From an uncultured virus (IMG/VR IMGVR_UViG_3300042997_001870) (lineage: Duplodnaviria; Heunggongvirae; Uroviricota; Caudoviricetes), in the IMG/VR virus record IMGVR_UViG_3300042997_001870: a stretch of DNA of 64,000 bases. One strand, 5' to 3'. The stretch's first letter is position 1; every line of letters starts with the position of its first letter. A model generated the notes under the pieces. That model did no database searches. It had not been told where the DNA came from and saw only the letters and a program-made list of their open reading frames with translations. The translations under genes and the position numbers were made by a program. Positions 1 to 64,000 of the stretch are shown piece after piece.

Positions 1-77
1 GAGCTTTGGGCTTTGACCCGCATCCGCAACCTTGAGTAGTTGTGTCTAGATTAGTTTCATTAGTCATTATGATTAGA

Positions 78-1040
78 TTATTTCAAAAATGTTTTATCAT
101 CGAACTCCAAATAGTTTTCAAGTAAAGCTGAAAAGGTATTACGGTATTGAATGACAGCCAGATCCTTGGCCTTGGCCTCTACTTCAATATCAAAGCTGAG
201 GTTATAGTTATTTATTTTCTCATAGATGTGATCGGCATGGGAACGAGCAATGACGCTTGGATCCTCAAATGTTTTCTTAGAGCTTGAATAATGAGTTAGT
301 GGAGTATGACCGTGCCATGTAGTATAAGCCAAGCGTAGAGCAGCTTCCTCACTAAGCTCGCCAGTATTGAATCGATGATGATGGAAATCAAAAGTAATTG
401 GCGTGCCGATTTTGAGATAGATTAACCTATACAGATCAGCAACTGAGTATTGTGTTGCTTTGTCGTCGTTTTCGACAACTAGCCTTGATTGGGTATTTGG
501 CTTGAGTCTCTTGAAATTTTCGCAAAAGCGCTGAGCTGCTGACTCCTTGTCACCGTATGTACCACCAACATGAATGTTGATTGGAAAGCTTGGATCGACT
601 GGCAGACCCATAAGATCCATGATTTCGCAGTGCTGATCAAGATCCTTGACTGTTTTGGTAACAACCGCTGGAGTTGGAGAAGGCAGGACATCAAACTGGC
701 CTGGATGCATTGAGAGTCGCATACCGTGCTTGAGCACAAACTCGCCGATTGCCTGCATGTCAGGTAAAATTTCGGCAAAGTTAGGCAGTAATTGAATTTC
801 ATACTCAGACATCCATGGAAAAATATCGCTTGACATACGGTATACATAGATGTCATTTGCTAGATTCCATTCCAGAATTTTAAGAATGTCCTTGATATTT
901 TGATGAGCGAGCTCGCCACAGTAGGCTTGGCCCTTTTCTTGAAAGGTACGTTTGATCATGCCGCGATTGGCAGTTATTCGTTGGTCGGCTAGTGACAAGT
1001 TAATGCAACAGTAGCCAAGTCTTACTTGGTCGTTTATCAT
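78..1040 (-). CDS. uvsE: UV DNA damage endonuclease (UVDE/UvsE)
   Basis: Motifs RLGYCCIN, YRMSSDIFP, RLSMHPGQF, NIHVGG, VVENDD, FDFHHH, HADH, EVEAKAKD. Confidence 0.95.
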   Translation of the reverse strand: MINDQVRLGYCCINLSLADQRITANRGMIKRTFQEKGQAYCGELAHQNIKDILKILEWNLANDIYVYRMSSDIFPWMSEYEIQLLPNFAEILPDMQAIGEFVLKHGMRLSMHPGQFDVLPSPTPAVVTKTVKDLDQHCEIMDLMGLPVDPSFPINIHVGGTYGDKESAAQRFCENFKRLKPNTQSRLVVENDDKATQYSVADLYRLIYLKIGTPITFDFHHHRFNTGELSEEAALRLAYTTWHGHTPLTHYSSSKKTFEDPSVIARSHADHIYEKINNYNLSFDIEVEAKAKDLAVIQYRNTFSALLENYLEFDDKTFLK

Positions 1041-1052
1041 AGTATTAATATA

Positions 1053-1325
1053 CTAAAAGGTCAGATTTACAAGCTGAACTGATAGCCAAATACCTAGATA
1101 CGAACCTGCTACTGATCCAGCAACATAACCCAACCATTGGTGTAGAGAGTCCTCGCTCTTTGCAATCTTACGAATCACAAAGAAATTTAAAGAAGCAATC
1201 GTAAAATCACTGACTGCTGCCAAGTTATAGTGAGCTTCTGATACTGCTCTAAAATTAATACATAGTAATCCATAGAGTATTAATTGAATCCCAAATAGGA
1301 CTGCTGCTTCTTTAAGTTTTATCAT
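1053..1325 (-). CDS. Small membrane protein (about 3 TM helices); start revised to the ATG at 1325
   Basis: Hydrophobic ORF. The longer 1364 start in the track lies inside the adjacent cassette ORF; MIKLKEAAV at 1325 avoids the overlap. Confidence 0.7.
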   Translation of the reverse strand: MIKLKEAAVLFGIQLILYGLLCINFRAVSEAHYNLAAVSDFTIASLNFFVIRKIAKSEDSLHQWLGYVAGSVAGSYLGIWLSVQLVNLTF

Positions 1326-1335
1326 TGGTTGATAG

Positions 1336-1584
1336 TTATGCTCCATTTTGCTTTGCCAACGCACCGTTATACATAGTTTCGAGTTTATCCCAAAATGGAT
1401 GTCCTTTAATAACAGATGAATTTCTATTGTAAGTGTTTATGTAAATAATCGTTCCAACAATATCCACTCTTTCGTAGCAATCATTTTTATCTCTACCTTC
1501 TTCGTTATTTGTCCATTTTACATAAACTCTTGGCTTTGTATCTATAACCAATTTTACGTCTGTTACTTGTCCTTCAAATTCCAT
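1336..1584 (-). CDS. Hypothetical protein (cassette cargo)
   Basis: 82-aa ORF with an A-rich leader; stop codon lies in the cassette boundary GCATAAC. Confidence 0.75.
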   Translation of the reverse strand: MEFEGQVTDVKLVIDTKPRVYVKWTNNEEGRDKNDCYERVDIVGTIIYINTYNRNSSVIKGHPFWDKLETMYNGALAKQNGA

Positions 1585-1725
1585 TTTTGTTTATTTTAAT
1601 TTAATAATTTCGTTAATACCACCCACGCAAAACGAGAGCATAACAACGTGTATATTCAAGTTTGCATCAGCATTTGTGTATAATTTAAAGGTTCTATAAG
1701 CAAACCTGAAATATACACGAAACCG
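1336..1725 (+). mobile_element. Integron-like gene cassette (reverse-oriented 82-aa ORF plus attC-like site) inserted at a GTTAT site
   Basis: GTTAT at both ends (1335-1339 and 1725-1729); attC-like hairpin 1638-1731; left end GTTATGCTCCATTTTGC is near-complementary to GCAAAACGAGAGCATAAC (1627-1644). Confidence 0.65.
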
Positions 1726-1731
1726 TTATAT
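1638..1731 (+). repeat. attC-like imperfect palindrome
   Basis: GCATAAC...CGTGTATATT-CAAGTTTGC...GCAAACCTG-A-AATATACACG...GTTATAT, with one unpaired A at 1709. Confidence 0.7.
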
Positions 1732-2355
1732 CCAAGTTACAAAATTGTAATTACCAGTAACTACTCGAAGTACCTGAACTACATCAATTGCATCTTGTAG
1801 AGCATCATGAGTTACTTCACCTTTAATTTTACAGCGATCCATACACTTCTGCAAATTAGGTAAAGACTCGTCATTCTTCCAGTCCATTAGTAAAATTGCT
1901 GGATCTAAAATTCTTTGTCTCATTTGAATTTGAGAACCCCAGCTTGGTAATTTCTGCAAAAAGACTTTATCAAAGCTTGCGAAATTCTTACCGGCCGCAT
2001 TTATTTTAATTACGGTTGACCCTTCGTCTGCATAGACCGCATTACTTGATAACCACATTGCAAAAGATCTAGCTACTAGATTTACTGGTAGAATATTGTG
2101 CTGCTTACGATACGCAATACGGTCTTCCTTATTTAAGCCTTCCATCTTTGACAGAATTTCAAAAATCCAAGAATTCATTTTTAGAGCAGTTGGCTGGCCG
2201 GTGTATCTGTCATGTTCAACAATACACTGGAATTTTGGAAGTTCTTCTAAACTTACCGGGTAATTAGTGTCTTCAATTACTGCACCGATTTGCAAAATTT
2301 GACAGCTTTCTGGATCTAGCCCAGTTGTTTCAATATCGATAGATACATATTTCAT
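1726..2355 (-). CDS. DEDDh 3'-5' exonuclease
   Basis: SIDIETTGLD, GKNFASFD, HDALQDA motifs. Confidence 0.9.
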   Translation of the reverse strand: MKYVSIDIETTGLDPESCQILQIGAVIEDTNYPVSLEELPKFQCIVEHDRYTGQPTALKMNSWIFEILSKMEGLNKEDRIAYRKQHNILPVNLVARSFAMWLSSNAVYADEGSTVIKINAAGKNFASFDKVFLQKLPSWGSQIQMRQRILDPAILLMDWKNDESLPNLQKCMDRCKIKGEVTHDALQDAIDVVQVLRVVTGNYNFVTWI

Positions 2356-2378
2356 TAGTTCCTTTGGTTATTTTAATG

Positions 2379-2804
2379 TTATAGGTCAAAAGGTAAATCA
2401 TCGTCAGACCAATCGCTCTTAGCAACGGTTGTCGATTTTTTAGGACCAGTGTCAAGGCCTAAGCTGCGAAAAATATCATCATCCTCGTCTTCGTTTGACT
2501 CGGCTGCCTTGCTGATATTTGCTCGTTGTTGACCACTAAGTCGGAAAGCTTCCAATGTATTGAAATACTTGGTTTGACCTGACTTGTCTGTCCAGTCTCT
2601 ACCCTTTACGTCAAATGATACGCTTACTGTATCGCCAACTCCGTATGAGTCAATCATATCGCACTTGTCCTGAACAAGTCCAAATACTATTTTCTGTGGA
2701 TACTTATCTCCACATTCGATTACGAACTCTCTTTTTCGAAAGCCTTTGTTAAATGTTTGTGCGGGAAATACTTCAATGATTATCCCTGTTAGTTCAAATG
2801 CCAT
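2379..2804 (-). CDS. DUF3127-like OB-fold ssDNA-binding protein
   Basis: GFRKREFVI...YPQKI...VSVSFDVKGRDW...YFNTLEAFR with an acidic DDDLPF tail; family typical of Bacteroidota. Confidence 0.85.
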   Translation of the reverse strand: MAFELTGIIIEVFPAQTFNKGFRKREFVIECGDKYPQKIVFGLVQDKCDMIDSYGVGDTVSVSFDVKGRDWTDKSGQTKYFNTLEAFRLSGQQRANISKAAESNEDEDDDIFRSLGLDTGPKKSTTVAKSDWSDDDLPFDL

Positions 2805-2807
2805 ATA

Positions 2808-3287
2808 TTAAAAGTCTGGGTTTGTTATTTTTATATCGTAGTTTGTAAAATTCTCAAAATCAAGTCGGTCAGCTTCAATTCGTCTGTCTACTGAATCGCC
2901 GGGCATGTTACGCAGAGCCATACGCTCGCGTCTAATCTCTTCAGCAATATCAATAAAGATGACAAATGATTTTTTACGTGAGTCCTCGTCCAAATGTGCA
3001 AGGCCAGTAGGAGTCATAATGAACACATGATCATCATCAAATTGATCTCTTGAAGTTCCGTAAATCCATCCATTGAATTCAACGTACTCATAGAACTCAT
3101 CATTCTTAATCATTGCTTGGGCCTCTGCCTGTGAAATGAAAAGGTAATCAACTCCATCTATTTCGCCTTCTCTGGGAGGACGAGTTGTGTAACTAACTGC
3201 ATATCTAAAGCCACGTGCTTCAAATTTCTTGCGAATGTAGTCCTTACCACTGGCTGCTCTGCCAACTAGAATTATTCTTTTATGCAT
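2808..3287 (-). CDS. gmk: Guanylate kinase-like protein
   Basis: P-loop GRAASGKD; SYTTRPPREGEIDGVDYLF; YGT. Confidence 0.9.
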   Translation of the reverse strand: MHKRIILVGRAASGKDYIRKKFEARGFRYAVSYTTRPPREGEIDGVDYLFISQAEAQAMIKNDEFYEYVEFNGWIYGTSRDQFDDDHVFIMTPTGLAHLDEDSRKKSFVIFIDIAEEIRRERMALRNMPGDSVDRRIEADRLDFENFTNYDIKITNPDF

Positions 3288-3293
3288 ATCTAA

Positions 3294-4583
3294 TTAAAAT
3301 TCTCTTTTTTGTCCGTGAATTGCTTTGAATACTGGAAATCTCAATGAGTGTTCTCCATGTTGGTCAGTAGTCTCTTCAAAGAACTGAACAGTTATTGTTT
3401 TACCTAAAATTTCATTTGGGTTTTGATGATAGAACCTTCTTTGTTCTAGATTAAAACCCGATCCAACTCTAACTGTATTGCCTTTGTGTTCAACAATTAC
3501 TGCTTTTAACATTAACTCTTCAACCTCACGACCCATTTCAATAATTCTGTTTACATCAGATTCAAGATCAATTACTACATATTCGGCATCATGCATCTTT
3601 TTAACCTTAAGTAGGCTCTTTGAGCGCTTGCCCTCATAACCAACATCCTTACGTATCATAATTCCTTCGTATCCCATTTCAGTTGCATCAGCTGCAATCT
3701 TTTCAAATTCTTCTCGAGATTTTATTTGAAATTGAGGTAATGGTTCCGCATAGTTTAGACCAGTAACAATTGCATTTAAAATAATTAATCGAGCAGATAG
3801 TGAAACGTCTCCTGCTTTATTATTAAATTCAGACATTTCCAAGAAGTCAAATATGTAATATTTCGGAGACTGAATGACATGCTCTTTACGGCCGATTTCC
3901 TTGATGATACCTTGAAAATCTTCAAGACCGCCATCTTTCATAATACAAACTTCGCCATCTAAAATCTTATTCCTTAAGCCAAGGCGTTTAATATCGTCAG
4001 CCAACACAGAAAGAGTTAAGAACTCATTACCTGCTCTGGAATAGAACTTAGGTTCTCCGTGCTCGTCAATTATTGTAATACATCTAACTCCATCAAGCTT
4101 ACGACTGGCCCACCATTCACCAGAGTCAAAGTTTACCTTTTTCTCATTACCGTCAAACTTCTCAGCTAGGGCAACATCAAAGGTGGGCACCGTACCCGGC
4201 ATTACTGAATTAATTAAGGTAGTGGTTGCTCTGGTCTTTAAGTTACGGTCTATCACATCATAGATCACATCTGCGAACTCTTGATTCTTGGCAATAAAAC
4301 CATTAACCACCTGTATTGCATTGTGACCTGTGATACAGCGTTCATTCAGATCATCAAGTAATTGAAACAAGTCATCGTAACTATCGAAACTTAGATCCTG
4401 ACGCTTCTTTAGATTATCCGAAGTAACATAATACTGCTTGAATGGAGAGTATACATATTCAAATAGCTTGCGTAATACCGGGGTATCATATTTTTTAAGT
4501 ATCTCCTTTTTATCATTAGTTGAAGAAGTTGCTTTCATTTCTTCAATGAATTGTGCAACTGCTTTAAAATCTTGGTTTGTCAT
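3294..4583 (-). CDS. ATP-dependent DNA ligase
   Basis: KLDGVR adenylation motif, LDGE, EGIMIR, LLKVK, VGSGF, LRFPVF. Confidence 0.95.
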   Translation of the reverse strand: MTNQDFKAVAQFIEEMKATSSTNDKKEILKKYDTPVLRKLFEYVYSPFKQYYVTSDNLKKRQDLSFDSYDDLFQLLDDLNERCITGHNAIQVVNGFIAKNQEFADVIYDVIDRNLKTRATTTLINSVMPGTVPTFDVALAEKFDGNEKKVNFDSGEWWASRKLDGVRCITIIDEHGEPKFYSRAGNEFLTLSVLADDIKRLGLRNKILDGEVCIMKDGGLEDFQGIIKEIGRKEHVIQSPKYYIFDFLEMSEFNNKAGDVSLSARLIILNAIVTGLNYAEPLPQFQIKSREEFEKIAADATEMGYEGIMIRKDVGYEGKRSKSLLKVKKMHDAEYVVIDLESDVNRIIEMGREVEELMLKAVIVEHKGNTVRVGSGFNLEQRRFYHQNPNEILGKTITVQFFEETTDQHGEHSLRFPVFKAIHGQKREF

Positions 4584-4589
4584 ACGGTT

Positions 4590-4598
4590 ATTATACTA
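4590..4598 (-). promoter_or_regulatory. TAGTATAAT promoter box upstream of the ligase gene (example of a recurring class)
   Basis: Identical boxes at 5945-5953, 12372-12380, 53177-53185 (all -) and 28997-29005 (+); variants at 1047-1055 and 41495-41503. Confidence 0.65.
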
Positions 4599-4601
4599 AA
4601 C

Positions 4602-4626
4602 AAAAAAAGCCGCTGACGCGGCTTTT
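4602..4626 (-). terminator. Rho-independent terminator
   Basis: AAAAGCCGC-TGAC-GCGGCTTTT hairpin followed by T7 on the minus strand, after the 4647-5240 gene. Confidence 0.85.
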
Positions 4627-4646
4627 AGAAATAATTTGGTATTTAA

Positions 4647-5240
4647 TTAGCTAGGGTTAACTACTGCTTCTTTTGCAAGCTCTGCTTGTTTAGCTTCTTC
4701 AACCTTAAGTTGGTTAATAATTTGATCAAGCTGTTTCATTTCCATTACTGATTGATTTAAGGCAACCGCAATTCTGAAAACGCGCTGAGCTGATTCTAAG
4801 CCTGAGCTTTGGTACTTGTTAAGTAAGATTGCAGCTGCTTCAATTGCAGATGCCTGTACTTGAATAGAACCGTTTGATTCAGAATTCTCAGCTTGTTCTT
4901 GCTCAAAACGAGCAATAGCTGATGAGAAACCAAGGAAACAATTCATTACCATGAAAGCTTCATTTGGACCAGTGAAAGTAAATTTATTGCTACCGCAAGC
5001 ATTCTTTATCCATTTTAGATCGGTTAGGTCTAATGTGATTGAAAAGAATCCTGTTCTGCGATTGATCAATTGATCAAGAGCTGACATTGTTTGAGTAGGT
5101 TCTTGAAAGTCTGGTTCTTCTTGAGTAGGTTCCATGTCTTGAGCAGGTTCCATGTCTTGAGATTCAGTTGCCTCAGTTACAGTTTCTTCAATAACTTCTT
5201 CAACTAATGTGTCAGTTAATAATTCTTGTGAGTTTTCCAT
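4647..5240 (-). CDS. Hypothetical protein with acidic repetitive N-terminus
   Basis: 197-aa ORF with QDMEP/QEEP repeats. Confidence 0.8.
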   Translation of the reverse strand: MENSQELLTDTLVEEVIEETVTEATESQDMEPAQDMEPTQEEPDFQEPTQTMSALDQLINRRTGFFSITLDLTDLKWIKNACGSNKFTFTGPNEAFMVMNCFLGFSSAIARFEQEQAENSESNGSIQVQASAIEAAAILLNKYQSSGLESAQRVFRIAVALNQSVMEMKQLDQIINQLKVEEAKQAELAKEAVVNPS

Positions 5241-5294
5241 TTTAAGTAAAAATTTTGTTGTTTAGATAATTTTACTCAAAATAGTTAATGGGTT

Positions 5295-5759
5295 TTAGGA
5301 AAGTCTATCTAAAATAATTAATTGTGCTTTAGAAACTTTGCCATAGGCTTCTTTAATATTGACAAAACCTGCCCAGTCAACCTCTTCCTTTTGAAGCTGA
5401 GTCTTTGGTACAGCAAGCGAGTCTAGCCCAATTTCTGAAAGATCTTTGATTTTGCACACGAAATAGTGCAGTGCATGTTTTGGATTGCCATTCTTGTCAA
5501 ATACATGAACTGTCTGAATGTCAAGGTCTAATTTATCTGCACTTAATGAGATTCCAGTCTCTTCATTAAGTTCTCTAAGCGCAGCTTCCAATATGTCTTC
5601 GCCCGGTTCAATTCCTCCTTTTGGGATTCCCATGATAGGTTTGACCCAACTGCCGTTGGCTGGATGAACTAAGAGTATTTTTCCATCGTACACAATTGCA
5701 ATACCAGCTGCATCATGAGACTTTGATTCATTCATAAAATCTGAAAATGTTTTAATCAT
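5295..5759 (-). CDS. NUDIX hydrolase with a capsid-targeting-like N-terminus
   Basis: NUDIX box GGIEPGEDILEAALRELNEETG; N-terminus MIKTFSDFMNES. Confidence 0.9.
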   Translation of the reverse strand: MIKTFSDFMNESKSHDAAGIAIVYDGKILLVHPANGSWVKPIMGIPKGGIEPGEDILEAALRELNEETGISLSADKLDLDIQTVHVFDKNGNPKHALHYFVCKIKDLSEIGLDSLAVPKTQLQKEEVDWAGFVNIKEAYGKVSKAQLIILDRLS

Positions 5760-5937
5760 TATTTAGTGATTGACGATACTTTGCATCAAGCACGTCAGTT
5801 CTGCGCTTAACACTTTTCTTAACAAATTCCTTACGTTCACGAAGTTCGCGAACCGTACCAGTTTTTTCAAATTTTCTTTTTAGTACCTTTAGAGCTCGGT
5901 CTAACGATCCATGGTCTTTTACGTTTACTATTAACAT
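5752..5937 (-). CDS. rpsU: Ribosomal protein bS21
   Basis: MLIVNVKD..SLDRALKVLKRKFEKTGTVRELRERKEFVKKSVKRR; Bacteroidota-like sequence with Tyr54. Confidence 0.93.
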   Translation of the reverse strand: MLIVNVKDHGSLDRALKVLKRKFEKTGTVRELRERKEFVKKSVKRRTDVLDAKYRQSLNND

Positions 5938-5945
5938 CGTGAATA

Positions 5946-6944
5946 TTATACTAAAGCTGTTTTGATTGCAGCTACACTTGCTGTGTATGAATTTATATCA
6001 AATCCATATCTGGTGTAAATTCCAGACTCGTAAGTGTTTCCTCTAACTCCAACACACCATTGTATGAAAGGTTGCTTATACGTGGTATTAATATCGTCGG
6101 TTGCGCCGCGAGTGCTCATATCGCTTAATACGCCGCCAGTAGTTCCTCTAATTGCTTCGTACATTCTAGTTAACTGACCAGTTGTGTATTTTGGGGAAAT
6201 TAGCATAAAAAGTCCATGAATTGCATTTTCATCAGTCTCACCAATAAAATCCTCCTGTAGTTTTGTGTTTATTGTCTGCAAAATCATGGTAACTTGCTGA
6301 TCGGTTGCAGCAGATCCAGCATTTTTGTTAGTCTTAGAAATTGAGTCTATTTGAGTTGGCCGATCACCTCCACGTAAAGGACTTACCCATGTTGTAAAAA
6401 CATCTCCATCGCCGACTAAAAATTTACCAGTTGCACGGTTTGCAATAGTTCCATAGAAACCCCCTAATGCTTTACACTTATTAATTTGACTGGTAACCCA
6501 ATCAATGTGAGCCTTAGTCCAAGCTGTTCCAATCTTTTCAATTGATACAGTTATTAGAGCAGCAACAAATTCATTCATTTTACCCTTTGGATCGTATGTT
6601 GCAAGCTTGTCAATGCTAATATTTTGACCAATTGTAGCGGCTGGCGCAGCTACCAGAGACACGGTAACTTTACCATTAGCAATGGTCCAAGTAACTGTAA
6701 CCATTTCAGATTGGTTATCGTGAAGTACTTTTACAGTACCGGTAACCTGACCAGCTTCATGGCCTTTAACTACAGCATCCTGTACCTGCTTCCATTGAGG
6801 AGCATACGTTGATCCTGCAACCTTACCTGATTTTACTTGTTCTAGGGCTTTTGCTGGATCGGCATCAGCTTCGTTTAATGTATTCTCATTAACTTTTGAG
6901 TAGTTAACAAGTTCTAATTGTCTTGCGTAATTTAAAATATTCAT
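5946..6944 (-). CDS. Hypothetical protein, probable internal virion protein
   Basis: 332-aa ORF with N-terminal VNE/LNE motifs resembling prohead protease sites. Confidence 0.65.
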   Translation of the reverse strand: MNILNYARQLELVNYSKVNENTLNEADADPAKALEQVKSGKVAGSTYAPQWKQVQDAVVKGHEAGQVTGTVKVLHDNQSEMVTVTWTIANGKVTVSLVAAPAATIGQNISIDKLATYDPKGKMNEFVAALITVSIEKIGTAWTKAHIDWVTSQINKCKALGGFYGTIANRATGKFLVGDGDVFTTWVSPLRGGDRPTQIDSISKTNKNAGSAATDQQVTMILQTINTKLQEDFIGETDENAIHGLFMLISPKYTTGQLTRMYEAIRGTTGGVLSDMSTRGATDDINTTYKQPFIQWCVGVRGNTYESGIYTRYGFDINSYTASVAAIKTALV

Positions 6945-6960
6945 ATATGGATTTTATTTT

Positions 6961-8019
6961 TTAGCTGAAATCTAGATCGCCCTTAGCTGTTTTTACTTTT
7001 AACGCGGTTGCAGTAGCGGCCGCTGCTGCAGGTTTAGCAGCCGACGTTCCCGCTGCAGGTGCAGCTGGTACCTTAACTTTAGCTATCATTTCTGGTGTAA
7101 CATCTTTTAATGCAGCATCAATCTTTGTAGCTAAGTCTGCAGTAATTTCATTTTCTTCTTTATTTGTACCAACTAGGATACCAATCGCGTTTGCTGTACC
7201 TGATCCGTATTTTCCAACGGCACCACCTTTTGCATTAATCGAATCGGCAGCCGGTCCGCCTTTTGCAATAATTTTCTTTTGTAAGTCTTGAATCTTTTGA
7301 TCAAACGTAGAAGTTCTTTTAATGCCAGTAATTGCAGTAGAACCAGTAGTTGCGGTTTTATTAGTAGTTGGAGCAACCGTTGTAGTATCAGTAGTTGTTG
7401 CAGCTTGGGCAGCCGGCGCAGTAATTGTTCCAGCGTCTACCATAGTTGAAGGAGTTACGTCATCGAATAATTTGTAGCTGCCATTCTTGTTTAGTGCAAT
7501 CTTTGGAGTTTCAATCTTAATCTTAGGAAGATCTTCCGAATTCCATACCATTAATTTGCCAGCGCCGTCAACTGTAGCAGTTGCTCTAGCTGGAGATTTA
7601 GAAAGATCATACATAACTTCAGCATACGTATCAGTAGGGCTGGTTTTCTTAGAATCAAGTCCGCTAGTTGCTTGTTTAGCGTATGGAATAAATGCAATTT
7701 CAGCTTTTGCAACTTCTTTGCCAACTAGATTAGTTTTATTAGATACACCGCTATAAACCACACCAAGTAGGTGAGTAGCAGGGATACCGTTTATTTTACT
7801 TGAATACCATGTCTTAAACTCGCCATTTAACACTAAGTAATTAAGTAGAGATTGAGTTGGATTTGCATTACTAATCGTTTGCTCGTCTCCGCTCTTTAGA
7901 ACAATGCTCCATCTAGCAGTCTCACCTGATTGTGGATCGATTTTCTTAATGTTTGGAGTATCTCGAGCTTCCGTAACTTCTACGGTTTTAAATTCTTCAA
8001 ATGTTTTAACAAATGTCAT
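6961..8019 (-). CDS. Probable internal virion protein with a peptidoglycan-binding-like domain
   Basis: N-terminus MTFVKTFEEF; IQDLQKKII...GKYGSGTANAI resembles PG_binding_1; Ala/Thr linkers. Confidence 0.6.
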   Translation of the reverse strand: MTFVKTFEEFKTVEVTEARDTPNIKKIDPQSGETARWSIVLKSGDEQTISNANPTQSLLNYLVLNGEFKTWYSSKINGIPATHLLGVVYSGVSNKTNLVGKEVAKAEIAFIPYAKQATSGLDSKKTSPTDTYAEVMYDLSKSPARATATVDGAGKLMVWNSEDLPKIKIETPKIALNKNGSYKLFDDVTPSTMVDAGTITAPAAQAATTTDTTTVAPTTNKTATTGSTAITGIKRTSTFDQKIQDLQKKIIAKGGPAADSINAKGGAVGKYGSGTANAIGILVGTNKEENEITADLATKIDAALKDVTPEMIAKVKVPAAPAAGTSAAKPAAAAATATALKVKTAKGDLDFS

Positions 8020-8042
8020 TATCTGTGTAATATTATTTTAAT

Positions 8043-10421
8043 TTATTTAATGAATGAAAATGGTTTAATTGCAAATAAACTTTCATTAGTCGGAACATTA
8101 ATTTTTGGCTCTTGGCCATTATCAATTAGTGCTCTAGCTTTTGCTTTTATTCCTTCGGCTTCTTCAGGTTTAATAATACCTTTCTTAACCATATCTTGTA
8201 CATAATCATCCATTCTTGATTTATCTTCAGTATTTAAACTAACTGTACCGGTTTTTGAATCCCATGCATCTGAAAAATATGCTTGAGTAACTGGGTCAGC
8301 CTGGTCAAGAGCGTGTTGAACATCAATTGCCGTATCTCCTCCAACTATTTCTAGAGCGCCTTTGCTATAGTCAGTTGATTTATCTAAGAATTCTTTTGAT
8401 TTATTTGGATCATTTCCCATTAGTGCAGTACCGCCTAAACTTCCAGTGCTAGAAACGTGGTTTCCTCCAAGTGCTTGAACTAGGGTTGCTTTTTGTTGAC
8501 ATGGATCAGCTTCTTCAGCTTTTCCATCTTTACTAGCGGTTGCTTGATAGTTTTTAGTTGCTGAATCAGCTTTAGCTAGCTCAGCTTGAACTTGATCATA
8601 TAATTCTGGATTTATAGTTTTTAGAGAGTCTAAGTTAGCTTGAGTAGCTTCTTCAGCTATCATTGCTTCATTTGCTGGAGCTGGTGCTCCAGTAGATAGT
8701 AGGTTAGTTGCACTAACCACTGTTGATAAATTTGAAGCTTTTGCCATTCCGGCTTTAACTATACAGTCTAACGATCCTAATTTTTTCCAATACATTGCAG
8801 TTATAAATGCAATCATTCTTTTGAATACTGGAACACGTTTAGCAATAGTTGGTGCAGCTTTAGCTAATACCTTCTTAATGAAGACATCCGTTGCAGCCAT
8901 AGTCTTAACGCCCTTTGTAAATAACTCAGGATTTGCTTTAAATACGTTAAGCGCTTTTACCTCATTTTTAGAAAGACTCTTTAGAGTAGTTGGATCACTT
9001 AATATTTCAGTGAATAGGGCTTTAACTGAGCTTACATCGCCGGCTTTTGCAAGTTTAACTAATTGATTGCTTGATCGGCCTGACGTTTTTAATAGGGCTT
9101 GAATTGCTTTATTCTTAGTAGCAGTTTCAATTGAACTTACTGCTAGCTTATTAACAATCGCAGCATTGGTTACTTTGTCTAAAACATCTTGTCCTAATTT
9201 ACCGGTTCCTACCAAGTCAGCAATTTTTTTGTATACTTCGTCAGATTGAATTTCCTTTGTTAGATCCTTGATAACCTCATCAGCTCCTTGAAATTTATCG
9301 CCAATTTGTTTTTTAATAGTGTCTGATAGTTTGACATTAGCCAAACCTGGAGCAGTCGCTGCTAATTGTTTTTCTGCATTGGATATGGCGGCACTAGTTG
9401 CTGAATCAGCTGACTGTTTAAGAGCACCTTCTCCAGTTTTTGCAATTTCTTCTCCAATCTCTTTAAAATTCTTACCCCAACTTGCAACGGTTAGAGCCAT
9501 TGCATCTGCCCATTTTATAAGTTTAGCGCCTGCTCCACCTAGGAAAGGTACATATTCAAGAATCTTACCAATTGCCTTAACCATTTTAGTAACAAGGTTA
9601 GGTATGAATCCAGCTAGGGCATCTCCTGCTTTAATGAAAAATTGTTCAACCATCGGCATTAAGCCCTTTTGGCCAGATTTAATAATACTAGACTTAGCAA
9701 GCATTGCAGCAGCAGCTCGTTCGGCTGGCAGTGAAGATGGTCTACATAAAATTTTAATTAATGGATTTAATATTTTGCCTAATGGACCAAGTAACTTCAT
9801 TACTGCTCCACCTGGAAGCATTGCAAGTATTGATAGAACTGCAGATAGGTAATCAGGTTCCTTTTTCGCGAATAGTGATAGTAGGGCAGAAAGCAAGTTA
9901 GCTGCAATATCTGCTCCAGGTAAACCAATTGATGCCCATAGGACAGTCGGTAAAGCACCAGCTAGGTCAAGTAATAAACGAATAACATTAACTGCTGTAT
10001 CCATTGGAGAATCTCCAACGACCATACTCTTAAGAAACTTGCCAACTGACGTTATAACACTACCGGTTGTACTAAGCACGCTCTCATCAAGAGCTGATAG
10101 TTTTTCAAAATAAGTTTTGGTTAAAGTTAGTTCAACTACATCATACCCGGCTCCTTCTAGGAATACCTGGTCTCTTTGTAATCTTGAAAGATCTTGGTAG
10201 TTTGAAAATAGATATTGACTAGATTCCTCTAGTTGATCCTCTGAATAGCTGCTAGCTTCTCTAACTGGATCACATGTTATTAAGTCTTCTGGATTAAAAG
10301 CGTCCAGGCTAGCCCAGAATGCTTCAGGTACCTGCTTAAAGTATTCTATTATTAAATTCTGAGAGCGTTCGCTTTCATTAAGTTGTCCAAAGTATTCTTC
10401 TGCAGAAATTACGTAACTCAT
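8043..10421 (-). CDS. Large helical probable internal/ejection protein with a PT-TG-like hydrophobic segment
   Basis: 792 aa; LDLAGALP...ADIAANLLS...DYLSAVLSILAMLPGG; ATAAATA box upstream. Confidence 0.6.
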   Translation of the reverse strand: MSYVISAEEYFGQLNESERSQNLIIEYFKQVPEAFWASLDAFNPEDLITCDPVREASSYSEDQLEESSQYLFSNYQDLSRLQRDQVFLEGAGYDVVELTLTKTYFEKLSALDESVLSTTGSVITSVGKFLKSMVVGDSPMDTAVNVIRLLLDLAGALPTVLWASIGLPGADIAANLLSALLSLFAKKEPDYLSAVLSILAMLPGGAVMKLLGPLGKILNPLIKILCRPSSLPAERAAAAMLAKSSIIKSGQKGLMPMVEQFFIKAGDALAGFIPNLVTKMVKAIGKILEYVPFLGGAGAKLIKWADAMALTVASWGKNFKEIGEEIAKTGEGALKQSADSATSAAISNAEKQLAATAPGLANVKLSDTIKKQIGDKFQGADEVIKDLTKEIQSDEVYKKIADLVGTGKLGQDVLDKVTNAAIVNKLAVSSIETATKNKAIQALLKTSGRSSNQLVKLAKAGDVSSVKALFTEILSDPTTLKSLSKNEVKALNVFKANPELFTKGVKTMAATDVFIKKVLAKAAPTIAKRVPVFKRMIAFITAMYWKKLGSLDCIVKAGMAKASNLSTVVSATNLLSTGAPAPANEAMIAEEATQANLDSLKTINPELYDQVQAELAKADSATKNYQATASKDGKAEEADPCQQKATLVQALGGNHVSSTGSLGGTALMGNDPNKSKEFLDKSTDYSKGALEIVGGDTAIDVQHALDQADPVTQAYFSDAWDSKTGTVSLNTEDKSRMDDYVQDMVKKGIIKPEEAEGIKAKARALIDNGQEPKINVPTNESLFAIKPFSFIK

Positions 10422-10467
10422 TATATAAAAAATGGTAATTTCTTATTATTTATTCGAGAGCCTGAGG

Positions 10468-11532
10468 CTAAAGCGAATCAGCGCAGTTTCTTAAGATTTT
10501 TAAATAATCCTTTCTGGAGCACTCGGCTAAAAACTTACAGATTTCCCAGAAGTCTTCAACTGTTTCAAATGTCATTGCTTGATGTTGTCCCCATTTATAA
10601 GAAACTGGAATCACTCCAAATATGATAGATTCGTAGACTCTGGCTGGAATGAATTTTTCTCTAATGTATAGATCCTTACTTACATTTACTGATACCATAG
10701 ACATTTGGAAATGCTCCCAAATAAGCTCGCGATCCTCTCTTGAAATTAGAGTAGCCAACTTCATGCTGCCTATCCAGTTCTCAAGAGTCAAATCCTTTTT
10801 TGCAGCAATCGACATTGTAAATGGTCGACCGTCAAACATTTGAGTAGAGTCAATTGACTGAATAATATCAGTTATGATTGGATTCTTGGAATGACCGTCT
10901 TTGTAATTATCAAATGCAAGGTTACCGTAATACATTAGATTAGTAGGCCGGCTGTCCTGATTTTTCTCATGAATTTCCAGACATGCCTCAATAAAACGTT
11001 TGCTCATGCCAGGTAATGTAATTGATGGAATCTCACGGCTTAATCCAAGCGCCGCGATTGTTTCCAAGAATGACTCACTTAGGGAAAGATCAGTATCAAC
11101 TATCACAATATTTGCCGGATCATATCCAGCAGCCAATGCAATAGTTATAATGTTCTCAAACTTTAGAGAATCTTTTAATTTCTTTTGTAGAGTTGATAAA
11201 TTTCTGAATCGAGCCTTTAGGAAAATTCTATCGTACTCTCGATTCTTAATTTTTTCGATTACTGTAGTATAACTAATTTGATAAGTATCAATCAGCGAAT
11301 TTGAGTAAGTTGCCATAAGTACGCCAATCTCATCAGGATATGGAAATTTGGGCTCAATTAAATTAGCAGTTTCAGTATCACTGATGTAATTTAAAAAGTC
11401 AAACTTTTCAACTTTAAACTTTTCAGATAATGAATCAAGCAGTCCAATTTGATAGAATGTATGACCTGGGATATTTGTATCAAATATCCCTAATTCTCCG
11501 AAATATGCGTAAAGTGATTTGTTTTTTTCCAT
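10468..11532 (-). CDS. GT-B glycosyltransferase, T4 beta-glucosyltransferase-like
   Basis: LMYYGN and FIPARVYESIIFGVIPV motifs; 354 aa. Confidence 0.6.
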   Translation of the reverse strand: MEKNKSLYAYFGELGIFDTNIPGHTFYQIGLLDSLSEKFKVEKFDFLNYISDTETANLIEPKFPYPDEIGVLMATYSNSLIDTYQISYTTVIEKIKNREYDRIFLKARFRNLSTLQKKLKDSLKFENIITIALAAGYDPANIVIVDTDLSLSESFLETIAALGLSREIPSITLPGMSKRFIEACLEIHEKNQDSRPTNLMYYGNLAFDNYKDGHSKNPIITDIIQSIDSTQMFDGRPFTMSIAAKKDLTLENWIGSMKLATLISREDRELIWEHFQMSMVSVNVSKDLYIREKFIPARVYESIIFGVIPVSYKWGQHQAMTFETVEDFWEICKFLAECSRKDYLKILRNCADSL

Positions 11533-11534
11533 TG

Positions 11535-12350
11535 TTACTTGGTTGATTTAAAACCTGCGAAATGCGTGATAAAATGTTTACCAGTAGCAGTACGTGGATT
11601 AACGTATAGTTGATCAAAGTTTGCTCTGAAAATATCAAGCACTTCATTGAATTTTGCCGAGCGATTTTCAAGTAACCAACTGTAATGGAAATGGTATTCA
11701 ACTATAAACAATCGGATTTGATCTAAACTTTCCTGGTTTAGAGCACGAATCATATCGTATTCAAGACCTTCAATATCCATCTTAATACAGGTGATTCCTT
11801 TTTCTTTGATAATTGTGTTAATATTCTCAGCAGGTACCCTAGTTACCTGGCGACCTCTAATTGGATGGACACTGTGTTTTCCTGAATCTTGAGATAGAAA
11901 GAATTCTACTTCAGTTAAATCGTCAGCAACGATTGCTTTTTCAATAATTTCACAACGATCCTGAACTCCATTCATTTGAATATTCTGCTCAGCAAATTCA
12001 ACATTGTTGTGGAATGGCTCGTAAGAATAAACCTTTTTAATTTTTGGGAATTGAGTAAGTAGTCTAGTTGCGAAAATACCAATGTGGCCTCCTGCATCTA
12101 ACCAAACGTCTTCGTGGTCTAGATCTTCTAATACCATCGGCGAGCCGTTTTGAGCATAGTGAGGAATGAATAGCGGTTTAAAATATTCACCGCCAGTAGG
12201 TTTAGTTGAGATGTTTTGAGATACGTTAAACTTAATCTCTTCTTCTGATCTTACCAGAAATTGATAATCGTGATATTTGGTCTTCTTTTCGAATACCTGA
12301 AGTGTGCCATTTTCTCTAGCCTCTTCAATTGAGCATAGTACGTCTGCCAT
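11535..12350 (-). CDS. FkbM-family SAM methyltransferase
   Basis: LDAGGHIGIF, YEP, IKMDIEGLE, VEYH. Confidence 0.9.
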   Translation of the reverse strand: MADVLCSIEEARENGTLQVFEKKTKYHDYQFLVRSEEEIKFNVSQNISTKPTGGEYFKPLFIPHYAQNGSPMVLEDLDHEDVWLDAGGHIGIFATRLLTQFPKIKKVYSYEPFHNNVEFAEQNIQMNGVQDRCEIIEKAIVADDLTEVEFFLSQDSGKHSVHPIRGRQVTRVPAENINTIIKEKGITCIKMDIEGLEYDMIRALNQESLDQIRLFIVEYHFHYSWLLENRSAKFNEVLDIFRANFDQLYVNPRTATGKHFITHFAGFKSTK

Positions 12351-12384
12351 TTATGTATAGTTCTTTAAGTAATTATACTATGAA

Positions 12385-12651
12385 CTATACGTTTTGGTCT
12401 ACTGTTACGTCTTTTGTTTTAATTGAAAGTTCTTCAGGATTCTCTGGATTTGGACCAGACTGCTGGTAATCAGCATATTTAGACGGAGCGGTCTTCTCAA
12501 TCTCATCAGGTTTAATTGAGCTATACTTATTATCTGTACCCATAACTTTGTAAGTTTGACCGACTGGGTCTATTCCTACAATCGTAACGGTTTCACCAGA
12601 TTTCAGTTTAACTGATTGACCTGTTAAATACTTAGCTGAAGTTGCGGACAC
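12385..12651 (-). CDS. Small ORF, probably the -1 frameshift extension of the upstream 512-aa protein
   Basis: Only a GTG start; the frame is open back through the A9 run at 12681-12689. Confidence 0.65.
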   Translation of the reverse strand: MSATSAKYLTGQSVKLKSGETVTIVGIDPVGQTYKVMGTDNKYSSIKPDEIEKTAPSKYADYQQSGPNPENPEELSIKTKDVTVDQNV

Positions 12652-12674
12652 TAAAGTAATGTCCTCTGACTCAG

Positions 12675-14213
12675 TTAGGCTTTTTTTTTGGATTGATCTA
12701 CAACAATGTACTGATTCTTAAGAGCATTAACGTTCTTTTCGATTGACATCTTAAGTTCGTTTAATTTCTCTTGGTATTCAGCTGAAAGAGATTTATCTTT
12801 TAAAGCTTCTTCGATTTGAGAAATTGAAGTTTCTAATTTAGCAAGGTTTTGCTCAATAGTTACTTTCTCAGCATCTAGTGCTCTAAGATTAGTTTCTCTT
12901 TCCTCTAATTGGATAGAGTACATTTCGCTTACGTCATACTTGAAGTTTTCAAGAACGTAATTGTGGAAAGTTAGACCTTTCATTTTCTTAAGAAGTCTAG
13001 TTTCTCCAAGTTTTTCAAAAACATAAATGTTTTCTCCGAAATTAAATACAATAGAATCTTTTCCTAATCTTTCATTAACGATAGTTTTACCGAATTCAAG
13101 ATTAACGATTAGGTCTAAGTTATCAAATACTTTAGATAAAGCATTACGAGTATTAAGAGATTCCATTAAGAAAACCTCTGATAATTTGATAGAGTTGATG
13201 TTCTCAATAACTGCACCATTAATCTTTAAATTTAAGGTACCGTTTTCATTGATTCCAAAAGAAACTTTTAGGTTTCTACCAGTTGAAATAAGTTCAGTAC
13301 TGTGCTCTTTAAAGTTTAGTGCACTGAATGCTTCGCAAGTTTCAAAGAAATCTGGAAATTCAGCAACTTCTTCAGCAGTCATTTGAGAAGGGTCAGTATC
13401 TTCTGTAATTTTGATAAATTTATTATCAACAAATACGATTGCAGTGTTTTCTGTAACTTTGTAAAAAGGAGCAATAATTGGTTTAACGTTAGAGTCTCCG
13501 TTACCGATACCTAAATTAAAGGTTCCAGTAGTTTTAGATTCGTGCATGCTGATCTTATTGATTAGTTGATTAACTACCGGTAAGTTAGAATAAGAACGAA
13601 GCTTCATTCTTAAAGAATCTGAAGTTTGAACGTTTTCTAATAAGGCTTCTTCTAATAGAGCGCAAGCATCTTTGTAAAGAACTGCACCAGTTACTCTCAT
13701 TTCGAAAATTGAGTTTAGGATTTCTAATTTTACAATATTTTCGTTTACATAAGTAGCTAATGATTCTAATACACTAGCAACAGTTTTGTCATACGAAAAT
13801 TTACCAAGACCTTCAAAGAAAAGGTGGATTGCTCTGTGTTCTGGCATGCTACTAACAGCTTCAGCTAATCTAGCAATTGTGTGCTTAACTACTGGATCTG
13901 CGTAAATTTCGCCTTCTTTAATAGCCTGTAATTTCATAGAAAGACCAGCTTCCTTAGCCATGTCCTGAAGACGTTTAGTTGGCTTATCTGCCATCTTTCT
14001 GAATTTTGCAACTACTTCTTTGATATTCTCATTTACTAACTCAGTAGCAAATTGCTCTAGAGTAGTTAAAGAATTCTCAAATACTAGTTCAGGTGAAACA
14101 CCCAACATTAGAGAATTATTGATTGATTCTAGTACAACCTTTGATGCAATGCTAGAATTTATGCTCAAATTATTTTTGAGCTCGTTAGTTAGTTCTTGTA
14201 TGAGACCGTTCAT
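12675..14213 (-). CDS. Probable prohead core/scaffold-like structural protein with C-terminal coiled coil
   Basis: 512 aa, many (L/I/V)xE sites, coiled-coil C-terminus, three ATAAATA boxes upstream. Confidence 0.55.
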   Translation of the reverse strand: MNGLIQELTNELKNNLSINSSIASKVVLESINNSLMLGVSPELVFENSLTTLEQFATELVNENIKEVVAKFRKMADKPTKRLQDMAKEAGLSMKLQAIKEGEIYADPVVKHTIARLAEAVSSMPEHRAIHLFFEGLGKFSYDKTVASVLESLATYVNENIVKLEILNSIFEMRVTGAVLYKDACALLEEALLENVQTSDSLRMKLRSYSNLPVVNQLINKISMHESKTTGTFNLGIGNGDSNVKPIIAPFYKVTENTAIVFVDNKFIKITEDTDPSQMTAEEVAEFPDFFETCEAFSALNFKEHSTELISTGRNLKVSFGINENGTLNLKINGAVIENINSIKLSEVFLMESLNTRNALSKVFDNLDLIVNLEFGKTIVNERLGKDSIVFNFGENIYVFEKLGETRLLKKMKGLTFHNYVLENFKYDVSEMYSIQLEERETNLRALDAEKVTIEQNLAKLETSISQIEEALKDKSLSAEYQEKLNELKMSIEKNVNALKNQYIVVDQSKKKA

Positions 14214-14234
14214 TTAAACGTTTGTCTTTTTTAT

Positions 14235-14290
14235 TATTTATCAGCTTTTGTTGCTAAGTTTATTTATCTGCTGCTAATTGTGTTATTTAT
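14235..14290 (-). promoter_or_regulatory. Three tandem T4-late-like ATAAATA boxes
   Basis: TATTTAT on the + strand at 14235-14241, 14261-14267 and 14284-14290. Confidence 0.65.
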
Positions 14291-14310
14291 TCATAACCAG
14301 TTCCTGCAAA

Positions 14311-16263
14311 TTAATTATTGGCTAGCCCGTTAAAACTTGCTGCCGTATTTATGTTTTTAGTATTTTCGGAAGTTTGCGAAACACTTGTAAACTTTTGCGA
14401 CTTAATCCTTTTCTTTAAACCTTCATTTTCTGCAGCCAAGGCATCATATTTAGACTTAAGATCGTTTAATTGGGCCTGTGGATCGTTGATCAGCGTAGTC
14501 TTAGCTGCTTCATTTGCTCTAAGAATTGTAGCATATTCGCTAGATGACATCCATTTGCCAGTGTACATTAGTGTCTCAATACCATCCTCAGCAATAACTG
14601 ATATGTAGAATAGTGAATCTGCTGTGTCCAGTATCTTTTTAGCTTGGTCTTTAGGTATTCTAAATGCAATCTGTCCAACACTAGGGTTCTCCTTAGCCGG
14701 GTCATTAATTGACTCGTATGAATAGGTTGCATCCTTTCCAAAATTTAGGGCATACTTTGATCCAGCATTTAAGTTTGAGGTCTTTTGGTTAGACGGATTA
14801 TTTAAGTCAGCTGAGTAGACTGTGAACTTAATGAAGTTATCAGTTGGGTCAATCGGCAGAGTTAATTCGCCTTGACCAAACACTAGATCAGTTGAACCGT
14901 CAGTTGTTGTCAATAGTGCATTCTTTTGGCTTAATCTGATATTTGCCTGTTTTTGATAAGCCAGTACCGCGTATCTTACAGGTCGGTCACGGTAGACAAT
15001 TTTAGTTGATCTAGCCGTCTCGGTTTGAGTAGCCTGTTTTGCTCCAGTAAATAGATTAGTTATTTCAAGATTCTTTTGGACAATCTTATTATAAACCTTC
15101 ATTGACTGGGGTTTATTTGCTAATTCTAATTTTGCAAGGTATCTGCCGTACTTATTAGGATTAAATAAGGTCATTGACCCAGTTCTGATTACTTGATCAC
15201 CGGTTTTCTTATTTAGTAATCTGGCAGTATAGTCAATTGACATTGATACTGCAAAACCTGCATCATTTAATATTGGGCGGTACTTTAATGGTGCATCAAA
15301 ATTATCTTCCTGATAAACTACAAAATTACCAGATGGAACTATTGAACTTCCAATCTGTTCGTAAACTTGAAGTTGGTGAATTATAATCCAGTCATTGTCT
15401 ACTCCTTTTGCATTTAACATTGCAATAAGATCTTCTGGAAAAGCACTGTTCCATGTAGCAAAAAATTCTATATAGTCGCCGGCTGTTGATTCTTGAATGA
15501 TTGCTCCTAAACTATCAAATTCATTGATTTGAGGAACTGAACCTTCGTAATAATTAACTACTCGGTATACTTCGTATTTTTGATTATTGTCAGCATACAA
15601 ATCCTCATAGGTTGCTTCGCTTAATGATACGGTTATTGGTGCTCCTTTTATAAATCCAATATTGTCAGTAATTACTGATTCAAATGAAGACGTTCCAAAT
15701 TGAGTAAAATCTTCGTCCATGTAAGCTGGAGCTGGGACTTTAATATCAATGTACTTATCGTAAATTGTATTAGCTAAGAATAGAGGTCTTGGATTAAAGG
15801 TTAAAAGATCTTGAGCCGTTGCAGCAGTCATCAAAATATTTACTAACTGAATTTGTTGCAAGTTATTAAGTTTCTGACGAGCTCCCAATACTATATTTTC
15901 AACTTCAGTAAAGTTAAAACCTGATGCAAAATGGAATCTCATAGTATCCATTACTAGAGCATTTGTATAACTATTACTTAGAGCAACCTCAGTAATTAAT
16001 GGATCATAATCGGTGTAGATTGGAATATCGGTTAAATCAACTCTAACTAATTTAGAACCTCCAATGGGTACAACACTTAGACCTCTAGCGTTTTTAGTAA
16101 CTGCGGTGTAGGCATCAGTGTTGTAGATCTGGAATAGGTCTACGTGCGCATTCGTAACCGAGTAATAATTGGTGTTTAGAATTTGCGGACTAGCATCACC
16201 AAGTGGAGTTAACATGTACTCCAATATGCAATAATCCGATAATGTTACAAACCTAGATGTCAT
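14311..16263 (-). CDS. Hypothetical structural protein
   Basis: 650-aa beta-rich ORF in the late region. Confidence 0.75.
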   Translation of the reverse strand: MTSRFVTLSDYCILEYMLTPLGDASPQILNTNYYSVTNAHVDLFQIYNTDAYTAVTKNARGLSVVPIGGSKLVRVDLTDIPIYTDYDPLITEVALSNSYTNALVMDTMRFHFASGFNFTEVENIVLGARQKLNNLQQIQLVNILMTAATAQDLLTFNPRPLFLANTIYDKYIDIKVPAPAYMDEDFTQFGTSSFESVITDNIGFIKGAPITVSLSEATYEDLYADNNQKYEVYRVVNYYEGSVPQINEFDSLGAIIQESTAGDYIEFFATWNSAFPEDLIAMLNAKGVDNDWIIIHQLQVYEQIGSSIVPSGNFVVYQEDNFDAPLKYRPILNDAGFAVSMSIDYTARLLNKKTGDQVIRTGSMTLFNPNKYGRYLAKLELANKPQSMKVYNKIVQKNLEITNLFTGAKQATQTETARSTKIVYRDRPVRYAVLAYQKQANIRLSQKNALLTTTDGSTDLVFGQGELTLPIDPTDNFIKFTVYSADLNNPSNQKTSNLNAGSKYALNFGKDATYSYESINDPAKENPSVGQIAFRIPKDQAKKILDTADSLFYISVIAEDGIETLMYTGKWMSSSEYATILRANEAAKTTLINDPQAQLNDLKSKYDALAAENEGLKKRIKSQKFTSVSQTSENTKNINTAASFNGLANN

Positions 16264-16272
16264 GTGTAATTG

Positions 16273-16890
16273 TTATTTCTTTAATCTAATTTTCCAGTAG
16301 ATTCCGCCTTGTATTGAAACTGTTTTTGTTGCTGAATATCCAACACCTAAACTGTAAATCTTATCAGATTTGGTTTTCAATAATAGTGAAGGTCCTACAA
16401 AATTAACTATGTTTACTTTGTCAAATCCACCAATCAAGCCAATGTAAACTTGGTTTTTTGGTAAATCCTTGACAATTAGTGTTTCCTTTATTTGTATTTT
16501 ATTAACTTGAGCATTCCATAATCTTCCCAATAGCGAATTTTGAGAAACCGTATCGTTAACTACAATATAGCCTAATGAATCTGCTAATTTTAAAGTATCA
16601 ATATAAACTCGCTTAGCGTAATAATCATTTAATATAGCCAAGGTATCAACCGACACAGGAACTGCCATGTAAATAGTAGTATCATGATAGATGTCTTTAC
16701 CTTTTTTGTAAACAATTGTATTGTGAGGTACTATTAAGGTATCAATATCATGTTTTAGCACTTCGTACTTTTTACCATCAATATTAATAGTCTCTCCAGG
16801 TTTGTCTCCTCCACCTTGACATGCTCTAGTAAAGACAAGCACGCAAACTAGTCCAAGGATAATTAAAGATTTAAAATCAAGCAGTTTCAT
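16273..16890 (-). CDS. Membrane-anchored or lipoprotein-like protein
   Basis: N-terminal hydrophobic signal ending near Cys; DT-rich middle; beta-rich C-terminus ending GGIYWKI. Confidence 0.7.
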   Translation of the reverse strand: MKLLDFKSLIILGLVCVLVFTRACQGGGDKPGETINIDGKKYEVLKHDIDTLIVPHNTIVYKKGKDIYHDTTIYMAVPVSVDTLAILNDYYAKRVYIDTLKLADSLGYIVVNDTVSQNSLLGRLWNAQVNKIQIKETLIVKDLPKNQVYIGLIGGFDKVNIVNFVGPSLLLKTKSDKIYSLGVGYSATKTVSIQGGIYWKIRLKK

Positions 16891-17110
16891 TCAATTGGGT
16901 CATAATTTTGTAGTAATCAGGAACCTGGCCAGTCTCCTGTACTATTTTATCTATTAGGATCTTCTCCCTCTCCTTATTTGAATCTAGTGCATGTTCAAGC
17001 TCGTTCTTTCTAAGCTCAAGGAGTTTAGTCATTTCTTCAAGTTCGTTTAGTCCAGCCGTGATCTTATCGTACTCTGACACAACTTGTCTAATTTCATTTA
17101 TGTATTTCAT
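16877..17110 (-). CDS. Small coiled-coil protein
   Basis: 77-aa helical ORF. Confidence 0.7.
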   Translation of the reverse strand: MKYINEIRQVVSEYDKITAGLNELEEMTKLLELRKNELEHALDSNKEREKILIDKIVQETGQVPDYYKIMTQLNETA

Positions 17111-17111
17111 A

Positions 17112-18272
17112 TTATTGATGTTCTAGTTTTACCTTTACTTTGCCAGACATTAATGCTGAATAGATTGCTTGTAGGTAGAAATCATTATTTGCATGAGGCA
17201 TTTCCATTTTATTAGCACCAGGAGTTTCAGTGCTAGGTACTTGTGATAATTGAGCAGGTTGATTAATTGTAGTGTTTGAGTTTTGGTAAATCTGATTACC
17301 TTCATTATTCACCGAACTAACTGATGAATTTTGTGGATTAATCGAGGTTACTGAAGTACTTAAGTTGTTTACTGCTTCCGGTAAGGTTTTAGTTAACTCA
17401 GTAACTGTATTTTGTAGAGTTTTGTCCGGCGCAAGAATCTGCTTTACTGAATTAGACTCAACCATTTTATTGCTCTTAACGGTTACGTTATTTGAAGTTG
17501 GCGCATCAGGTTTCGAGGTTGACTTTTTATCTTTTGAATCTAAGTTGAATCCAAGAGACTCAGTTTGACCAGTTGCTCCAGCAAAGTCTTTTGCAAAATC
17601 CATGATTTTGCTTAGTGGGCTCTTTACTGCAGTCGCGGCAGCATCGCCCTTATTTGCATCAGGTTTAGGTGTTTCAAGAGCTTTAGTTAATTCCTTATAG
17701 TCAATCTTAGTTACATTATTAGTTGAACTTGACTCCTTGATTGAATTAGCTGTGTTAGAAACTTTTTCTAAAACCGCGCTCTGATTCTTAACTATTTCAG
17801 AACTTTTACTAATTACCTTTGTTGTATTTTCTGAGTTTTCGGTTAATTGGTTAGAGACCTTTTCTAAAATTTTGGATTCCCCAGCCGTTGCATTAACATT
17901 TGAATTATCAACTGACTTAGCATTTGATACTTTACTTGAATTATCAGTAGAATTTGTATTTGATATATTATTAATGGTGGTGTTAGTAACATTTGTTACT
18001 GGACCGGTAACTGCAGGTTGAGAAGTTACTGCCGACTCTATAACTTTGCCGGTTGTTGCTTTCTCAGCTTCAGGCCCAGGCTGGTTTATTTGATTTGACT
18101 TTATCGATAGAGCTGAGCTCAATGACAATGGATTCTTTGCGGCTTCTGCTGCAATTACTGCAGCTCCACTTGGAATAACGGTCTTTGCAACAGGTTTTTC
18201 GATTGCTGCCTCAAGAACCGAGTTCATGTCAGGAACATTAAATTCATCGAATGGTAGTTGATCTGCTCTCAA
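17112..18272 (-). CDS. Low-complexity S/T/N-rich tail/baseplate-associated protein (TTG start)
   Basis: Follows gp26/gp51-like genes; ATAAATA box at 18292-18298. Confidence 0.55.
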   Translation of the reverse strand: MRADQLPFDEFNVPDMNSVLEAAIEKPVAKTVIPSGAAVIAAEAAKNPLSLSSALSIKSNQINQPGPEAEKATTGKVIESAVTSQPAVTGPVTNVTNTTINNISNTNSTDNSSKVSNAKSVDNSNVNATAGESKILEKVSNQLTENSENTTKVISKSSEIVKNQSAVLEKVSNTANSIKESSSTNNVTKIDYKELTKALETPKPDANKGDAAATAVKSPLSKIMDFAKDFAGATGQTESLGFNLDSKDKKSTSKPDAPTSNNVTVKSNKMVESNSVKQILAPDKTLQNTVTELTKTLPEAVNNLSTSVTSINPQNSSVSSVNNEGNQIYQNSNTTINQPAQLSQVPSTETPGANKMEMPHANNDFYLQAIYSALMSGKVKVKLEHQ

Positions 18273-18323
18273 TTGTAGAAGTTCTTTTTGTTATTTATTA
18301 AAAAAGCTGCAGGCTTGATCATT

Positions 18324-18497
18324 TTAGCCGTTTAACCCAGGCTGAATTGCAAAGGTCTCCTGCAAGTTAGAGTCAGACTCGTCAATTAGGAACTTGACAT
18401 AACTTAAATATTCATAAAGGGGTAATGAGTATAACTCATTGATCGATTGGTTCAGCTTCACTGCCAGCAGACGATTAGTCTCAAACAAGTTGATCAA
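18324..18497 (-). CDS. Unannotated T4 gp51-like hub/tail assembly chaperone ORF (TTG start or frameshift product)
   Basis: Translates LINLFETNRLLAVKLNQSINELYSLPLYEYLSYVKFLIDESDSNLQETFAIQPGLNG*; frame open from 18560 with no ATG. Confidence 0.7.
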   Translation of the reverse strand: MINLFETNRLLAVKLNQSINELYSLPLYEYLSYVKFLIDESDSNLQETFAIQPGLNG

Positions 18498-19515
18498 GTC
18501 TACCTGAAATAAGGAAAAGATCTTTGATAGTGAAGCTGGCTCGCGAAAAAATGGTAGTTGTTAATTTAGCACCACATTTTGGACAGCCAGTTGAAACAAC
18601 ATTATCTCTAGCCTCTTGCATCTGTTCAACAAATTTAGTAAAGAAAGTGAACTTGTTTACGTGCCAGCCGTATGAGTTATTTGCTAGGGCTCCGTATTGC
18701 TCAGCATTGAATTTACTCCAGTCCTGAATTAAATAAGGCGCCATTTTAATAAAAGCTTTATCAGGTTGTTGACCTGAGTAACGCGATTCAGCAATTCTTT
18801 TTCTAAGTCTTTCAATTACTCCAATCGTAGGCATGTACAAGTAGAAAGTTTCGTTTAACTTTGACGAAACTACTTCAAAACATTTATATTGAGGAGAATA
18901 CCACTGCATAAGCTCCTGTGGCATTTCAAATAGTTGAAGCATTGAGCTATTTACTTTAACGTCATCGTTAAATCGACCGTCTTCGCTGCAAGTACCAGTA
19001 CACTCAAATTTAGTAAATAGTTCATTTTGGCCTTCTGGAAAAGTAATTTCGTGAATTAGAAAGACTATGTACAGTCTATCAATTTCAACAATATCTCTCC
19101 AACTTAACCAAGATTGACCGCCATTGACTTTAAACCTTACACATTTTTCAATAATAAAATTTAATTGATCGTCAATATCTAGCACATCGCCCTCATCAAT
19201 TGTTGACCAGTGTCTTATCTCGGCAACGGTTGCTGCCCTAATTGTTAATTCTGAGCCGTCTGCATAAAACATTCCAGCCGATGGCAAATTTTCAAGTGGA
19301 ATATTCTTCCAGTAATTGTCATTTGCACCAGCAACAGTTGATTGAAATTGGGTTGATATTGCTTGGCCTAGACTATTAATGGCAGGCTCTTCTCTTCTAG
19401 GTTCAATCGGGGTAGCCGGTTGATTTGAATTCTTTCCGTACTTTTCGTCTTCCTTTTCCAAGAATGACAGAATTTCCTCCTCCTGAACTGGAGGTTTATT
19501 GGACTCTTTTGGCAT
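18481..19515 (-). CDS. T4 gp26-like baseplate hub / tail assembly chaperone
   Basis: LPSAGMFY...IRAATVAE, DRLYI, C-terminal CPKCG Zn motif. Confidence 0.7.
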   Translation of the reverse strand: MPKESNKPPVQEEEILSFLEKEDEKYGKNSNQPATPIEPRREEPAINSLGQAISTQFQSTVAGANDNYWKNIPLENLPSAGMFYADGSELTIRAATVAEIRHWSTIDEGDVLDIDDQLNFIIEKCVRFKVNGGQSWLSWRDIVEIDRLYIVFLIHEITFPEGQNELFTKFECTGTCSEDGRFNDDVKVNSSMLQLFEMPQELMQWYSPQYKCFEVVSSKLNETFYLYMPTIGVIERLRKRIAESRYSGQQPDKAFIKMAPYLIQDWSKFNAEQYGALANNSYGWHVNKFTFFTKFVEQMQEARDNVVSTGCPKCGAKLTTTIFSRASFTIKDLFLISGRLDQLV

Positions 19516-19534
19516 ACACTCGTAGTTTTTTAAA

Positions 19535-19987
19535 TTATATCACGAAATCTAGGAAGGTTTTCGCTAGATGTGATTTAGACTCAGTAAGTCTAGATAAAGT
19601 TTCAGGATAAACTTCAACAACCTCCATTGTTTTTGGATCTCTAATGAAGGCTCTAATGGTTTTTTGCTTCTGGTCTATTTTGAAGCTTTCAAATTTTCCG
19701 ATAACTTGCTCAGGCTCGTGTTTCTTATTGGTAAAAGTAGAATTAACTTTAACTCCAGAAAGTCTTGAACCTTTACGGAATGCATTATTTAGTGCTTTAA
19801 TATCTTGGTCAAAACCGTTAATGTCAACTATTTGGGGTCTAGATAAGTCAGAAAGAGGTAGTACGCTAATTGCGATACCTGGTGAAAACTGGCTTCTTGA
19901 TACAATGAAATTAAAGTCGCCCTTTCCGTAAAAAGGTAGGCCTTTCATTGCCTGTTGTCTTTGCCCAAATGTTAAAACTGGAATCAT
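19535..19987 (-). CDS. Hypothetical protein
   Basis: 150-aa ORF ending LTESKSHLAKTFLDFVI. Confidence 0.75.
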   Translation of the reverse strand: MIPVLTFGQRQQAMKGLPFYGKGDFNFIVSRSQFSPGIAISVLPLSDLSRPQIVDINGFDQDIKALNNAFRKGSRLSGVKVNSTFTNKKHEPEQVIGKFESFKIDQKQKTIRAFIRDPKTMEVVEVYPETLSRLTESKSHLAKTFLDFVI

Positions 19988-20319
19988 TATCTGCTGAAAG
20001 TAGATGGAATTCCTAGTAATACTACAGTAACTTCCGATCCAACTGTTATTTTTGAAATTATCGAGTAAAAGGTTTCGCCTGCATTAATTCGGACAGTTAC
20101 TCCATCTCCGGTGATTCCCTGAGCAGCAGTTTTTACAGTTACCGTAATTGCTGATCCACTCGGATTATGAATTCCAAAAAAGGTGTCAGTAAAATAACCA
20201 ACGCCGGTGTCGTTTGCAGTAATGTCTCTAGCTCCTTGGTTAACAAAGACTGGTGTGTAATCAATTGAATTATTTGAGTCAGTGTGAGTTTTTAAAATCT
20301 TAGCAACAATAGTGTTCAT
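19987..20319 (-). CDS. Hypothetical small beta-rich protein
   Basis: 110-aa ORF, stop/start overlap with the next gene. Confidence 0.75.
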   Translation of the reverse strand: MNTIVAKILKTHTDSNNSIDYTPVFVNQGARDITANDTGVGYFTDTFFGIHNPSGSAITVTVKTAAQGITGDGVTVRINAGETFYSIISKITVGSEVTVVLLGIPSTFSR

Positions 20320-20334
20320 TTTATTTTAGTATTT

Positions 20335-21021
20335 TTAGCAAGCGCAATCAATTGGATTGCTATTACTTTTTACGTAGATTACTAATCCTCTTAACTTAAC
20401 ACTAAATGTTAAGTTTGGATTGTATATCTCTATCTTATTTATCAGCTTGGTTGCGTTACGGGTCTCAGGATTACTGAAATGCGAGAATGGCTGAGAAATT
20501 GGAAAGGTTGAGACTGCACCAGCATAGTCAGTTAACAGTAAATCACATGACATTTGAGCCGGCGAAATATCTGCACCGTCCTTATCTATTTTAGGATACT
20601 CAATATAGAGTAATATTCCCCTAGCATAACTAGTATCATTAGGTAAAATATAATAACCTGGATCACTATTTGTATCTGTATCTTCAACGGTAAAGTATTC
20701 AGTACTTCCATCTATCGGATAATTAATCGGTTGGGAGGTTAGACTAACAAAGGTTGTTCCAACTGACGTTAAGTTATTATCAAATAGCGTTAAATTACTT
20801 TGTGAACATACTTCAAAATCAATTGATTGACTTCCGTCTACTGGATAGTAGATATTCTCAAATGAACAAAAACTGGTCTCTGATTTAGACTTGCTAAAGA
20901 TCGTAAAACACTTGTCTACTAAGCGTAAAATCTTTTTAGTAGGATCGCTTGAACATAGTGCAGCAAAAGAGTTATTAAATCTCTTAGCTATTGGATCTTC
21001 TTGGAAATTAATATATGCCAT
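20335..21021 (-). CDS. Hypothetical protein
   Basis: 228-aa ORF. Confidence 0.75.
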   Translation of the reverse strand: MAYINFQEDPIAKRFNNSFAALCSSDPTKKILRLVDKCFTIFSKSKSETSFCSFENIYYPVDGSQSIDFEVCSQSNLTLFDNNLTSVGTTFVSLTSQPINYPIDGSTEYFTVEDTDTNSDPGYYILPNDTSYARGILLYIEYPKIDKDGADISPAQMSCDLLLTDYAGAVSTFPISQPFSHFSNPETRNATKLINKIEIYNPNLTFSVKLRGLVIYVKSNSNPIDCAC

Positions 21022-21037
21022 TCATCGGTAACTATTT

Positions 21038-21790
21038 TTAGAGCTTGTCAGTAAATCTTACACCAAGACCAGAGGTACGACCTCTAGCTAAATCTTCGTC
21101 TAATCTTTTCATTTTAGCTTCTTTATTATCTACCTTAGCTTGAGTGGTAGTTTCCGTTGGTTCTTCTATAACGGGTTTAATAAGTTCAGATTCTTCAGAA
21201 TGTTCATAAGCTCCATCCGGCCCAATTTGAAAGTCATCACTAACGTATGGTATTTTCTCTTCTTTAATCGGTGAAGGTTCAGTGAGTACTGGTTCAATTA
21301 CGATGTTATTTACAGTATCATCTACAGTATCATTTACAGTGTCATTTACAGTGTCAGCTGCTGGTTTAATATAGTCAACTAGTGATTTAATGAAACCTAA
21401 TGCAACAATTGGTAGGATTGCTCCACTGACAATAGAAAGAACTCTTTTTTGATATATTAGTTCTTCTTCAACTAGGCCGAATAATTCTACCCAACCGTTA
21501 AAATCTTTAAGATGAACGTATGTATAATACGTATTTCCCATTGCCTGCATCAAGGTCAATAGGATAAAAAGTCCCCAAACAATACCCTTATTCATTTTAT
21601 CGAGAGTAATGATTGAAGCTAATGACGCTGCTGCTCCTACTTCAAATGCAATTGCTAAACTAATGGCCAACCACTCGGGATTAGACATGCTAAAAAAGTC
21701 AATTACGTGAATCGTCGAGATAATCGACACTAACAAGTATAGAGTTACAAACGTCCCAATTATAAAAAATTGAGTTGCTCTCTTAGTCAT
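21038..21790 (-). CDS. Four-TM membrane protein with DTVN repeat linker
   Basis: Four hydrophobic segments, then DTVNDTVNDTVDDTVN. Confidence 0.75.
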   Translation of the reverse strand: MTKRATQFFIIGTFVTLYLLVSIISTIHVIDFFSMSNPEWLAISLAIAFEVGAAASLASIITLDKMNKGIVWGLFILLTLMQAMGNTYYTYVHLKDFNGWVELFGLVEEELIYQKRVLSIVSGAILPIVALGFIKSLVDYIKPAADTVNDTVNDTVDDTVNNIVIEPVLTEPSPIKEEKIPYVSDDFQIGPDGAYEHSEESELIKPVIEEPTETTTQAKVDNKEAKMKRLDEDLARGRTSGLGVRFTDKL

Positions 21791-21793
21791 TGA

Positions 21794-22093
21794 TTATTTA
21801 CTTTTTTGAATTTTTAAGATTTCCTCATCGTATTGATTCATACGATCATCTGGTCGAACAGTTGTTCTAATTACTGCATTCCAGTCATAAAGAGTACGTT
21901 TAGAGGCTCTTAGTCCTTCCACTTCAATCATTTTCTTTAGATCAGAAGTGTACACTGAATCAATTCGCTGATTCATGACTTTTGCCTGTTTTTCAACTTT
22001 GCCAATTTTACTTGAGTTGTTGCACTGTTGAACAAAAATGATTAATAGTAAAGCTAATACAATTTTCTCAAAGTGTAGTTTAATGTAGTTCAT
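21794..22093 (-). CDS. Signal-anchored or lipoprotein-like coiled-coil protein
   Basis: IVLALLLIIFVQQC N-terminus. Confidence 0.7.
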   Translation of the reverse strand: MNYIKLHFEKIVLALLLIIFVQQCNNSSKIGKVEKQAKVMNQRIDSVYTSDLKKMIEVEGLRASKRTLYDWNAVIRTTVRPDDRMNQYDEEILKIQKSK

Positions 22094-22122
22094 AAGAAAC
22101 TTATTCTTTTTTGGTTATTTAT

Positions 22123-22629
22123 TTACTTGTTGGTCAATACTTTTATAACCCAGGCTTGCAGCAGGTCAAAATTCTGTATTATGTGGTGCAAGTATGATGC
22201 CCCATAGTACAAAATTGCTATCCAAACGCCAAGTCTAATTAAATCGGTTAATTCTGATATAATTCGATACTTAATTACGACTAAATACGCATAGTACTCA
22301 TCGTTTTTTATTCGTTTAGTAGTAATCTCGACTATTTCAACCAAGTTATTGTCAGCAAATCGACCTTGTATTTTTGCAACAGAATCAAATACTCGACTCT
22401 TTTCAAGATCGGTTAGGTCACCGGTTGCTAATAGTGTTTCAGGTTCTAAGTTTATTACATAATAAATTCGGTTAAACCAGTCAGTTCTTGCCTTAAGTTG
22501 GCTAAGCAGACCTTGGTCTACCATTGTCTGTACTTTATTTTTATAGTACAGGTAATTTCGTACATCTTTAACTAGAGATGACACAGATTGATAGGCTTTG
22601 CCTGGATTTAAGTAAGATAGTAGTCCCAT
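22123..22629 (-). CDS. Hypothetical protein with C-terminal TM helix
   Basis: 168-aa ORF. Confidence 0.75.
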   Translation of the reverse strand: MGLLSYLNPGKAYQSVSSLVKDVRNYLYYKNKVQTMVDQGLLSQLKARTDWFNRIYYVINLEPETLLATGDLTDLEKSRVFDSVAKIQGRFADNNLVEIVEITTKRIKNDEYYAYLVVIKYRIISELTDLIRLGVWIAILYYGASYLHHIIQNFDLLQAWVIKVLTNK

Positions 22630-22630
22630 A

Positions 22631-23257
22631 TTAGAAGTATTCTTTTAATCGATCAGCCATTTCTGGATTTTTGGATAAAACGGCTTCTCTTAACATTTTA
22701 CGAGCCTTTCGTATTTTGGTTTTAACTGTGTTTAGATTCATCTCGTATTTCTCAGCAATTTCATTACCTCGCATTCGATTAATTTCCTTGTCAATTAGAA
22801 TTGATTTTTCAATACATTCAGGTAAACCGGTGAGTTCAGCTTGTGTCAAATTATAGAGGTTATCAAAGTAAATCTCCTTTTCAAAATTATAAAGAGAATC
22901 ATCTGGTATGTTTAATGGCTTTGATAGATTGTCTAAACTTGTTGCAAATTGTACCTTTAATTTATGCTGGTGTAATAATGACTCGTTCTTTGCAATCGTA
23001 TAGATCCAAGTTGTGAATCGGTATCCGTCGCTATAGGACGCAATGCCTTTAAATATTTTAAATAAGGTATTGTGCAAAACCTCCTCAGTCTCATCGTGGT
23101 CATTAAAGAATTTCCAAATGAAATACTTTAATTTAGGATACATGATTGAGGCTAATCTATTTCGGTCTCGTTCGGTGTAGTTCCCAGTTTTAATGAGCTC
23201 GGCAAGGCTCTGCATTTCGTCATTTAATTGTTTATTAATTAGGTCGTAAGCGCTCAT
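22631..23257 (-). CDS. RNA polymerase sigma factor (ECF/sigma70 regions 2 and 4)
   Basis: EEVLHNTLFKI...FTTWIYTIAKN; EIAEKYEMNLNTVKTKIRKARKML. Confidence 0.9.
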   Translation of the reverse strand: MSAYDLINKQLNDEMQSLAELIKTGNYTERDRNRLASIMYPKLKYFIWKFFNDHDETEEVLHNTLFKIFKGIASYSDGYRFTTWIYTIAKNESLLHQHKLKVQFATSLDNLSKPLNIPDDSLYNFEKEIYFDNLYNLTQAELTGLPECIEKSILIDKEINRMRGNEIAEKYEMNLNTVKTKIRKARKMLREAVLSKNPEMADRLKEYF

Positions 23258-23266
23258 TTACTGGTT

Positions 23267-23983
23267 TTAATTGAAGTGTTTCGGGTTATTTGCTTTCCAT
23301 TTCTCATATCTTTCGGTTATTTGAATTAGTATCTTGTTACGAACAATATCACTATCCTCAAACTTATGTATTCCCAAATTGTTAATGCCCTCAAGCAAAG
23401 AAATAAATTCTGGTAAAGCTACTTTACTCTTTGCAATATCGTATTGGCTTACGTCACCGCATATAAGTACTTTAGAGTCTTTACCCATTCTTGTAATGAA
23501 CAGCATAAGTTGTTTAAAGTCAGCATTCTGAGCCTCATCTAGAATCATTAAGCAATTATCAAAGGTTGCGCCTCTCATATAAGCCAATGGTCTAAATTCA
23601 ATAACTCCGGTAGATTCAAGCCAACCAACACAATTTGGATCATGTAATAATTTTACCAAATTTGAACGATAACTTTCCATAAATGGATCAATTTTATCCT
23701 TAATTTCACCAGGAAGAAACCCTAGCTTCTCTCCGGACTCTTGGATAGGTTTGGTTAGAATGATCTTTTTAATTTTACCGGCTAGGTATAATTGTAAAGC
23801 GGCTAAACCTGCAGTAAACGTTTTACTTGTACCAGCAGGGCCATAACAAAAGGTAATGTCATTTGTCATAATCTTTTGTAAGTACTCCTGCTGAGAAGGC
23901 TTTAGTGTAATTTGGCGTAAGTCCTTTTCAGATAGTTCAAGCTTCTGAGACTGGGTCTTTCTCTTAGTTAATCTTTCTGCCAT
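23267..23983 (-). CDS. phoH: PhoH-family ATPase
   Basis: GPAGTSKT, LGFLPG, LAYMRGATF, ILDEAQN, GDVSQYD, DIVRN. Confidence 0.95.
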   Translation of the reverse strand: MAERLTKRKTQSQKLELSEKDLRQITLKPSQQEYLQKIMTNDITFCYGPAGTSKTFTAGLAALQLYLAGKIKKIILTKPIQESGEKLGFLPGEIKDKIDPFMESYRSNLVKLLHDPNCVGWLESTGVIEFRPLAYMRGATFDNCLMILDEAQNADFKQLMLFITRMGKDSKVLICGDVSQYDIAKSKVALPEFISLLEGINNLGIHKFEDSDIVRNKILIQITERYEKWKANNPKHFN

Positions 23984-24279
23984 TATTTAGTTTTGGATTT
24001 TTTATTTGAGGAAACTATCTTATCGAGTAGTTTTTGACACTTTGCACAAGACTCATAGTCCTCAAGTTGTTTGTAAAAGGTTAGGGCTTTAGTTAAACAG
24101 TCAGGCCAATCTCTACGTTCAGCAATGACGTCTACCTCATCGTCAACTATCATTAATTTTTTGATGTAAATCTGTGGGCGTTTTTCTTTGGTTGCCGCCT
24201 CAATGTGAGATACAATCTGGTCGAATATTTGTTTTTTATTATCTTCATAATCGAAGTCTAATAACTTGTCGTATCTCAT
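23983..24279 (-). CDS. Hypothetical protein with UVR-like helical motif
   Basis: EDYESCAKCQKLLD. Confidence 0.7.
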   Translation of the reverse strand: MRYDKLLDFDYEDNKKQIFDQIVSHIEAATKEKRPQIYIKKLMIVDDEVDVIAERRDWPDCLTKALTFYKQLEDYESCAKCQKLLDKIVSSNKKSKTK

Positions 24280-26234
24280 TCTCTTTTTGAATTATTTCCA
24301 TAGAAAGCAGACATTGCCTGCTTGTATTTGTCAACTGTACTATCATCAAACCTCTTTGTTGCTCCAGGTTTTTTAATTTCCGGAGTTGCATTTAATTCTC
24401 TAAGAATTCCGTGATCGTATGTTTGGGTATTTCCCAAATAGGCTTCACCTAAGTAAGTAGCGTATGCCTTTTCAAGGTAATCGCCAGGCAAGCGGTCAAG
24501 CTCCTCATTCACAAGTTCCCAGAAATTAGGGGATTCAAAGAATGCTGATGTTGATACGCATGTCATAGCCAAGTCGTCGTTTCCATTTTGACTTCTATAT
24601 GTACCATTTGATGATTTACCGAATGCGCCAAGCTCATGAATTGTCTTGAACTCATTTGGCAAAATCTTATTAACTGCAGTTAAGTACTTAAATCGTTCGC
24701 AGTATTTAGTTTTATTAGTTTCAGTCATCTTTAGACCTGGTTTCCAAGTGGTAGACGAAATTGTGTGTTTAGAATGTATTAACTGACCAGGCCAAAATTC
24801 CTCGTTCTGCTCAAGCTTATCCATTACATAATCGCCTTTATGATCAAGCTCAATTAAGAGTCTAACCTTTTCATGATTGAATATATTATACGTTAAGTAT
24901 TCAAGTACATTAGTAAATTCATTAATTTCTTTCTTATTAGATCGAAATGTTGCAATTTGCACAAGTCCAAAGAAATCGCCTTCGTTCTTGATAAAATCCT
25001 TGACTTGATCTAGCAACTTAAATGGCAAAGCCGTTAACTTAAAGATATTAATTACTGAATAGTCACGACCTACTCCAGAAGCAGTATCGACTGAGAATAT
25101 GTATGTATTACCATCATTTCGAATATCATCTGGTGTAAACTTACTAAAGTTAGGGTGAACCGAGAAGCCATCTAATATGTCTAAATGATCTGGGGTTTGC
25201 GCCCATTCTGGGGTGACGTATGACGTTTGTAGCGTGAATATTTTCTTTAGATCTTTTGACGGAAGTAGTAACTTATCTGATGAGAAGAACTGTAGTCCAT
25301 ATTCCTGATTGAAATCTTCTTCAGATCCTAAGTTGGCAATTGTCATCTTCTTCCATTCATCGTCTCTGCCAGGTACCTGCCACCAGTCTACACGCAATGG
25401 CACGTATGCATTTTTGCCGTTCATTGCATCCATATAGATTTCATAGAAACGGTTCATTCCATTTGGAGTTGACGTTATTATAATCTTGGAATTGGTGGAA
25501 GCTGAAATGGTTGGATAAATCGCTCGATAGAAGAAGTCTAGGTAAGATGGGTTAATGTGAGCAAACTCATCAATGTACAATACGTGAATCGTAAAACCAA
25601 TACCCGTATTTTTAGTGGTTGTACGACCAATTAGTCTACAACCATTATCAAATTTCATTGACATTACGTTGTTTGAAATACAGCCGGGTTTTAGGAAAAA
25701 CGGTAGATTCTCAATTACTGACTTAATCTTGTCTAATACCTCTTTGGTGGTTGATGCAACGTTGGCTACAGCTAACACATTTTTATCAGTGTGAAATATT
25801 AGGTACCATGCAATGAATACGCCGGACATTACCGTTTTACCAATCTGACGTGATGCCATTAGGCAATTAAATCGATTGTCCTTAAATGATTTGATAATTT
25901 CTTCTTGGTAATCCCTAAGCGTAATTTGTTGGATACCGTCCTCAGTCATTACTTGTGCATAGGTAGAAGCAAAGTATACTGGATCGGCTTTGCACCGTCT
26001 CCACTCTTCAAGTTCTTCAGGAGTATATTCAAAAACAATATTAGCCTTTTTCCAAACTGGATCATTATCTTTAAACGGTGAGTTCTTGATTGTCTTAATA
26101 TCAATCACACCATTTTCAAAATCATCCAATAACTGTTGAACTTTTAGTGTTGTCCAGATTGCATTATTCTCCTGATCCAAGTTAGAAAGCTTCATTTGAG
26201 TTCGGCCTCCACTATTTGCTATAAAATCTCTCAT
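24276..26234 (-). CDS. Terminase large subunit (T4 gp17-like)
   Basis: LRDYQ, SRQIGKT, LYIDEFAH, ITSTPNGMN, VDTASGVGRDYS, NDDLAM. Confidence 0.95.
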   Translation of the reverse strand: MRDFIANSGGRTQMKLSNLDQENNAIWTTLKVQQLLDDFENGVIDIKTIKNSPFKDNDPVWKKANIVFEYTPEELEEWRRCKADPVYFASTYAQVMTEDGIQQITLRDYQEEIIKSFKDNRFNCLMASRQIGKTVMSGVFIAWYLIFHTDKNVLAVANVASTTKEVLDKIKSVIENLPFFLKPGCISNNVMSMKFDNGCRLIGRTTTKNTGIGFTIHVLYIDEFAHINPSYLDFFYRAIYPTISASTNSKIIITSTPNGMNRFYEIYMDAMNGKNAYVPLRVDWWQVPGRDDEWKKMTIANLGSEEDFNQEYGLQFFSSDKLLLPSKDLKKIFTLQTSYVTPEWAQTPDHLDILDGFSVHPNFSKFTPDDIRNDGNTYIFSVDTASGVGRDYSVINIFKLTALPFKLLDQVKDFIKNEGDFFGLVQIATFRSNKKEINEFTNVLEYLTYNIFNHEKVRLLIELDHKGDYVMDKLEQNEEFWPGQLIHSKHTISSTTWKPGLKMTETNKTKYCERFKYLTAVNKILPNEFKTIHELGAFGKSSNGTYRSQNGNDDLAMTCVSTSAFFESPNFWELVNEELDRLPGDYLEKAYATYLGEAYLGNTQTYDHGILRELNATPEIKKPGATKRFDDSTVDKYKQAMSAFYGNNSKRE

Positions 26235-26980
26235 ATTAATGAATTGACATCATCTGAAAAATCATCCTCTTCTTCTTCCTCAATTATTACATTGGAAAGA
26301 CCTCTTTCCACCATGACTTCTGCCTTTTTTGAAGGATGAGTTAAGTGACGAGTATCAATTTCTTCGATCTCATCAACTTCGATTGCGTCAATTTCCTTTA
26401 TTAAGTTTTTTGTGCCAGCGGTTATATAGTATTCATTTGAACCTGCAGGTAGAGCTCGGTTATTCTGTTTGTCTCCGCTGCCCTCTCTTTGTTCAACGTC
26501 CTGATTCATTTTCTTGTAGGTGTCTTCTAGAAACAGCATATAATTAGCCTGAGTTTTTACAACGCTAGTTAATTTATCCTGTAACTGACCAAATACCTCA
26601 AATAGACGAGGATGGGTGTTTCCTTGATTAATTTCCTCAGCAATCTTTTCGATTGCCATTCGGATGGTCTTTAATTGAAAGAAGATATTACCTATACTTG
26701 AATTATCAAGCATTTGTTTTTGCTTGACGTATTCATGGCGTTCAATTACTCCAAGATCAACGTAAAACTTGAGCATTGACCCAGTGATGTTTTTCGCCTG
26801 TTTCTCGAATTCAGCATTCATTTCGATAAAATCCAATGGTGGGGCTGCCGCTATTTCAGATAACTGAGCATCGATATTATCGTCCTCTTGATTTGGGCCG
26901 CCTGAATAAGATCTGAGTAGATCTTCAAGTTCTCCCTTTATTTGTGCTTTCTTTTCTTTTGTAAATACTGCACCGCTCAT
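26231..26980 (-). CDS. Probable terminase small subunit
   Basis: Directly upstream of and overlapping terL; HPRLFEVFGQL helical motif. Confidence 0.6.
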   Translation of the reverse strand: MSGAVFTKEKKAQIKGELEDLLRSYSGGPNQEDDNIDAQLSEIAAAPPLDFIEMNAEFEKQAKNITGSMLKFYVDLGVIERHEYVKQKQMLDNSSIGNIFFQLKTIRMAIEKIAEEINQGNTHPRLFEVFGQLQDKLTSVVKTQANYMLFLEDTYKKMNQDVEQREGSGDKQNNRALPAGSNEYYITAGTKNLIKEIDAIEVDEIEEIDTRHLTHPSKKAEVMVERGLSNVIIEEEEEDDFSDDVNSLI

Positions 26981-26983
26981 AGA

Positions 26984-27229
26984 TTAATTTAGTCGATTTT
27001 CATTCTTATCTAGTGCAGGATTTGCAAATATCTTGATTTGCTTAACCGCTTCAATGTGCTCATACATGTATGCTTCGATATAAGCAATAAATGAGTCCAA
27101 TATTGTGTTAACTCCAAACATTTGATTCGAAAGGACTCGTTTCATGAGGTTATCTTTGTACATATAACCCAAATGAAGACGCTTGTCTTTTCTATTGTAC
27201 ACCGTTTGATATAAAGAGTTTCTTATCAT
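26984..27229 (-). CDS. Small baseplate-associated hypothetical protein
   Basis: Overlaps the end of the wedge gene. Confidence 0.65.
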   Translation of the reverse strand: MIRNSLYQTVYNRKDKRLHLGYMYKDNLMKRVLSNQMFGVNTILDSFIAYIEAYMYEHIEAVKQIKIFANPALDKNENRLN

Positions 27230-28920
27230 ACAATACCAATATTTTTACGTGGGATTTGTGCCTTAATTTCAATATTTAGTGCTCCAAGACTTGAGTCAGA
27301 TAAACCTTCAGCATAGCTACGACCTTGGCTGTCTTTCCAACCTCCACGTAGTACTGGGAACTCATCAAGTCCAATTACAATATCATTGAAGTCATCTACT
27401 CCATAAAGTTTAGTTGAATTAGGATTGGTAATTTGATAAATTTCGTTTACTTCACCTAGAATATTAACGTTAACTGAGTCAACTGAATTTAAAGATTCAA
27501 TTACTGCGATTAGGTCACTCTTTGGAATACGGTCATATCTCTTTAACTTAATGAAGTAGTTACCAACCGCATCTGCTATATCTGATTTAATAATATCAGT
27601 TGATACATCATCGAATGCAATAATACTAACGTTTAGAATATATCTTGTAATTCTTGGGTCAGTTATCTTAACATCAGTAGAGATCATTTTAGTTCCTGAT
27701 TTCTCAATGTATTTTAATAATTCGTTCTTTTGGAATGTTGTTAACTTAAAATTGCTTAAAGCCAAATTAAAGTAGTCGGTTCCGTTATTAAACATTTGGC
27801 TAACATCTGGCACCAAGAAAAGATTAATCATTCTTGAGTCTAGCACATTACCGTTTGCATCTTGATCCAAGAATACTTTGATGGTTGAGAACATCTGCAT
27901 TTTTTGTAGCAGAACCTCATAGTTGTCTAAGTTAACTAGCGCAAAATTCTTAGAGGCTTTTGGTGCAATTAATCGGGTCAAATTTGGATCTTCTGGATCA
28001 ACTCCAAAGTTTGGAGGACTTATTGTTACAATTGAAAAATAGTCTCCCATTTTAACCTCTTCTCCAATTGGAGAAAATGCAGTGTCTAGGAAAGAAAATA
28101 CAACTTGACGAGCATCGTCAACTTTAACGTTTCCAAAAGCTCCGTCAGTATTTAAGTATTCAACTGTGATTGTTGAACCGGTTGTTGGAATTTTACCGAA
28201 TGAGCCGTTACCGAAGTAGATGTCCAATCCGTTTGTAATACCAGTTTTTGCAAGAAAGCCTTTAGCGGTTCTTGGAATATCTAATAAGGATTCGTATTTG
28301 GTCCATTTTTCACCATTAACATAAACGTTTACTGCAAAATTGTCAATATAGAAATTATTTGGAGCTCCCATTTGATAACTTTCAAATGCAATACCCTTAG
28401 CTGTGAATGACTGAGATTCAATTTGACCTTGTCTAATATTAAAGACAGCTGGCGTTTCTGCACCAGTTAGTGCAAGCCGAACGTCCTCTTGAGTAAGCTC
28501 AATTGCATAGATCAAGCCATTATTTTCGCATCTTATTCTAAAAAGATTATTTAGGATTACTTTTGCCGCTGGGGCAGTTATACCTGTTTTTCTGACAATT
28601 CGGATTTGACCAGTTGCTCCGATTGCTCGGCTTGGATTGTGACCAGCCAATGCAGCTAGCGAATATATTGAAGAAACTCGTGAAGCTTCATTGATATTTA
28701 GTTCAGTAATAGCATCCTCAATATAATAGAAGATTAACTGACTTAAGTTTTCAACAACGATCAATAATTGACCAAATGGAGACGCTGCAGTAAATACAGA
28801 TCTGCTCTGTTTGAACTTATCCTGTAAGAACTGTATACTCTCGCTAAGAATGTCTCTAACTCTTAGTCGCAGACTCGTGAAGAGTCTAAGGTTTGTATTT
28901 TGATTAGTAAGGCCTGCCAT
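27226..28920 (-). CDS. Baseplate wedge protein (T4 gp6 / baseplate J-like)
   Basis: ASRVSSIYSLAALAGHNP, IYFGNGSFGKIP, ITVEYL. Confidence 0.85.
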   Translation of the reverse strand: MAGLTNQNTNLRLFTSLRLRVRDILSESIQFLQDKFKQSRSVFTAASPFGQLLIVVENLSQLIFYYIEDAITELNINEASRVSSIYSLAALAGHNPSRAIGATGQIRIVRKTGITAPAAKVILNNLFRIRCENNGLIYAIELTQEDVRLALTGAETPAVFNIRQGQIESQSFTAKGIAFESYQMGAPNNFYIDNFAVNVYVNGEKWTKYESLLDIPRTAKGFLAKTGITNGLDIYFGNGSFGKIPTTGSTITVEYLNTDGAFGNVKVDDARQVVFSFLDTAFSPIGEEVKMGDYFSIVTISPPNFGVDPEDPNLTRLIAPKASKNFALVNLDNYEVLLQKMQMFSTIKVFLDQDANGNVLDSRMINLFLVPDVSQMFNNGTDYFNLALSNFKLTTFQKNELLKYIEKSGTKMISTDVKITDPRITRYILNVSIIAFDDVSTDIIKSDIADAVGNYFIKLKRYDRIPKSDLIAVIESLNSVDSVNVNILGEVNEIYQITNPNSTKLYGVDDFNDIVIGLDEFPVLRGGWKDSQGRSYAEGLSDSSLGALNIEIKAQIPRKNIGIV

Positions 28921-28985
28921 TTATCGGGTGACTTCTTTTAGGTTATTTATCAGCTAAGTAAAACGTTTGCGATTGCGAGCCCTTT

Positions 28986-29005
28986 TATAAATAAGTTAGT
29001 ATAAT
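28986..29005 (+). promoter_or_regulatory. Tandem promoters for tmRNA: TATAAATA and TAGTATAAT
   Basis: Exact T4 late consensus at 28986-28993; second box at 28997-29005, 10 nt before the mature 5' end. Confidence 0.65.
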
Positions 29006-29015
29006 AACATTATAT

Positions 29016-29380
29016 GGGGAAAACCGGATTTGACAGAGACTGCTCGGTTACACCTGCATGCCGAGGACGATGCTAAGACTCGTTAAAATGTATCAAACCA
29101 ATAAGTGGCAACACTAATTTCTGGAGTCTAGTTAACGCTGGCGTTAGCACTCCTGTTACTGAAGAGCTTTTAGCTGCATAAGTAACCAAGCGGCAACTGC
29201 TTGACTAACCCAAAGTTGCAAAACCAGCATGGCGTAGAGGCCAAGTCGAACCTCTACCGACTTTAGCTTTAAGTCGTTAAAGAATAAGATATTTTGTCCA
29301 ATTAGAAAAATGGACTAAGCATGTAAACGAAGGTTTAATTTGAAGTTTTTTGGACGAGGGTTCGAATCCCTCTTTCTCCA
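29016..29380 (+). ncRNA. ssrA: tmRNA (SsrA); tag (A)GNTNFWSLVNAGVSTPVTEELLAA*
   Basis: Acceptor stem GGGGAAA/TTTCTCC-A with G3.U wobble; 5' GGATTTGAC; T-arm GAGGG-TTCGAAT-CCCTC; tag ORF 29107-29181. Confidence 0.93.
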
Positions 29381-29414
29381 CGGAAACCACTCATGGAATA
29401 GTATTCCATGACCG

Positions 29415-29445
29415 ACTCGGCCAGAAATGGCCGAGTTTCTTTTTT
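29415..29445 (+). terminator. Rho-independent terminator after tmRNA
   Basis: ACTCGGCCA-GAAA-TGGCCGAGT followed by TTCTTTTTT. Confidence 0.9.
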
Positions 29446-29504
29446 ATTACAGGCCTAGACGGGGTTACCACTAATAAATACTTATAAATTAGTGTCAGTA
29501 ATCA

Positions 29505-32500
29505 ATGCCTAACGTAATAAAATACTCTACTGGATCGACTCCAGCCGGCTGCCTGAGAAAAGGTAATATGCTGATAGGAAACGGCTCTGCCGATAATGGT
29601 GTAACTTTTTATACCAGTATTGCACCAGCTCCCGGAAAATACACAATCTACCTAAATAAAGCAAGCGGCGGTCCAAGTATTTACTGCCCAACCGACGATA
29701 CCCAGTTAGTTAAGATAACTAACAATATCGCAGGGACCTCATATTCGACGGTTGCTGAGTGTTTAGCCTGGTTTGCAACTCAGACTGACAAGATTATATT
29801 TAATAATGATTATCCGTCAATTGTTACAGATGGGTTGGCTCTTGATCTAGACTTTGGATTTGTTGCATCTTACCCTACCACAAGTACCACTATCTATGAC
29901 CTATCAGGTAATGGAAATAATGGGACCTTAACTAACGGCCCAACATTTAGTTCAGCTAATAATGGCGTACTTACTCTTGACGGTAGTAATGACTATGTTA
30001 TTATTCCTAACAACAGCTCATTTAATGTTACTGACAATATTACAATTGAAATGTGGGTCAAAATAGATGCAGCCGCCCCAATTGATACGTGCCTCTTACG
30101 CAAGTACGTTAATGGTTACTTATTTTACGTTGACTCAAACAGCAAATTTGCATTCGATAGTCGAAATGGCGATGGCACATACTACCGTACAGTTGGAACC
30201 ACTAATATTAAAGATGGTGTATGGAAACATCTAGTCGCTCAAAAGAGCGGACTCTATTACAGCGTTTACGTTAACGGCAGATTGGAAGGCACACTGGTTG
30301 CAGCAACGGTTGGAGATATTTCAAGTAATGTTGATCTTTATTTAGGCACAGATACTGGCAGTTATCTGAGCGGTCAAATCAGTAATGTTAGAATATACAA
30401 TCGAACACTGAGTGCGGCTGAAATATTTCAAAATTATTCAGCAACTGCGGCAAAAATGTTTGGCGAAAAGTCAGTTACTAGCGGACTTAGACTGGGCCTT
30501 GACGCTAAGAACTTAACATCATACGGTGGAAATGGATCTACTTGGTACGATGTGAGTGGTTTTGGAAATAACGGAGCTTTAGCAAACGGCCCTATTTGGG
30601 ATTCAAATGGTTGGTTCACAGTTGACGGAGTTAATGATTATATTACAATAGCTGGAGGAACTTTAAATAATGGAAGTACTTTAGAAATGTGGTTCAAACA
30701 AACAACCAACAAACAAGTTGAATTACTAAAATACGGAACTGGGACAATTGATACTCCAGGATGCCACGCTGTTTATTATACACCTAACACACTACGTTGT
30801 TTAAACTTCATTAATGGGTCAAGAACATTTGTAAGTATAAATCATACAATTAATCTTGGAGACAGCGTGTGGAGGCAACTTTTACTATCATACACTGGTG
30901 ATCTAACTGGAGGCACAGCTTCATTATATATTAATGGACAGCTAATAACGTCAACCTCAGCAACATCCATAAATTCAAGCTTTGATGGCCCGGGGTTTAG
31001 CTCAAATTCATCTTATGCTTTTCCAGGGAACGTATCTACGTTACGGGTTTATAACCGAGGCCTTTCGGCAACTGAGGTTCTTCAAAATTACTATAAATCA
31101 AATATTGTAACAAACGGCTTGGTATTTGCGATAGACGCAAGTAACCTAGTATCATATCCTAAATCAGGAACCACCGCATATACATTGACTGGAAGTAATA
31201 CTGGTACTTTAATTAATGGAACAGGGTACAGTAACATTAATGGAGGAACTTGGATATTTGATGGGGTTGATGATGGTATTAATATTGGAACGTTAACCCC
31301 AACCGGCGGTGCGACATTTGAGGCTTGGATTAATATAACATCTGGTAATTCTAATTATGGAGCAATTTTTACTAATTGGAACAGTAGTGCTAATGCATTC
31401 TTTATTGGAACATATCCTAACTCAAATTATATTCAAGTATATTTTAATAGTAATTTAATCTTTGAGGTACTAAATCTCCCATTTAGTACATGGATATTAC
31501 TAACAGTAACGAATAATGGATCTAATGTTTTAGCTTATGTAAATGGTGTTCTTACCAATACGGCAGCCGGAACACTAGTTTCAGCGACCGGTGTAACTAG
31601 TATTGGATATGATGTTAATAGAACAAATTACCCATTTAAAGGAAATATCTCTAATGCTAAAATATATGATAGAGCACTTACTGCAGCAGAAGTCCAACAA
31701 AACTATAATGCAACTCTTCCTAACTTCCAAGATAATAATATCGTAACTGGTGGACTTGTTGCCTACGTAGATGCAGCTGACAAAGCTTCTTATCCTGGAT
31801 CAGGAAATACCTGGTATGACATAAGCGGCAGCGGAAATAATTTTACGTTTTCAGCAACACCAAATATAGTTGACGGAGTATTTAATAGTGGAGCAAGCGT
31901 TTATGCTTATCGAAATGCAATTGCAGTAGATTCATCGATTAAAGGATATACGTTAGAAGCATGTTTTAAAATAAATGCATCGACTGGCAGTAGTTGGCAG
32001 AATATTACACAAAACGGCGGAGGCGATCCAGCTAGACACATGATGTGGTACAATGGTGGAACCAATACGTTTAAAGCTTTATTCCACACACCTAACTCAT
32101 ATAACAATATTTCAGACACCTTATCTCCTGGAGTATGGTATCATCTGATCCTTTCGTATGATCCAAGTGGTGGAGGATATAATGGCCGTCGTGCATGGCT
32201 AAATGGAGTTGAAAAAGTTGTGGATGATACGGCCGCTGGCAATGCTATACCATCTGGTTATTTTACAATTGCAGTAGACAGTGACTTAACTTCAAATAAG
32301 TCAAATGTATCGTATTCATTTATGAGGTATTATAACCGGGCACTTAGTCAAGCAGAGGCTCTACGTAACTACAATGCAAGTCGAGATAAATTTCAAAAGT
32401 TAAGTCCAGTGACTGGTAATCTGATAATGAGCTGGGATGTTGCTAACCCAAATTCCTATTCAGGCAGTGGTACCACAATTTATGACTTATCTGGAAATAA

Positions 32501-33056
32501 TAATTATGGACTACTCTTAAATGGTATTACATACACAGGCCAATTTGGAGGAACTCTAGTGTGCGATCCAACTGATGAATTTGTTGTATGTGCTAATCCA
32601 CTTGATACAAACTATGTTAGTGTTGAGGTATTCTATACCAGAGCAAGCGCTGCCAACAATGTCGATGATATTGTTGTGAATAAGGAAGGAGTTTGGGAGG
32701 TTAAAGATGTCGGTGGTTCATTGGAATGGGCATTAATGACCAATAACCAGAGTTGGTTCTGGCAGCCTACTGGATTTACAATAGCAGTTGGCGAAACCGC
32801 TCATATTGTACTAACGTATGACGGTAATTCAGTTAATTTTTACAAAAACGGAGCCCTGTATTCTTATGCTTATCCATCAGGTGGAGTTTTAAGTACTGGC
32901 AGCTATCCTAAATTTAATTCTAGAGGCAGTGGCCAAACGACTTCTCAATACCCAGGAGCTCATAACTTACATGCGTTCAGAATTTATAATCGAGCTCTTA
33001 CCCAAGCTGAAGTTAATCAGAACTTTAATTCACAAAGACAGCGATTCGGAATATAA
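29505..33056 (+). CDS. Virion appendage protein with five LamG/concanavalin-A-like domains
   Basis: Five repeats of LDA..SYP.SG.TWYD.SG...RIYNRAL...EV.QNY. Confidence 0.9.
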   Translation: MPNVIKYSTGSTPAGCLRKGNMLIGNGSADNGVTFYTSIAPAPGKYTIYLNKASGGPSIYCPTDDTQLVKITNNIAGTSYSTVAECLAWFATQTDKIIFNNDYPSIVTDGLALDLDFGFVASYPTTSTTIYDLSGNGNNGTLTNGPTFSSANNGVLTLDGSNDYVIIPNNSSFNVTDNITIEMWVKIDAAAPIDTCLLRKYVNGYLFYVDSNSKFAFDSRNGDGTYYRTVGTTNIKDGVWKHLVAQKSGLYYSVYVNGRLEGTLVAATVGDISSNVDLYLGTDTGSYLSGQISNVRIYNRTLSAAEIFQNYSATAAKMFGEKSVTSGLRLGLDAKNLTSYGGNGSTWYDVSGFGNNGALANGPIWDSNGWFTVDGVNDYITIAGGTLNNGSTLEMWFKQTTNKQVELLKYGTGTIDTPGCHAVYYTPNTLRCLNFINGSRTFVSINHTINLGDSVWRQLLLSYTGDLTGGTASLYINGQLITSTSATSINSSFDGPGFSSNSSYAFPGNVSTLRVYNRGLSATEVLQNYYKSNIVTNGLVFAIDASNLVSYPKSGTTAYTLTGSNTGTLINGTGYSNINGGTWIFDGVDDGINIGTLTPTGGATFEAWINITSGNSNYGAIFTNWNSSANAFFIGTYPNSNYIQVYFNSNLIFEVLNLPFSTWILLTVTNNGSNVLAYVNGVLTNTAAGTLVSATGVTSIGYDVNRTNYPFKGNISNAKIYDRALTAAEVQQNYNATLPNFQDNNIVTGGLVAYVDAADKASYPGSGNTWYDISGSGNNFTFSATPNIVDGVFNSGASVYAYRNAIAVDSSIKGYTLEACFKINASTGSSWQNITQNGGGDPARHMMWYNGGTNTFKALFHTPNSYNNISDTLSPGVWYHLILSYDPSGGGYNGRRAWLNGVEKVVDDTAAGNAIPSGYFTIAVDSDLTSNKSNVSYSFMRYYNRALSQAEALRNYNASRDKFQKLSPVTGNLIMSWDVANPNSYSGSGTTIYDLSGNNNYGLLLNGITYTGQFGGTLVCDPTDEFVVCANPLDTNYVSVEVFYTRASAANNVDDIVVNKEGVWEVKDVGGSLEWALMTNNQSWFWQPTGFTIAVGETAHIVLTYDGNSVNFYKNGALYSYAYPSGGVLSTGSYPKFNSRGSGQTTSQYPGAHNLHAFRIYNRALTQAEVNQNFNSQRQRFGI

Positions 33057-33089
33057 TTAACCGAGCTGACGTCTTAAATAAATAACCGT

Positions 33090-33836
33090 ATGAAGACACT
33101 TAATACTGATGACATTTTCTTAAGAAATTTAACGATTGCTCTACTCGACCTATTAAACGGCGAAATGACTCTGGATCTAGCCAGAGATGACCATAAGGAA
33201 ACCTTTAATGTTCCATTTGTTTACAATTACGGAACAGACGAGGGCTTCTTAAAGGATTTCTATATTGGCCTACCTAGTGACTGCCGAATCCCAGTAGCCG
33301 AAGGTACTTATGATATTATACCAAGGGGTATTGTTACCCTGTCTAGCTTTCAGGTAAAACCTTCTGATATTACTAACAAGTTTGTTAGGGGTAGTTTTAC
33401 TGAACCTGAAAGAGGCGAAAACGATCAACAAGTTTTAACCGGTTACTCAGCTCAACTCTTTTCCCTACCACTAGCTATTAAATTTGATGTTAAGATTATT
33501 TGTGATAACTTAAATAAAGCATTTAAGATTGCAGAGAGTATGCTAAATATCAATTACGCTAATCGTGTAATGTACTTCCAATATCATGGAGTTAGAATTC
33601 CAGCCCAGTTTATGTTTCCAGCATCAGAAACGGTAGACAAAATTTACAAGTTTGCAATGACTGATAATAATAAACTCACAATATCTCTATCAATTGACGT
33701 TGAGACCTATTTCCCTAGCTTTGAGAAAACGTCTAAACGTAATAGTAAAAATGTTATGGAACGTATTAATGTTAGCCGTAGAATAGACGGTGGAAATTTA
33801 ACAGTCGGCGATGAGTGGACTGACCAAAATAGTTAA
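33090..33836 (+). CDS. Tail sheath stabiliser / tail terminator (T4 gp15-like)
   Basis: NVPFVY, IPRGIVTL, PLAIKFDVKI, DVETYFP pattern; ATAAATA box upstream. Confidence 0.6.
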   Translation: MKTLNTDDIFLRNLTIALLDLLNGEMTLDLARDDHKETFNVPFVYNYGTDEGFLKDFYIGLPSDCRIPVAEGTYDIIPRGIVTLSSFQVKPSDITNKFVRGSFTEPERGENDQQVLTGYSAQLFSLPLAIKFDVKIICDNLNKAFKIAESMLNINYANRVMYFQYHGVRIPAQFMFPASETVDKIYKFAMTDNNKLTISLSIDVETYFPSFEKTSKRNSKNVMERINVSRRIDGGNLTVGDEWTDQNS

Positions 33837-33843
33837 TTAATAA

Positions 33844-34863
33844 ATGGCAACCTCAAGAGCATTTGCATATAATACTGGAAGCGGAATTACTGGAACCGAT
33901 CAAGTTGGCAATCTTGCAATCAGTGTAGATCAATTGGACTACTCAGCCTCTCCAGGTGGAGTAACTTGGTGGGAAGGTCCAGATGAAGAGCCTGGCTATA
34001 TTATCACTAGGCCAGTTGCTGGCATGAATCAACCAACACCAGTCAGCGGAGTTACAGCAGGTGTTGCATTTAGACGATCAACTAGTTTAACCGATAGTTC
34101 ATTTATTGAATTGGCCAATAACTTTACTGGAAATGTTCATAATTTTACCAATGCTGCAACGGCTAGTGCTTGGTTAACCGCTAACGGCTATTGGAATTCA
34201 TATTCACCTCCAGTTTTACCCGCAGTTTTATCATTAGATGCAGGAAATCCTACAAGTTATCCTGGCACAGGTACTACGTGGACTGATTTAATTGGTGGAA
34301 AAGTGTTTAATTTAATTAACGGACCTGGATATGACCCAGGAAATGGTGGTAAAATTTATTTTCATGCCCCAAGCGGTCAATACGCAGACTGTTCTGCCAG
34401 CTTACCGTCTCTCTCAACATTCACAGTATCTGTGTGGATCTATTGGGATGGAGTTAATTCAGGCGGATTACCGTGTATCATTACTGAAATTTATACAGGT
34501 GGAGCTCTTAACTATATGTTAGGAGCACCTCAGGGTGTAACCGCACAAGGTGGTTATTTTAATGGAGGATTCCAAGTATCACCACAATTTACGTTAACTG
34601 CTAATGCATGGTCTCAAATTGTTCTTACTTGTGATGCCGGCCAAATAGTTAAAATTCACGTAAATAATACCTTAATTAGCACAACTCCAACTTCTGGAGT
34701 ACAGCCGTCATCGAGTAATTCAGGTATTAGATTAATGAGAAGATGGGATAATGCTGAATTCTTTGGAGGATACTTAGCTACGCTTGATATTTACAATACC
34801 GCGTTAACTGATTCTCAGGTAAATACAATCTTTAATTCAACCAAATCAAGATTCGGCCTTTAG
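33844..34863 (+). CDS. Single LamG-domain virion protein
   Basis: LDAGNPTSYPGTGTTWTDL...IYNTALTDSQV. Confidence 0.85.
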   Translation: MATSRAFAYNTGSGITGTDQVGNLAISVDQLDYSASPGGVTWWEGPDEEPGYIITRPVAGMNQPTPVSGVTAGVAFRRSTSLTDSSFIELANNFTGNVHNFTNAATASAWLTANGYWNSYSPPVLPAVLSLDAGNPTSYPGTGTTWTDLIGGKVFNLINGPGYDPGNGGKIYFHAPSGQYADCSASLPSLSTFTVSVWIYWDGVNSGGLPCIITEIYTGGALNYMLGAPQGVTAQGGYFNGGFQVSPQFTLTANAWSQIVLTCDAGQIVKIHVNNTLISTTPTSGVQPSSSNSGIRLMRRWDNAEFFGGYLATLDIYNTALTDSQVNTIFNSTKSRFGL

Positions 34864-35474
34864 TCGAAATCTAATTCCAAATCAAAATTGTAGTACTTAA
34901 AAGTTGCAGTAAAAGTTGTGAACTGTGGTGTAATCGAAGAGTAAGATAGGTTCATTTCACTTAATGAAGTTAGCATTGGCCTATTGAAAATAATGGACGA
35001 TACTGCATAACCTTCGTTATTAAGTAGAGTTACACGAAGCGGCTGAAAAAACGGATGATTACTATTTGCTTGAGCAGGTACTGATAGCGCCTGACCCAAT
35101 GATGCTCCAGTATTATCTGGATTTACATTAGCTGGTTCCAAATAGTTAAGCGCATTATCCAAGAACACAAAATAGTTTAGGTAAGCATCAGTCAATTTAA
35201 AAGTTACCTTAACGTCTCTAGTAAATTGGTCAGCAATTGGTTTTGCACTTTGCAATTCTTGAGTCTTGCCTAATACTCTGGTCTGAGTAGGTAGAGTTGA
35301 AGCAAATCCTGGAAAATTAATGCTTTGCACAGTAGATGCCATGAAGTCAGAAAGTGACTTGTATGGAAGCAATAAGCTTCTATAATATTTTTCATACTTC
35401 GTTTGTACCGCTTGATTGAAAAAATCAGCTGGAAAGTTTATGAAAAAGCTGTTCTGTCTAGAATTAAGTATCAT
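34860..35474 (-). CDS. Tail tube-fold / tail completion protein (gp19/gp3-like)
   Basis: VQSINFPG...SLSEMNLSY...FTATFKY. Confidence 0.55.
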   Translation of the reverse strand: MILNSRQNSFFINFPADFFNQAVQTKYEKYYRSLLLPYKSLSDFMASTVQSINFPGFASTLPTQTRVLGKTQELQSAKPIADQFTRDVKVTFKLTDAYLNYFVFLDNALNYLEPANVNPDNTGASLGQALSVPAQANSNHPFFQPLRVTLLNNEGYAVSSIIFNRPMLTSLSEMNLSYSSITPQFTTFTATFKYYNFDLELDFD

Positions 35475-35484
35475 ATAGAATTAT

Positions 35485-38022
35485 CTATATGAGAATTTTC
35501 TTAAGTTCAGTGATTACTCGTTCGCTAGTTATCAATTTAGAACACTCAAATTGGCGGTCAGTTCCTTTATGTTCAGGACACCAATTCCAGTCACCAGCAT
35601 CTAATTTTAGTCGATTTGCACAGCCTGAACAAGCGCCAAATGGGGCAGCTAATTTAACCATCCCATTGTCAGGTTCATTATATGGTTCAGTAAATCCAGA
35701 TACTTGAATGGTTGGAGTACCGACTGCCCATGATAACCAAGTAAGTCCACTACTTATTCCAATAACTGCTTGGCATTCACTAAGAGTATCAATAACTGTT
35801 TCAATTGGACCGGCTGGTAATTTTTTAGCTCCAGTTGGATGAGAATTTCCCATGTAACCGTCCTCTTCTCTTGATAAGATTACAGGTTCATATCCATTAA
35901 TTATTAACCAGTTTGTTATGTCTTGCCAACCTTCTGGGTTATTCCAATATTTGGCTTGAGCTGTTCCATGAATTGCAAGTCCAACCTTATTGGTTTTAGG
36001 TTTAGGTTCATGCTTAATAATTGGTTTGATTTCAACATAGTCTAATCCTAAAATATCAGCAGCCGTTCTTTGCAAAGGACTTAATTTAAAATCTCTAGGA
36101 ACCATTTTAGTATTGTAGTTATCGCCATCATAGTGATAGCCTATTTGATAAGCTGCATAAAGATTTGGAATTCCCTGACCCGGTTCTATAAACTTAATAT
36201 TTGGATAGGTTTCCTCAAATAGCTGATTCCAAAATGTTGAACAAATAACTTCGCAATTATGTTTCTTTCTAAATTCTTCAACATACGGAAACCATGCAAG
36301 TGTATCGCCTAGTGCACGTGAGTCGAGCCCAATATAAACTCTTTGACCAGTCGCATCAAATTTTATTTCATGAATTATGTTGCCGAACGTATCCGATACT
36401 TGAATCTTCCAATCCCTAAAGAATTTTTCGTCAGTTTTAGACCAATATTTTGAACGAAGTTCAGTTGAGAATATATTAGTATCGGTCGATTGGTCAATGA
36501 AGTTTACCAAATACGGTTGACTTGATTCAGACACTAGCTCAAGGTATGCACCATCGACAAAATTATAAGAAACTTCTGGGATAATATTAGACTCAGTGTA
36601 GCTTAAGTAATTCAGTTTGATAAATTCAGCATGATCATCTTGTAAAAATTCAGAATACACGGTTTTACCTAAGTAGTTAACTTTTAGAGTTTTACCCTTT
36701 TCGTATTTGCCAACATTGACTAATTCATAACTGTCTTTTATTAGGGTTACAAATTTAACGAAGTTGCCATATCTAACTTCTATTAGGTAATCTTTTGTTG
36801 CTTTAGTCTCATGGAAACCTGAAATTAAGTGAACAAATAGGTCTCCATTATCGTCCGCTGCTGGATAAATTTGAAATAGAGCGTCATCTCGGTAAATACC
36901 ATCTCTATTCCACACAGCTTGAGTGTTTAATTCATTTGAATTTGGAATGTACGGGGTTACTCCGATACTGGAAGTAGTTTCCTTTAAGCAACTCCAAAAA
37001 ACTCTTTCCAATTGCCAGCCGTTTGGCTTATTTGTGAAGTATTCACGCTTGCTCTTGATTTTATCCATTACTGCAACTGCAATATCTGTCTTTATTGAAA
37101 AGATATAGGTTGCAATATAGGAACTGAAATGAGAATCTATTGAAGAGTTTTCATTATACTCGTAAACTACTGCATCATGTAGTTGAGATTTTTCCAAGAA
37201 AGATTGTCTGTATTGGAATTGGTCAACAATACAATCGTATTCCATGAAATGGATTGTTTCCTTACCTAGCATTTTACAGAAGTTAAACGCAAGGGTCATT
37301 GATCTCCAAATTGCAAAATCGTGATGGTACTTCATTGAGTTATCAACGCGATAGTCTTTGATTTTTGTCCATCGCCCACTTGATACTCCGTGACTTTCAA
37401 ATTCGCTATTTAATAGTAAAGGATTCTCTTTGTCAAATAGGTAATAGTCTGCAAGTTTTTGAATTTCAGGTTTAATTGGATAATGTGATACTAGGAGTAT
37501 ATCAATTCCCTTATACACACGTAATCTTTTAAGACAGTCAACTAGATCTTGTTCCTTTTCTGGAGTATCCGGCCAAGTATCAATAACAAAAATGTCATTA
37601 TCATATTCATTGGGTCTAATTATTGAAGGTTCTGTGCTAGGTGAATACTTTTTTGCATTTGCAATTCCGCCTTTTACGCCAAAGAAATTTAGGTCTTCAT
37701 TGACTCCATCGGGAAATGCTAGCGCAAATCCATACCAATATTCATCAAACTTGGTAAAATCACCAGTAAAAATTATGGCTCCGCCAGTCTTTAACATTCT
37801 GGTTGAATTCTCAATAGCTGAGTCTGATACTATTACGTCAAATTGTTCAGTTGGTGCATCATACTCTGCAAGGTTTCCTTTAATCTGCAGATAATTACAG
37901 TCTTCAAATAGCTCCATGACTTGAGATAGTGATTCAGCCACTAGGACTCTCTTTCCTTTGAAATACTCAGGAAAAGAAGTTTTCATTTTTTGACAAAATT
38001 GATATTGGGTTTCGATCATCAT
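35485..38022 (-). CDS. Aah/TibC-family protein O-heptosyltransferase with degenerate N-terminal methyltransferase and a middle domain
   Basis: ALGDTLAWFPYVEEFRKKHNC, IGISSGLTWLSWA, CSGC...WCPEHKGTDRQFECSK. Confidence 0.85.
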   Translation of the reverse strand: MMIETQYQFCQKMKTSFPEYFKGKRVLVAESLSQVMELFEDCNYLQIKGNLAEYDAPTEQFDVIVSDSAIENSTRMLKTGGAIIFTGDFTKFDEYWYGFALAFPDGVNEDLNFFGVKGGIANAKKYSPSTEPSIIRPNEYDNDIFVIDTWPDTPEKEQDLVDCLKRLRVYKGIDILLVSHYPIKPEIQKLADYYLFDKENPLLLNSEFESHGVSSGRWTKIKDYRVDNSMKYHHDFAIWRSMTLAFNFCKMLGKETIHFMEYDCIVDQFQYRQSFLEKSQLHDAVVYEYNENSSIDSHFSSYIATYIFSIKTDIAVAVMDKIKSKREYFTNKPNGWQLERVFWSCLKETTSSIGVTPYIPNSNELNTQAVWNRDGIYRDDALFQIYPAADDNGDLFVHLISGFHETKATKDYLIEVRYGNFVKFVTLIKDSYELVNVGKYEKGKTLKVNYLGKTVYSEFLQDDHAEFIKLNYLSYTESNIIPEVSYNFVDGAYLELVSESSQPYLVNFIDQSTDTNIFSTELRSKYWSKTDEKFFRDWKIQVSDTFGNIIHEIKFDATGQRVYIGLDSRALGDTLAWFPYVEEFRKKHNCEVICSTFWNQLFEETYPNIKFIEPGQGIPNLYAAYQIGYHYDGDNYNTKMVPRDFKLSPLQRTAADILGLDYVEIKPIIKHEPKPKTNKVGLAIHGTAQAKYWNNPEGWQDITNWLIINGYEPVILSREEDGYMGNSHPTGAKKLPAGPIETVIDTLSECQAVIGISSGLTWLSWAVGTPTIQVSGFTEPYNEPDNGMVKLAAPFGACSGCANRLKLDAGDWNWCPEHKGTDRQFECSKLITSERVITELKKILI

Positions 38023-38025
38023 TTA

Positions 38026-38658
38026 TTATTGGTATTTTTGTAGAAATTGTTCTACTTGTATTAAATTTAAGTGGTGAATTCTATTTTGGTCAAAGTGATT
38101 AAATTCATAGAATGGATTGCTAAATTCGCAGCACTCTTGAGAGCCTCTTCGGATAATACCGACGCCCCAATCAGTGTCAACTGTGCATATTTCAAGATCA
38201 GGTCGAGTTGCTCTAAACTTGTAGACTGCTTTCCAAACGGTTCCATTCCAATATCCACCGGCTTGAGTTGACCAATCTGCAAAATCTTCCCTAGCTGCGT
38301 AAACGGTTGGAGGATTACAGTCATGTAAAACTATTATACCGGTTAGGCTCAAATGGTTTAGTGCATTCAGTATATCGCGTTCAACTTGATCAGAAATATG
38401 AAGCCCATCAATAAAGATAATATCCCATTTGTAATGGGTGGGCAAGTCAAATTCGCCAGATTCAAGTAGAGCAAAGAATTCGTCAGACGTGCAACGATAG
38501 TCAATTTGAGCATCAACTTCAAAACACGGGTCAACTGAGTGTTTGGTCTCAGCATTAACGTGATTGAAACAGTCAGAGGGTTCCCTAACTCCAATCTCTA
38601 GGTAATTCTTAAAAGAATAGGTAGAGATTAAGTGATTTATTATATCATATCTTAGCAT
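38026..38658 (-). CDS. Class I SAM methyltransferase (Methyltransf_24-like)
   Basis: YLEIGV, DIIFIDGLH, IIVLHDC. Confidence 0.85.
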   Translation of the reverse strand: MLRYDIINHLISTYSFKNYLEIGVREPSDCFNHVNAETKHSVDPCFEVDAQIDYRCTSDEFFALLESGEFDLPTHYKWDIIFIDGLHISDQVERDILNALNHLSLTGIIVLHDCNPPTVYAAREDFADWSTQAGGYWNGTVWKAVYKFRATRPDLEICTVDTDWGVGIIRRGSQECCEFSNPFYEFNHFDQNRIHHLNLIQVEQFLQKYQ

Positions 38659-38666
38659 AGGTTAAA

Positions 38667-41471
38667 TTATTTCCAAAAGTAAATTAATTGTAGAGCATTA
38701 TTATGTCCACACAGTAACATATAGGAATGGAATCCCAAGTTTCTGAACCTCATTACAAATTCATTACGAAGTTCATCATTAAAGTATAAGTGTTCGTGGT
38801 GATACTCAACTGCAATATTTCTAATCTTAGATAGATTCTCATCGCTGATTCCTTGTAGTGCAATTATTTCAGAACCTTCAATATCAACCTTTAAGAAGTC
38901 GATTCGGTCAATTACACCATTCTCCAATAAAGAATCAAGAGTATAAACATTTACCTCGTATTGAGTATGCCTAGCGTCAGGTTGGTGCCACAGATTTGAA
39001 CCACCTAGGTGTTCGCTCTCAGTTAGGCGTAGGGTTCCAGGTTTATCGCCAATTGCTGCATTAAATAAGATTGCTTGAGCTGGTGCATTTTGTTTTAAAA
39101 TTTCAAAGTACCTACGATCAGGTTCAAATGTTACGATTTTACTTGCACCCATGTGATGCGCGTATCTAGTAAATATTCCAATATTACCTCCAAGATCAAC
39201 CACAACATCGCCAGGCCTAACCTTAACTGCCGGTTCAGCTAATTCTCTTGGGTGTTCATAATCAGTTAGGTTATAAATTTCATGAAAGATTGCATAATCC
39301 CAACCATACTGATGCGCAATATCCATTGTTCCACCTGGAACTCCTTGAATTGATCCAAGATTTTTGATATAGTTCTTTTCAGTAAAGAAATATTTTGTAT
39401 CGTGAAAGTTATTATCGCGTTGGGCTTTTACGTAATCTGTCATAAAGGTTGCAAACTCTAAATCCTTGTTTCCATGAAAGTACAGAATCGTTGATTTATC
39501 CTGTGGTACAAACTGCCAGCCGTAGATCTTTCCAAAATTCTTTGGACCACGGTCTCTCCAAAATGAAATAAAGTGTTCCATTGCTTTGCCAGTTCGACCC
39601 AATAAGTCACCATCATATTCAGATACGTCAAAATTTGAAATTGGTAGCATTTCAGTTTTGGTGTACTTGCATCTTAGGTAGTTATCAATACCTTCATCAT
39701 TCCATTGTAATAGTTTAGAATAGTCTTCAAGCGGCATTGTTTTATAGAAGTCAAGAATCTCATTAAACCACCAATCGCATTGCTTATTATAGACATACAT
39801 GCAAATGTGAGCCTTTTTAGCAAGTCGGTCAATGCCGTCTCTATTGCAAAGTACTTCATTAAATAATTGTTGTTTTATTTGGCCAGTCTCATCATTATAA
39901 AAACCAATAAAATCTGCCTGCACATGTACATCTGGAATTGGATAGTCAGTTAACTTGCTAAAATGATTTGAAATATTGTCAATCGTATGGTTTGCTATAA
40001 TATCGCCGTCCAACCAGATAAAGTTCTCAAAGTCTTCAGTTAAAGAAGCAAGACATGCGTACTGTTTCCAATACCATTTATCGTGTACTGAGTGAAATGG
40101 GATAGTTAAAGTTTTGGCAATTAAGTTTGGATGAGAGAATGGAACTTCACAGCCAATACCATACACTATAATCTTTCTGTTTGAGAAAAGACCTAGTGAA
40201 TTTACTAGCTTTTCAATAATTGGCATATAGTTTAGATTACCGCAGGTCACCCATGCAAAGTCAGTTGAGTATTCATTCACTCTAGGAGATAGAAGCTCCT
40301 GGATGTGATCGCATGCGATCTGTGCAGCATTGGCCCATGTGAATTGATCTCTAATTATTTCTGAATCAGCCAGTGCTCTTTCTTTATATAATTCAAACTC
40401 GTCGTATACTTCTCTGAACCGGAGTTTAAGATCCCCAAAGTCAGGTTCAGCGAAATTACCAGGAGAGGTAGAGTCCCATGATTCGTCATTACTAACCCCA
40501 GCTGGAACTTCTCCATGTATGTTAACTGGTATACCCTTACCTTGAGCGAATTGCAGTTGAGCTCCCCAATTGGAATACATTGCTGGAATACCTGAAGCCA
40601 TTGCCTCAATTAGCGGAAGATTCCAACCTTCGCTTCGTGCACATGATACGAAAACATCGGCGCTTTGCAGAAGCTTAACGTAATCTTCTTTTGATTGGTG
40701 ATGCACTATTTTTATACCTGCATGAGAGAGTCCAAATTTTGCAAGGCGGTCTTCCGTTGTTGAAAGGCCATCATTTGCAAATCGATTATCTACGCTTAGT
40801 ACTAATTCAACTTTCTCGTCTTCTGAGAAAGTTTCAATGAAAGCTTTAATTATTTCTTTAGTTGATTTACGATATTCCCAACGACCAACTACTACAAATC
40901 TAAAAGGTCTGCCTTCTGGAAATTGGGTTGAGTTAGATATAGGTTTAAACATCTCAATATCAACTCCTTCTGGCACAACTTTTACCTTATTTGCTGGAAT
41001 TCCCTGTTCAATAGTACACACTCTTTGCCATTCACTAGGTACCCAAACTTGATCAAACTTTTTAAGCTTTTCAAAGAAGTCTGCCGGTTGTCTGGTGGTT
41101 TCCCAAACATTATATGCAATTGAAGGTCCAGGGTAGGACTCGTTAAAGTAAGAATGGTTTGTGTCATTCAGCACAATATTGACAATTGGATCAGATACGT
41201 TTGATTTTGCCTTTAAGTATAATGGATAATCAGAGTAACCGCCGTCCTGGTGAGTTAACGATTGAGTCATTAGCATTGTTTTAAGCTCGCGGTCCATGTA
41301 GTACTCGCCATTATGAGGTTCGTCATTATTGTAACCTGCCCAACTTTCGCCAACTGTCCAATTACGGACGCTTACCGGTACTATCCGGTTTAGGGCTTTG
41401 AAAAAATTTCTGGAATGGCAATTATATCCAGTTTCTCCAATTATTGAGGTATGTGCTTTAATTGATGTCAT
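38667..41471 (-). CDS. Fusion protein: GT4 glycosyltransferase + GT-A glycosyltransferase + FkbM methyltransferase
   Basis: RSEGWNLPLIEAMASG; IWLDGD...YFHG; VDLGGNIGIF...LKVDIEGSE. Confidence 0.88.
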   Translation of the reverse strand: MTSIKAHTSIIGETGYNCHSRNFFKALNRIVPVSVRNWTVGESWAGYNNDEPHNGEYYMDRELKTMLMTQSLTHQDGGYSDYPLYLKAKSNVSDPIVNIVLNDTNHSYFNESYPGPSIAYNVWETTRQPADFFEKLKKFDQVWVPSEWQRVCTIEQGIPANKVKVVPEGVDIEMFKPISNSTQFPEGRPFRFVVVGRWEYRKSTKEIIKAFIETFSEDEKVELVLSVDNRFANDGLSTTEDRLAKFGLSHAGIKIVHHQSKEDYVKLLQSADVFVSCARSEGWNLPLIEAMASGIPAMYSNWGAQLQFAQGKGIPVNIHGEVPAGVSNDESWDSTSPGNFAEPDFGDLKLRFREVYDEFELYKERALADSEIIRDQFTWANAAQIACDHIQELLSPRVNEYSTDFAWVTCGNLNYMPIIEKLVNSLGLFSNRKIIVYGIGCEVPFSHPNLIAKTLTIPFHSVHDKWYWKQYACLASLTEDFENFIWLDGDIIANHTIDNISNHFSKLTDYPIPDVHVQADFIGFYNDETGQIKQQLFNEVLCNRDGIDRLAKKAHICMYVYNKQCDWWFNEILDFYKTMPLEDYSKLLQWNDEGIDNYLRCKYTKTEMLPISNFDVSEYDGDLLGRTGKAMEHFISFWRDRGPKNFGKIYGWQFVPQDKSTILYFHGNKDLEFATFMTDYVKAQRDNNFHDTKYFFTEKNYIKNLGSIQGVPGGTMDIAHQYGWDYAIFHEIYNLTDYEHPRELAEPAVKVRPGDVVVDLGGNIGIFTRYAHHMGASKIVTFEPDRRYFEILKQNAPAQAILFNAAIGDKPGTLRLTESEHLGGSNLWHQPDARHTQYEVNVYTLDSLLENGVIDRIDFLKVDIEGSEIIALQGISDENLSKIRNIAVEYHHEHLYFNDELRNEFVMRFRNLGFHSYMLLCGHNNALQLIYFWK

Positions 41472-41574
41472 GCAAAAGAATCTAGTGTTTCTATTTTATA
41501 CTAGGTTTTTTAAGATTGGTTAAGTAAACTATAAAAAAAGATAGAGTATAAAACAGGTAAATTATCAATGTGAT

Positions 41575-42162
41575 ATGATAACACGTGCAGTATTTCAACA
41601 ACCCGAAGCAGACATGCTAAATTGGTATTGGTTTTCCAATGGTTTTAGCAAAGAAGATATTAATCTGGTGCATGAGACATCCTCTACTTTTCCATATACT
41701 GATGCAATAACATTTGGCAATGCTCAGCCTGATGAAGCAGTCAGAAAGAGCCGAATTAAATGGCTTAGCAATTCGCCAAAGACTGAATGGCTTTACGATA
41801 AATTAATGGACCTTGCAGTTATTGCAAATAAGGAGTTATGGAATTTTGACCTTGTATCAATGGTAGATTCAATCCAGTACACTGAATATCATGAAGGTGG
41901 AGGTCATTATGGTTATCACTTAGATATTGGAGCGGGCTCTGCCTCGCTACGTAAGGTAAGTATGGTTGTACAGTTAAGCGATCCAGCTGATTATGATGGA
42001 GGTCAATTTGAAGTACTTAGAGGTATGAATCCTGAACCTCTACCCAATACACAAGGTGCTGTGTTGCTTTTTCCAAGTTACGTAATGCACCGAGTTACTC
42101 CGGTTACTAGAGGTACTCGTAGGAGCCTAGTTATTTGGGTAGGAGGTTCACATTATCGTTAG
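41575..42162 (+). CDS. 2OG-Fe(II) oxygenase (PKHD / prolyl-hydroxylase-like)
   Basis: HLD...HRVTPVTRGTRRSLVIW. Confidence 0.9.
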   Translation: MITRAVFQQPEADMLNWYWFSNGFSKEDINLVHETSSTFPYTDAITFGNAQPDEAVRKSRIKWLSNSPKTEWLYDKLMDLAVIANKELWNFDLVSMVDSIQYTEYHEGGGHYGYHLDIGAGSASLRKVSMVVQLSDPADYDGGQFEVLRGMNPEPLPNTQGAVLLFPSYVMHRVTPVTRGTRRSLVIWVGGSHYR

Positions 42163-42164
42163 GA

Positions 42165-43055
42165 CTAAAGTCCAAATCTGCCCCTGGCTGCATCCCAATT
42201 TTGAACTACGTCAGCTGCTGATAATTCTATATCGTACATGCGGAAAGCAGCGATATTGCCAGTTATTCTTCTAAAATCATATCTAGGATCACCGCCTACT
42301 ACTATATGAGAGGCTGGATGTATTACTACAGCTGGGCCGCCTCCGCCAGTACCAGATAATGCACCATTTAGGTAAATCTTGGTCTCAAGTGGGCCAAATG
42401 TTCCTACTACATGATACCAATTGCCAGCGGTTAAATTGACGGCAGTGGTTGCGCTCACAATAGTAGAAGTTCCAATCGGCTCAGAGTTAACATAAAAAGT
42501 CATGCTAGTAGAACCAGCCGTAGCATTTGGATGAAGTAACCATGAATTAGCAGAATTCCAATCGTCAACATTAAATATGCTTTGGCCGGCACCGGCTCCT
42601 ATTGCCCAAGATCCACTAGTCGCGTTAATCCAAATTTCAACACTAAAAGTGCTCAACGGGTTTGGGACTTGGGTACATCGTATATGATCGTCTGTTCCAT
42701 CAAATGTAAAAGATCCTCCATAGTTAGGATCCCAATACGTGTCGTTCATTAAAGTTCCATCAGATATTATAGGATCAACGCTCAAATCGGTTACGATCGG
42801 TCCACCACTAGGATAAGAACCCACTGGCGGAAAAGCATCATAATTTAGTATTAAGCCTGAGGTTACAATCCAGCGCCCATCATATCCATACCAATGATCC
42901 GGCGAATACGGGGGTCCGCCAGTTGGCTGAATATAACTACACGGGTTTAGTGCCCCATAAGTGCCGGCCATAGCATCTGACAAGTTAAATGCACCGCTGG
43001 CTCCAAACTCACTCTGTATTTGCCCGAAAGTTATTTGTCCTGAATATGGAAGCAT
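42165..43055 (-). CDS. Fibre-tip adhesin-like protein with LamG domain
   Basis: N-terminus LPYSGQITFGQIQSEFG; C-terminal LamG; directly follows the fibre gene. Confidence 0.75.
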   Translation of the reverse strand: MLPYSGQITFGQIQSEFGASGAFNLSDAMAGTYGALNPCSYIQPTGGPPYSPDHWYGYDGRWIVTSGLILNYDAFPPVGSYPSGGPIVTDLSVDPIISDGTLMNDTYWDPNYGGSFTFDGTDDHIRCTQVPNPLSTFSVEIWINATSGSWAIGAGAGQSIFNVDDWNSANSWLLHPNATAGSTSMTFYVNSEPIGTSTIVSATTAVNLTAGNWYHVVGTFGPLETKIYLNGALSGTGGGGPAVVIHPASHIVVGGDPRYDFRRITGNIAAFRMYDIELSAADVVQNWDAARGRFGL

Positions 43056-43056
43056 A

Positions 43057-46000
43057 TTACTTTAATTTTTCAACCGTAGCCCTAAGCTCATTAATTTGTA
43101 ACTGCTGTTCCTTGATTGCCTCAATTAAAACGGCTACAATATTTTGATAAGCTACGGCTTTCTTACCGTCAAGATCTTCAAATACAACTTCAGGTAAAAC
43201 TTTTTCCATCTCCTGAGCAATAACTCCGACATGTACTCTAACTTGATCCTCATGATCATTCCTGTTATAGGTAACACCTCGCATATTAAGTACTTTAGCT
43301 AGCGGATTGATGATGACCTGCACATTTGATTTTACTGACTGATCAGAGAATGCAATTATATTAGCAGTCGCATAAATATCGCCGTTTACTTCAAATTTGT
43401 AACTTGGAGAGATTCCGTTAGCTAGCGACCATCTTCCATTAGCTGCATCATAGTGCATGTTAGTATCACTAAGCGTGGTAGTTCCCGAATAGTACGACGC
43501 TCTACCTATTGTTCCTGTATTAACAATACCTGTACCTGGAGGGCCAATCGGTCCAACAGGACCAGCAGGACCTGCGGGGCCTGCTGGGCCGGCAGGTCCT
43601 GCGCCTCCAGGAGTTCCAGCAGGGCCAGTACCACCTGGAGTACCAGGAGTTCCAGCAGGGCCGATAGGGCCAGTTAAACCAGTTGGGCCGGTTAAACCAG
43701 TAGGGCCAGTACCTCCAGCTGGACCAGCAGGACCAATAGGACCTGTTATACCACTTGTTCCTGATGTACCAGCAGTTCCACTTAATCCAGAGACTCCGCT
43801 TGTACCACTAGAACCGGTAGGACCAGTTGGGCCAGCAGGGCCGACTGGCCCTAGTGGACCAGTTGCACCAGCCGGGCCAGTTAAACCAGTTGGGCCAGTA
43901 CCTCCAGCTGGACCAGCCGGGCCGATAGGGCCAGTACCTCCAGCTGGACCAGTTGGTCCAGTTATACCTGAGGTTCCGCTTGAACCAGTAGGGCCGAGTG
44001 GACCGGTTAAACCAGTAGGGCCAGTAGGGCCGAGTGGGCCAGTAGGGCCAGTTATACCTGATGTTCCACTAGAACCAGTAGGGCCGAGTGGTCCAGTTAA
44101 ACCAGTTGGACCGGTTAAACCAGTAGGGCCGGTTGGACCGAGTGGGCCAGTAGCACCAGTAGGGCCGGTTAATCCAGTTGGGCCAGTAGGGCCGAGTGGG
44201 CCAGTTATACCTGATGTTCCACTAGAACCAGTTGCACCGCTTAATCCTGAACTGCCACTAGTTCCGCTTGAACCAGTAGGGCCGAGTGGGCCGGTTGGAC
44301 CGGTTAAACCAGTAGGGCCGGTTAAACCAGTAGGGCCAATAGGGCCAGTAGCACCAACCGGGCCAGTAGGGCCAGTTATACCACTAGTTCCAGAAGAACC
44401 GGTTGGGCCGAGTGGTCCAGTAGCACCAGTAGGGCCAGTAGGGCCGAGTGGACCAGTAGGGCCGAGTGGACCGGTTATACCACTAGTTCCAGAAGAACCA
44501 GTTGGACCGAGTGGTCCGGTTGCTCCAGTAGGTCCAGTTGGGCCGGTTATACCTGATGTTCCGCTTGAACCGTTTGAGCCGCTTGTACCTGATGTACCTG
44601 AGACTCCATCAATTCCACTTGTTCCAGCAGAACCTGAAGTTCCAGAAGTACCTGAAGACCCAGCCGGGCCAGTTGCTCCAGTCGGACCGGTAGCGCCGGT
44701 TGGGCCGGTTGGGCCGAGTGGTCCGGTTGGACCAAGTGGGCCGGTTGGGCCGGTTATACCTGAGGTTCCAGAAGAACCAGTAGGGCCGAGTGGGCCGGTT
44801 AAACCAGTAGGACCGGTTGGGCCAGTTGGGCCGGTTATACCTGAGGTTCCAGAAGAACCAGTAGGGCCGAGTGGGCCGGTTAAACCGGTTGGGCCAGTTG
44901 GGCCGAGTGGGCCAGTTGCTCCAGTAGGTCCAGTTGGACCAGTTATACCTGATGTTCCAGCGGTACCTGACGAACCTGAAGTTCCAGAAGAACCGCTTGC
45001 TCCAGTTAAACCGCTTGTACCTGATGTTCCAGCTGTACCTGAAGTTCCGCTTGAACCAGTTGCGCCAGTTGGGCCGGTTAAGCCAGTAGGGCCGGTTAAG
45101 CCAGTTGGACCGGTTAAGCCAGTAGGGCCAATAGGGCCAGTAGCACCAACCGGGCCAGTTGGGCCGGTTATACCTGATGTTCCTGAAGAGCCAGTTGGAC
45201 CGAGTGGTCCAGTAGCACCAGTAGGGCCAGTAGGGCCGAGTGGACCGGTAACACCGCTTGTACCTGAGGTACCTGAGGTTCCAGAAGAACCACTTGTACC
45301 TGATGTACCAGAAGCTCCGTCCATTCCGCTTGTACCTGAAGAACCTGAAGTTCCAGTAGAACCTGACGTACCGGCTGTTCCTGAAGTTCCGCTTGAACCG
45401 GTAGGGCCGAGTGGTCCAGTAGCACCAGTAGGGCCAGTTATTCCGCTTGTTCCGGAAGTACCAGAAGTTCCGCTTGAACCGGTTGGCCCGAGTGGGCCAG
45501 TTGCTCCAGTTGGGCCAGTTGGGCCGAGTGGACCAGTAACACCACTTGTACCTGATGTACCAGAGGTTCCCGATGTACCAGAGGTTCCTGATGTACCGGA
45601 TGCACCAGTTCCACCAGAAGATCCAGAAGTACCGGCCGTGCCACTTGTGCCTGAAGTTCCACTTGAACCAGTAGGGCCGAGTGGACCAGTTGCGCCAGTA
45701 GGACCAGTTATTCCGCTTGTTCCGCTTGTACCGGAAGTACCTGAAGTACCGGATGTTCCACTTGAACCATTTGAACCGCTTGTACCTGATGTACCGCTAG
45801 TTCCTGAAGACCCAGCTGTGCCGCTTGAACCTGACGTGCCAGTAGAACCGCTTGTTCCTGAAGAACCAGAAGTTCCAGAAACTCCATCTATTCCTGAGGT
45901 ACCTGAAGTACCAGAAGTTCCAGTAGAACCTGACGTTCCAGAAGTTCCAGAAGTACCGCTTGTTCCGCTTGTTCCAGTAGAACCTGAAGTACCGGATGTT

Positions 46001-49000
46001 CCACTTGAACCGTTTGAACCGCTTGTGCCTGATGTTCCAGAAGTTCCGCTTGAACCTGACGTTCCAGCTGTACCTGAAGTTCCGCTTGAACCAGTAGGGC
46101 CGAGTGGACCAGTTGCACCGGTTGCACCACTAGTTCCAGAAGTCCCGGAAGTACCAGAAGTTCCAGTTGCTCCATCTACGCCACTTGTGCCTGAAGAACC
46201 GGCTGTACCTGAAGTTCCAGAAGAACCTGATGTCCCGCTTGTTCCGGAAGTTCCACTTGAACCGGAAGTTCCCGAAGTTCCAGAAGTACCAGTTGAACCT
46301 GAAGTTCCAGCAGTTCCGCTTGAACCAGAAGTACCGCTTGTTCCACTTGAACCTGAAGTTCCGGACGTACCAGTAGAACCTGAAGTTCCAGCAGTACCAC
46401 TTGAACCTGAAGTTCCAGTAGAACCGGATGTTCCACTTGTGCCTGAAGAACCGGATGTTCCACTTGTGCCTGATGTACCAGTTGAACCAGAGGTTCCACT
46501 TGTGCCTGATGTACCAGCAGTACCTGACGAACCAGTTGATCCGCTTGTACCTGAAGTTCCAGTAGAACCTGATGTTCCAGAAGAACCACTTGCTCCAGTT
46601 AATCCACTTGTTCCTGAGGTACCACTTGTGCCTGAAGTTCCAGCAGTTCCAGAAGAACCGGCAGTTCCTGAAGTACCTGAGGTACCAGCTGTGCCTGAAG
46701 AACCTGATGTTCCACTTGAACCAGCCGTTCCAGAAGTACCTGACGTACCGCTTGAACCTGAAGTTCCTGAAGTACCTGACGAACCAGCTGTGCCTGAAGA
46801 ACCTGATGTTCCACTTGAACCAGCCGTTCCAGAAGTACCTGAAGTACCAGTTGAACCTGAAGTTCCTGAAGAACCTGAAGTTCCAGAGACACCATCTATT
46901 CCTGAGGTTCCGCTTGATCCTGAAGTACCAGAAGTACCACTTGTGCCTGAAGAACCGGCAGTGCCGGATGTACCTGAGGTTCCGCTTGTTCCAGTCGAAC
47001 CTGATGTTCCGCTTGTTCCGGAAGTACCAGAAGTTCCGCTTGTACCAGAAGTACCTGAAGTTCCGGCTGATCCAGAAGTACCTGATGTTCCGCTTGATCC
47101 TGAAGTACCTGATGTTCCAGTCGAACCTGAAGTACCTGATGTTCCAGAAGTACCTGCGATTGCGCCAACTGACGTCATTACAAATGAATAGTATGAAGCA
47201 CCTTCAGTATACCAAATAGCGGTATGTGAAGTTGAATCGTTATTATTTAAGTAGATCTTAACGATCATTCGGTTAGTAAGACTAATACCGGTAGTTGGAA
47301 GAACTATATCGCAAGTTACCTCAGCTGGTACACTACCGCTTACCCATCCAATTCCAGAAATGCCTGACGTTATTATTGAACCAATTGCGGTTCCAGTTGA
47401 ATCCGCTAATTGAATTGTTACGTACGCTGTAATATCATCATTTGATGCTGGTTTTAAGAAGTGCAAATGGAATCTTTGTGTTCCACCTGGAATTATAGCA
47501 AATCCTAATTCGGGAGTTAAGAAGCTTGAAACTTGAACATCCTGTATGTGGCCAGTTAATATAGTAGATACAGTTTGTTGAGCTGCTCCACTAGGCTCGG
47601 TCATTAATACTTTATATGGAGATACTGCACTTGATTGACTTTGATTAAAATAATAGGTTTGACCTGCTGATATACCAGTTGCACCGGCAGTACCTGAAGT
47701 TCCGCTTGATCCGGCTGTGCCCGAGGTTCCACTTGTTCCAGAAGTACCTGAAGTTCCAGAAGTTCCAGAAGAACCAGCAGTGCCTGAAGTACCGCTTGAA
47801 CCAGCTGTACCTGAAGTTCCACTTGAACCTGAAGTTCCAGAAGAACCTGAAGTGCCTGAAGTGCCTGAAGCTCCATCCATTCCACTTGTTCCAGAAGAAC
47901 CACTAGTACCACTAGAACCGCTTGTTCCGGATGTACCAGCTGTGCCTGAGCTGCCGTTTGATCCAGAAGTTCCACTTGAACCTGAAGTACCGGCTGAACC
48001 TGAAGTACCGCTTGTTCCAGTAGAACCAGAAGTACCAGCCGTTCCAGAAGTACCGGCTGATCCAGAAGTTCCAGCTGTGCCGGCCGTACCAGAGCTACCA
48101 GCTGTGCCTGAAGTACCACTTGTGCCTGAAGTACCTGAGGTACCTGAAGTCCCAGTAGAACCAGAAGTTCCCGAAGAACCTGATGTACCAGATACTCCAT
48201 CTAGTCCCGATGTACCACTAGAACCAGAAGTACCGGAGGTTCCAGATGTTCCACTAGAACCACTTGTACCTGAAGTACCAGCTGTTCCTGATGTTCCACT
48301 TGTGCCTGATGTTCCACTTGTTCCGCTAGACCCGTTTGAGCCGCTTGTTCCTGAAGTACCAGTTGAACCTGAGGTCCCGCTTGTGCCTGAGGTTCCTGAT
48401 GTTCCACTAGAACCTGAAGTTCCAGAAGTACCTGATGTACCGGAAGTTCCACTTGAACCGGCGGTTCCTGAAGTTCCACTAGAACCTGAAGTTCCAGAAG
48501 TACCTGAGCTACCGCTTGAACCATCGACTCCGCTTAGGCCGCTTGTACCTGAAGTTCCTGAAGTACCAGAACTACCAGCTGTGCCAGAAGTACCTGAAGT
48601 ACCTGAGGTACCGCTTGTTCCACTTGTACCGGAAGTTCCAGTTGATCCTGAAGTACCTGATGTACCGCTTGTTCCACTTGAACCTGAAGTTCCACTTGAA
48701 CCTGAAGTTCCAGAAGTTCCACTAGTTCCTGATGTTCCACTTGTTCCTGAGGTCCCGCTTGTTCCTGAGGTTCCACTAGTTCCAGCTGAACCTGAAGTTC
48801 CGCTTGAACCTGAAGTCCCTGAGACTCCATCTATACCTGATGTTCCTGATGTCCCAGCTGTTCCTGAGGTACCACTTGATCCTGAAGTACCGGAAGTACC
48901 TGACGAGCCGTCTGATCCGCTTGTTCCTGAGGTTCCACTTGAACCACTAGTACCTGAAGTTCCAGCAGAACCAGATGTTCCTGAAGTACCAGATGTACCT

Positions 49001-52000
49001 GAAGTACCGGAGGTTCCAGAAGAACCGTCCGACCCGCTTGTTCCTGAAGTTCCTGAAGTTCCAGAAGAACCAGCAGTCCCGCTTGTTCCAGAAGTTCCTG
49101 AAGTACCAGCTGAACCAGATGTTCCACTTGATCCTGAAGTACCCGATGTTCCACTTGAGCCTGATGTACCAGATGTTCCACTTGAACCTGAAGTACCTGA
49201 GGTACCGCTTGTTCCAGAAGTTCCTGAGGTACCAGCTGTTCCACTTGTTCCTGAAGTTCCAGTTGAACCAGAAGTTCCACTAGAACCTGAAGTTCCTGAG
49301 ACTCCATCTATTCCTGAAGTACCTGAAGTACCGGATGTACCACTTGAACCTGAAGTACCAGATGTACCAGCTGTGCCAGAAGTACCTGAAGTTCCACTTG
49401 AACCTGAAGTTCCAGAAGTACCTGAGCTACCGCTTGTTCCTGATGTGCCGGCTGTACCGGATGTTCCAGAGGTTCCACTAGAACCTGAAGTTCCTGAAGT
49501 ACCTGAGCTACCACTTGTTCCTGATGTTCCAGAAGAACCATCTGATCCGCTTGTACCTGATGTACCAGCCGATCCACTAGTTCCGCTTGATCCTGAAGTT
49601 CCAGAGACTCCATCTATACCTGAAGTACCTGATGTACCCGATGTTCCACTTGAGCCGGATGTACCAGCTGTTCCACTTGTTCCAGAAGTACCTGAAGTAC
49701 CTGAAGTTCCGGCTGTTCCGCTTGAGCCAGATGAACCGTCGACTCCACTTAGACCACTTGAACCTGAAGTTCCAGATGTTCCACTTGAGCCGGATGTACC
49801 AGCTGTTCCACTTGTTCCAGAAGTACCAGAAGTACCTGAAGTACCTGAAGTTCCGGCTGTTCCTGAAGTTCCAGTTGAACCGCTTGTTCCGCTTGAACCA
49901 GAAGTACCAGAGACTCCGTCTATACCTGATGTTCCGCTTGTTCCGGAAGTACCAGAAGTTCCGCTTGAACCAGAAGTACCGGCCGTGCCGGATGTACCAG
50001 AAGTGCCGCTTGTACCAGAAGTACCTGAAGTTCCGGCTGATCCAGAAGTACCTGATGTTCCGCTTGATCCTGAAGTACCTGAAGTACCGCTTGATCCGCT
50101 TGTACCAGAAGTACCAGAAGTACCCGATGTTCCACTTGAGCCGGATGTACCGGATGTTCCACTTGTACCAGAAGTACCAGTAGAACCGCTTGTTCCTGAA
50201 GAACCAGAAGTTCCTGAGACTCCATCTATTCCTGAGGTACCTGACGTACCTGAAGTTCCGCTTGTGCCTGAGGTTCCTGATGTTCCACTAGAACCTGAAG
50301 TTCCAGAAGTACCTGCTGTACCGGATGTTCCACTTGTGCCAGAGGTTCCAGTAGAACCGCTTGTTCCTGAAGAACCTGATGTACCAGCGGTGCCGCTTGT
50401 TCCAGAAGTTCCGCTTGTACCGGAAGTTCCGCTTGATCCTGAAGTTCCCGAAGTACCTGAAGTACCAGTTGAACCTGAAGTTCCACTAGAACCTGAAGTT
50501 CCTGAGACTCCGTCTATACCTGATGTACCACTAGTTCCTGAAGTACCTGAAGTACCTGAGGTTCCTGATGTCCCGCTTGTTCCGGAAGTTCCACTTGAAC
50601 CGGAAGTACCAGAAGTACCGGATGTACCTGAAGTTCCAGAAGTTCCAGAAGTTCCGCTTGAACCTGAAGTTCCTGAGACTCCGTCTATACCTGATGTACC
50701 ACTAGTTCCAGCTGTACCAGAAGTACCAGCTGTTCCGCTGGTGCCTGATGTTCCACTTGAACCTGAGGTTCCGGATGTTCCATTTGTACCATTTACTCCA
50801 CTTATTCCTGAACTACCAGAAGTACCTGATGTTCCACTTGATCCTGAAGTACCTGAAGTACCACTAGTTCCTGAAGTACCCGATGTTCCAGAAGTTCCTG
50901 AAGTTCCTGAAGTTCCAGTAGAACCTGAAGTTCCACTTGATCCGGAAGTACCGGAAACTCCGTCTATTCCTGAGGTACCTGAAGTACCTGATGTTCCACT
51001 TGATCCTGAAGTACCTGAAGTACCACTTGTGCCTGAAGTTCCGCTTGTACCGGCTGTGCCTGATGTACCTGAGCTACCATCTGACCCGGAAGTTCCGCTT
51101 GATCCGCTTGTTCCAGAGACTCCATCTATTCCTGAGGTACCTGAAGTACCTGATGTTCCACTTGATCCTGAAGTACCAGAAGTACCGGAAGTTCCGCTTG
51201 TACCGGAAGTACCGGCTGTGCCTGAAGTTCCACTTGAACCAGAAGTTCCAGAGACTCCGTCTATACCTGAGGTACCACTAGTTCCTGAAGTACCTGAAGT
51301 ACCAGATGTTCCACTTGTACCGGCTGTACCTGAAGTTCCGCTTGAACCTGAAGTACCAGACGTACCGGAAGTTCCTGCTGTTCCAGAAGTTCCACTTGAT
51401 CCGCTTGTTCCAGAGACTCCGTCTATTCCTGAAGTACCCGATGTTCCAGAAGTTCCACTTGAACCGGAAGTTCCAGCCGTGCCAGATGTTCCAGCAGTGC
51501 CTGAAGTACCTGCTGTTCCAGACGTTCCGCTTGAACCTGAAGTTCCAGAGACTCCGTCTATTCCTGATGTACCACTAGTTCCACTTGTTCCGCTTGAACC
51601 GGAAGTTCCAGCCGTGCCAGATGTTCCAGCAGTTCCCGAAGTTCCAGCAGTTCCCGACGTTCCGGCTGTTCCAGACGTTCCACTAGAACCTGAAGTTCCA
51701 GAGACTCCGTCTATTCCTGATGTACCACTTGTTCCGCTTGAACCTGAAGTTCCAGCAGTGCCTGAAGTACCGCTTGTGCCGCTTGTACCAGAAGTACCGG
51801 AAGTTCCGGCTGTTCCAGACGTTCCACTAGAACCTGAAGTTCCAGAGACTCCGTCTATTCCTGAGGTTCCGCTTGTTCCAGAAGTACCAGAAGTTCCAGC
51901 AGTACCTGACGTACCAGCTGTTCCAGAAGTTCCAGAGGTTCCGCTTGTTCCTGAAGTTCCACTAGAACCAGAAGTTCCAGAGATGCCGTCTATTCCAGAT

Positions 52001-52155
52001 GTTCCAGCAGTACCTGAAGATCCAGCAGTTGATGGAAGAGGCGTATCATTATAGAATGGGTTTCCTTGTGCATCAAGTACTAAGTATCTAGTAAGTGATA
52101 TATCTTGACCTACATTACTGAGGTCAACTTGTTTTATTTTAATTTTGTGAGACAT
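43057..52155 (-). CDS. Giant collagen-like fibre, (Gly-Thr/Ser-Ser)n and (Gly-Pro-Thr)n, with a C-terminal peptidase S74 intramolecular chaperone
   Basis: About 2650 residues of Gly-[12 protein letters not shown]...[15 protein letters not shown]...LIEAIKEQQ. Confidence 0.9.
43530..52030 (-). repeat. 9-nt-period coding repeat (Gly-X-Y), interrupted at about 47158-47676
   Basis: Degenerate GGN ACN TCN/AGY repeats with varied synonymous codons. Confidence 0.95.
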
Positions 52156-52214
52156 TCAGCGGGACTTGCATTTTTCTACTAGAGTTATTTATCAGCAAGG
52201 ACCGATATAAGTAG

Positions 52215-53171
52215 CTATACTCGTTTACTCTTAGCATATAAAATTGCATCTACGTATTTGGCAGACGCGGTGTCTGGTTTAATGTATGACAGATCTGCAT
52301 CGAACGGACTCGTTGATCTAAAATCAGCTTTGTAAAAAAGCTCTTTTCTATTCGCGTCTGTAACTCCAGCATTGTGCATTATTTTGCACTTTTCATAAGC
52401 ATCGGTATTGGAAGTTCCCCAACTAAAATCTAATTCTGGAGTAGTTATAGTTTGTGCTCCCATTTTCCATGCACCCCATAGAACAGCCCACATATCTGCA
52501 CACCATTTTTGAATTGGATTAAATGAATTAGCCTCTTCTGGACTTAATTTTGCACGATCTTGAGTTTCTCGATCTGCCATGTACTTATATAGAGTAAGTG
52601 AATCTTCTGCAACTTCTTTCCAAAAATTAGCAGTGACTCCTTTCATTAAGTATTGAGCTCCACCTGAGCCTTCTTGGTTCTGTTCAACCACTTCAGGCGA
52701 GATCTTTGCAAGACTGCATAGATCAATGAATAGGTCATTTGATTTGCTCTTGATGTACTCTGATCCAATATATGAAACAGTATCACTTAGATACCAATAC
52801 AAGTCTCCGTGCATTTGATCAAAGTCTGGAATTTCTCTAAAGATGATATCTGAATCATGATAGAAGATAGACTCTCCTCTAAGTTCAGGGAATCTTAGGA
52901 AGTGCTGCTCTAAAATATCGGGCCTAAGGATTGGAATATAGCCGTGATTTTGCGTGATTCTCTTTTTATAGAAAAAGAAGCGTACCATTGGATACTTACG
53001 TGCAAGAGCTAAACCTTCGGCTGACGGTTCGGAATCATACGCAAATAGTAATTCTATCCAATTTGGATTGATACCAAGCTTCATAAAATTATGAATTAAT
53101 ACTTCCACTTGCCAATGAAAGTATTGGTGGTCCGGCTGAGCGGACATGAAAATTGTCTTCTTATTTAACAT
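52215..53171 (-). CDS. Putative protein O-glycosyltransferase, HPAT / peptidyl-serine galactosyltransferase-like (GT-A)
   Basis: YFHWQ, YHDSDIIF (DxD), GGAQY, WCADMWA, IMHNAG. Confidence 0.6.
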   Translation of the reverse strand: MLNKKTIFMSAQPDHQYFHWQVEVLIHNFMKLGINPNWIELLFAYDSEPSAEGLALARKYPMVRFFFYKKRITQNHGYIPILRPDILEQHFLRFPELRGESIFYHDSDIIFREIPDFDQMHGDLYWYLSDTVSYIGSEYIKSKSNDLFIDLCSLAKISPEVVEQNQEGSGGAQYLMKGVTANFWKEVAEDSLTLYKYMADRETQDRAKLSPEEANSFNPIQKWCADMWAVLWGAWKMGAQTITTPELDFSWGTSNTDAYEKCKIMHNAGVTDANRKELFYKADFRSTSPFDADLSYIKPDTASAKYVDAILYAKSKRV

Positions 53172-53201
53172 ACTAAATTATACTAAGAAAAAGACCTGAG
53201 T

Positions 53202-56165
53202 TTAGCCGCTATTAGCTGAGAAGCAAGACTCACAAGTCGTGTAAGCTCCAAGTATTGGAGGAAGCCAGTTTATTATAGTACCAGTTTGTGGACCTTGCAC
53301 TGTGTAACAACCTGCTGGATAATCGCCATCTATTGCGCTAAAGTAATATATGCGACCAATTACTGGATGATGTCCTGAAGTTGCAAAATCAACTGACAGT
53401 GTTATTGCTGGGTTTGCACAATTTACTATATCAACTTGATCTTCTATTTCGCCTGCGGTGGTTGTTGTTGTAGTTGTGTCCCCTATTGGCGCCTCAGTTG
53501 TAGTAGTCGTAGTAGGTTCCTCAGTTGTAGTAGTCGTAGTAGGTTCCTCAGTAGTAGTTGTCGTACTCGTTGGAGCTACTGTCGTAGTTGTACTAGTTGG
53601 AGCTACTGTAGTTGTCGTAGTTGTACTAGTTGGAGCTACTGTCGTAGTTGTACTAGTTGGAGCTACTGTTGTTGTCGTACTCGTTGGAGCAATCGTAGTA
53701 GTCGTGCTAGTTAGTTCAGGTTCAAGAGTGGTTGTTGTAGTTGGACCTCCCTCCATAACTTCAAATTCATAAGTACATGGGCCTATTTTAATTGACCAAG
53801 TTCCGTAATCTTCTGGAGAAATATGGAAAGGTAAAAGTGTAGTAATTACCGATTCTTCATCTATAATTGGCACATACGTACCTTGTGGTATTATTTCACC
53901 ATGTGCATTAATCACGTCTAGCGCCATTGGATCAATTGTAATTGACGAAATTATAATTGACATAGTGCCTTCATCATCAACTGTATATGCTACATCTAAC
54001 GGTGGACACGTGGTAGTACTAGTTGTAGTGCCAACCGTTGTTGTACTGGTAGTTGGAGCAGAGGTTGTTGTACTAGTGCTGGTCACAGCAGCCGTAGTGG
54101 TCGTCGTTGTGTACACTACTGGTGCCGCAGTTGTACTAGTAGTGGTTGGTGCAGCAGTAGTAGTCGTGGTAGTGATAGATTCGTCACAGCCGATTGCATC
54201 GATTGTTTGAAGATCGTAATTAAAGTTAAAGCAATATGAGCATTCCTCAATCGTTATTGTTACCTTTCCATAAACCAATTCTACGATAGACGGATTAGGT
54301 ATATTGTTAGCTGCAAGCAAATGGCCGTCTTGCTCAATTAAGTAAGACGACTCTGGCCCTTCAAAGCTAAACTCTACAGCATACTCACCAAGTAAGGTTG
54401 GAGTAACTGTGAATCTATCGCATGGCGGTAGTGTTGTGCTCGTAGTAGTCGGGCCAACTGTAGTTGTTGTAGTAGTTGGAGCCAAGGTAGTTGTAGTAGT
54501 TGGAGCCAAGGTAGTTGTAGTAGTTGGAGCAGCAGTTGTACTAGTGGTCGTAGTTGGCGGTAATGTTGTACTAGTAGTGGTTGCTGCAAGCGATACAATA
54601 ACGTTATATTGACAACCTGACGATAATTGGAAAGTATAAGTTCCAAATACTGTGCTTATTCCAGCAGATGCGTATTCAGAAAGGGTTCTATCAAAAATCC
54701 ATGATAGGCTAATTGGAACTCCATGTAAGTCAGTTAGGTCATACGAAGGTCCTCCGACTGGCATAAATGTAACGCTGTGTGGTCCGCTTGGAGTACCGAT
54801 AAACGACACTTGAGTTGCAGCTGGATCGTAATCAACATCATAGAATATTGAACCTGGTGCACAAGTGGTGGTTGTGGTAGTAGGTTGAATTGTGGTAGTT
54901 GTTGTAGGAATAATTGTAGTTGTACTGGTAGTAGTTGTAATTTCCATAAATGGAATTACAAAAAACGGGCTAAACGAAGTAACCTGTGCATAGATTTCAC
55001 GGGTAGCGTAATTTGGTGCATAGGGTCCAGTTAAAACAGTTTCATCAACGTATGTTCCGCTTACCTCATGGAAAATTCTAACTGTATCAAATACAGGTTG
55101 AGTCATTGCTTGAGGTAGGGTAAATCTAATTAGGGCTCCAATGGTTAATGGAGTTGTGATCTCAAATGCCAAATTTGCATTCTGTAAGTAATAGCCGTAT
55201 GGAGTTGCTCCATTTGGTGTACTTGGCGGTGGTGGCACTGCACATACTGTAATTGGTGCAGCTTGAGCAACTACACTGTCTAATATAATTTCAACTCCTA
55301 CTTGGTTATAAGTTGCAGTATCATTACCTGCTGTAATGATTTGAGTATTACATAGTACGCCAGCCGATGAACAATACGGGTCAGCTGATGTGTATATTAA
55401 GGTAACAAAATCTAAATTATCTAAACCGTAATTGGCAATAGAAGTATTCCAATAGAGTTCATCAGTTGAGTCAACGTGCCCATAATTTGATGCAGTAACT
55501 CCTCCATCTTTACTAAAATATGCTGGGGCTAAAATATCTCCATCACCAACAATTACCTGTTGACCATTAATGAATAGTAAGTACTCACTGGTGGTAAGTG
55601 GAGCGGGCATTGGTAAAAGGCCTGGCGAAACAAGTTCACCATCTCCGGTTACTGTGTTTGGTGTAACTGATCGGGTAATAGCTGCTCGGCAATTACCACC
55701 ACTACCGCCGCTTAGCAGAGTCCAACCGGTTGAAACTAGATATCCGTAAAAACCTTCTTGTCTTTGGCCTTGAGCAGTAATATAAACTACTTCTCCTGGA
55801 ACTCCAGTTGGAGGTAGCAGCCCAAATACTTTTAATCTTAATCGTCTACCCTCAACCACATCTTCCATTACCACATTCTTACCGGTAATAGCCCCAGTTG
55901 GGTAAAGTTTAATTACTTCAGGATATGTACCATTCTGTTGCTGAGCTCCGTATACCGTTAATCCTTCTCTAACAATAATAGTATTTGCAGAAATTCCTTC
56001 AATATCAACAGTTACTTGAGAACCTTGATCATAATTGATCGAGGTTAGAAACTCATCGATAGCTGACTTTATTGTGCTAAAGTTGAAGTTTGTTAAATCA
56101 ACGACACTGGTTAAACTTGCGCCGTTTATCGATTTAATGCTTTGAATTTTTAACTGTACTGCCAT
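53202..56165 (-). CDS. Mucin-like poly-Thr virion protein
   Basis: Four Thr-rich tracts (TTTTT, APTSTTTTV) separating small Cys-containing beta domains. Confidence 0.8.
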   Translation of the reverse strand: MAVQLKIQSIKSINGASLTSVVDLTNFNFSTIKSAIDEFLTSINYDQGSQVTVDIEGISANTIIVREGLTVYGAQQQNGTYPEVIKLYPTGAITGKNVVMEDVVEGRRLRLKVFGLLPPTGVPGEVVYITAQGQRQEGFYGYLVSTGWTLLSGGSGGNCRAAITRSVTPNTVTGDGELVSPGLLPMPAPLTTSEYLLFINGQQVIVGDGDILAPAYFSKDGGVTASNYGHVDSTDELYWNTSIANYGLDNLDFVTLIYTSADPYCSSAGVLCNTQIITAGNDTATYNQVGVEIILDSVVAQAAPITVCAVPPPPSTPNGATPYGYYLQNANLAFEITTPLTIGALIRFTLPQAMTQPVFDTVRIFHEVSGTYVDETVLTGPYAPNYATREIYAQVTSFSPFFVIPFMEITTTTSTTTIIPTTTTTIQPTTTTTTCAPGSIFYDVDYDPAATQVSFIGTPSGPHSVTFMPVGGPSYDLTDLHGVPISLSWIFDRTLSEYASAGISTVFGTYTFQLSSGCQYNVIVSLAATTTSTTLPPTTTTSTTAAPTTTTTLAPTTTTTLAPTTTTTTVGPTTTSTTLPPCDRFTVTPTLLGEYAVEFSFEGPESSYLIEQDGHLLAANNIPNPSIVELVYGKVTITIEECSYCFNFNYDLQTIDAIGCDESITTTTTTAAPTTTSTTAAPVVYTTTTTTAAVTSTSTTTSAPTTSTTTVGTTTSTTTCPPLDVAYTVDDEGTMSIIISSITIDPMALDVINAHGEIIPQGTYVPIIDEESVITTLLPFHISPEDYGTWSIKIGPCTYEFEVMEGGPTTTTTLEPELTSTTTTIAPTSTTTTVAPTSTTTTVAPTSTTTTTTVAPTSTTTTVAPTSTTTTTEEPTTTTTTEEPTTTTTTEAPIGDTTTTTTTAGEIEDQVDIVNCANPAITLSVDFATSGHHPVIGRIYYFSAIDGDYPAGCYTVQGPQTGTIINWLPPILGAYTTCESCFSANSG

Positions 56166-56220
56166 TGTATATTTACAGGATTAGGCTTTATACCTATTTA
56201 TTAACCCGAAAGTTTCCTCG

Positions 56221-57573
56221 TTATTTTATTCGTTCTTTACTACCCTTTAAATTACCGGATAGAACCTCAGTTTTACTGTCTACTTCTGAACTCAATGCAA
56301 TAATTCCTGATCTAACGATACACTCATTTAAGTTAGCATAGATTATTGAATCTGGAGAGCTATTTATGTAGCTTGAGTCAATTCTATTCTCTGAGCCTTT
56401 TTCAAATAGGCAAGAGTCAAGATGACAGTATCTGATATCATTATTGGTTATAATTGTACATTCGCTTATGTGAGATGATCTTACTTTACAACCAAATAGA
56501 ACACAGTCCTTAACCTCAGCCTCAATCGAACAATTAATTAGATCTATTCCATGAATTCCAAATCCTTCTTTTAGCGAAGAATCCTTTAACTGAACTCTTT
56601 GAGTTGAGGTATCATAGTTCAATTGGCCCTTTTCCATTTTTCCAAAGGTAACCAGATCAAATAAGCTATCCCTAAAATTAAGGTAGTTTGCCTCAAGAAT
56701 ACGAGGATCGTCTTTTAAGTCAACGTACAATTCAATATTTGGAAAATTCTTAATAAAGTTTTCATACGTCTTAAGCGCAAGAGTATTTCCTCTCTGTTTC
56801 TTTAGAACATCAAAAACTTTCTTTTGTTCATCAATTGAGTATTGATAATTTGATTGTAAAGTTGATTGCAGAGATTCAGCAATATAGTTAATTAATGAAG
56901 TTGCACTCTGTCTCTTAATTTGATAATCGGTACCACCTGCATATCTAACTTCAAGATAACCTTCATGTAGCTTTTCAAAATTTAATCCAAAGTACTTAGA
57001 TTGCGGATACATATAGTCAAGAGGACTGCTTGGTCTAGCATAGTCAAGAGATGTTTCTGCAAGAAATTTATTCTTTGGATAGATGTTTGATACTGAGTTC
57101 TTGTAAATCTTTTGCATTCTTGATTTAGCAGAAGGCCACATCTCAAATATTCTTTCTTCATTTAGGGCTAAGATGTACTTGAACACATTTAGATTCTGTA
57201 ATCTTTCACGTAGACCTAGGTCAAATTCATTTAATGAGATATTGATGTGCATGCCAGTACGGTCAGAAGTGAATCCGTTTTCATCAATGAAATTCATTAC
57301 TTTGTACATTACATGAATTGCTTCATTGTATGGCATTACTCCAGTAATAAGTTCGTTCATTTTAAATCCACCTGAAAAATCAGGTTCTATTTTAAAATCA
57401 GAATAGCTTACTGGAATATCTGAACCGTAATCATTTGTGCTGATTACATTTTTGCCAAGTAACGAAGATAGTTTCTCAGCAAGTTCAGCACGCTCAATTG
57501 GAGAAAAGAACTCAAATTCAAATCCCAAATTTACGTTGTCGAATAGACTTTGTTTAGTTAAATCTTTATACAT
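56221..57573 (-). CDS. Putative amidoligase (COOH-NH2 ligase type 2) with C-terminal beta-helix-like repeats
   Basis: GFEFEF, ELITG, TGMHINIS, KYFGLN, LEVRYAGG. Confidence 0.8.
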   Translation of the reverse strand: MYKDLTKQSLFDNVNLGFEFEFFSPIERAELAEKLSSLLGKNVISTNDYGSDIPVSYSDFKIEPDFSGGFKMNELITGVMPYNEAIHVMYKVMNFIDENGFTSDRTGMHINISLNEFDLGLRERLQNLNVFKYILALNEERIFEMWPSAKSRMQKIYKNSVSNIYPKNKFLAETSLDYARPSSPLDYMYPQSKYFGLNFEKLHEGYLEVRYAGGTDYQIKRQSATSLINYIAESLQSTLQSNYQYSIDEQKKVFDVLKKQRGNTLALKTYENFIKNFPNIELYVDLKDDPRILEANYLNFRDSLFDLVTFGKMEKGQLNYDTSTQRVQLKDSSLKEGFGIHGIDLINCSIEAEVKDCVLFGCKVRSSHISECTIITNNDIRYCHLDSCLFEKGSENRIDSSYINSSPDSIIYANLNECIVRSGIIALSSEVDSKTEVLSGNLKGSKERIK

Positions 57574-57579
57574 ATTGTT

Positions 57580-59652
57580 TTATCTGTTTATTGCAATGAA
57601 TGGTACATTTAGTCGAGGTCGAGCGTTATCTATAATCTCAAGCATTGACTCGTCTCTAATGAATAGCTGACTTATTATAAATTCATGATCCTCTGCTTGC
57701 ACCATTGTATTAAATAGTCTAATATTAGCAATTGAATAGTTAGCGGCTGGTAACGTCCAATTCTCAGTAGTTTCAAAAGAGAACTGTCCAATATTAGAAG
57801 AGCTTGAGTAAACGCCGATTAACCGATTTGAGTTTTTTACGTTTGCTGGATCTTGGCCAAATGAATATATGTTTACTGCTAGCTGGCCATATTGAGCAGA
57901 GACTGGAATTACTAAAGAATACCACGTATCATAGGTTAAGGTACCTACCGTAAATGGATAAATTGTATTATTTATGTTTACGTAGATTGTTGCAGTCGCG
58001 GTAATTCCATCAATATCAACTAGATTACATGTGATAATTAGTCCCTTTTCTTGAAAATTATCAAATCCATCTAATATCTTTATGGTTTGTGAACCTTTAT
58101 TGAATTTAACAATACTGCTAAATGTCATGTTTGGAGTATTTACAGTGGATGCAACTGCTTTATAAACAACTGCATTTTCAGATTGTTTAAATTGAAGAAC
58201 TCCACTTGAGTATGCAGTAATATCTCTACGCTCATTTGAGTTAAATGATAAGTTCTTATAACCTTCAACCGTAACGTATTTTCCAGTTGCTGGATTATAT
58301 GAGTCCTTTGGACCGTTCATTTTAACTGGTAAAAGTTTACCTGCACTATTTATGTTAGAGTCTCCAGTATTTAGCTGTCGAGCAATCCAATTTTTATAAA
58401 TTTCACTATTCTCATACGCGAAAACTGTGTATGGAGAATTAGGTGAAAGGTCTTGATCTTGAGTTGTGCCGTTTGACACAATTTGATAGCTTGCAACAAT
58501 CGGTTTTACTGCACTCATATCATAATAATATTCAATTAATGGAGAGTAATTAAACGTATAATCTAAGATTTTATTATTTAGGTCAGGGTGAAGTGATCTA
58601 CGCGTCTCATCAAATTTATTGGAAATGGTTTTTAATTGCTGCTTGTTAAGAGCATCTTTCTTTTGAACCTCAGCCGGTGCACCAAATAACTCATCGCTAG
58701 TCATAATAATATTGTCTAGGAACCTACGATCATCAGCTTTCATTAACATATCGATATTCGGATGAAACTTAGTTAACTGAATTTTCCAATAAAGCGGTTC
58801 CATCATAAATCCTCTAAACAGATAGCTACCTTGAATTTCATACATTCGATTAGTTAGCGGCATGTATAAGTAATCTCTCTTTCGAGGTTGAGAGTTTGGT
58901 CCAAATATTGATTGAAAATAAATGTGATCAACGTGAATCTCAAATGGAATTTCAAAATCTACTCCAAATTCGGTGAAATTAGGCTTGTTATCTGGGAAAA
59001 TATTATTAGGTACAACAACCTTAACACACTTGCGGTCAGTTGTTTTAAAGAGAGTCCATTCCTTAAAAATAAAGTCTCCACCATCTCTATCAGGTTCAGT
59101 CTTAAAATAAACAACCTCATGGCCGAATAATTTATTTGTTTGTAGACTTAATTCTTTTGAAATACCGATAGCACTGCCGACTTCATAAGGTTTAAAAGAA
59201 GCTTCTCTTTCAGCAACCAGCGCTGGGCAACGTTCAGGAGAACAGCTAACTGATGGTGTATAAAGAGTCTCGTCAGCTTTTGTGCTTTGAATTTTAAATT
59301 TAGCAGAGTTAATAACTAATGAATCTACGATTGCATCGTAAGTTGTATCATCATACTCATACTTAACTTCTATGAATAACTGAGACTCATTAAATTCCAA
59401 CACATCAATTTCCGAAATATCACTTGGGCTAAATGAGTACCATAGTGACCAGTTTCCACGGTCAGTAGAGTATCTGAACTTACGGTTTATGTAAGTAGCA
59501 TTAGCTCCATTTAGTGTCAAATCTTCAGTAAATCCAACAATTTTCACAGCCCCAGGGACAGGATCACCAGCTGAAAAAATTCTATAATTTTTGCTGTATG
59601 CAATCGAGTTCTTATCTAGGTCTGGAATTATCTTGTAGGTGACTACTTGCAT
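57580..59652 (-). CDS. Neck / head-completion-like structural protein (gp14-like core); start revised to MQVVTY
   Basis: FGHEVVYF...PRKRDYLYMPLTNRMYEI; ATAAATA box at 59670-59676 supports the 59652 start. Confidence 0.65.
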   Translation of the reverse strand: MQVVTYKIIPDLDKNSIAYSKNYRIFSAGDPVPGAVKIVGFTEDLTLNGANATYINRKFRYSTDRGNWSLWYSFSPSDISEIDVLEFNESQLFIEVKYEYDDTTYDAIVDSLVINSAKFKIQSTKADETLYTPSVSCSPERCPALVAEREASFKPYEVGSAIGISKELSLQTNKLFGHEVVYFKTEPDRDGGDFIFKEWTLFKTTDRKCVKVVVPNNIFPDNKPNFTEFGVDFEIPFEIHVDHIYFQSIFGPNSQPRKRDYLYMPLTNRMYEIQGSYLFRGFMMEPLYWKIQLTKFHPNIDMLMKADDRRFLDNIIMTSDELFGAPAEVQKKDALNKQQLKTISNKFDETRRSLHPDLNNKILDYTFNYSPLIEYYYDMSAVKPIVASYQIVSNGTTQDQDLSPNSPYTVFAYENSEIYKNWIARQLNTGDSNINSAGKLLPVKMNGPKDSYNPATGKYVTVEGYKNLSFNSNERRDITAYSSGVLQFKQSENAVVYKAVASTVNTPNMTFSSIVKFNKGSQTIKILDGFDNFQEKGLIITCNLVDIDGITATATIYVNINNTIYPFTVGTLTYDTWYSLVIPVSAQYGQLAVNIYSFGQDPANVKNSNRLIGVYSSSSNIGQFSFETTENWTLPAANYSIANIRLFNTMVQAEDHEFIISQLFIRDESMLEIIDNARPRLNVPFIAINR

Positions 59653-59731
59653 TAATTTGTTCTTTTTGTTATTTATCGCAGAGTATTGCGGTTTTAGCCT
59701 AAAATAAATAACAAGAAAACTAGGGGTACTT

Positions 59732-60523
59732 ATGAAAACTTTAAACCCTAGGCTGGTGTTAGACCCAATGTGGCTTTGCCAAGCCAATTTTGTAGATCCA
59801 GAGTACTACAATTACGTACTCCTGGATGCGAAGGCTAAGTATCTCAATAATCTTGAGACTGACTTCTCTAACTTTTACGAGATAACATTTCATTATCTAA
59901 ATTTAAACACAATTATTGCAGACAAGAAGGTCTACGATTCACATCTGAATGTTGTTAGGGCACATCAAAACTTAATGGATATAGTATCTCAATTGGCCCA
60001 ACTGAATGACTCTAATGGGAAGGAGATCATCCGAATGGCATCAACTTTGTTGGCTGAGGTAATGCAAACCTACTTGGTAAAACAGATACCTGTGTTGGAA
60101 CACTTAAACTTTCACCTAAATAACACAAATGTTCATAAACAAGAAAAAATCTATATTGTTTGTAAATCTGGCAAGCTTGATAGATATGACGTTTATAAGT
60201 TAAATATGAAGAGCTCACGTAGCTTAGGCTATTCAATAACCAAAAAAGCAGTATTAACTCTACCTGGATTGAAACCTAATGAATTTAGGGAAAGGCTACT
60301 TGCTGAAAAACCTTTACTTACGGATTTTGATCCAGACAGAAATGTTGTGGTTGTTTCAGGCACTGACCATGTAGTATTGTCAGATGGAATTTGTCTGACT
60401 AAGGACATTATCTTATTGAATAAAATAATGAACCTTAGCCATGGTTTTGATGCTAATGTCCTATTGGACTATCATCGAATGCTTGATAAAAAGAAGGTCA
60501 TTCCGTTTAAGCTTCGGGCATAA
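59732..60523 (+). CDS. Hypothetical protein
   Basis: 263-aa ORF with ATAAATA box at 59704-59710. Confidence 0.75.
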   Translation: MKTLNPRLVLDPMWLCQANFVDPEYYNYVLLDAKAKYLNNLETDFSNFYEITFHYLNLNTIIADKKVYDSHLNVVRAHQNLMDIVSQLAQLNDSNGKEIIRMASTLLAEVMQTYLVKQIPVLEHLNFHLNNTNVHKQEKIYIVCKSGKLDRYDVYKLNMKSSRSLGYSITKKAVLTLPGLKPNEFRERLLAEKPLLTDFDPDRNVVVVSGTDHVVLSDGICLTKDIILLNKIMNLSHGFDANVLLDYHRMLDKKKVIPFKLRA

Positions 60524-60821
60524 CTAACGTGATTGATTCAATCATGGTATTACTGGTTAGCTGGATTAGTGATGGATCGTTTTTTCCTGGAAAAACCTCT
60601 ACACCATTTACTGTTAATTTTTGATCAATTACTGAATAATTAGCTGGAGCCAACTGATCGAGTTCTAGGTCAACTTTAGCAAATAGATCAGTCGAAATGA
60701 TATGATCTGGGTCTGATGGTGTAATGTCGAAAGTTGTATCAACTAATGGATTTTCAAGGTCCAATTGCAGTGTCTCTCGGTTAAGGATCTTTATAAATTT
60801 GGCAGTTACTGTTAAATTCAT
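60507..60821 (-). CDS. Hypothetical protein
   Basis: 104-aa ORF downstream of a fibre gene. Confidence 0.65.
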   Translation of the reverse strand: MNLTVTAKFIKILNRETLQLDLENPLVDTTFDITPSDPDHIISTDLFAKVDLELDQLAPANYSVIDQKLTVNGVEVFPGKNDPSLIQLTSNTMIESITLVMPEA

Positions 60822-60844
60822 GGTTTTAGTATTTTTAAGTAGTG

Positions 60845-63721
60845 TTAAGATCTAGATACAGTATATGATATATTAAACATAATTGTCCTATTTGCGGTAT
60901 TTAGAGCTAACGGATTGTAGCCAGCAGTGCGTGCACCAACAAAGAAAAGTTTAAATGAAGTATTTCCTGAAACCCTAGTGTGGTAACTGTGTGCAATCGT
61001 CCCAGTTTCTATCTGATTTCCGCCAGATCCAAAGAACCTCTGAGCTTCTGTTAGAGAATCTGTATGATTAATCTCTGTCCAGACACCGACCCTTGCGTCA
61101 TTTAGTAGGAAGCTTGTGCCAACTGAATCTGGTAAATTTCCTATTAAAATATGGTTGAGCTCGGCAGCAGAGTTTGAAGTAGACCCAGAGGCCCACTTAA
61201 TCCAACCAGTAAGGTGAATTATACTACCGATTCTGGTCCATTGGCCTCCAGTTGTAAATGTTACATGTGAAGTATCGCCAGTAACAGTTGGGGTCCAAGT
61301 ACCTTCAGCATATCGATCTAGAGTATAAGCATTACCTGAAGCGGCGATTGTTGCTGGGAATCTTAAACCAGTTGTAAGTTCTCCACTGTTATTCATTGCA
61401 AATCTTGGCGTAAGGGTGTCATCTAAAACTCTTAACGACTCAGTATTTAGACCGAGAGTTTCTCCGCTATATGTGTTTGGATAAACGGTTAGAGTTGCTG
61501 GAGAAGTAGCTCCTTCTGGCGCGCAAACAAATACGCCATACGCTTGTTGGTAGTAACCAGGGTTAGACGTGCTTGACTGTAAATATACATTACCTTTACT
61601 ACCGATGTTAAATAATGCTGAATATCCATTTCCTCCATTTAAACTAAGGTGACCACCGTTGGTTTGATCGAATACATAAGCTCGACCAGCGCCACCTTGT
61701 ATTCTAACGGTTACGCCATTGACATCTCCAGCATTTGTAGCTTGTCTAGGCTGAATGTACACGGTACGATCAGCTCCGCCAGTTTTTGCATTATCCCAAT
61801 CAAATATTAAACTACCTACGCTATTAATGTAAGCTCTACGCTCAGCACCTAAAATTCCACGACTAACATTGAATGCTACTCTAGTAACTTCGGTTGATCC
61901 TTGAACATATCCTGAATCTACTTCAAGTACTACGCCAGCTAGATCAATTGTATTAGCTAGAATTGCACCAGCTGGAGTTCCATTAAAGTTCTTTTGGGAT
62001 GTGATTCCTCCAAAGCTAGTGCCTTCTAATGGATCAGATGAAGTTGAAACACTTCGGAAAGTTAATAGGTATCCGCTTTGTTCGGCAACGGTATTTGTCC
62101 CAGCACTTGGGTTCTTAGAAATATAGAATCTATTTGAACTTACTGATCCAAGTGGTGTGCCTAAGGCGTTTACTCTAGTTGCCGCTAAGTTAATATCAGT
62201 AGTTGCAATTTCAAAAATAGTAACGCCGCCTGTAACAATCTTAGCCTTAGTTTGACCTGCTGAAATTGAAGGTTCAAAACCAAATCCAATATAACTTGCT
62301 GGTGAACCGTTTGTGGTTGCTCCGCGCTTTAAGAAAATACCGTCAATAAGAATGCTACTACCTGATTCAGTATCCGCAAGAATCTTAGAGTTAGTAAATT
62401 TCATTTCAAGAGTTCTACCATCAGCATGAGAAGATTCAGCTTTATTAATCTTCCAAACATGTTCACTATTTCTTCTTGGTGAAAATGATTCAGATGTAAT
62501 TGAAGAAACTCCAGCAGATGATAGATCGTACTCGGCTCTTAGGAAGTATCTGCCTGGAGCAGATTCGTCCCCGAATGGAGTAGCAAAGGCTAATCTATAC
62601 TTACGCATTCTCAAGTTTTCAAAGCTTGGACTAATTACGTAAGCTGCTCCAGTAACACCAGCAGTATATGAAGTATTTAATGGATCAACTGATCCTAATT
62701 CAATTTGAGCACGGTAACCTTTGCTTAAAGGATTTGTTTGAAATTCTTGAGCAGGTGAGGCAGTACTATTAAAATAAGAATATAGTGATAAGTTGGCAGT
62801 AGCTGGAAAAATATTATCTGGAGTTACCGGGTAAGTTATTAACTTTTGAAGACCGGAGCCAACCGCAGTTAACACGATTGGATTATTTGCAATTACATCT
62901 GCTGCAGTTTCACATAACTGAATTGCTACTGACGTTGAGCTAAGTACATAGTACCCTGTAAAATTAGTAAGACCTCCAATAACGGTGCCGCTCTCAGCTG
63001 AATAAGTTACGTATTGTCCAGTTGATAATCCATGAGCTGATGTAAATATAATTAAGTTATTTGCCAAGTCAACACCGGCAGTAGAAGGAGAAGATCCGGC
63101 AGCTGCTGGGAAAGGTACTGGCGTTGAACTATTTGCAGGAGTAGCTATTCCAGCAGGCGAAGTATAAACAACTGAACGAGTGTTTAATTCATTAAAGTTA
63201 TACAGAACTGTCTGATAGTTAGTCGGTAATCCTGGAGTTGCATAGCTTGGATCAGTCGAGGTTGAACTATTAGTTAAGTCTATACCAGATGTAATTCTAG
63301 ACTTTACTATTCTAGAGGTCGGAGTTAATCTATTGTATGGAGAAATATTTGAGCCTAATGCATTTATTACTAGCGAATTAAAATCAGTTAATTCTAACCA
63401 GCCAGTTCCAGTAAATTTAAGAATCTTTTCGCCAGTTATTAAAATATCGTTAGCAACCATTGAACTTGGATAAGTACCAGGAGTTGGAGGGACTGTTGGC
63501 GCAATTACTGCATTTAAACCAAATATTACTGAACCAGTAGGTCCGGCTGGGCCGTCTGGTCCTTGTGGACCGTCTGGTCCAACTATTCCGGTTGAGCCAA
63601 TAGGGCCTGGCTGACCAATACCAAGTGCAACCAGTTGGTTAAAATTGAAATTTAACTTGTCTGAAATGATTGTTTGTGAATCAGTTGCAAATACTTCTTT
63701 TAGATTTATAATGACTGCCAT
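60845..63721 (-). CDS. Tail fibre-like protein with short collagen segment
   Basis: N-terminal DKLNFNF followed by GPDGPQGPDGPAG; C-terminal YAEGTWTP...WTRIG.IIHL fibre head. Confidence 0.75.
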   Translation of the reverse strand: MAVIINLKEVFATDSQTIISDKLNFNFNQLVALGIGQPGPIGSTGIVGPDGPQGPDGPAGPTGSVIFGLNAVIAPTVPPTPGTYPSSMVANDILITGEKILKFTGTGWLELTDFNSLVINALGSNISPYNRLTPTSRIVKSRITSGIDLTNSSTSTDPSYATPGLPTNYQTVLYNFNELNTRSVVYTSPAGIATPANSSTPVPFPAAAGSSPSTAGVDLANNLIIFTSAHGLSTGQYVTYSAESGTVIGGLTNFTGYYVLSSTSVAIQLCETAADVIANNPIVLTAVGSGLQKLITYPVTPDNIFPATANLSLYSYFNSTASPAQEFQTNPLSKGYRAQIELGSVDPLNTSYTAGVTGAAYVISPSFENLRMRKYRLAFATPFGDESAPGRYFLRAEYDLSSAGVSSITSESFSPRRNSEHVWKINKAESSHADGRTLEMKFTNSKILADTESGSSILIDGIFLKRGATTNGSPASYIGFGFEPSISAGQTKAKIVTGGVTIFEIATTDINLAATRVNALGTPLGSVSSNRFYISKNPSAGTNTVAEQSGYLLTFRSVSTSSDPLEGTSFGGITSQKNFNGTPAGAILANTIDLAGVVLEVDSGYVQGSTEVTRVAFNVSRGILGAERRAYINSVGSLIFDWDNAKTGGADRTVYIQPRQATNAGDVNGVTVRIQGGAGRAYVFDQTNGGHLSLNGGNGYSALFNIGSKGNVYLQSSTSNPGYYQQAYGVFVCAPEGATSPATLTVYPNTYSGETLGLNTESLRVLDDTLTPRFAMNNSGELTTGLRFPATIAASGNAYTLDRYAEGTWTPTVTGDTSHVTFTTGGQWTRIGSIIHLTGWIKWASGSTSNSAAELNHILIGNLPDSVGTSFLLNDARVGVWTEINHTDSLTEAQRFFGSGGNQIETGTIAHSYHTRVSGNTSFKLFFVGARTAGYNPLALNTANRTIMFNISYTVSRS

Positions 63722-64000
63722 TAAATGAACTTAATTTTTATTTTTGGTACGATTTTAACTCCGGTGTTAGGTTTTATCAAAATAGTTCCTTCAATTACTT
63801 TAGATTTGGTATTATTTATTCGGACTGAGCGAATTAAGTCATAACCTAAATCTCCAAGTAGGTCATAACCTACTTGTTCGAACAGAACTTCATTACCTAG
63901 TATTTCCCGGTCATCAAGTTCATAAAATTCAAATGAATCTACTTGATATAATTTAATCAAATTGGTCTCACTATATGCAGTAAGATATTCAGTAAGGGTT
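63721..64000 (-). CDS. C-terminal fragment of a gene extending beyond the window
   Basis: Frame is open from 63721 to the window edge (..TLTEYLTAYSETNLIKLYQV..). Confidence 0.7.
   Translation of the reverse strand, partial: TLTEYLTAYSETNLIKLYQVDSFEFYELDDREILGNEVLFEQVGYDLLGDLGYDLIRSVRINNTKSKVIEGTILIKPNTGVKIVPKIKIKFI

Follow-up and report, generated by a model that had tools for sequence, protein, structure and literature searches.

A Phage Gene Cluster Proposed to Tailor Its Own Collagen-Like and Poly-Threonine Appendages

Within some 20 kb of DNA, an uncultured phage of very large size has genes for a giant collagen-like tail fibre, for a mucin-like threonine-rich protein, and for several enzymes that are candidates for modifying them. 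This gene cluster is probably a post-translational tailoring system, by which the phage decorates its own appendages. Its proposed substrates and its enzymes are encoded side by side, and comparable pairs of enzyme and repeat recur in other phages and in some bacteria.

The window, meaning the whole stretch of DNA that was analysed, is 64,000 nucleotides long. The cluster forms part of a late-gene block on the minus strand, amid tail genes (Table 1). Gaps of 1-10 nt separate the fibre gene from the LamG gene, the fusion gene from the methyltransferase gene, the methyltransferase gene from that of the 845-aa enzyme, and the latter from a tail-tube-like gene. The LamG frame starts 1 nt past the stop codon of the fibre.

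All eight open reading frames were found where a sequence-only reading had placed them. That reading described an extreme Ser/Thr fibre, a poly-Thr protein, an Aah/TibC-type transferase, a methyltransferase, a 2OG-Fe(II) oxygenase, and a LamG protein. Profile searches and repeat statistics bear out each of these assignments, strongly so for the transferase. A literature search found no paper on a phage fibre-modification cluster of this kind.

Table 1. The eight genes of the cluster, in window coordinates.
Feature	Position	Strand	Basis
TibC-like multi-domain enzyme, 845 aa	35485..38022	-	PDB 4RAP, TIGR04414
Methyltransf_24 methyltransferase, 210 aa	38026..38658	-	PF13578
GT4 / middle domain / FkbM fusion, 934 aa	38667..41471	-	Profile matches for GT4 and FkbM
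2OG-Fe(II) oxygenase, 195 aa	41575..42162	+	PF13640, 53.3 bits
LamG protein, 296 aa	42165..43055	-	PF13385, 72.3 bits
Giant collagen-like tail fibre, 3032 aa	43057..52155	-	Gly-X-Y statistics, Pfam Collagen, PF13884
GT-A fold glycosyltransferase, 318 aa	52215..53171	-	phrog_4417, E 3.8e-65; structure model
Mucin-like poly-Thr protein, 987 aa	53202..56165	-	Thr tracts; no known family

The collagen-like fibre

The fibre is composed mainly of glycine (30%), serine (26%), and threonine (22%). Its 887 Gly-X-Y triplets are split between two runs, neither of which is interrupted, and glycine at every third residue over such a length cannot be chance. The first run (residues 45-1496; 484 triplets, 1452 aa) is free of proline and reads (G-T/S-S/A)n. 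Proline is restricted to the second run (residues 1668-2876; 403 triplets), where its share of X positions rises to 49% beyond residue 2300 or so, in a (G-P-T/L/A)n zone. Across the repeats, X is Thr in 57% of triplets and Y is Ser in 67%, which amounts to 593 Y-position serines per chain. The non-repeat parts include an N-terminal stretch of 44 aa and a 171-aa insert between the runs (1497-1667).

A 217-aa piece of the fibre matches Pfam Collagen (E 4e-28). The C-terminus is a Peptidase_S74 intramolecular chaperone (PF13884, 54.7 bits, cut-off 22), and it also matches tail-fibre PHROGs. A C-terminal trimerising or nucleating domain of the kind used by collagens is therefore present.

According to the available text of PMC11923368, (Gly-Pro-Thr)10 stays a random coil as long as its threonines lack galactose, and viral collagens otherwise depend on KGD/KGE salt bridges. 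Of the 2661 repeat residues of the phage fibre, 28 are Asp and 111 are Pro; Lys, Arg, and Glu do not occur, and KGE and KGD motifs are likewise absent. Most of the fibre thus lacks the sequence-encoded stabilisers described in that text (Pro/Hyp and Lys-Gly-Glu/Asp pairs), which makes its triple helix hypothetical. Because the repeats lack Lys, Arg, and Glu and the first run also lacks Pro, glycosylation is the sole known helix stabiliser that remains.

An example of stabilisation by sugars can be found in BclA from the exosporium of Bacillus anthracis. In this and other collagens with glycosylated threonine, sugars on (Gly-Pro-Thr)n, rather than hydroxyproline, stabilise the helix (Daubenspeck 2004 and Mann 1996, as cited in the available part of PMC11923368). 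The last 600 or so residues of the phage fibre are of the same GPT type. Unlike BclA, the phage fibre is mostly Gly-Thr-Ser, Pro-free, with Ser at Y; it is about ten times longer and is associated with other enzyme families.

The TibC-like enzyme and its link to the repeats

Residues 484-845 of the 845-aa enzyme form a protein O-glycosyltransferase domain of the TibC/Aah (BAHT) family (window 35488-36573). With 268.7 bits, above the curated cut-off of 200, this domain matches TIGR04414 over profile positions 11-374 of 374, and it aligns with residues 24-382 of TibC in PDB 4RAP (E 8e-49). It has the same beta-barrel, GT-B core, and four-Cys iron finger as the enzymes of the TibC-TibA and Aah-AIDA-I systems of E. 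coli (PDB 4RAP/4RB4; PMC4358343).

The roles of TibC residues given in the available text of PMC4358343 were mapped by hand onto the 4RAP alignment, and conservation was assessed over 27 phage homologues. The catalytic base Asp110 corresponds to D573. The donor-binding residues, namely the phosphate-binding Thr226 and Lys230 and the sugar-contacting Trp305, correspond to T687, K691, and W762, and all four positions are invariant. The iron-finger cysteines 339/342/358/370 correspond to C798/801/815/827, each at least 90% conserved. At the thumb's tip, Phe265-Val266 aligns with Tyr723-Met724, beside a 3-residue deletion. In TibC this thumb is a beta-hairpin with a hydrophobic pair at its end, and the enzyme assembles as a ring dodecamer.

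Unlike these residues of TibC, the adenine-contacting Arg286 is replaced, by Val743, and the phage clade has V/A/L/T/I at this position. In TibC, Arg286 hydrogen-bonds adenine N1, which explains the use of an ADP-activated sugar, and its change to Ala abolishes or largely diminishes heptosylation (available text of PMC4358343). In addition, neither SIS_2, the fold of GmhA, nor CTP_transf_like, which is HldE domain II, is matched in the complete 271-kb genome of a relative (G002). Since the arginine is lost and the relative lacks these matches to the heptose route, it is uncertain whether heptose is the sugar transferred. The sequence-only reading had linked the enzyme to heptosylation; the family assignment behind that link holds, while the sugar is in doubt.

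The sequence-only reading overlooked a further domain of the 845-aa enzyme (residues 136-360, approximately), which has a GT-A fold and a conserved E-Y-D motif. A beta-sandwich follows, up to residue 483. No family could be assigned to residues 1-135.

As in TibC-TibA, the gene for a soluble enzyme lies beside that of a long and repetitive protein, rich in Ser and either exported or assembled, which is the presumed substrate for hyperglycosylation. The known substrates of TibC are beta-helical autotransporters, whereas the window has no autotransporter gene next to the enzyme and the Gly-X-Y fibre is the neighbour instead. The phage enzyme further differs from TibC in being virus-borne and fused to a GT-A domain.

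The pairing of enzyme and repeat can be followed across other phages. A relative of the enzyme was found in 258 of 261 candidate IMG/VR stretches, from which 80 loci were kept, falling into 36 clusters at 80% identity. A Ser/Thr-rich Gly-X-Y frame (at least 90 repeat residues, searched in flanks of 10 kb or less) accompanies the enzyme in 20 of these clusters, and in 12 it lies within 1.5 kb. Eighteen loci have no long frame of this type, but in seven of them a large fibre contains the motif G[TS][SA]G[TS][SA]G. The same motif occurs in 0 of 42 comparison loci that lack the enzyme, although these were other loci gathered for the comparison, not random phage DNA, and many are mutually related.

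The remaining 16 clusters have no long Ser/Thr Gly-X-Y frame in the available DNA, and several loci (L035, L046/L048/L078, L054, L057, L065, L066, L070, L077, and L080) have no motif at all. In some enzyme-bearing loci, just one to five motifs are found, in a non-collagen fibre. The pairing is thus frequent but not obligatory. In two relatives whose baseplate protein is 70-71% identical (L200 and L201), collagen repeats and enzyme block are missing together: these loci have a non-collagen S74 fibre, a LamG-like gene, and the tube-like gene, and the enzyme block is absent between them.

A similar pattern is seen in prokaryotes, where 71 genome loci were split at 39% identity and searched within 2 kb for a frame with at least two motifs. 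Homologues at least 39% identical have such a neighbour in 23 of 36 cases (21 of 26 with full flanks), and those below 39% in 2 of 35 (1 of 20 with full flanks). Identity between the phage enzyme and the bacterial homologues without repeat neighbours is just 32-38%. On methanotroph chromosomes, the neighbour of the homologue is a secreted (GTS/GTA)n protein, and the bacterial neighbour proteins are essentially pure (GTS)n.

Partner enzymes and the poly-threonine protein

The oxygenase has the 2OG-FeII_Oxy_3 domain found in the prolyl 4-hydroxylase superfamily, and its H-x-D...H...R motif is intact and aligned with that of PKHD hydroxylases. Its best solved relatives are the PKHD-type hydroxylases 3dkq and PiuC (E ~1e-9), which have no known protein substrate. 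No collagen or chlorovirus prolyl hydroxylase appears among its solved relatives at E up to 1. It thus stands closer to the PKHD type than to known collagen prolyl hydroxylases.

The distribution of the oxygenase matches that of proline. By tblastn, homologues occur only in the window, in cluster L002, in L154/L156, and, distantly, in L058. These are exactly the loci with Pro in their Gly-X-Y frames (8-18% of repeat residues, mostly as G-P-T/Q/A), and all other tabulated Gly-X-Y frames have at most 3% Pro and no oxygenase homologue; the co-variation is seen in roughly four lineages, of which three are closely related, and divergent oxygenases would be missed by tblastn. The proposed role of the oxygenase is to hydroxylate proline within the fibre's G-P-x zone. 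Animal collagen prolyl 4-hydroxylase acts on Pro at the Y position, whereas Pro in the phage fibre is mainly at X (G-P-T).

The fusion protein consists of a GT4 domain (residues 100-390, approximately), a middle domain (395-735), and an FkbM methyltransferase (756-915). In relatives that are 43-68% identical, the same fusion adjoins the TibC-like gene. Its GT4 part has NCBIfam matches to EPS/PelF-type GT4. The middle domain has no Pfam match, and a weak ESM atlas lead to GT8 and nucleotide-sugar transferase clusters (score 0.88) hints that it is possibly a GT8-like GT-A domain. A reading of this protein as GT4, GT-A, and FkbM, made from sequence only, is accordingly upheld at both ends and tentative in the middle.

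The small methyltransferase is a class I SAM enzyme of the Methyltransf_24 family (31.1 bits against a cut-off of 26.3), with homologues in the equivalent position in L011, L023, and L028. It is proposed to act as a sugar O-methyltransferase. The LamG protein, of concanavalin-like type, is probably a fibre-associated binding protein. The sequence-only reading made it a tip protein and gave the appendage a function in host capture, shielding, or mimicry, both of which are speculative.

The second proposed substrate, the poly-Thr protein, is 21.5% Thr. A 400-aa N-terminal domain is followed by four Cys-containing globular modules, and six Thr-rich tracts lie between the globular parts, with Thr/Pro-rich sequences such as (A-P-T-S-T-T-T-T-V)n as separators. 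Profile searches gave no significant family for this protein, and it has no significant similarity to the neighbouring fibre-like protein. From the position of its gene, it is assumed to be part of the virion.

The 318-aa enzyme has a predicted structure of high confidence (pLDDT 93.8) with a GT-A fold. Its Foldseek matches include the catalytic domain of UGGT, WbbM, XXYLT1, LgtC, and Skp1 galactosyltransferase, at E ~1e-7 and with TM-scores of just 0.37-0.49. It shares the fold and the D-x-D motif with GT8/GT24-type retaining enzymes (UGGT, XXYLT1, LgtC, and Skp1 alpha-galactosyltransferase), and several of its top structural matches act on glycoproteins. D106-x-D108 is invariant in 17 sequences, an H-N-A-G motif is present, and the enzyme is soluble with no visible membrane anchor. 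No Pfam family matches it, even at E up to 10.

Of 20 assessable clusters, 15 have a same-strand poly-Thr frame no more than 1 kb upstream of the 318-aa enzyme, and the count is 17 at a limit of 1.1 kb. The N-terminal domain of the poly-Thr protein is also kept upstream of homologues of the enzyme. Only 2 of the 80 loci anchored on the TibC-like enzyme have a poly-Thr frame, and one of those also has the 318-aa enzyme. Because the poly-Thr protein precedes the enzyme so regularly, the likely target is this protein, not the collagen. The sequence-only reading had compared the enzyme with plant HPAT and SERGT. The GT-A fold and D-x-D agree with that comparison, but the HPAT family (PF23452) is matched by just 1 of 17 relatives (E 0.0087) and is found on 10% of members of the ESM atlas cluster, which is a lead only. 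Unlike HPAT, the enzyme pairs with poly-Thr and not with Hyp or Ser.

Proposed pathway and alternatives

Modification would begin in the host cytoplasm. There, the TibC/Aah-type GT-B domain may add a first sugar, either heptose or another nucleotide-activated sugar from the host, to Ser and perhaps Thr of (Gly-Thr/Ser-Ser/Ala)n. The glycan could be extended by the GT-A domain of the same enzyme and by the GT4 domain of the fusion, plus its possible second GT-A, and methylated by the FkbM and Methyltransf_24 enzymes. Since a GT-A domain is joined to the TibC-like domain and GT4/FkbM partners accompany it, a longer, methylated glycan is likely. The 2OG oxygenase would hydroxylate Pro of the C-terminal Gly-Pro-Thr zone. 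After the S74 chaperone trimerises the fibre C-terminus, a triple helix some 0.4 + 0.35 micrometres long might zip up, with sugars replacing hydroxyproline and salt bridges, and the fibre would join the virion. Separately, the 318-aa enzyme is predicted to glycosylate the poly-Thr tracts of the protein encoded directly upstream. The analysis establishes families, catalytic residues, folds, the anatomy of the repeats, the order of the genes, and their co-occurrence, whereas the chemical steps, the kinds of sugar, the triple helix, and the presence of the two proteins in the virion are inferences from these.

Decoration of a phage's own particle has a precedent. In mycobacteriophages, phage glycosyltransferases encoded beside structural genes modify the virion (Freeman et al. 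2023, as described in the available part of PMC12619734). The targets there are the C-termini of capsid and tail-tube proteins, whereas repeat fibres of kilobase length and poly-Thr tracts are proposed here, with other enzyme families and with added hydroxylation and methylation. The claim that the window's phage decorates its own fibre, already made in the sequence-only reading, gains indirect support from the three independent comparative tests and from the composition of the fibre.

Alternatively, the enzymes may remodel the host surface (LPS, capsule, or a surface protein), for instance to block superinfection, the fibre region being a hot spot for accessory genes. Glycosyltransferases in the 'host recognition cluster' of pelagimyophage tail-fibre regions are interpreted in this way in the available text of PMC7029224, O-antigen synthesis typically involves GT4, GT8-like, and FkbM enzymes, and the 16 clusters with no long repeat frame nearby would fit. 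The TibC-like domain, however, has its high score on a model of protein-specific autotransporter heptosyltransferases, and on the models for LPS heptosyltransferase I and for RfaC it reaches only 27.5 and 16.6 bits against cut-offs of 185 and 437. A hot spot also fails to explain the clade-specific (GTS)n link in bacterial chromosomes, the match of oxygenase and Pro, or the adjacency of poly-Thr. Host-surface remodelling is thus considered rather unlikely.

About equally improbable is a model in which the enzymes glycosylate other virion proteins, at short G-T-S-G motifs or at capsid and tail-tube ends, and the giant fibre stays unmodified, perhaps as a flexible, non-helical brush. It draws on the sites of mycobacteriophage sugars (Freeman et al. 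2023, via PMC12619734), on the loci with few motifs in a non-collagen fibre, and on the tail-tube-like gene adjoining that of the 845-aa enzyme. Against it stand the close Gly-X-Y frames in a third of the clusters, the near-pure (GTS)n of the bacterial neighbours, and a fibre that offers hundreds of Y-position serines per chain and lacks every other known helix stabiliser.

TET/JBP-type 2OG oxygenases participate in phage base hypermodification. That the glycosyltransferases, methyltransferases, and oxygenase hypermodify phage DNA against restriction is nevertheless very improbable: DNA glucosylation is a reported role of phage glycosyltransferases (available part of PMC12619734) and PHROGs names the small methyltransferase family 'DNA methyltransferase', but the oxygenase matches PF13640 and PKHD structures rather than TET/JBP, proteins are what the TibC family modifies (PMC4358343), the genes belong to the tail module and not to the replication genes at window 1-8000, and substrate-like repeats co-vary with each enzyme.

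The tailoring of the phage's own appendages can be stated in a stronger form, which is tentative and, on balance, doubtful. Here a collagen of about 0.76 micrometres would be unable to fold unaided, and its helix would need sugars placed by the TibC-like enzyme on Y-position Ser, glyco-Ser standing in for the hydroxyproline of animals. Together with the pairs formed by the Pro hydroxylase and Gly-Pro-Thr, and by a new GT-A family and poly-Thr, this would be a viral counterpart of the toolkit that modifies the extracellular matrix, present in hundreds of aquatic phages and some bacteria.

In aquatic phages, tail-region glycosyltransferases, FkbM methyltransferases, and 2OG oxygenases are usually read as modifiers of the host surface or of DNA, or are left unexplained. 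Tailoring of the appendages gives each such orphan enzyme here a concrete candidate substrate encoded nearby. If it is true, the reach of the BAHT family would include collagen-like fibres of viruses besides the adhesins of pathogens, there would be a Ser-linked, hydroxyproline-free path to a stable collagen triple helix, and many large phages would meet hosts, grazers, and immune systems with a surface of sugars. Both the TibC-like enzyme and a Ser/Thr Gly-X-Y-type frame are present in Microcystis phage Mel-JY01, and since this phage is cultured, the proposal is testable.

A fibre with two chemical zones

Three pairings of an enzyme with a type of presumed substrate lie together in one 20-kb block of the window. 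The contribution of the window is this grouping, together with a two-zone fibre and an oxygenase that tracks proline inside true Gly-X-Y repeats. The sequence-only reading had described the block as a candidate glyco-fibre system, in which Ser/Thr-rich substrates are encoded beside their own modification enzymes. All eight open reading frames are present where it placed them, and the observation as a whole is confirmed. Modification of the giant fibre and the poly-Thr protein by these enzymes is well supported by comparative evidence, although chemically unproven; the target of the 318-aa enzyme and the sugar of the TibC-like enzyme need correction.

The window covers part of the genome of a huge tailed phage. 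Its genes include those for the large terminase, the baseplate wedge protein, and tail-sheath-stabiliser-like and tail-tube-like proteins. No GenBank phage protein exceeds 37% identity to the terminase; the records closest to it come from uncultured 460-640-kb phages, Sphingomonas phage PAU, and Lak phages. Close relatives are complete contigs of about 271 kb. The nearest record, the IMG/VR fragment G001, is 100% identical across positions 1-20000 (queried as a 20-kb piece) and has no match to 35485-43055 or 44001-64000. The enzyme block gave zero megablast matches to 50,697 GenBank phage records. From 56165 down to 34860 the genes share one strand, the oxygenase alone being on the opposite one, and gaps at four junctions are only 1-10 nt.

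Two unbroken Gly-X-Y (GXY) runs make up most of the giant fibre of 3032 aa. The first has 484 triplets and the second 403; between them lies a 171-aa insert (residues 1497-1667), which has no significant Pfam match and may act as a hinge, knot, or binding site. The collagen rise is usually 0.286 nm per residue, which would give the runs lengths of about 415 and 346 nm. At the C-terminus of the protein is a Peptidase_S74 intramolecular chaperone, a module by which many phage fibres trimerise. A second contig, L082, has the same repeat length over the portion it covers. Over all triplets, Thr occupies 57% of X positions and Ser 67% of Y positions. Beyond about residue 2300 the repeat becomes Gly-Pro-Thr/Leu/Ala, with Pro at 49% of X and Thr at 49% of Y, so that the fibre contains two chemical zones, (Gly-Thr/Ser-Ser/Ala)n followed by Gly-Pro-Thr/Leu/Ala. 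G+C content climbs over the fibre gene (window 42000-52000) from about 36% to 47-56%; foreign DNA was rejected as the cause, because the Gly, Ser, and Thr codons of the repeats account for the rise.

Viral collagen-like proteins are described in the available text of PMC11923368 as unusually rich in KGD salt-bridge triplets. The same text gives (Gly-Pro-Thr)10 as a random coil unless its Thr is galactosylated. Lys, Arg, and Glu are all absent from the 2661 residues of the fibre repeats, as is Pro from the first run. Since the fibre thus lacks all sequence-encoded stabilisers, sugar on Ser/Thr is the sole known mechanism remaining, or else the fibre is non-helical. As judged from composition, glycosylation is likely to be needed for the helix.

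Three pairings of enzymes with substrate types

The first pairing joins a TibC-like enzyme of 845 aa to (Gly-Thr/Ser-Ser/Ala)n repeats. Relatives of this enzyme are encoded in 258 of 261 candidate IMG/VR stretches; 80 loci were kept, forming 36 clusters at 80% identity. A Ser/Thr-rich GXY frame is found near the enzyme in 20 of the 36 clusters within the DNA examined, and in 12 of them it lies within 1.5 kb, often abutting directly. The other 16 clusters have no long GXY frame in the DNA examined. The pairing is therefore frequent and not universal. A seven-residue motif occurs in a non-collagen fibre in 7 of 18 further enzyme-bearing loci, and in 0 of 42 enzyme-free loci, these being other compared loci, many of them kin, which makes the figure no true base rate. 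Prokaryote genomes (71 loci) provide a cleaner test: a motif-bearing frame lies within 2 kb in 23/36 loci whose homologue is at least 39% identical, and in 2/35 of those below 39%.

A baseplate-anchored control returned the lineage of the window alone, and so amounts to a presence/absence test within that lineage, with no base rate. In two members, L200 and L201, the entire enzyme block is missing and a non-collagen S74 fibre occupies the same place. L201 also encodes, adjoining this fibre, a 134-aa protein with a Thr/Ala/Glu-rich tail (TTTEATTTAATTTEATTT...).

The same arrangement can be found in bacteria. In methanotroph chromosomes, the neighbour of the TibC-like gene encodes a small secreted protein that is almost pure (GTS)n. 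Two such neighbours, from the Methylobacter/Methylococcales loci L230 and L250, have a signal-peptide-like N-terminus and long (GTS/GTA)n tracts, and are candidate bacterial glycoproteins of the same enzyme-substrate type.

Carriers of the enzyme are few among GenBank phage records (4 of 50,697). One is the cultured Microcystis phage Mel-JY01, for which no paper was found by name in the literature searched. Its TibC-like enzyme, annotated "methyltransferase FkbM", is the C-terminal domain of a 1226-aa fusion at positions 4750-8430 of the record. A frame of collagen-like (G-T/S-S)n repeats, open over at least 1016 aa and cut off by the beginning of the record, lies 1.7 kb before this fusion. 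The frame is unannotated, and Pro-rich "hypothetical proteins" are annotated instead on the opposite strand of the same DNA. A "cytidylyltransferase like protein" is encoded 2.8 kb past the fusion. A TibC-like domain 64% identical to that of the window was also found in L227 (CAIWBA010000291.1, 254,203 bp), which is binned in an uncultured Bacteroidetes MAG. Judged from its size and likeness, L227 is probably a related phage genome inside that bin; as a hint of the host of the window phage this is faint at best.

The second pairing joins the 318-aa enzyme to the poly-Thr protein of 987 aa, in which Cys-containing globular modules alternate with Thr/Pro tracts. The enzyme has 2218 uncharacterised relatives at cluster level and no Pfam family, and a sequence search of the PDB gave nothing useful (best E 0.57). 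Its predicted structure (pLDDT 93.8) has a GT-A fold nearest to retaining GT8/GT24-type enzymes, and its D-x-D is invariant. It had been called HPAT/SERGT-like; the fold and D-x-D agree with a transferase of this kind, but kinship to plant HPAT is only a lead. Its target is probably the poly-Thr protein and not the one first proposed: a poly-Thr frame ends within 1 kb upstream of the enzyme gene, on the same strand, in 15 of 20 assessable clusters (17 of 20 within 1.1 kb). One cluster, L113, has no poly-Thr frame upstream of the homologue. The adjacency persists even in relatives with 56-62% identity whose surroundings lack collagen. Elsewhere poly-Thr frames are uncommon: of 80 TibC-anchored loci 2 have one, and in one of these two the 318-aa enzyme is present as well.

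The N-terminal domain and C-terminal half of the poly-Thr protein have no significant Pfam match. Its N-terminus does not significantly match that of the 958-aa fibre-like protein (E 0.34 or worse), so calling it a fibre on that ground was dropped; its presence in the virion is assumed. Directly upstream is an Amidoligase_2 gene, in a position kept in most close relatives of the pair (59-82% identity), which may encode an additional protein-modifying enzyme of the block.

The third pairing joins the 195-aa oxygenase to proline. The oxygenase (PF13640) has an intact iron/2OG motif, and its nearest solved relatives are PKHD hydroxylases, for which no substrate is known. By tblastn, homologues were detected solely in the window, the L002 cluster, the loci L154 and L156, and L058, a distant one. 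The same set of loci, and no other, has Pro in its GXY frames, as G-P-T/Q/A triplets, a correspondence that covers few independent lineages and depends on tblastn detection. The sister lineages L011, L026, and L171 have neither the oxygenase nor Pro in their GXY repeats. The block also encodes a 934-aa fusion of GT4 and FkbM, whose middle part has no significant Pfam match and gives a weak GT8-like lead.

The TibC-like enzyme and its sugar

By sequence, residues 484-845 of the 845-aa protein truly belong to the TibC/Aah family (BAHT). They score 268.7 bits against TIGR04414 (cut-off 200) and align to TibC residues 24-382 of PDB 4RAP with an E-value of 8e-49. Residue roles were taken from the available portion of PMC4358343, and positions were counted along the printed alignment to TibC. 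The catalytic base D573, T687 and K691 at the beta-phosphate, the heptose-contacting W762, and all four iron-finger cysteines are kept and are conserved in 27 phage homologues. TibC Arg286, the residue that recognises adenine in ADP-heptose, is replaced by Val743, at a position variable across the phage clade. At the position for stereoselectivity, where TibC has Pro300 and AAH has Ser294, the residue here is Ser or Gly.

Aah and TibC transfer heptose to Ser. The claim that the sugar is heptose here too was dropped because SIS_2 and CTP_transf_like, the only two heptose-donor families tried, gave no match in the complete 271-kb relative G002, and Arg286 is lost.

The two N-terminal parts of the protein have nothing significant in Pfam. 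The predicted structure of residues 136-483 (pLDDT 82.7) contains a GT-A domain and a beta-sandwich. Foldseek matches it to hyaluronan synthases, mannosylglycerate synthase, and the glycosyltransferase domain of human lysyl hydroxylase LH3 (E about 1e-5, TM 0.35-0.39). The GT-A domain is also paired with a TibC-like domain in distant relatives.

Precedents and neighbouring features

Protein O-glycosylation by BAHT enzymes and virion glycosylation are known precedents. In the available text of PMC4358343, BAHT enzymes are known solely with autotransporter adhesins. In mycobacteriophages, virion glycosylation is found at the ends of capsid and tail-tube subunits (Freeman et al. 2023, as cited in the part of PMC12619734 available). 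The accessible text of PMC11923368 cites glycosylation of the collagen-like BclA and of worm cuticle collagen, and that of PMC7029224 interprets glycosyltransferases in phage tail-fibre clusters as modifiers of host O-antigen. The literature searched yielded no paper joining these subjects, and that on phage virion glycosylation yielded nothing on collagen fibres.

Coordinates of features in the window and in related records
Feature	Record	Position	Strand	Remarks
FkbM-family methyltransferase, second, stand-alone	window	11535-12350	-	PF05050, 47.3 bits; far from fibre block, neighbours without known function
tmRNA	window	29016-29383	+
1183-aa protein, five LamG domains	window	29505-33056	+	appendage gene
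339-aa LamG protein	window	33844-34863	+	appendage gene
845-aa TibC-like enzyme	window	35485-38022
Giant fibre	window	43057-52155	-
171-aa insert of giant fibre	window	47155-47667	-
Poly-Thr protein	window	53202-56165	-
Amidoligase_2 (PF12224)	window	56221-57573	-
958-aa fibre-like protein	window	60845-63721	-	appendage gene; short Pro-rich collagen segment GQPGPIGSTGIVGPDGPQGPDGPAGPTGS near N-terminus
Repeat frame	Mel-JY01 (L146, PP395634.1)	2-3049	+
134-aa protein	L201	4777-5181	+
(GTS/GTA)n protein	L230	6923-7783	+
(GTS/GTA)n protein	L250	9163-10056	-

The phage-encoded tmRNA lies between the genes for the baseplate wedge and the five-LamG protein. It scores 112.4 bits against Rfam RF00023 (gathering score 47), and ARAGORN gives its tag peptide as GNTNFWSLVNAGVSTPVTEELLAA.
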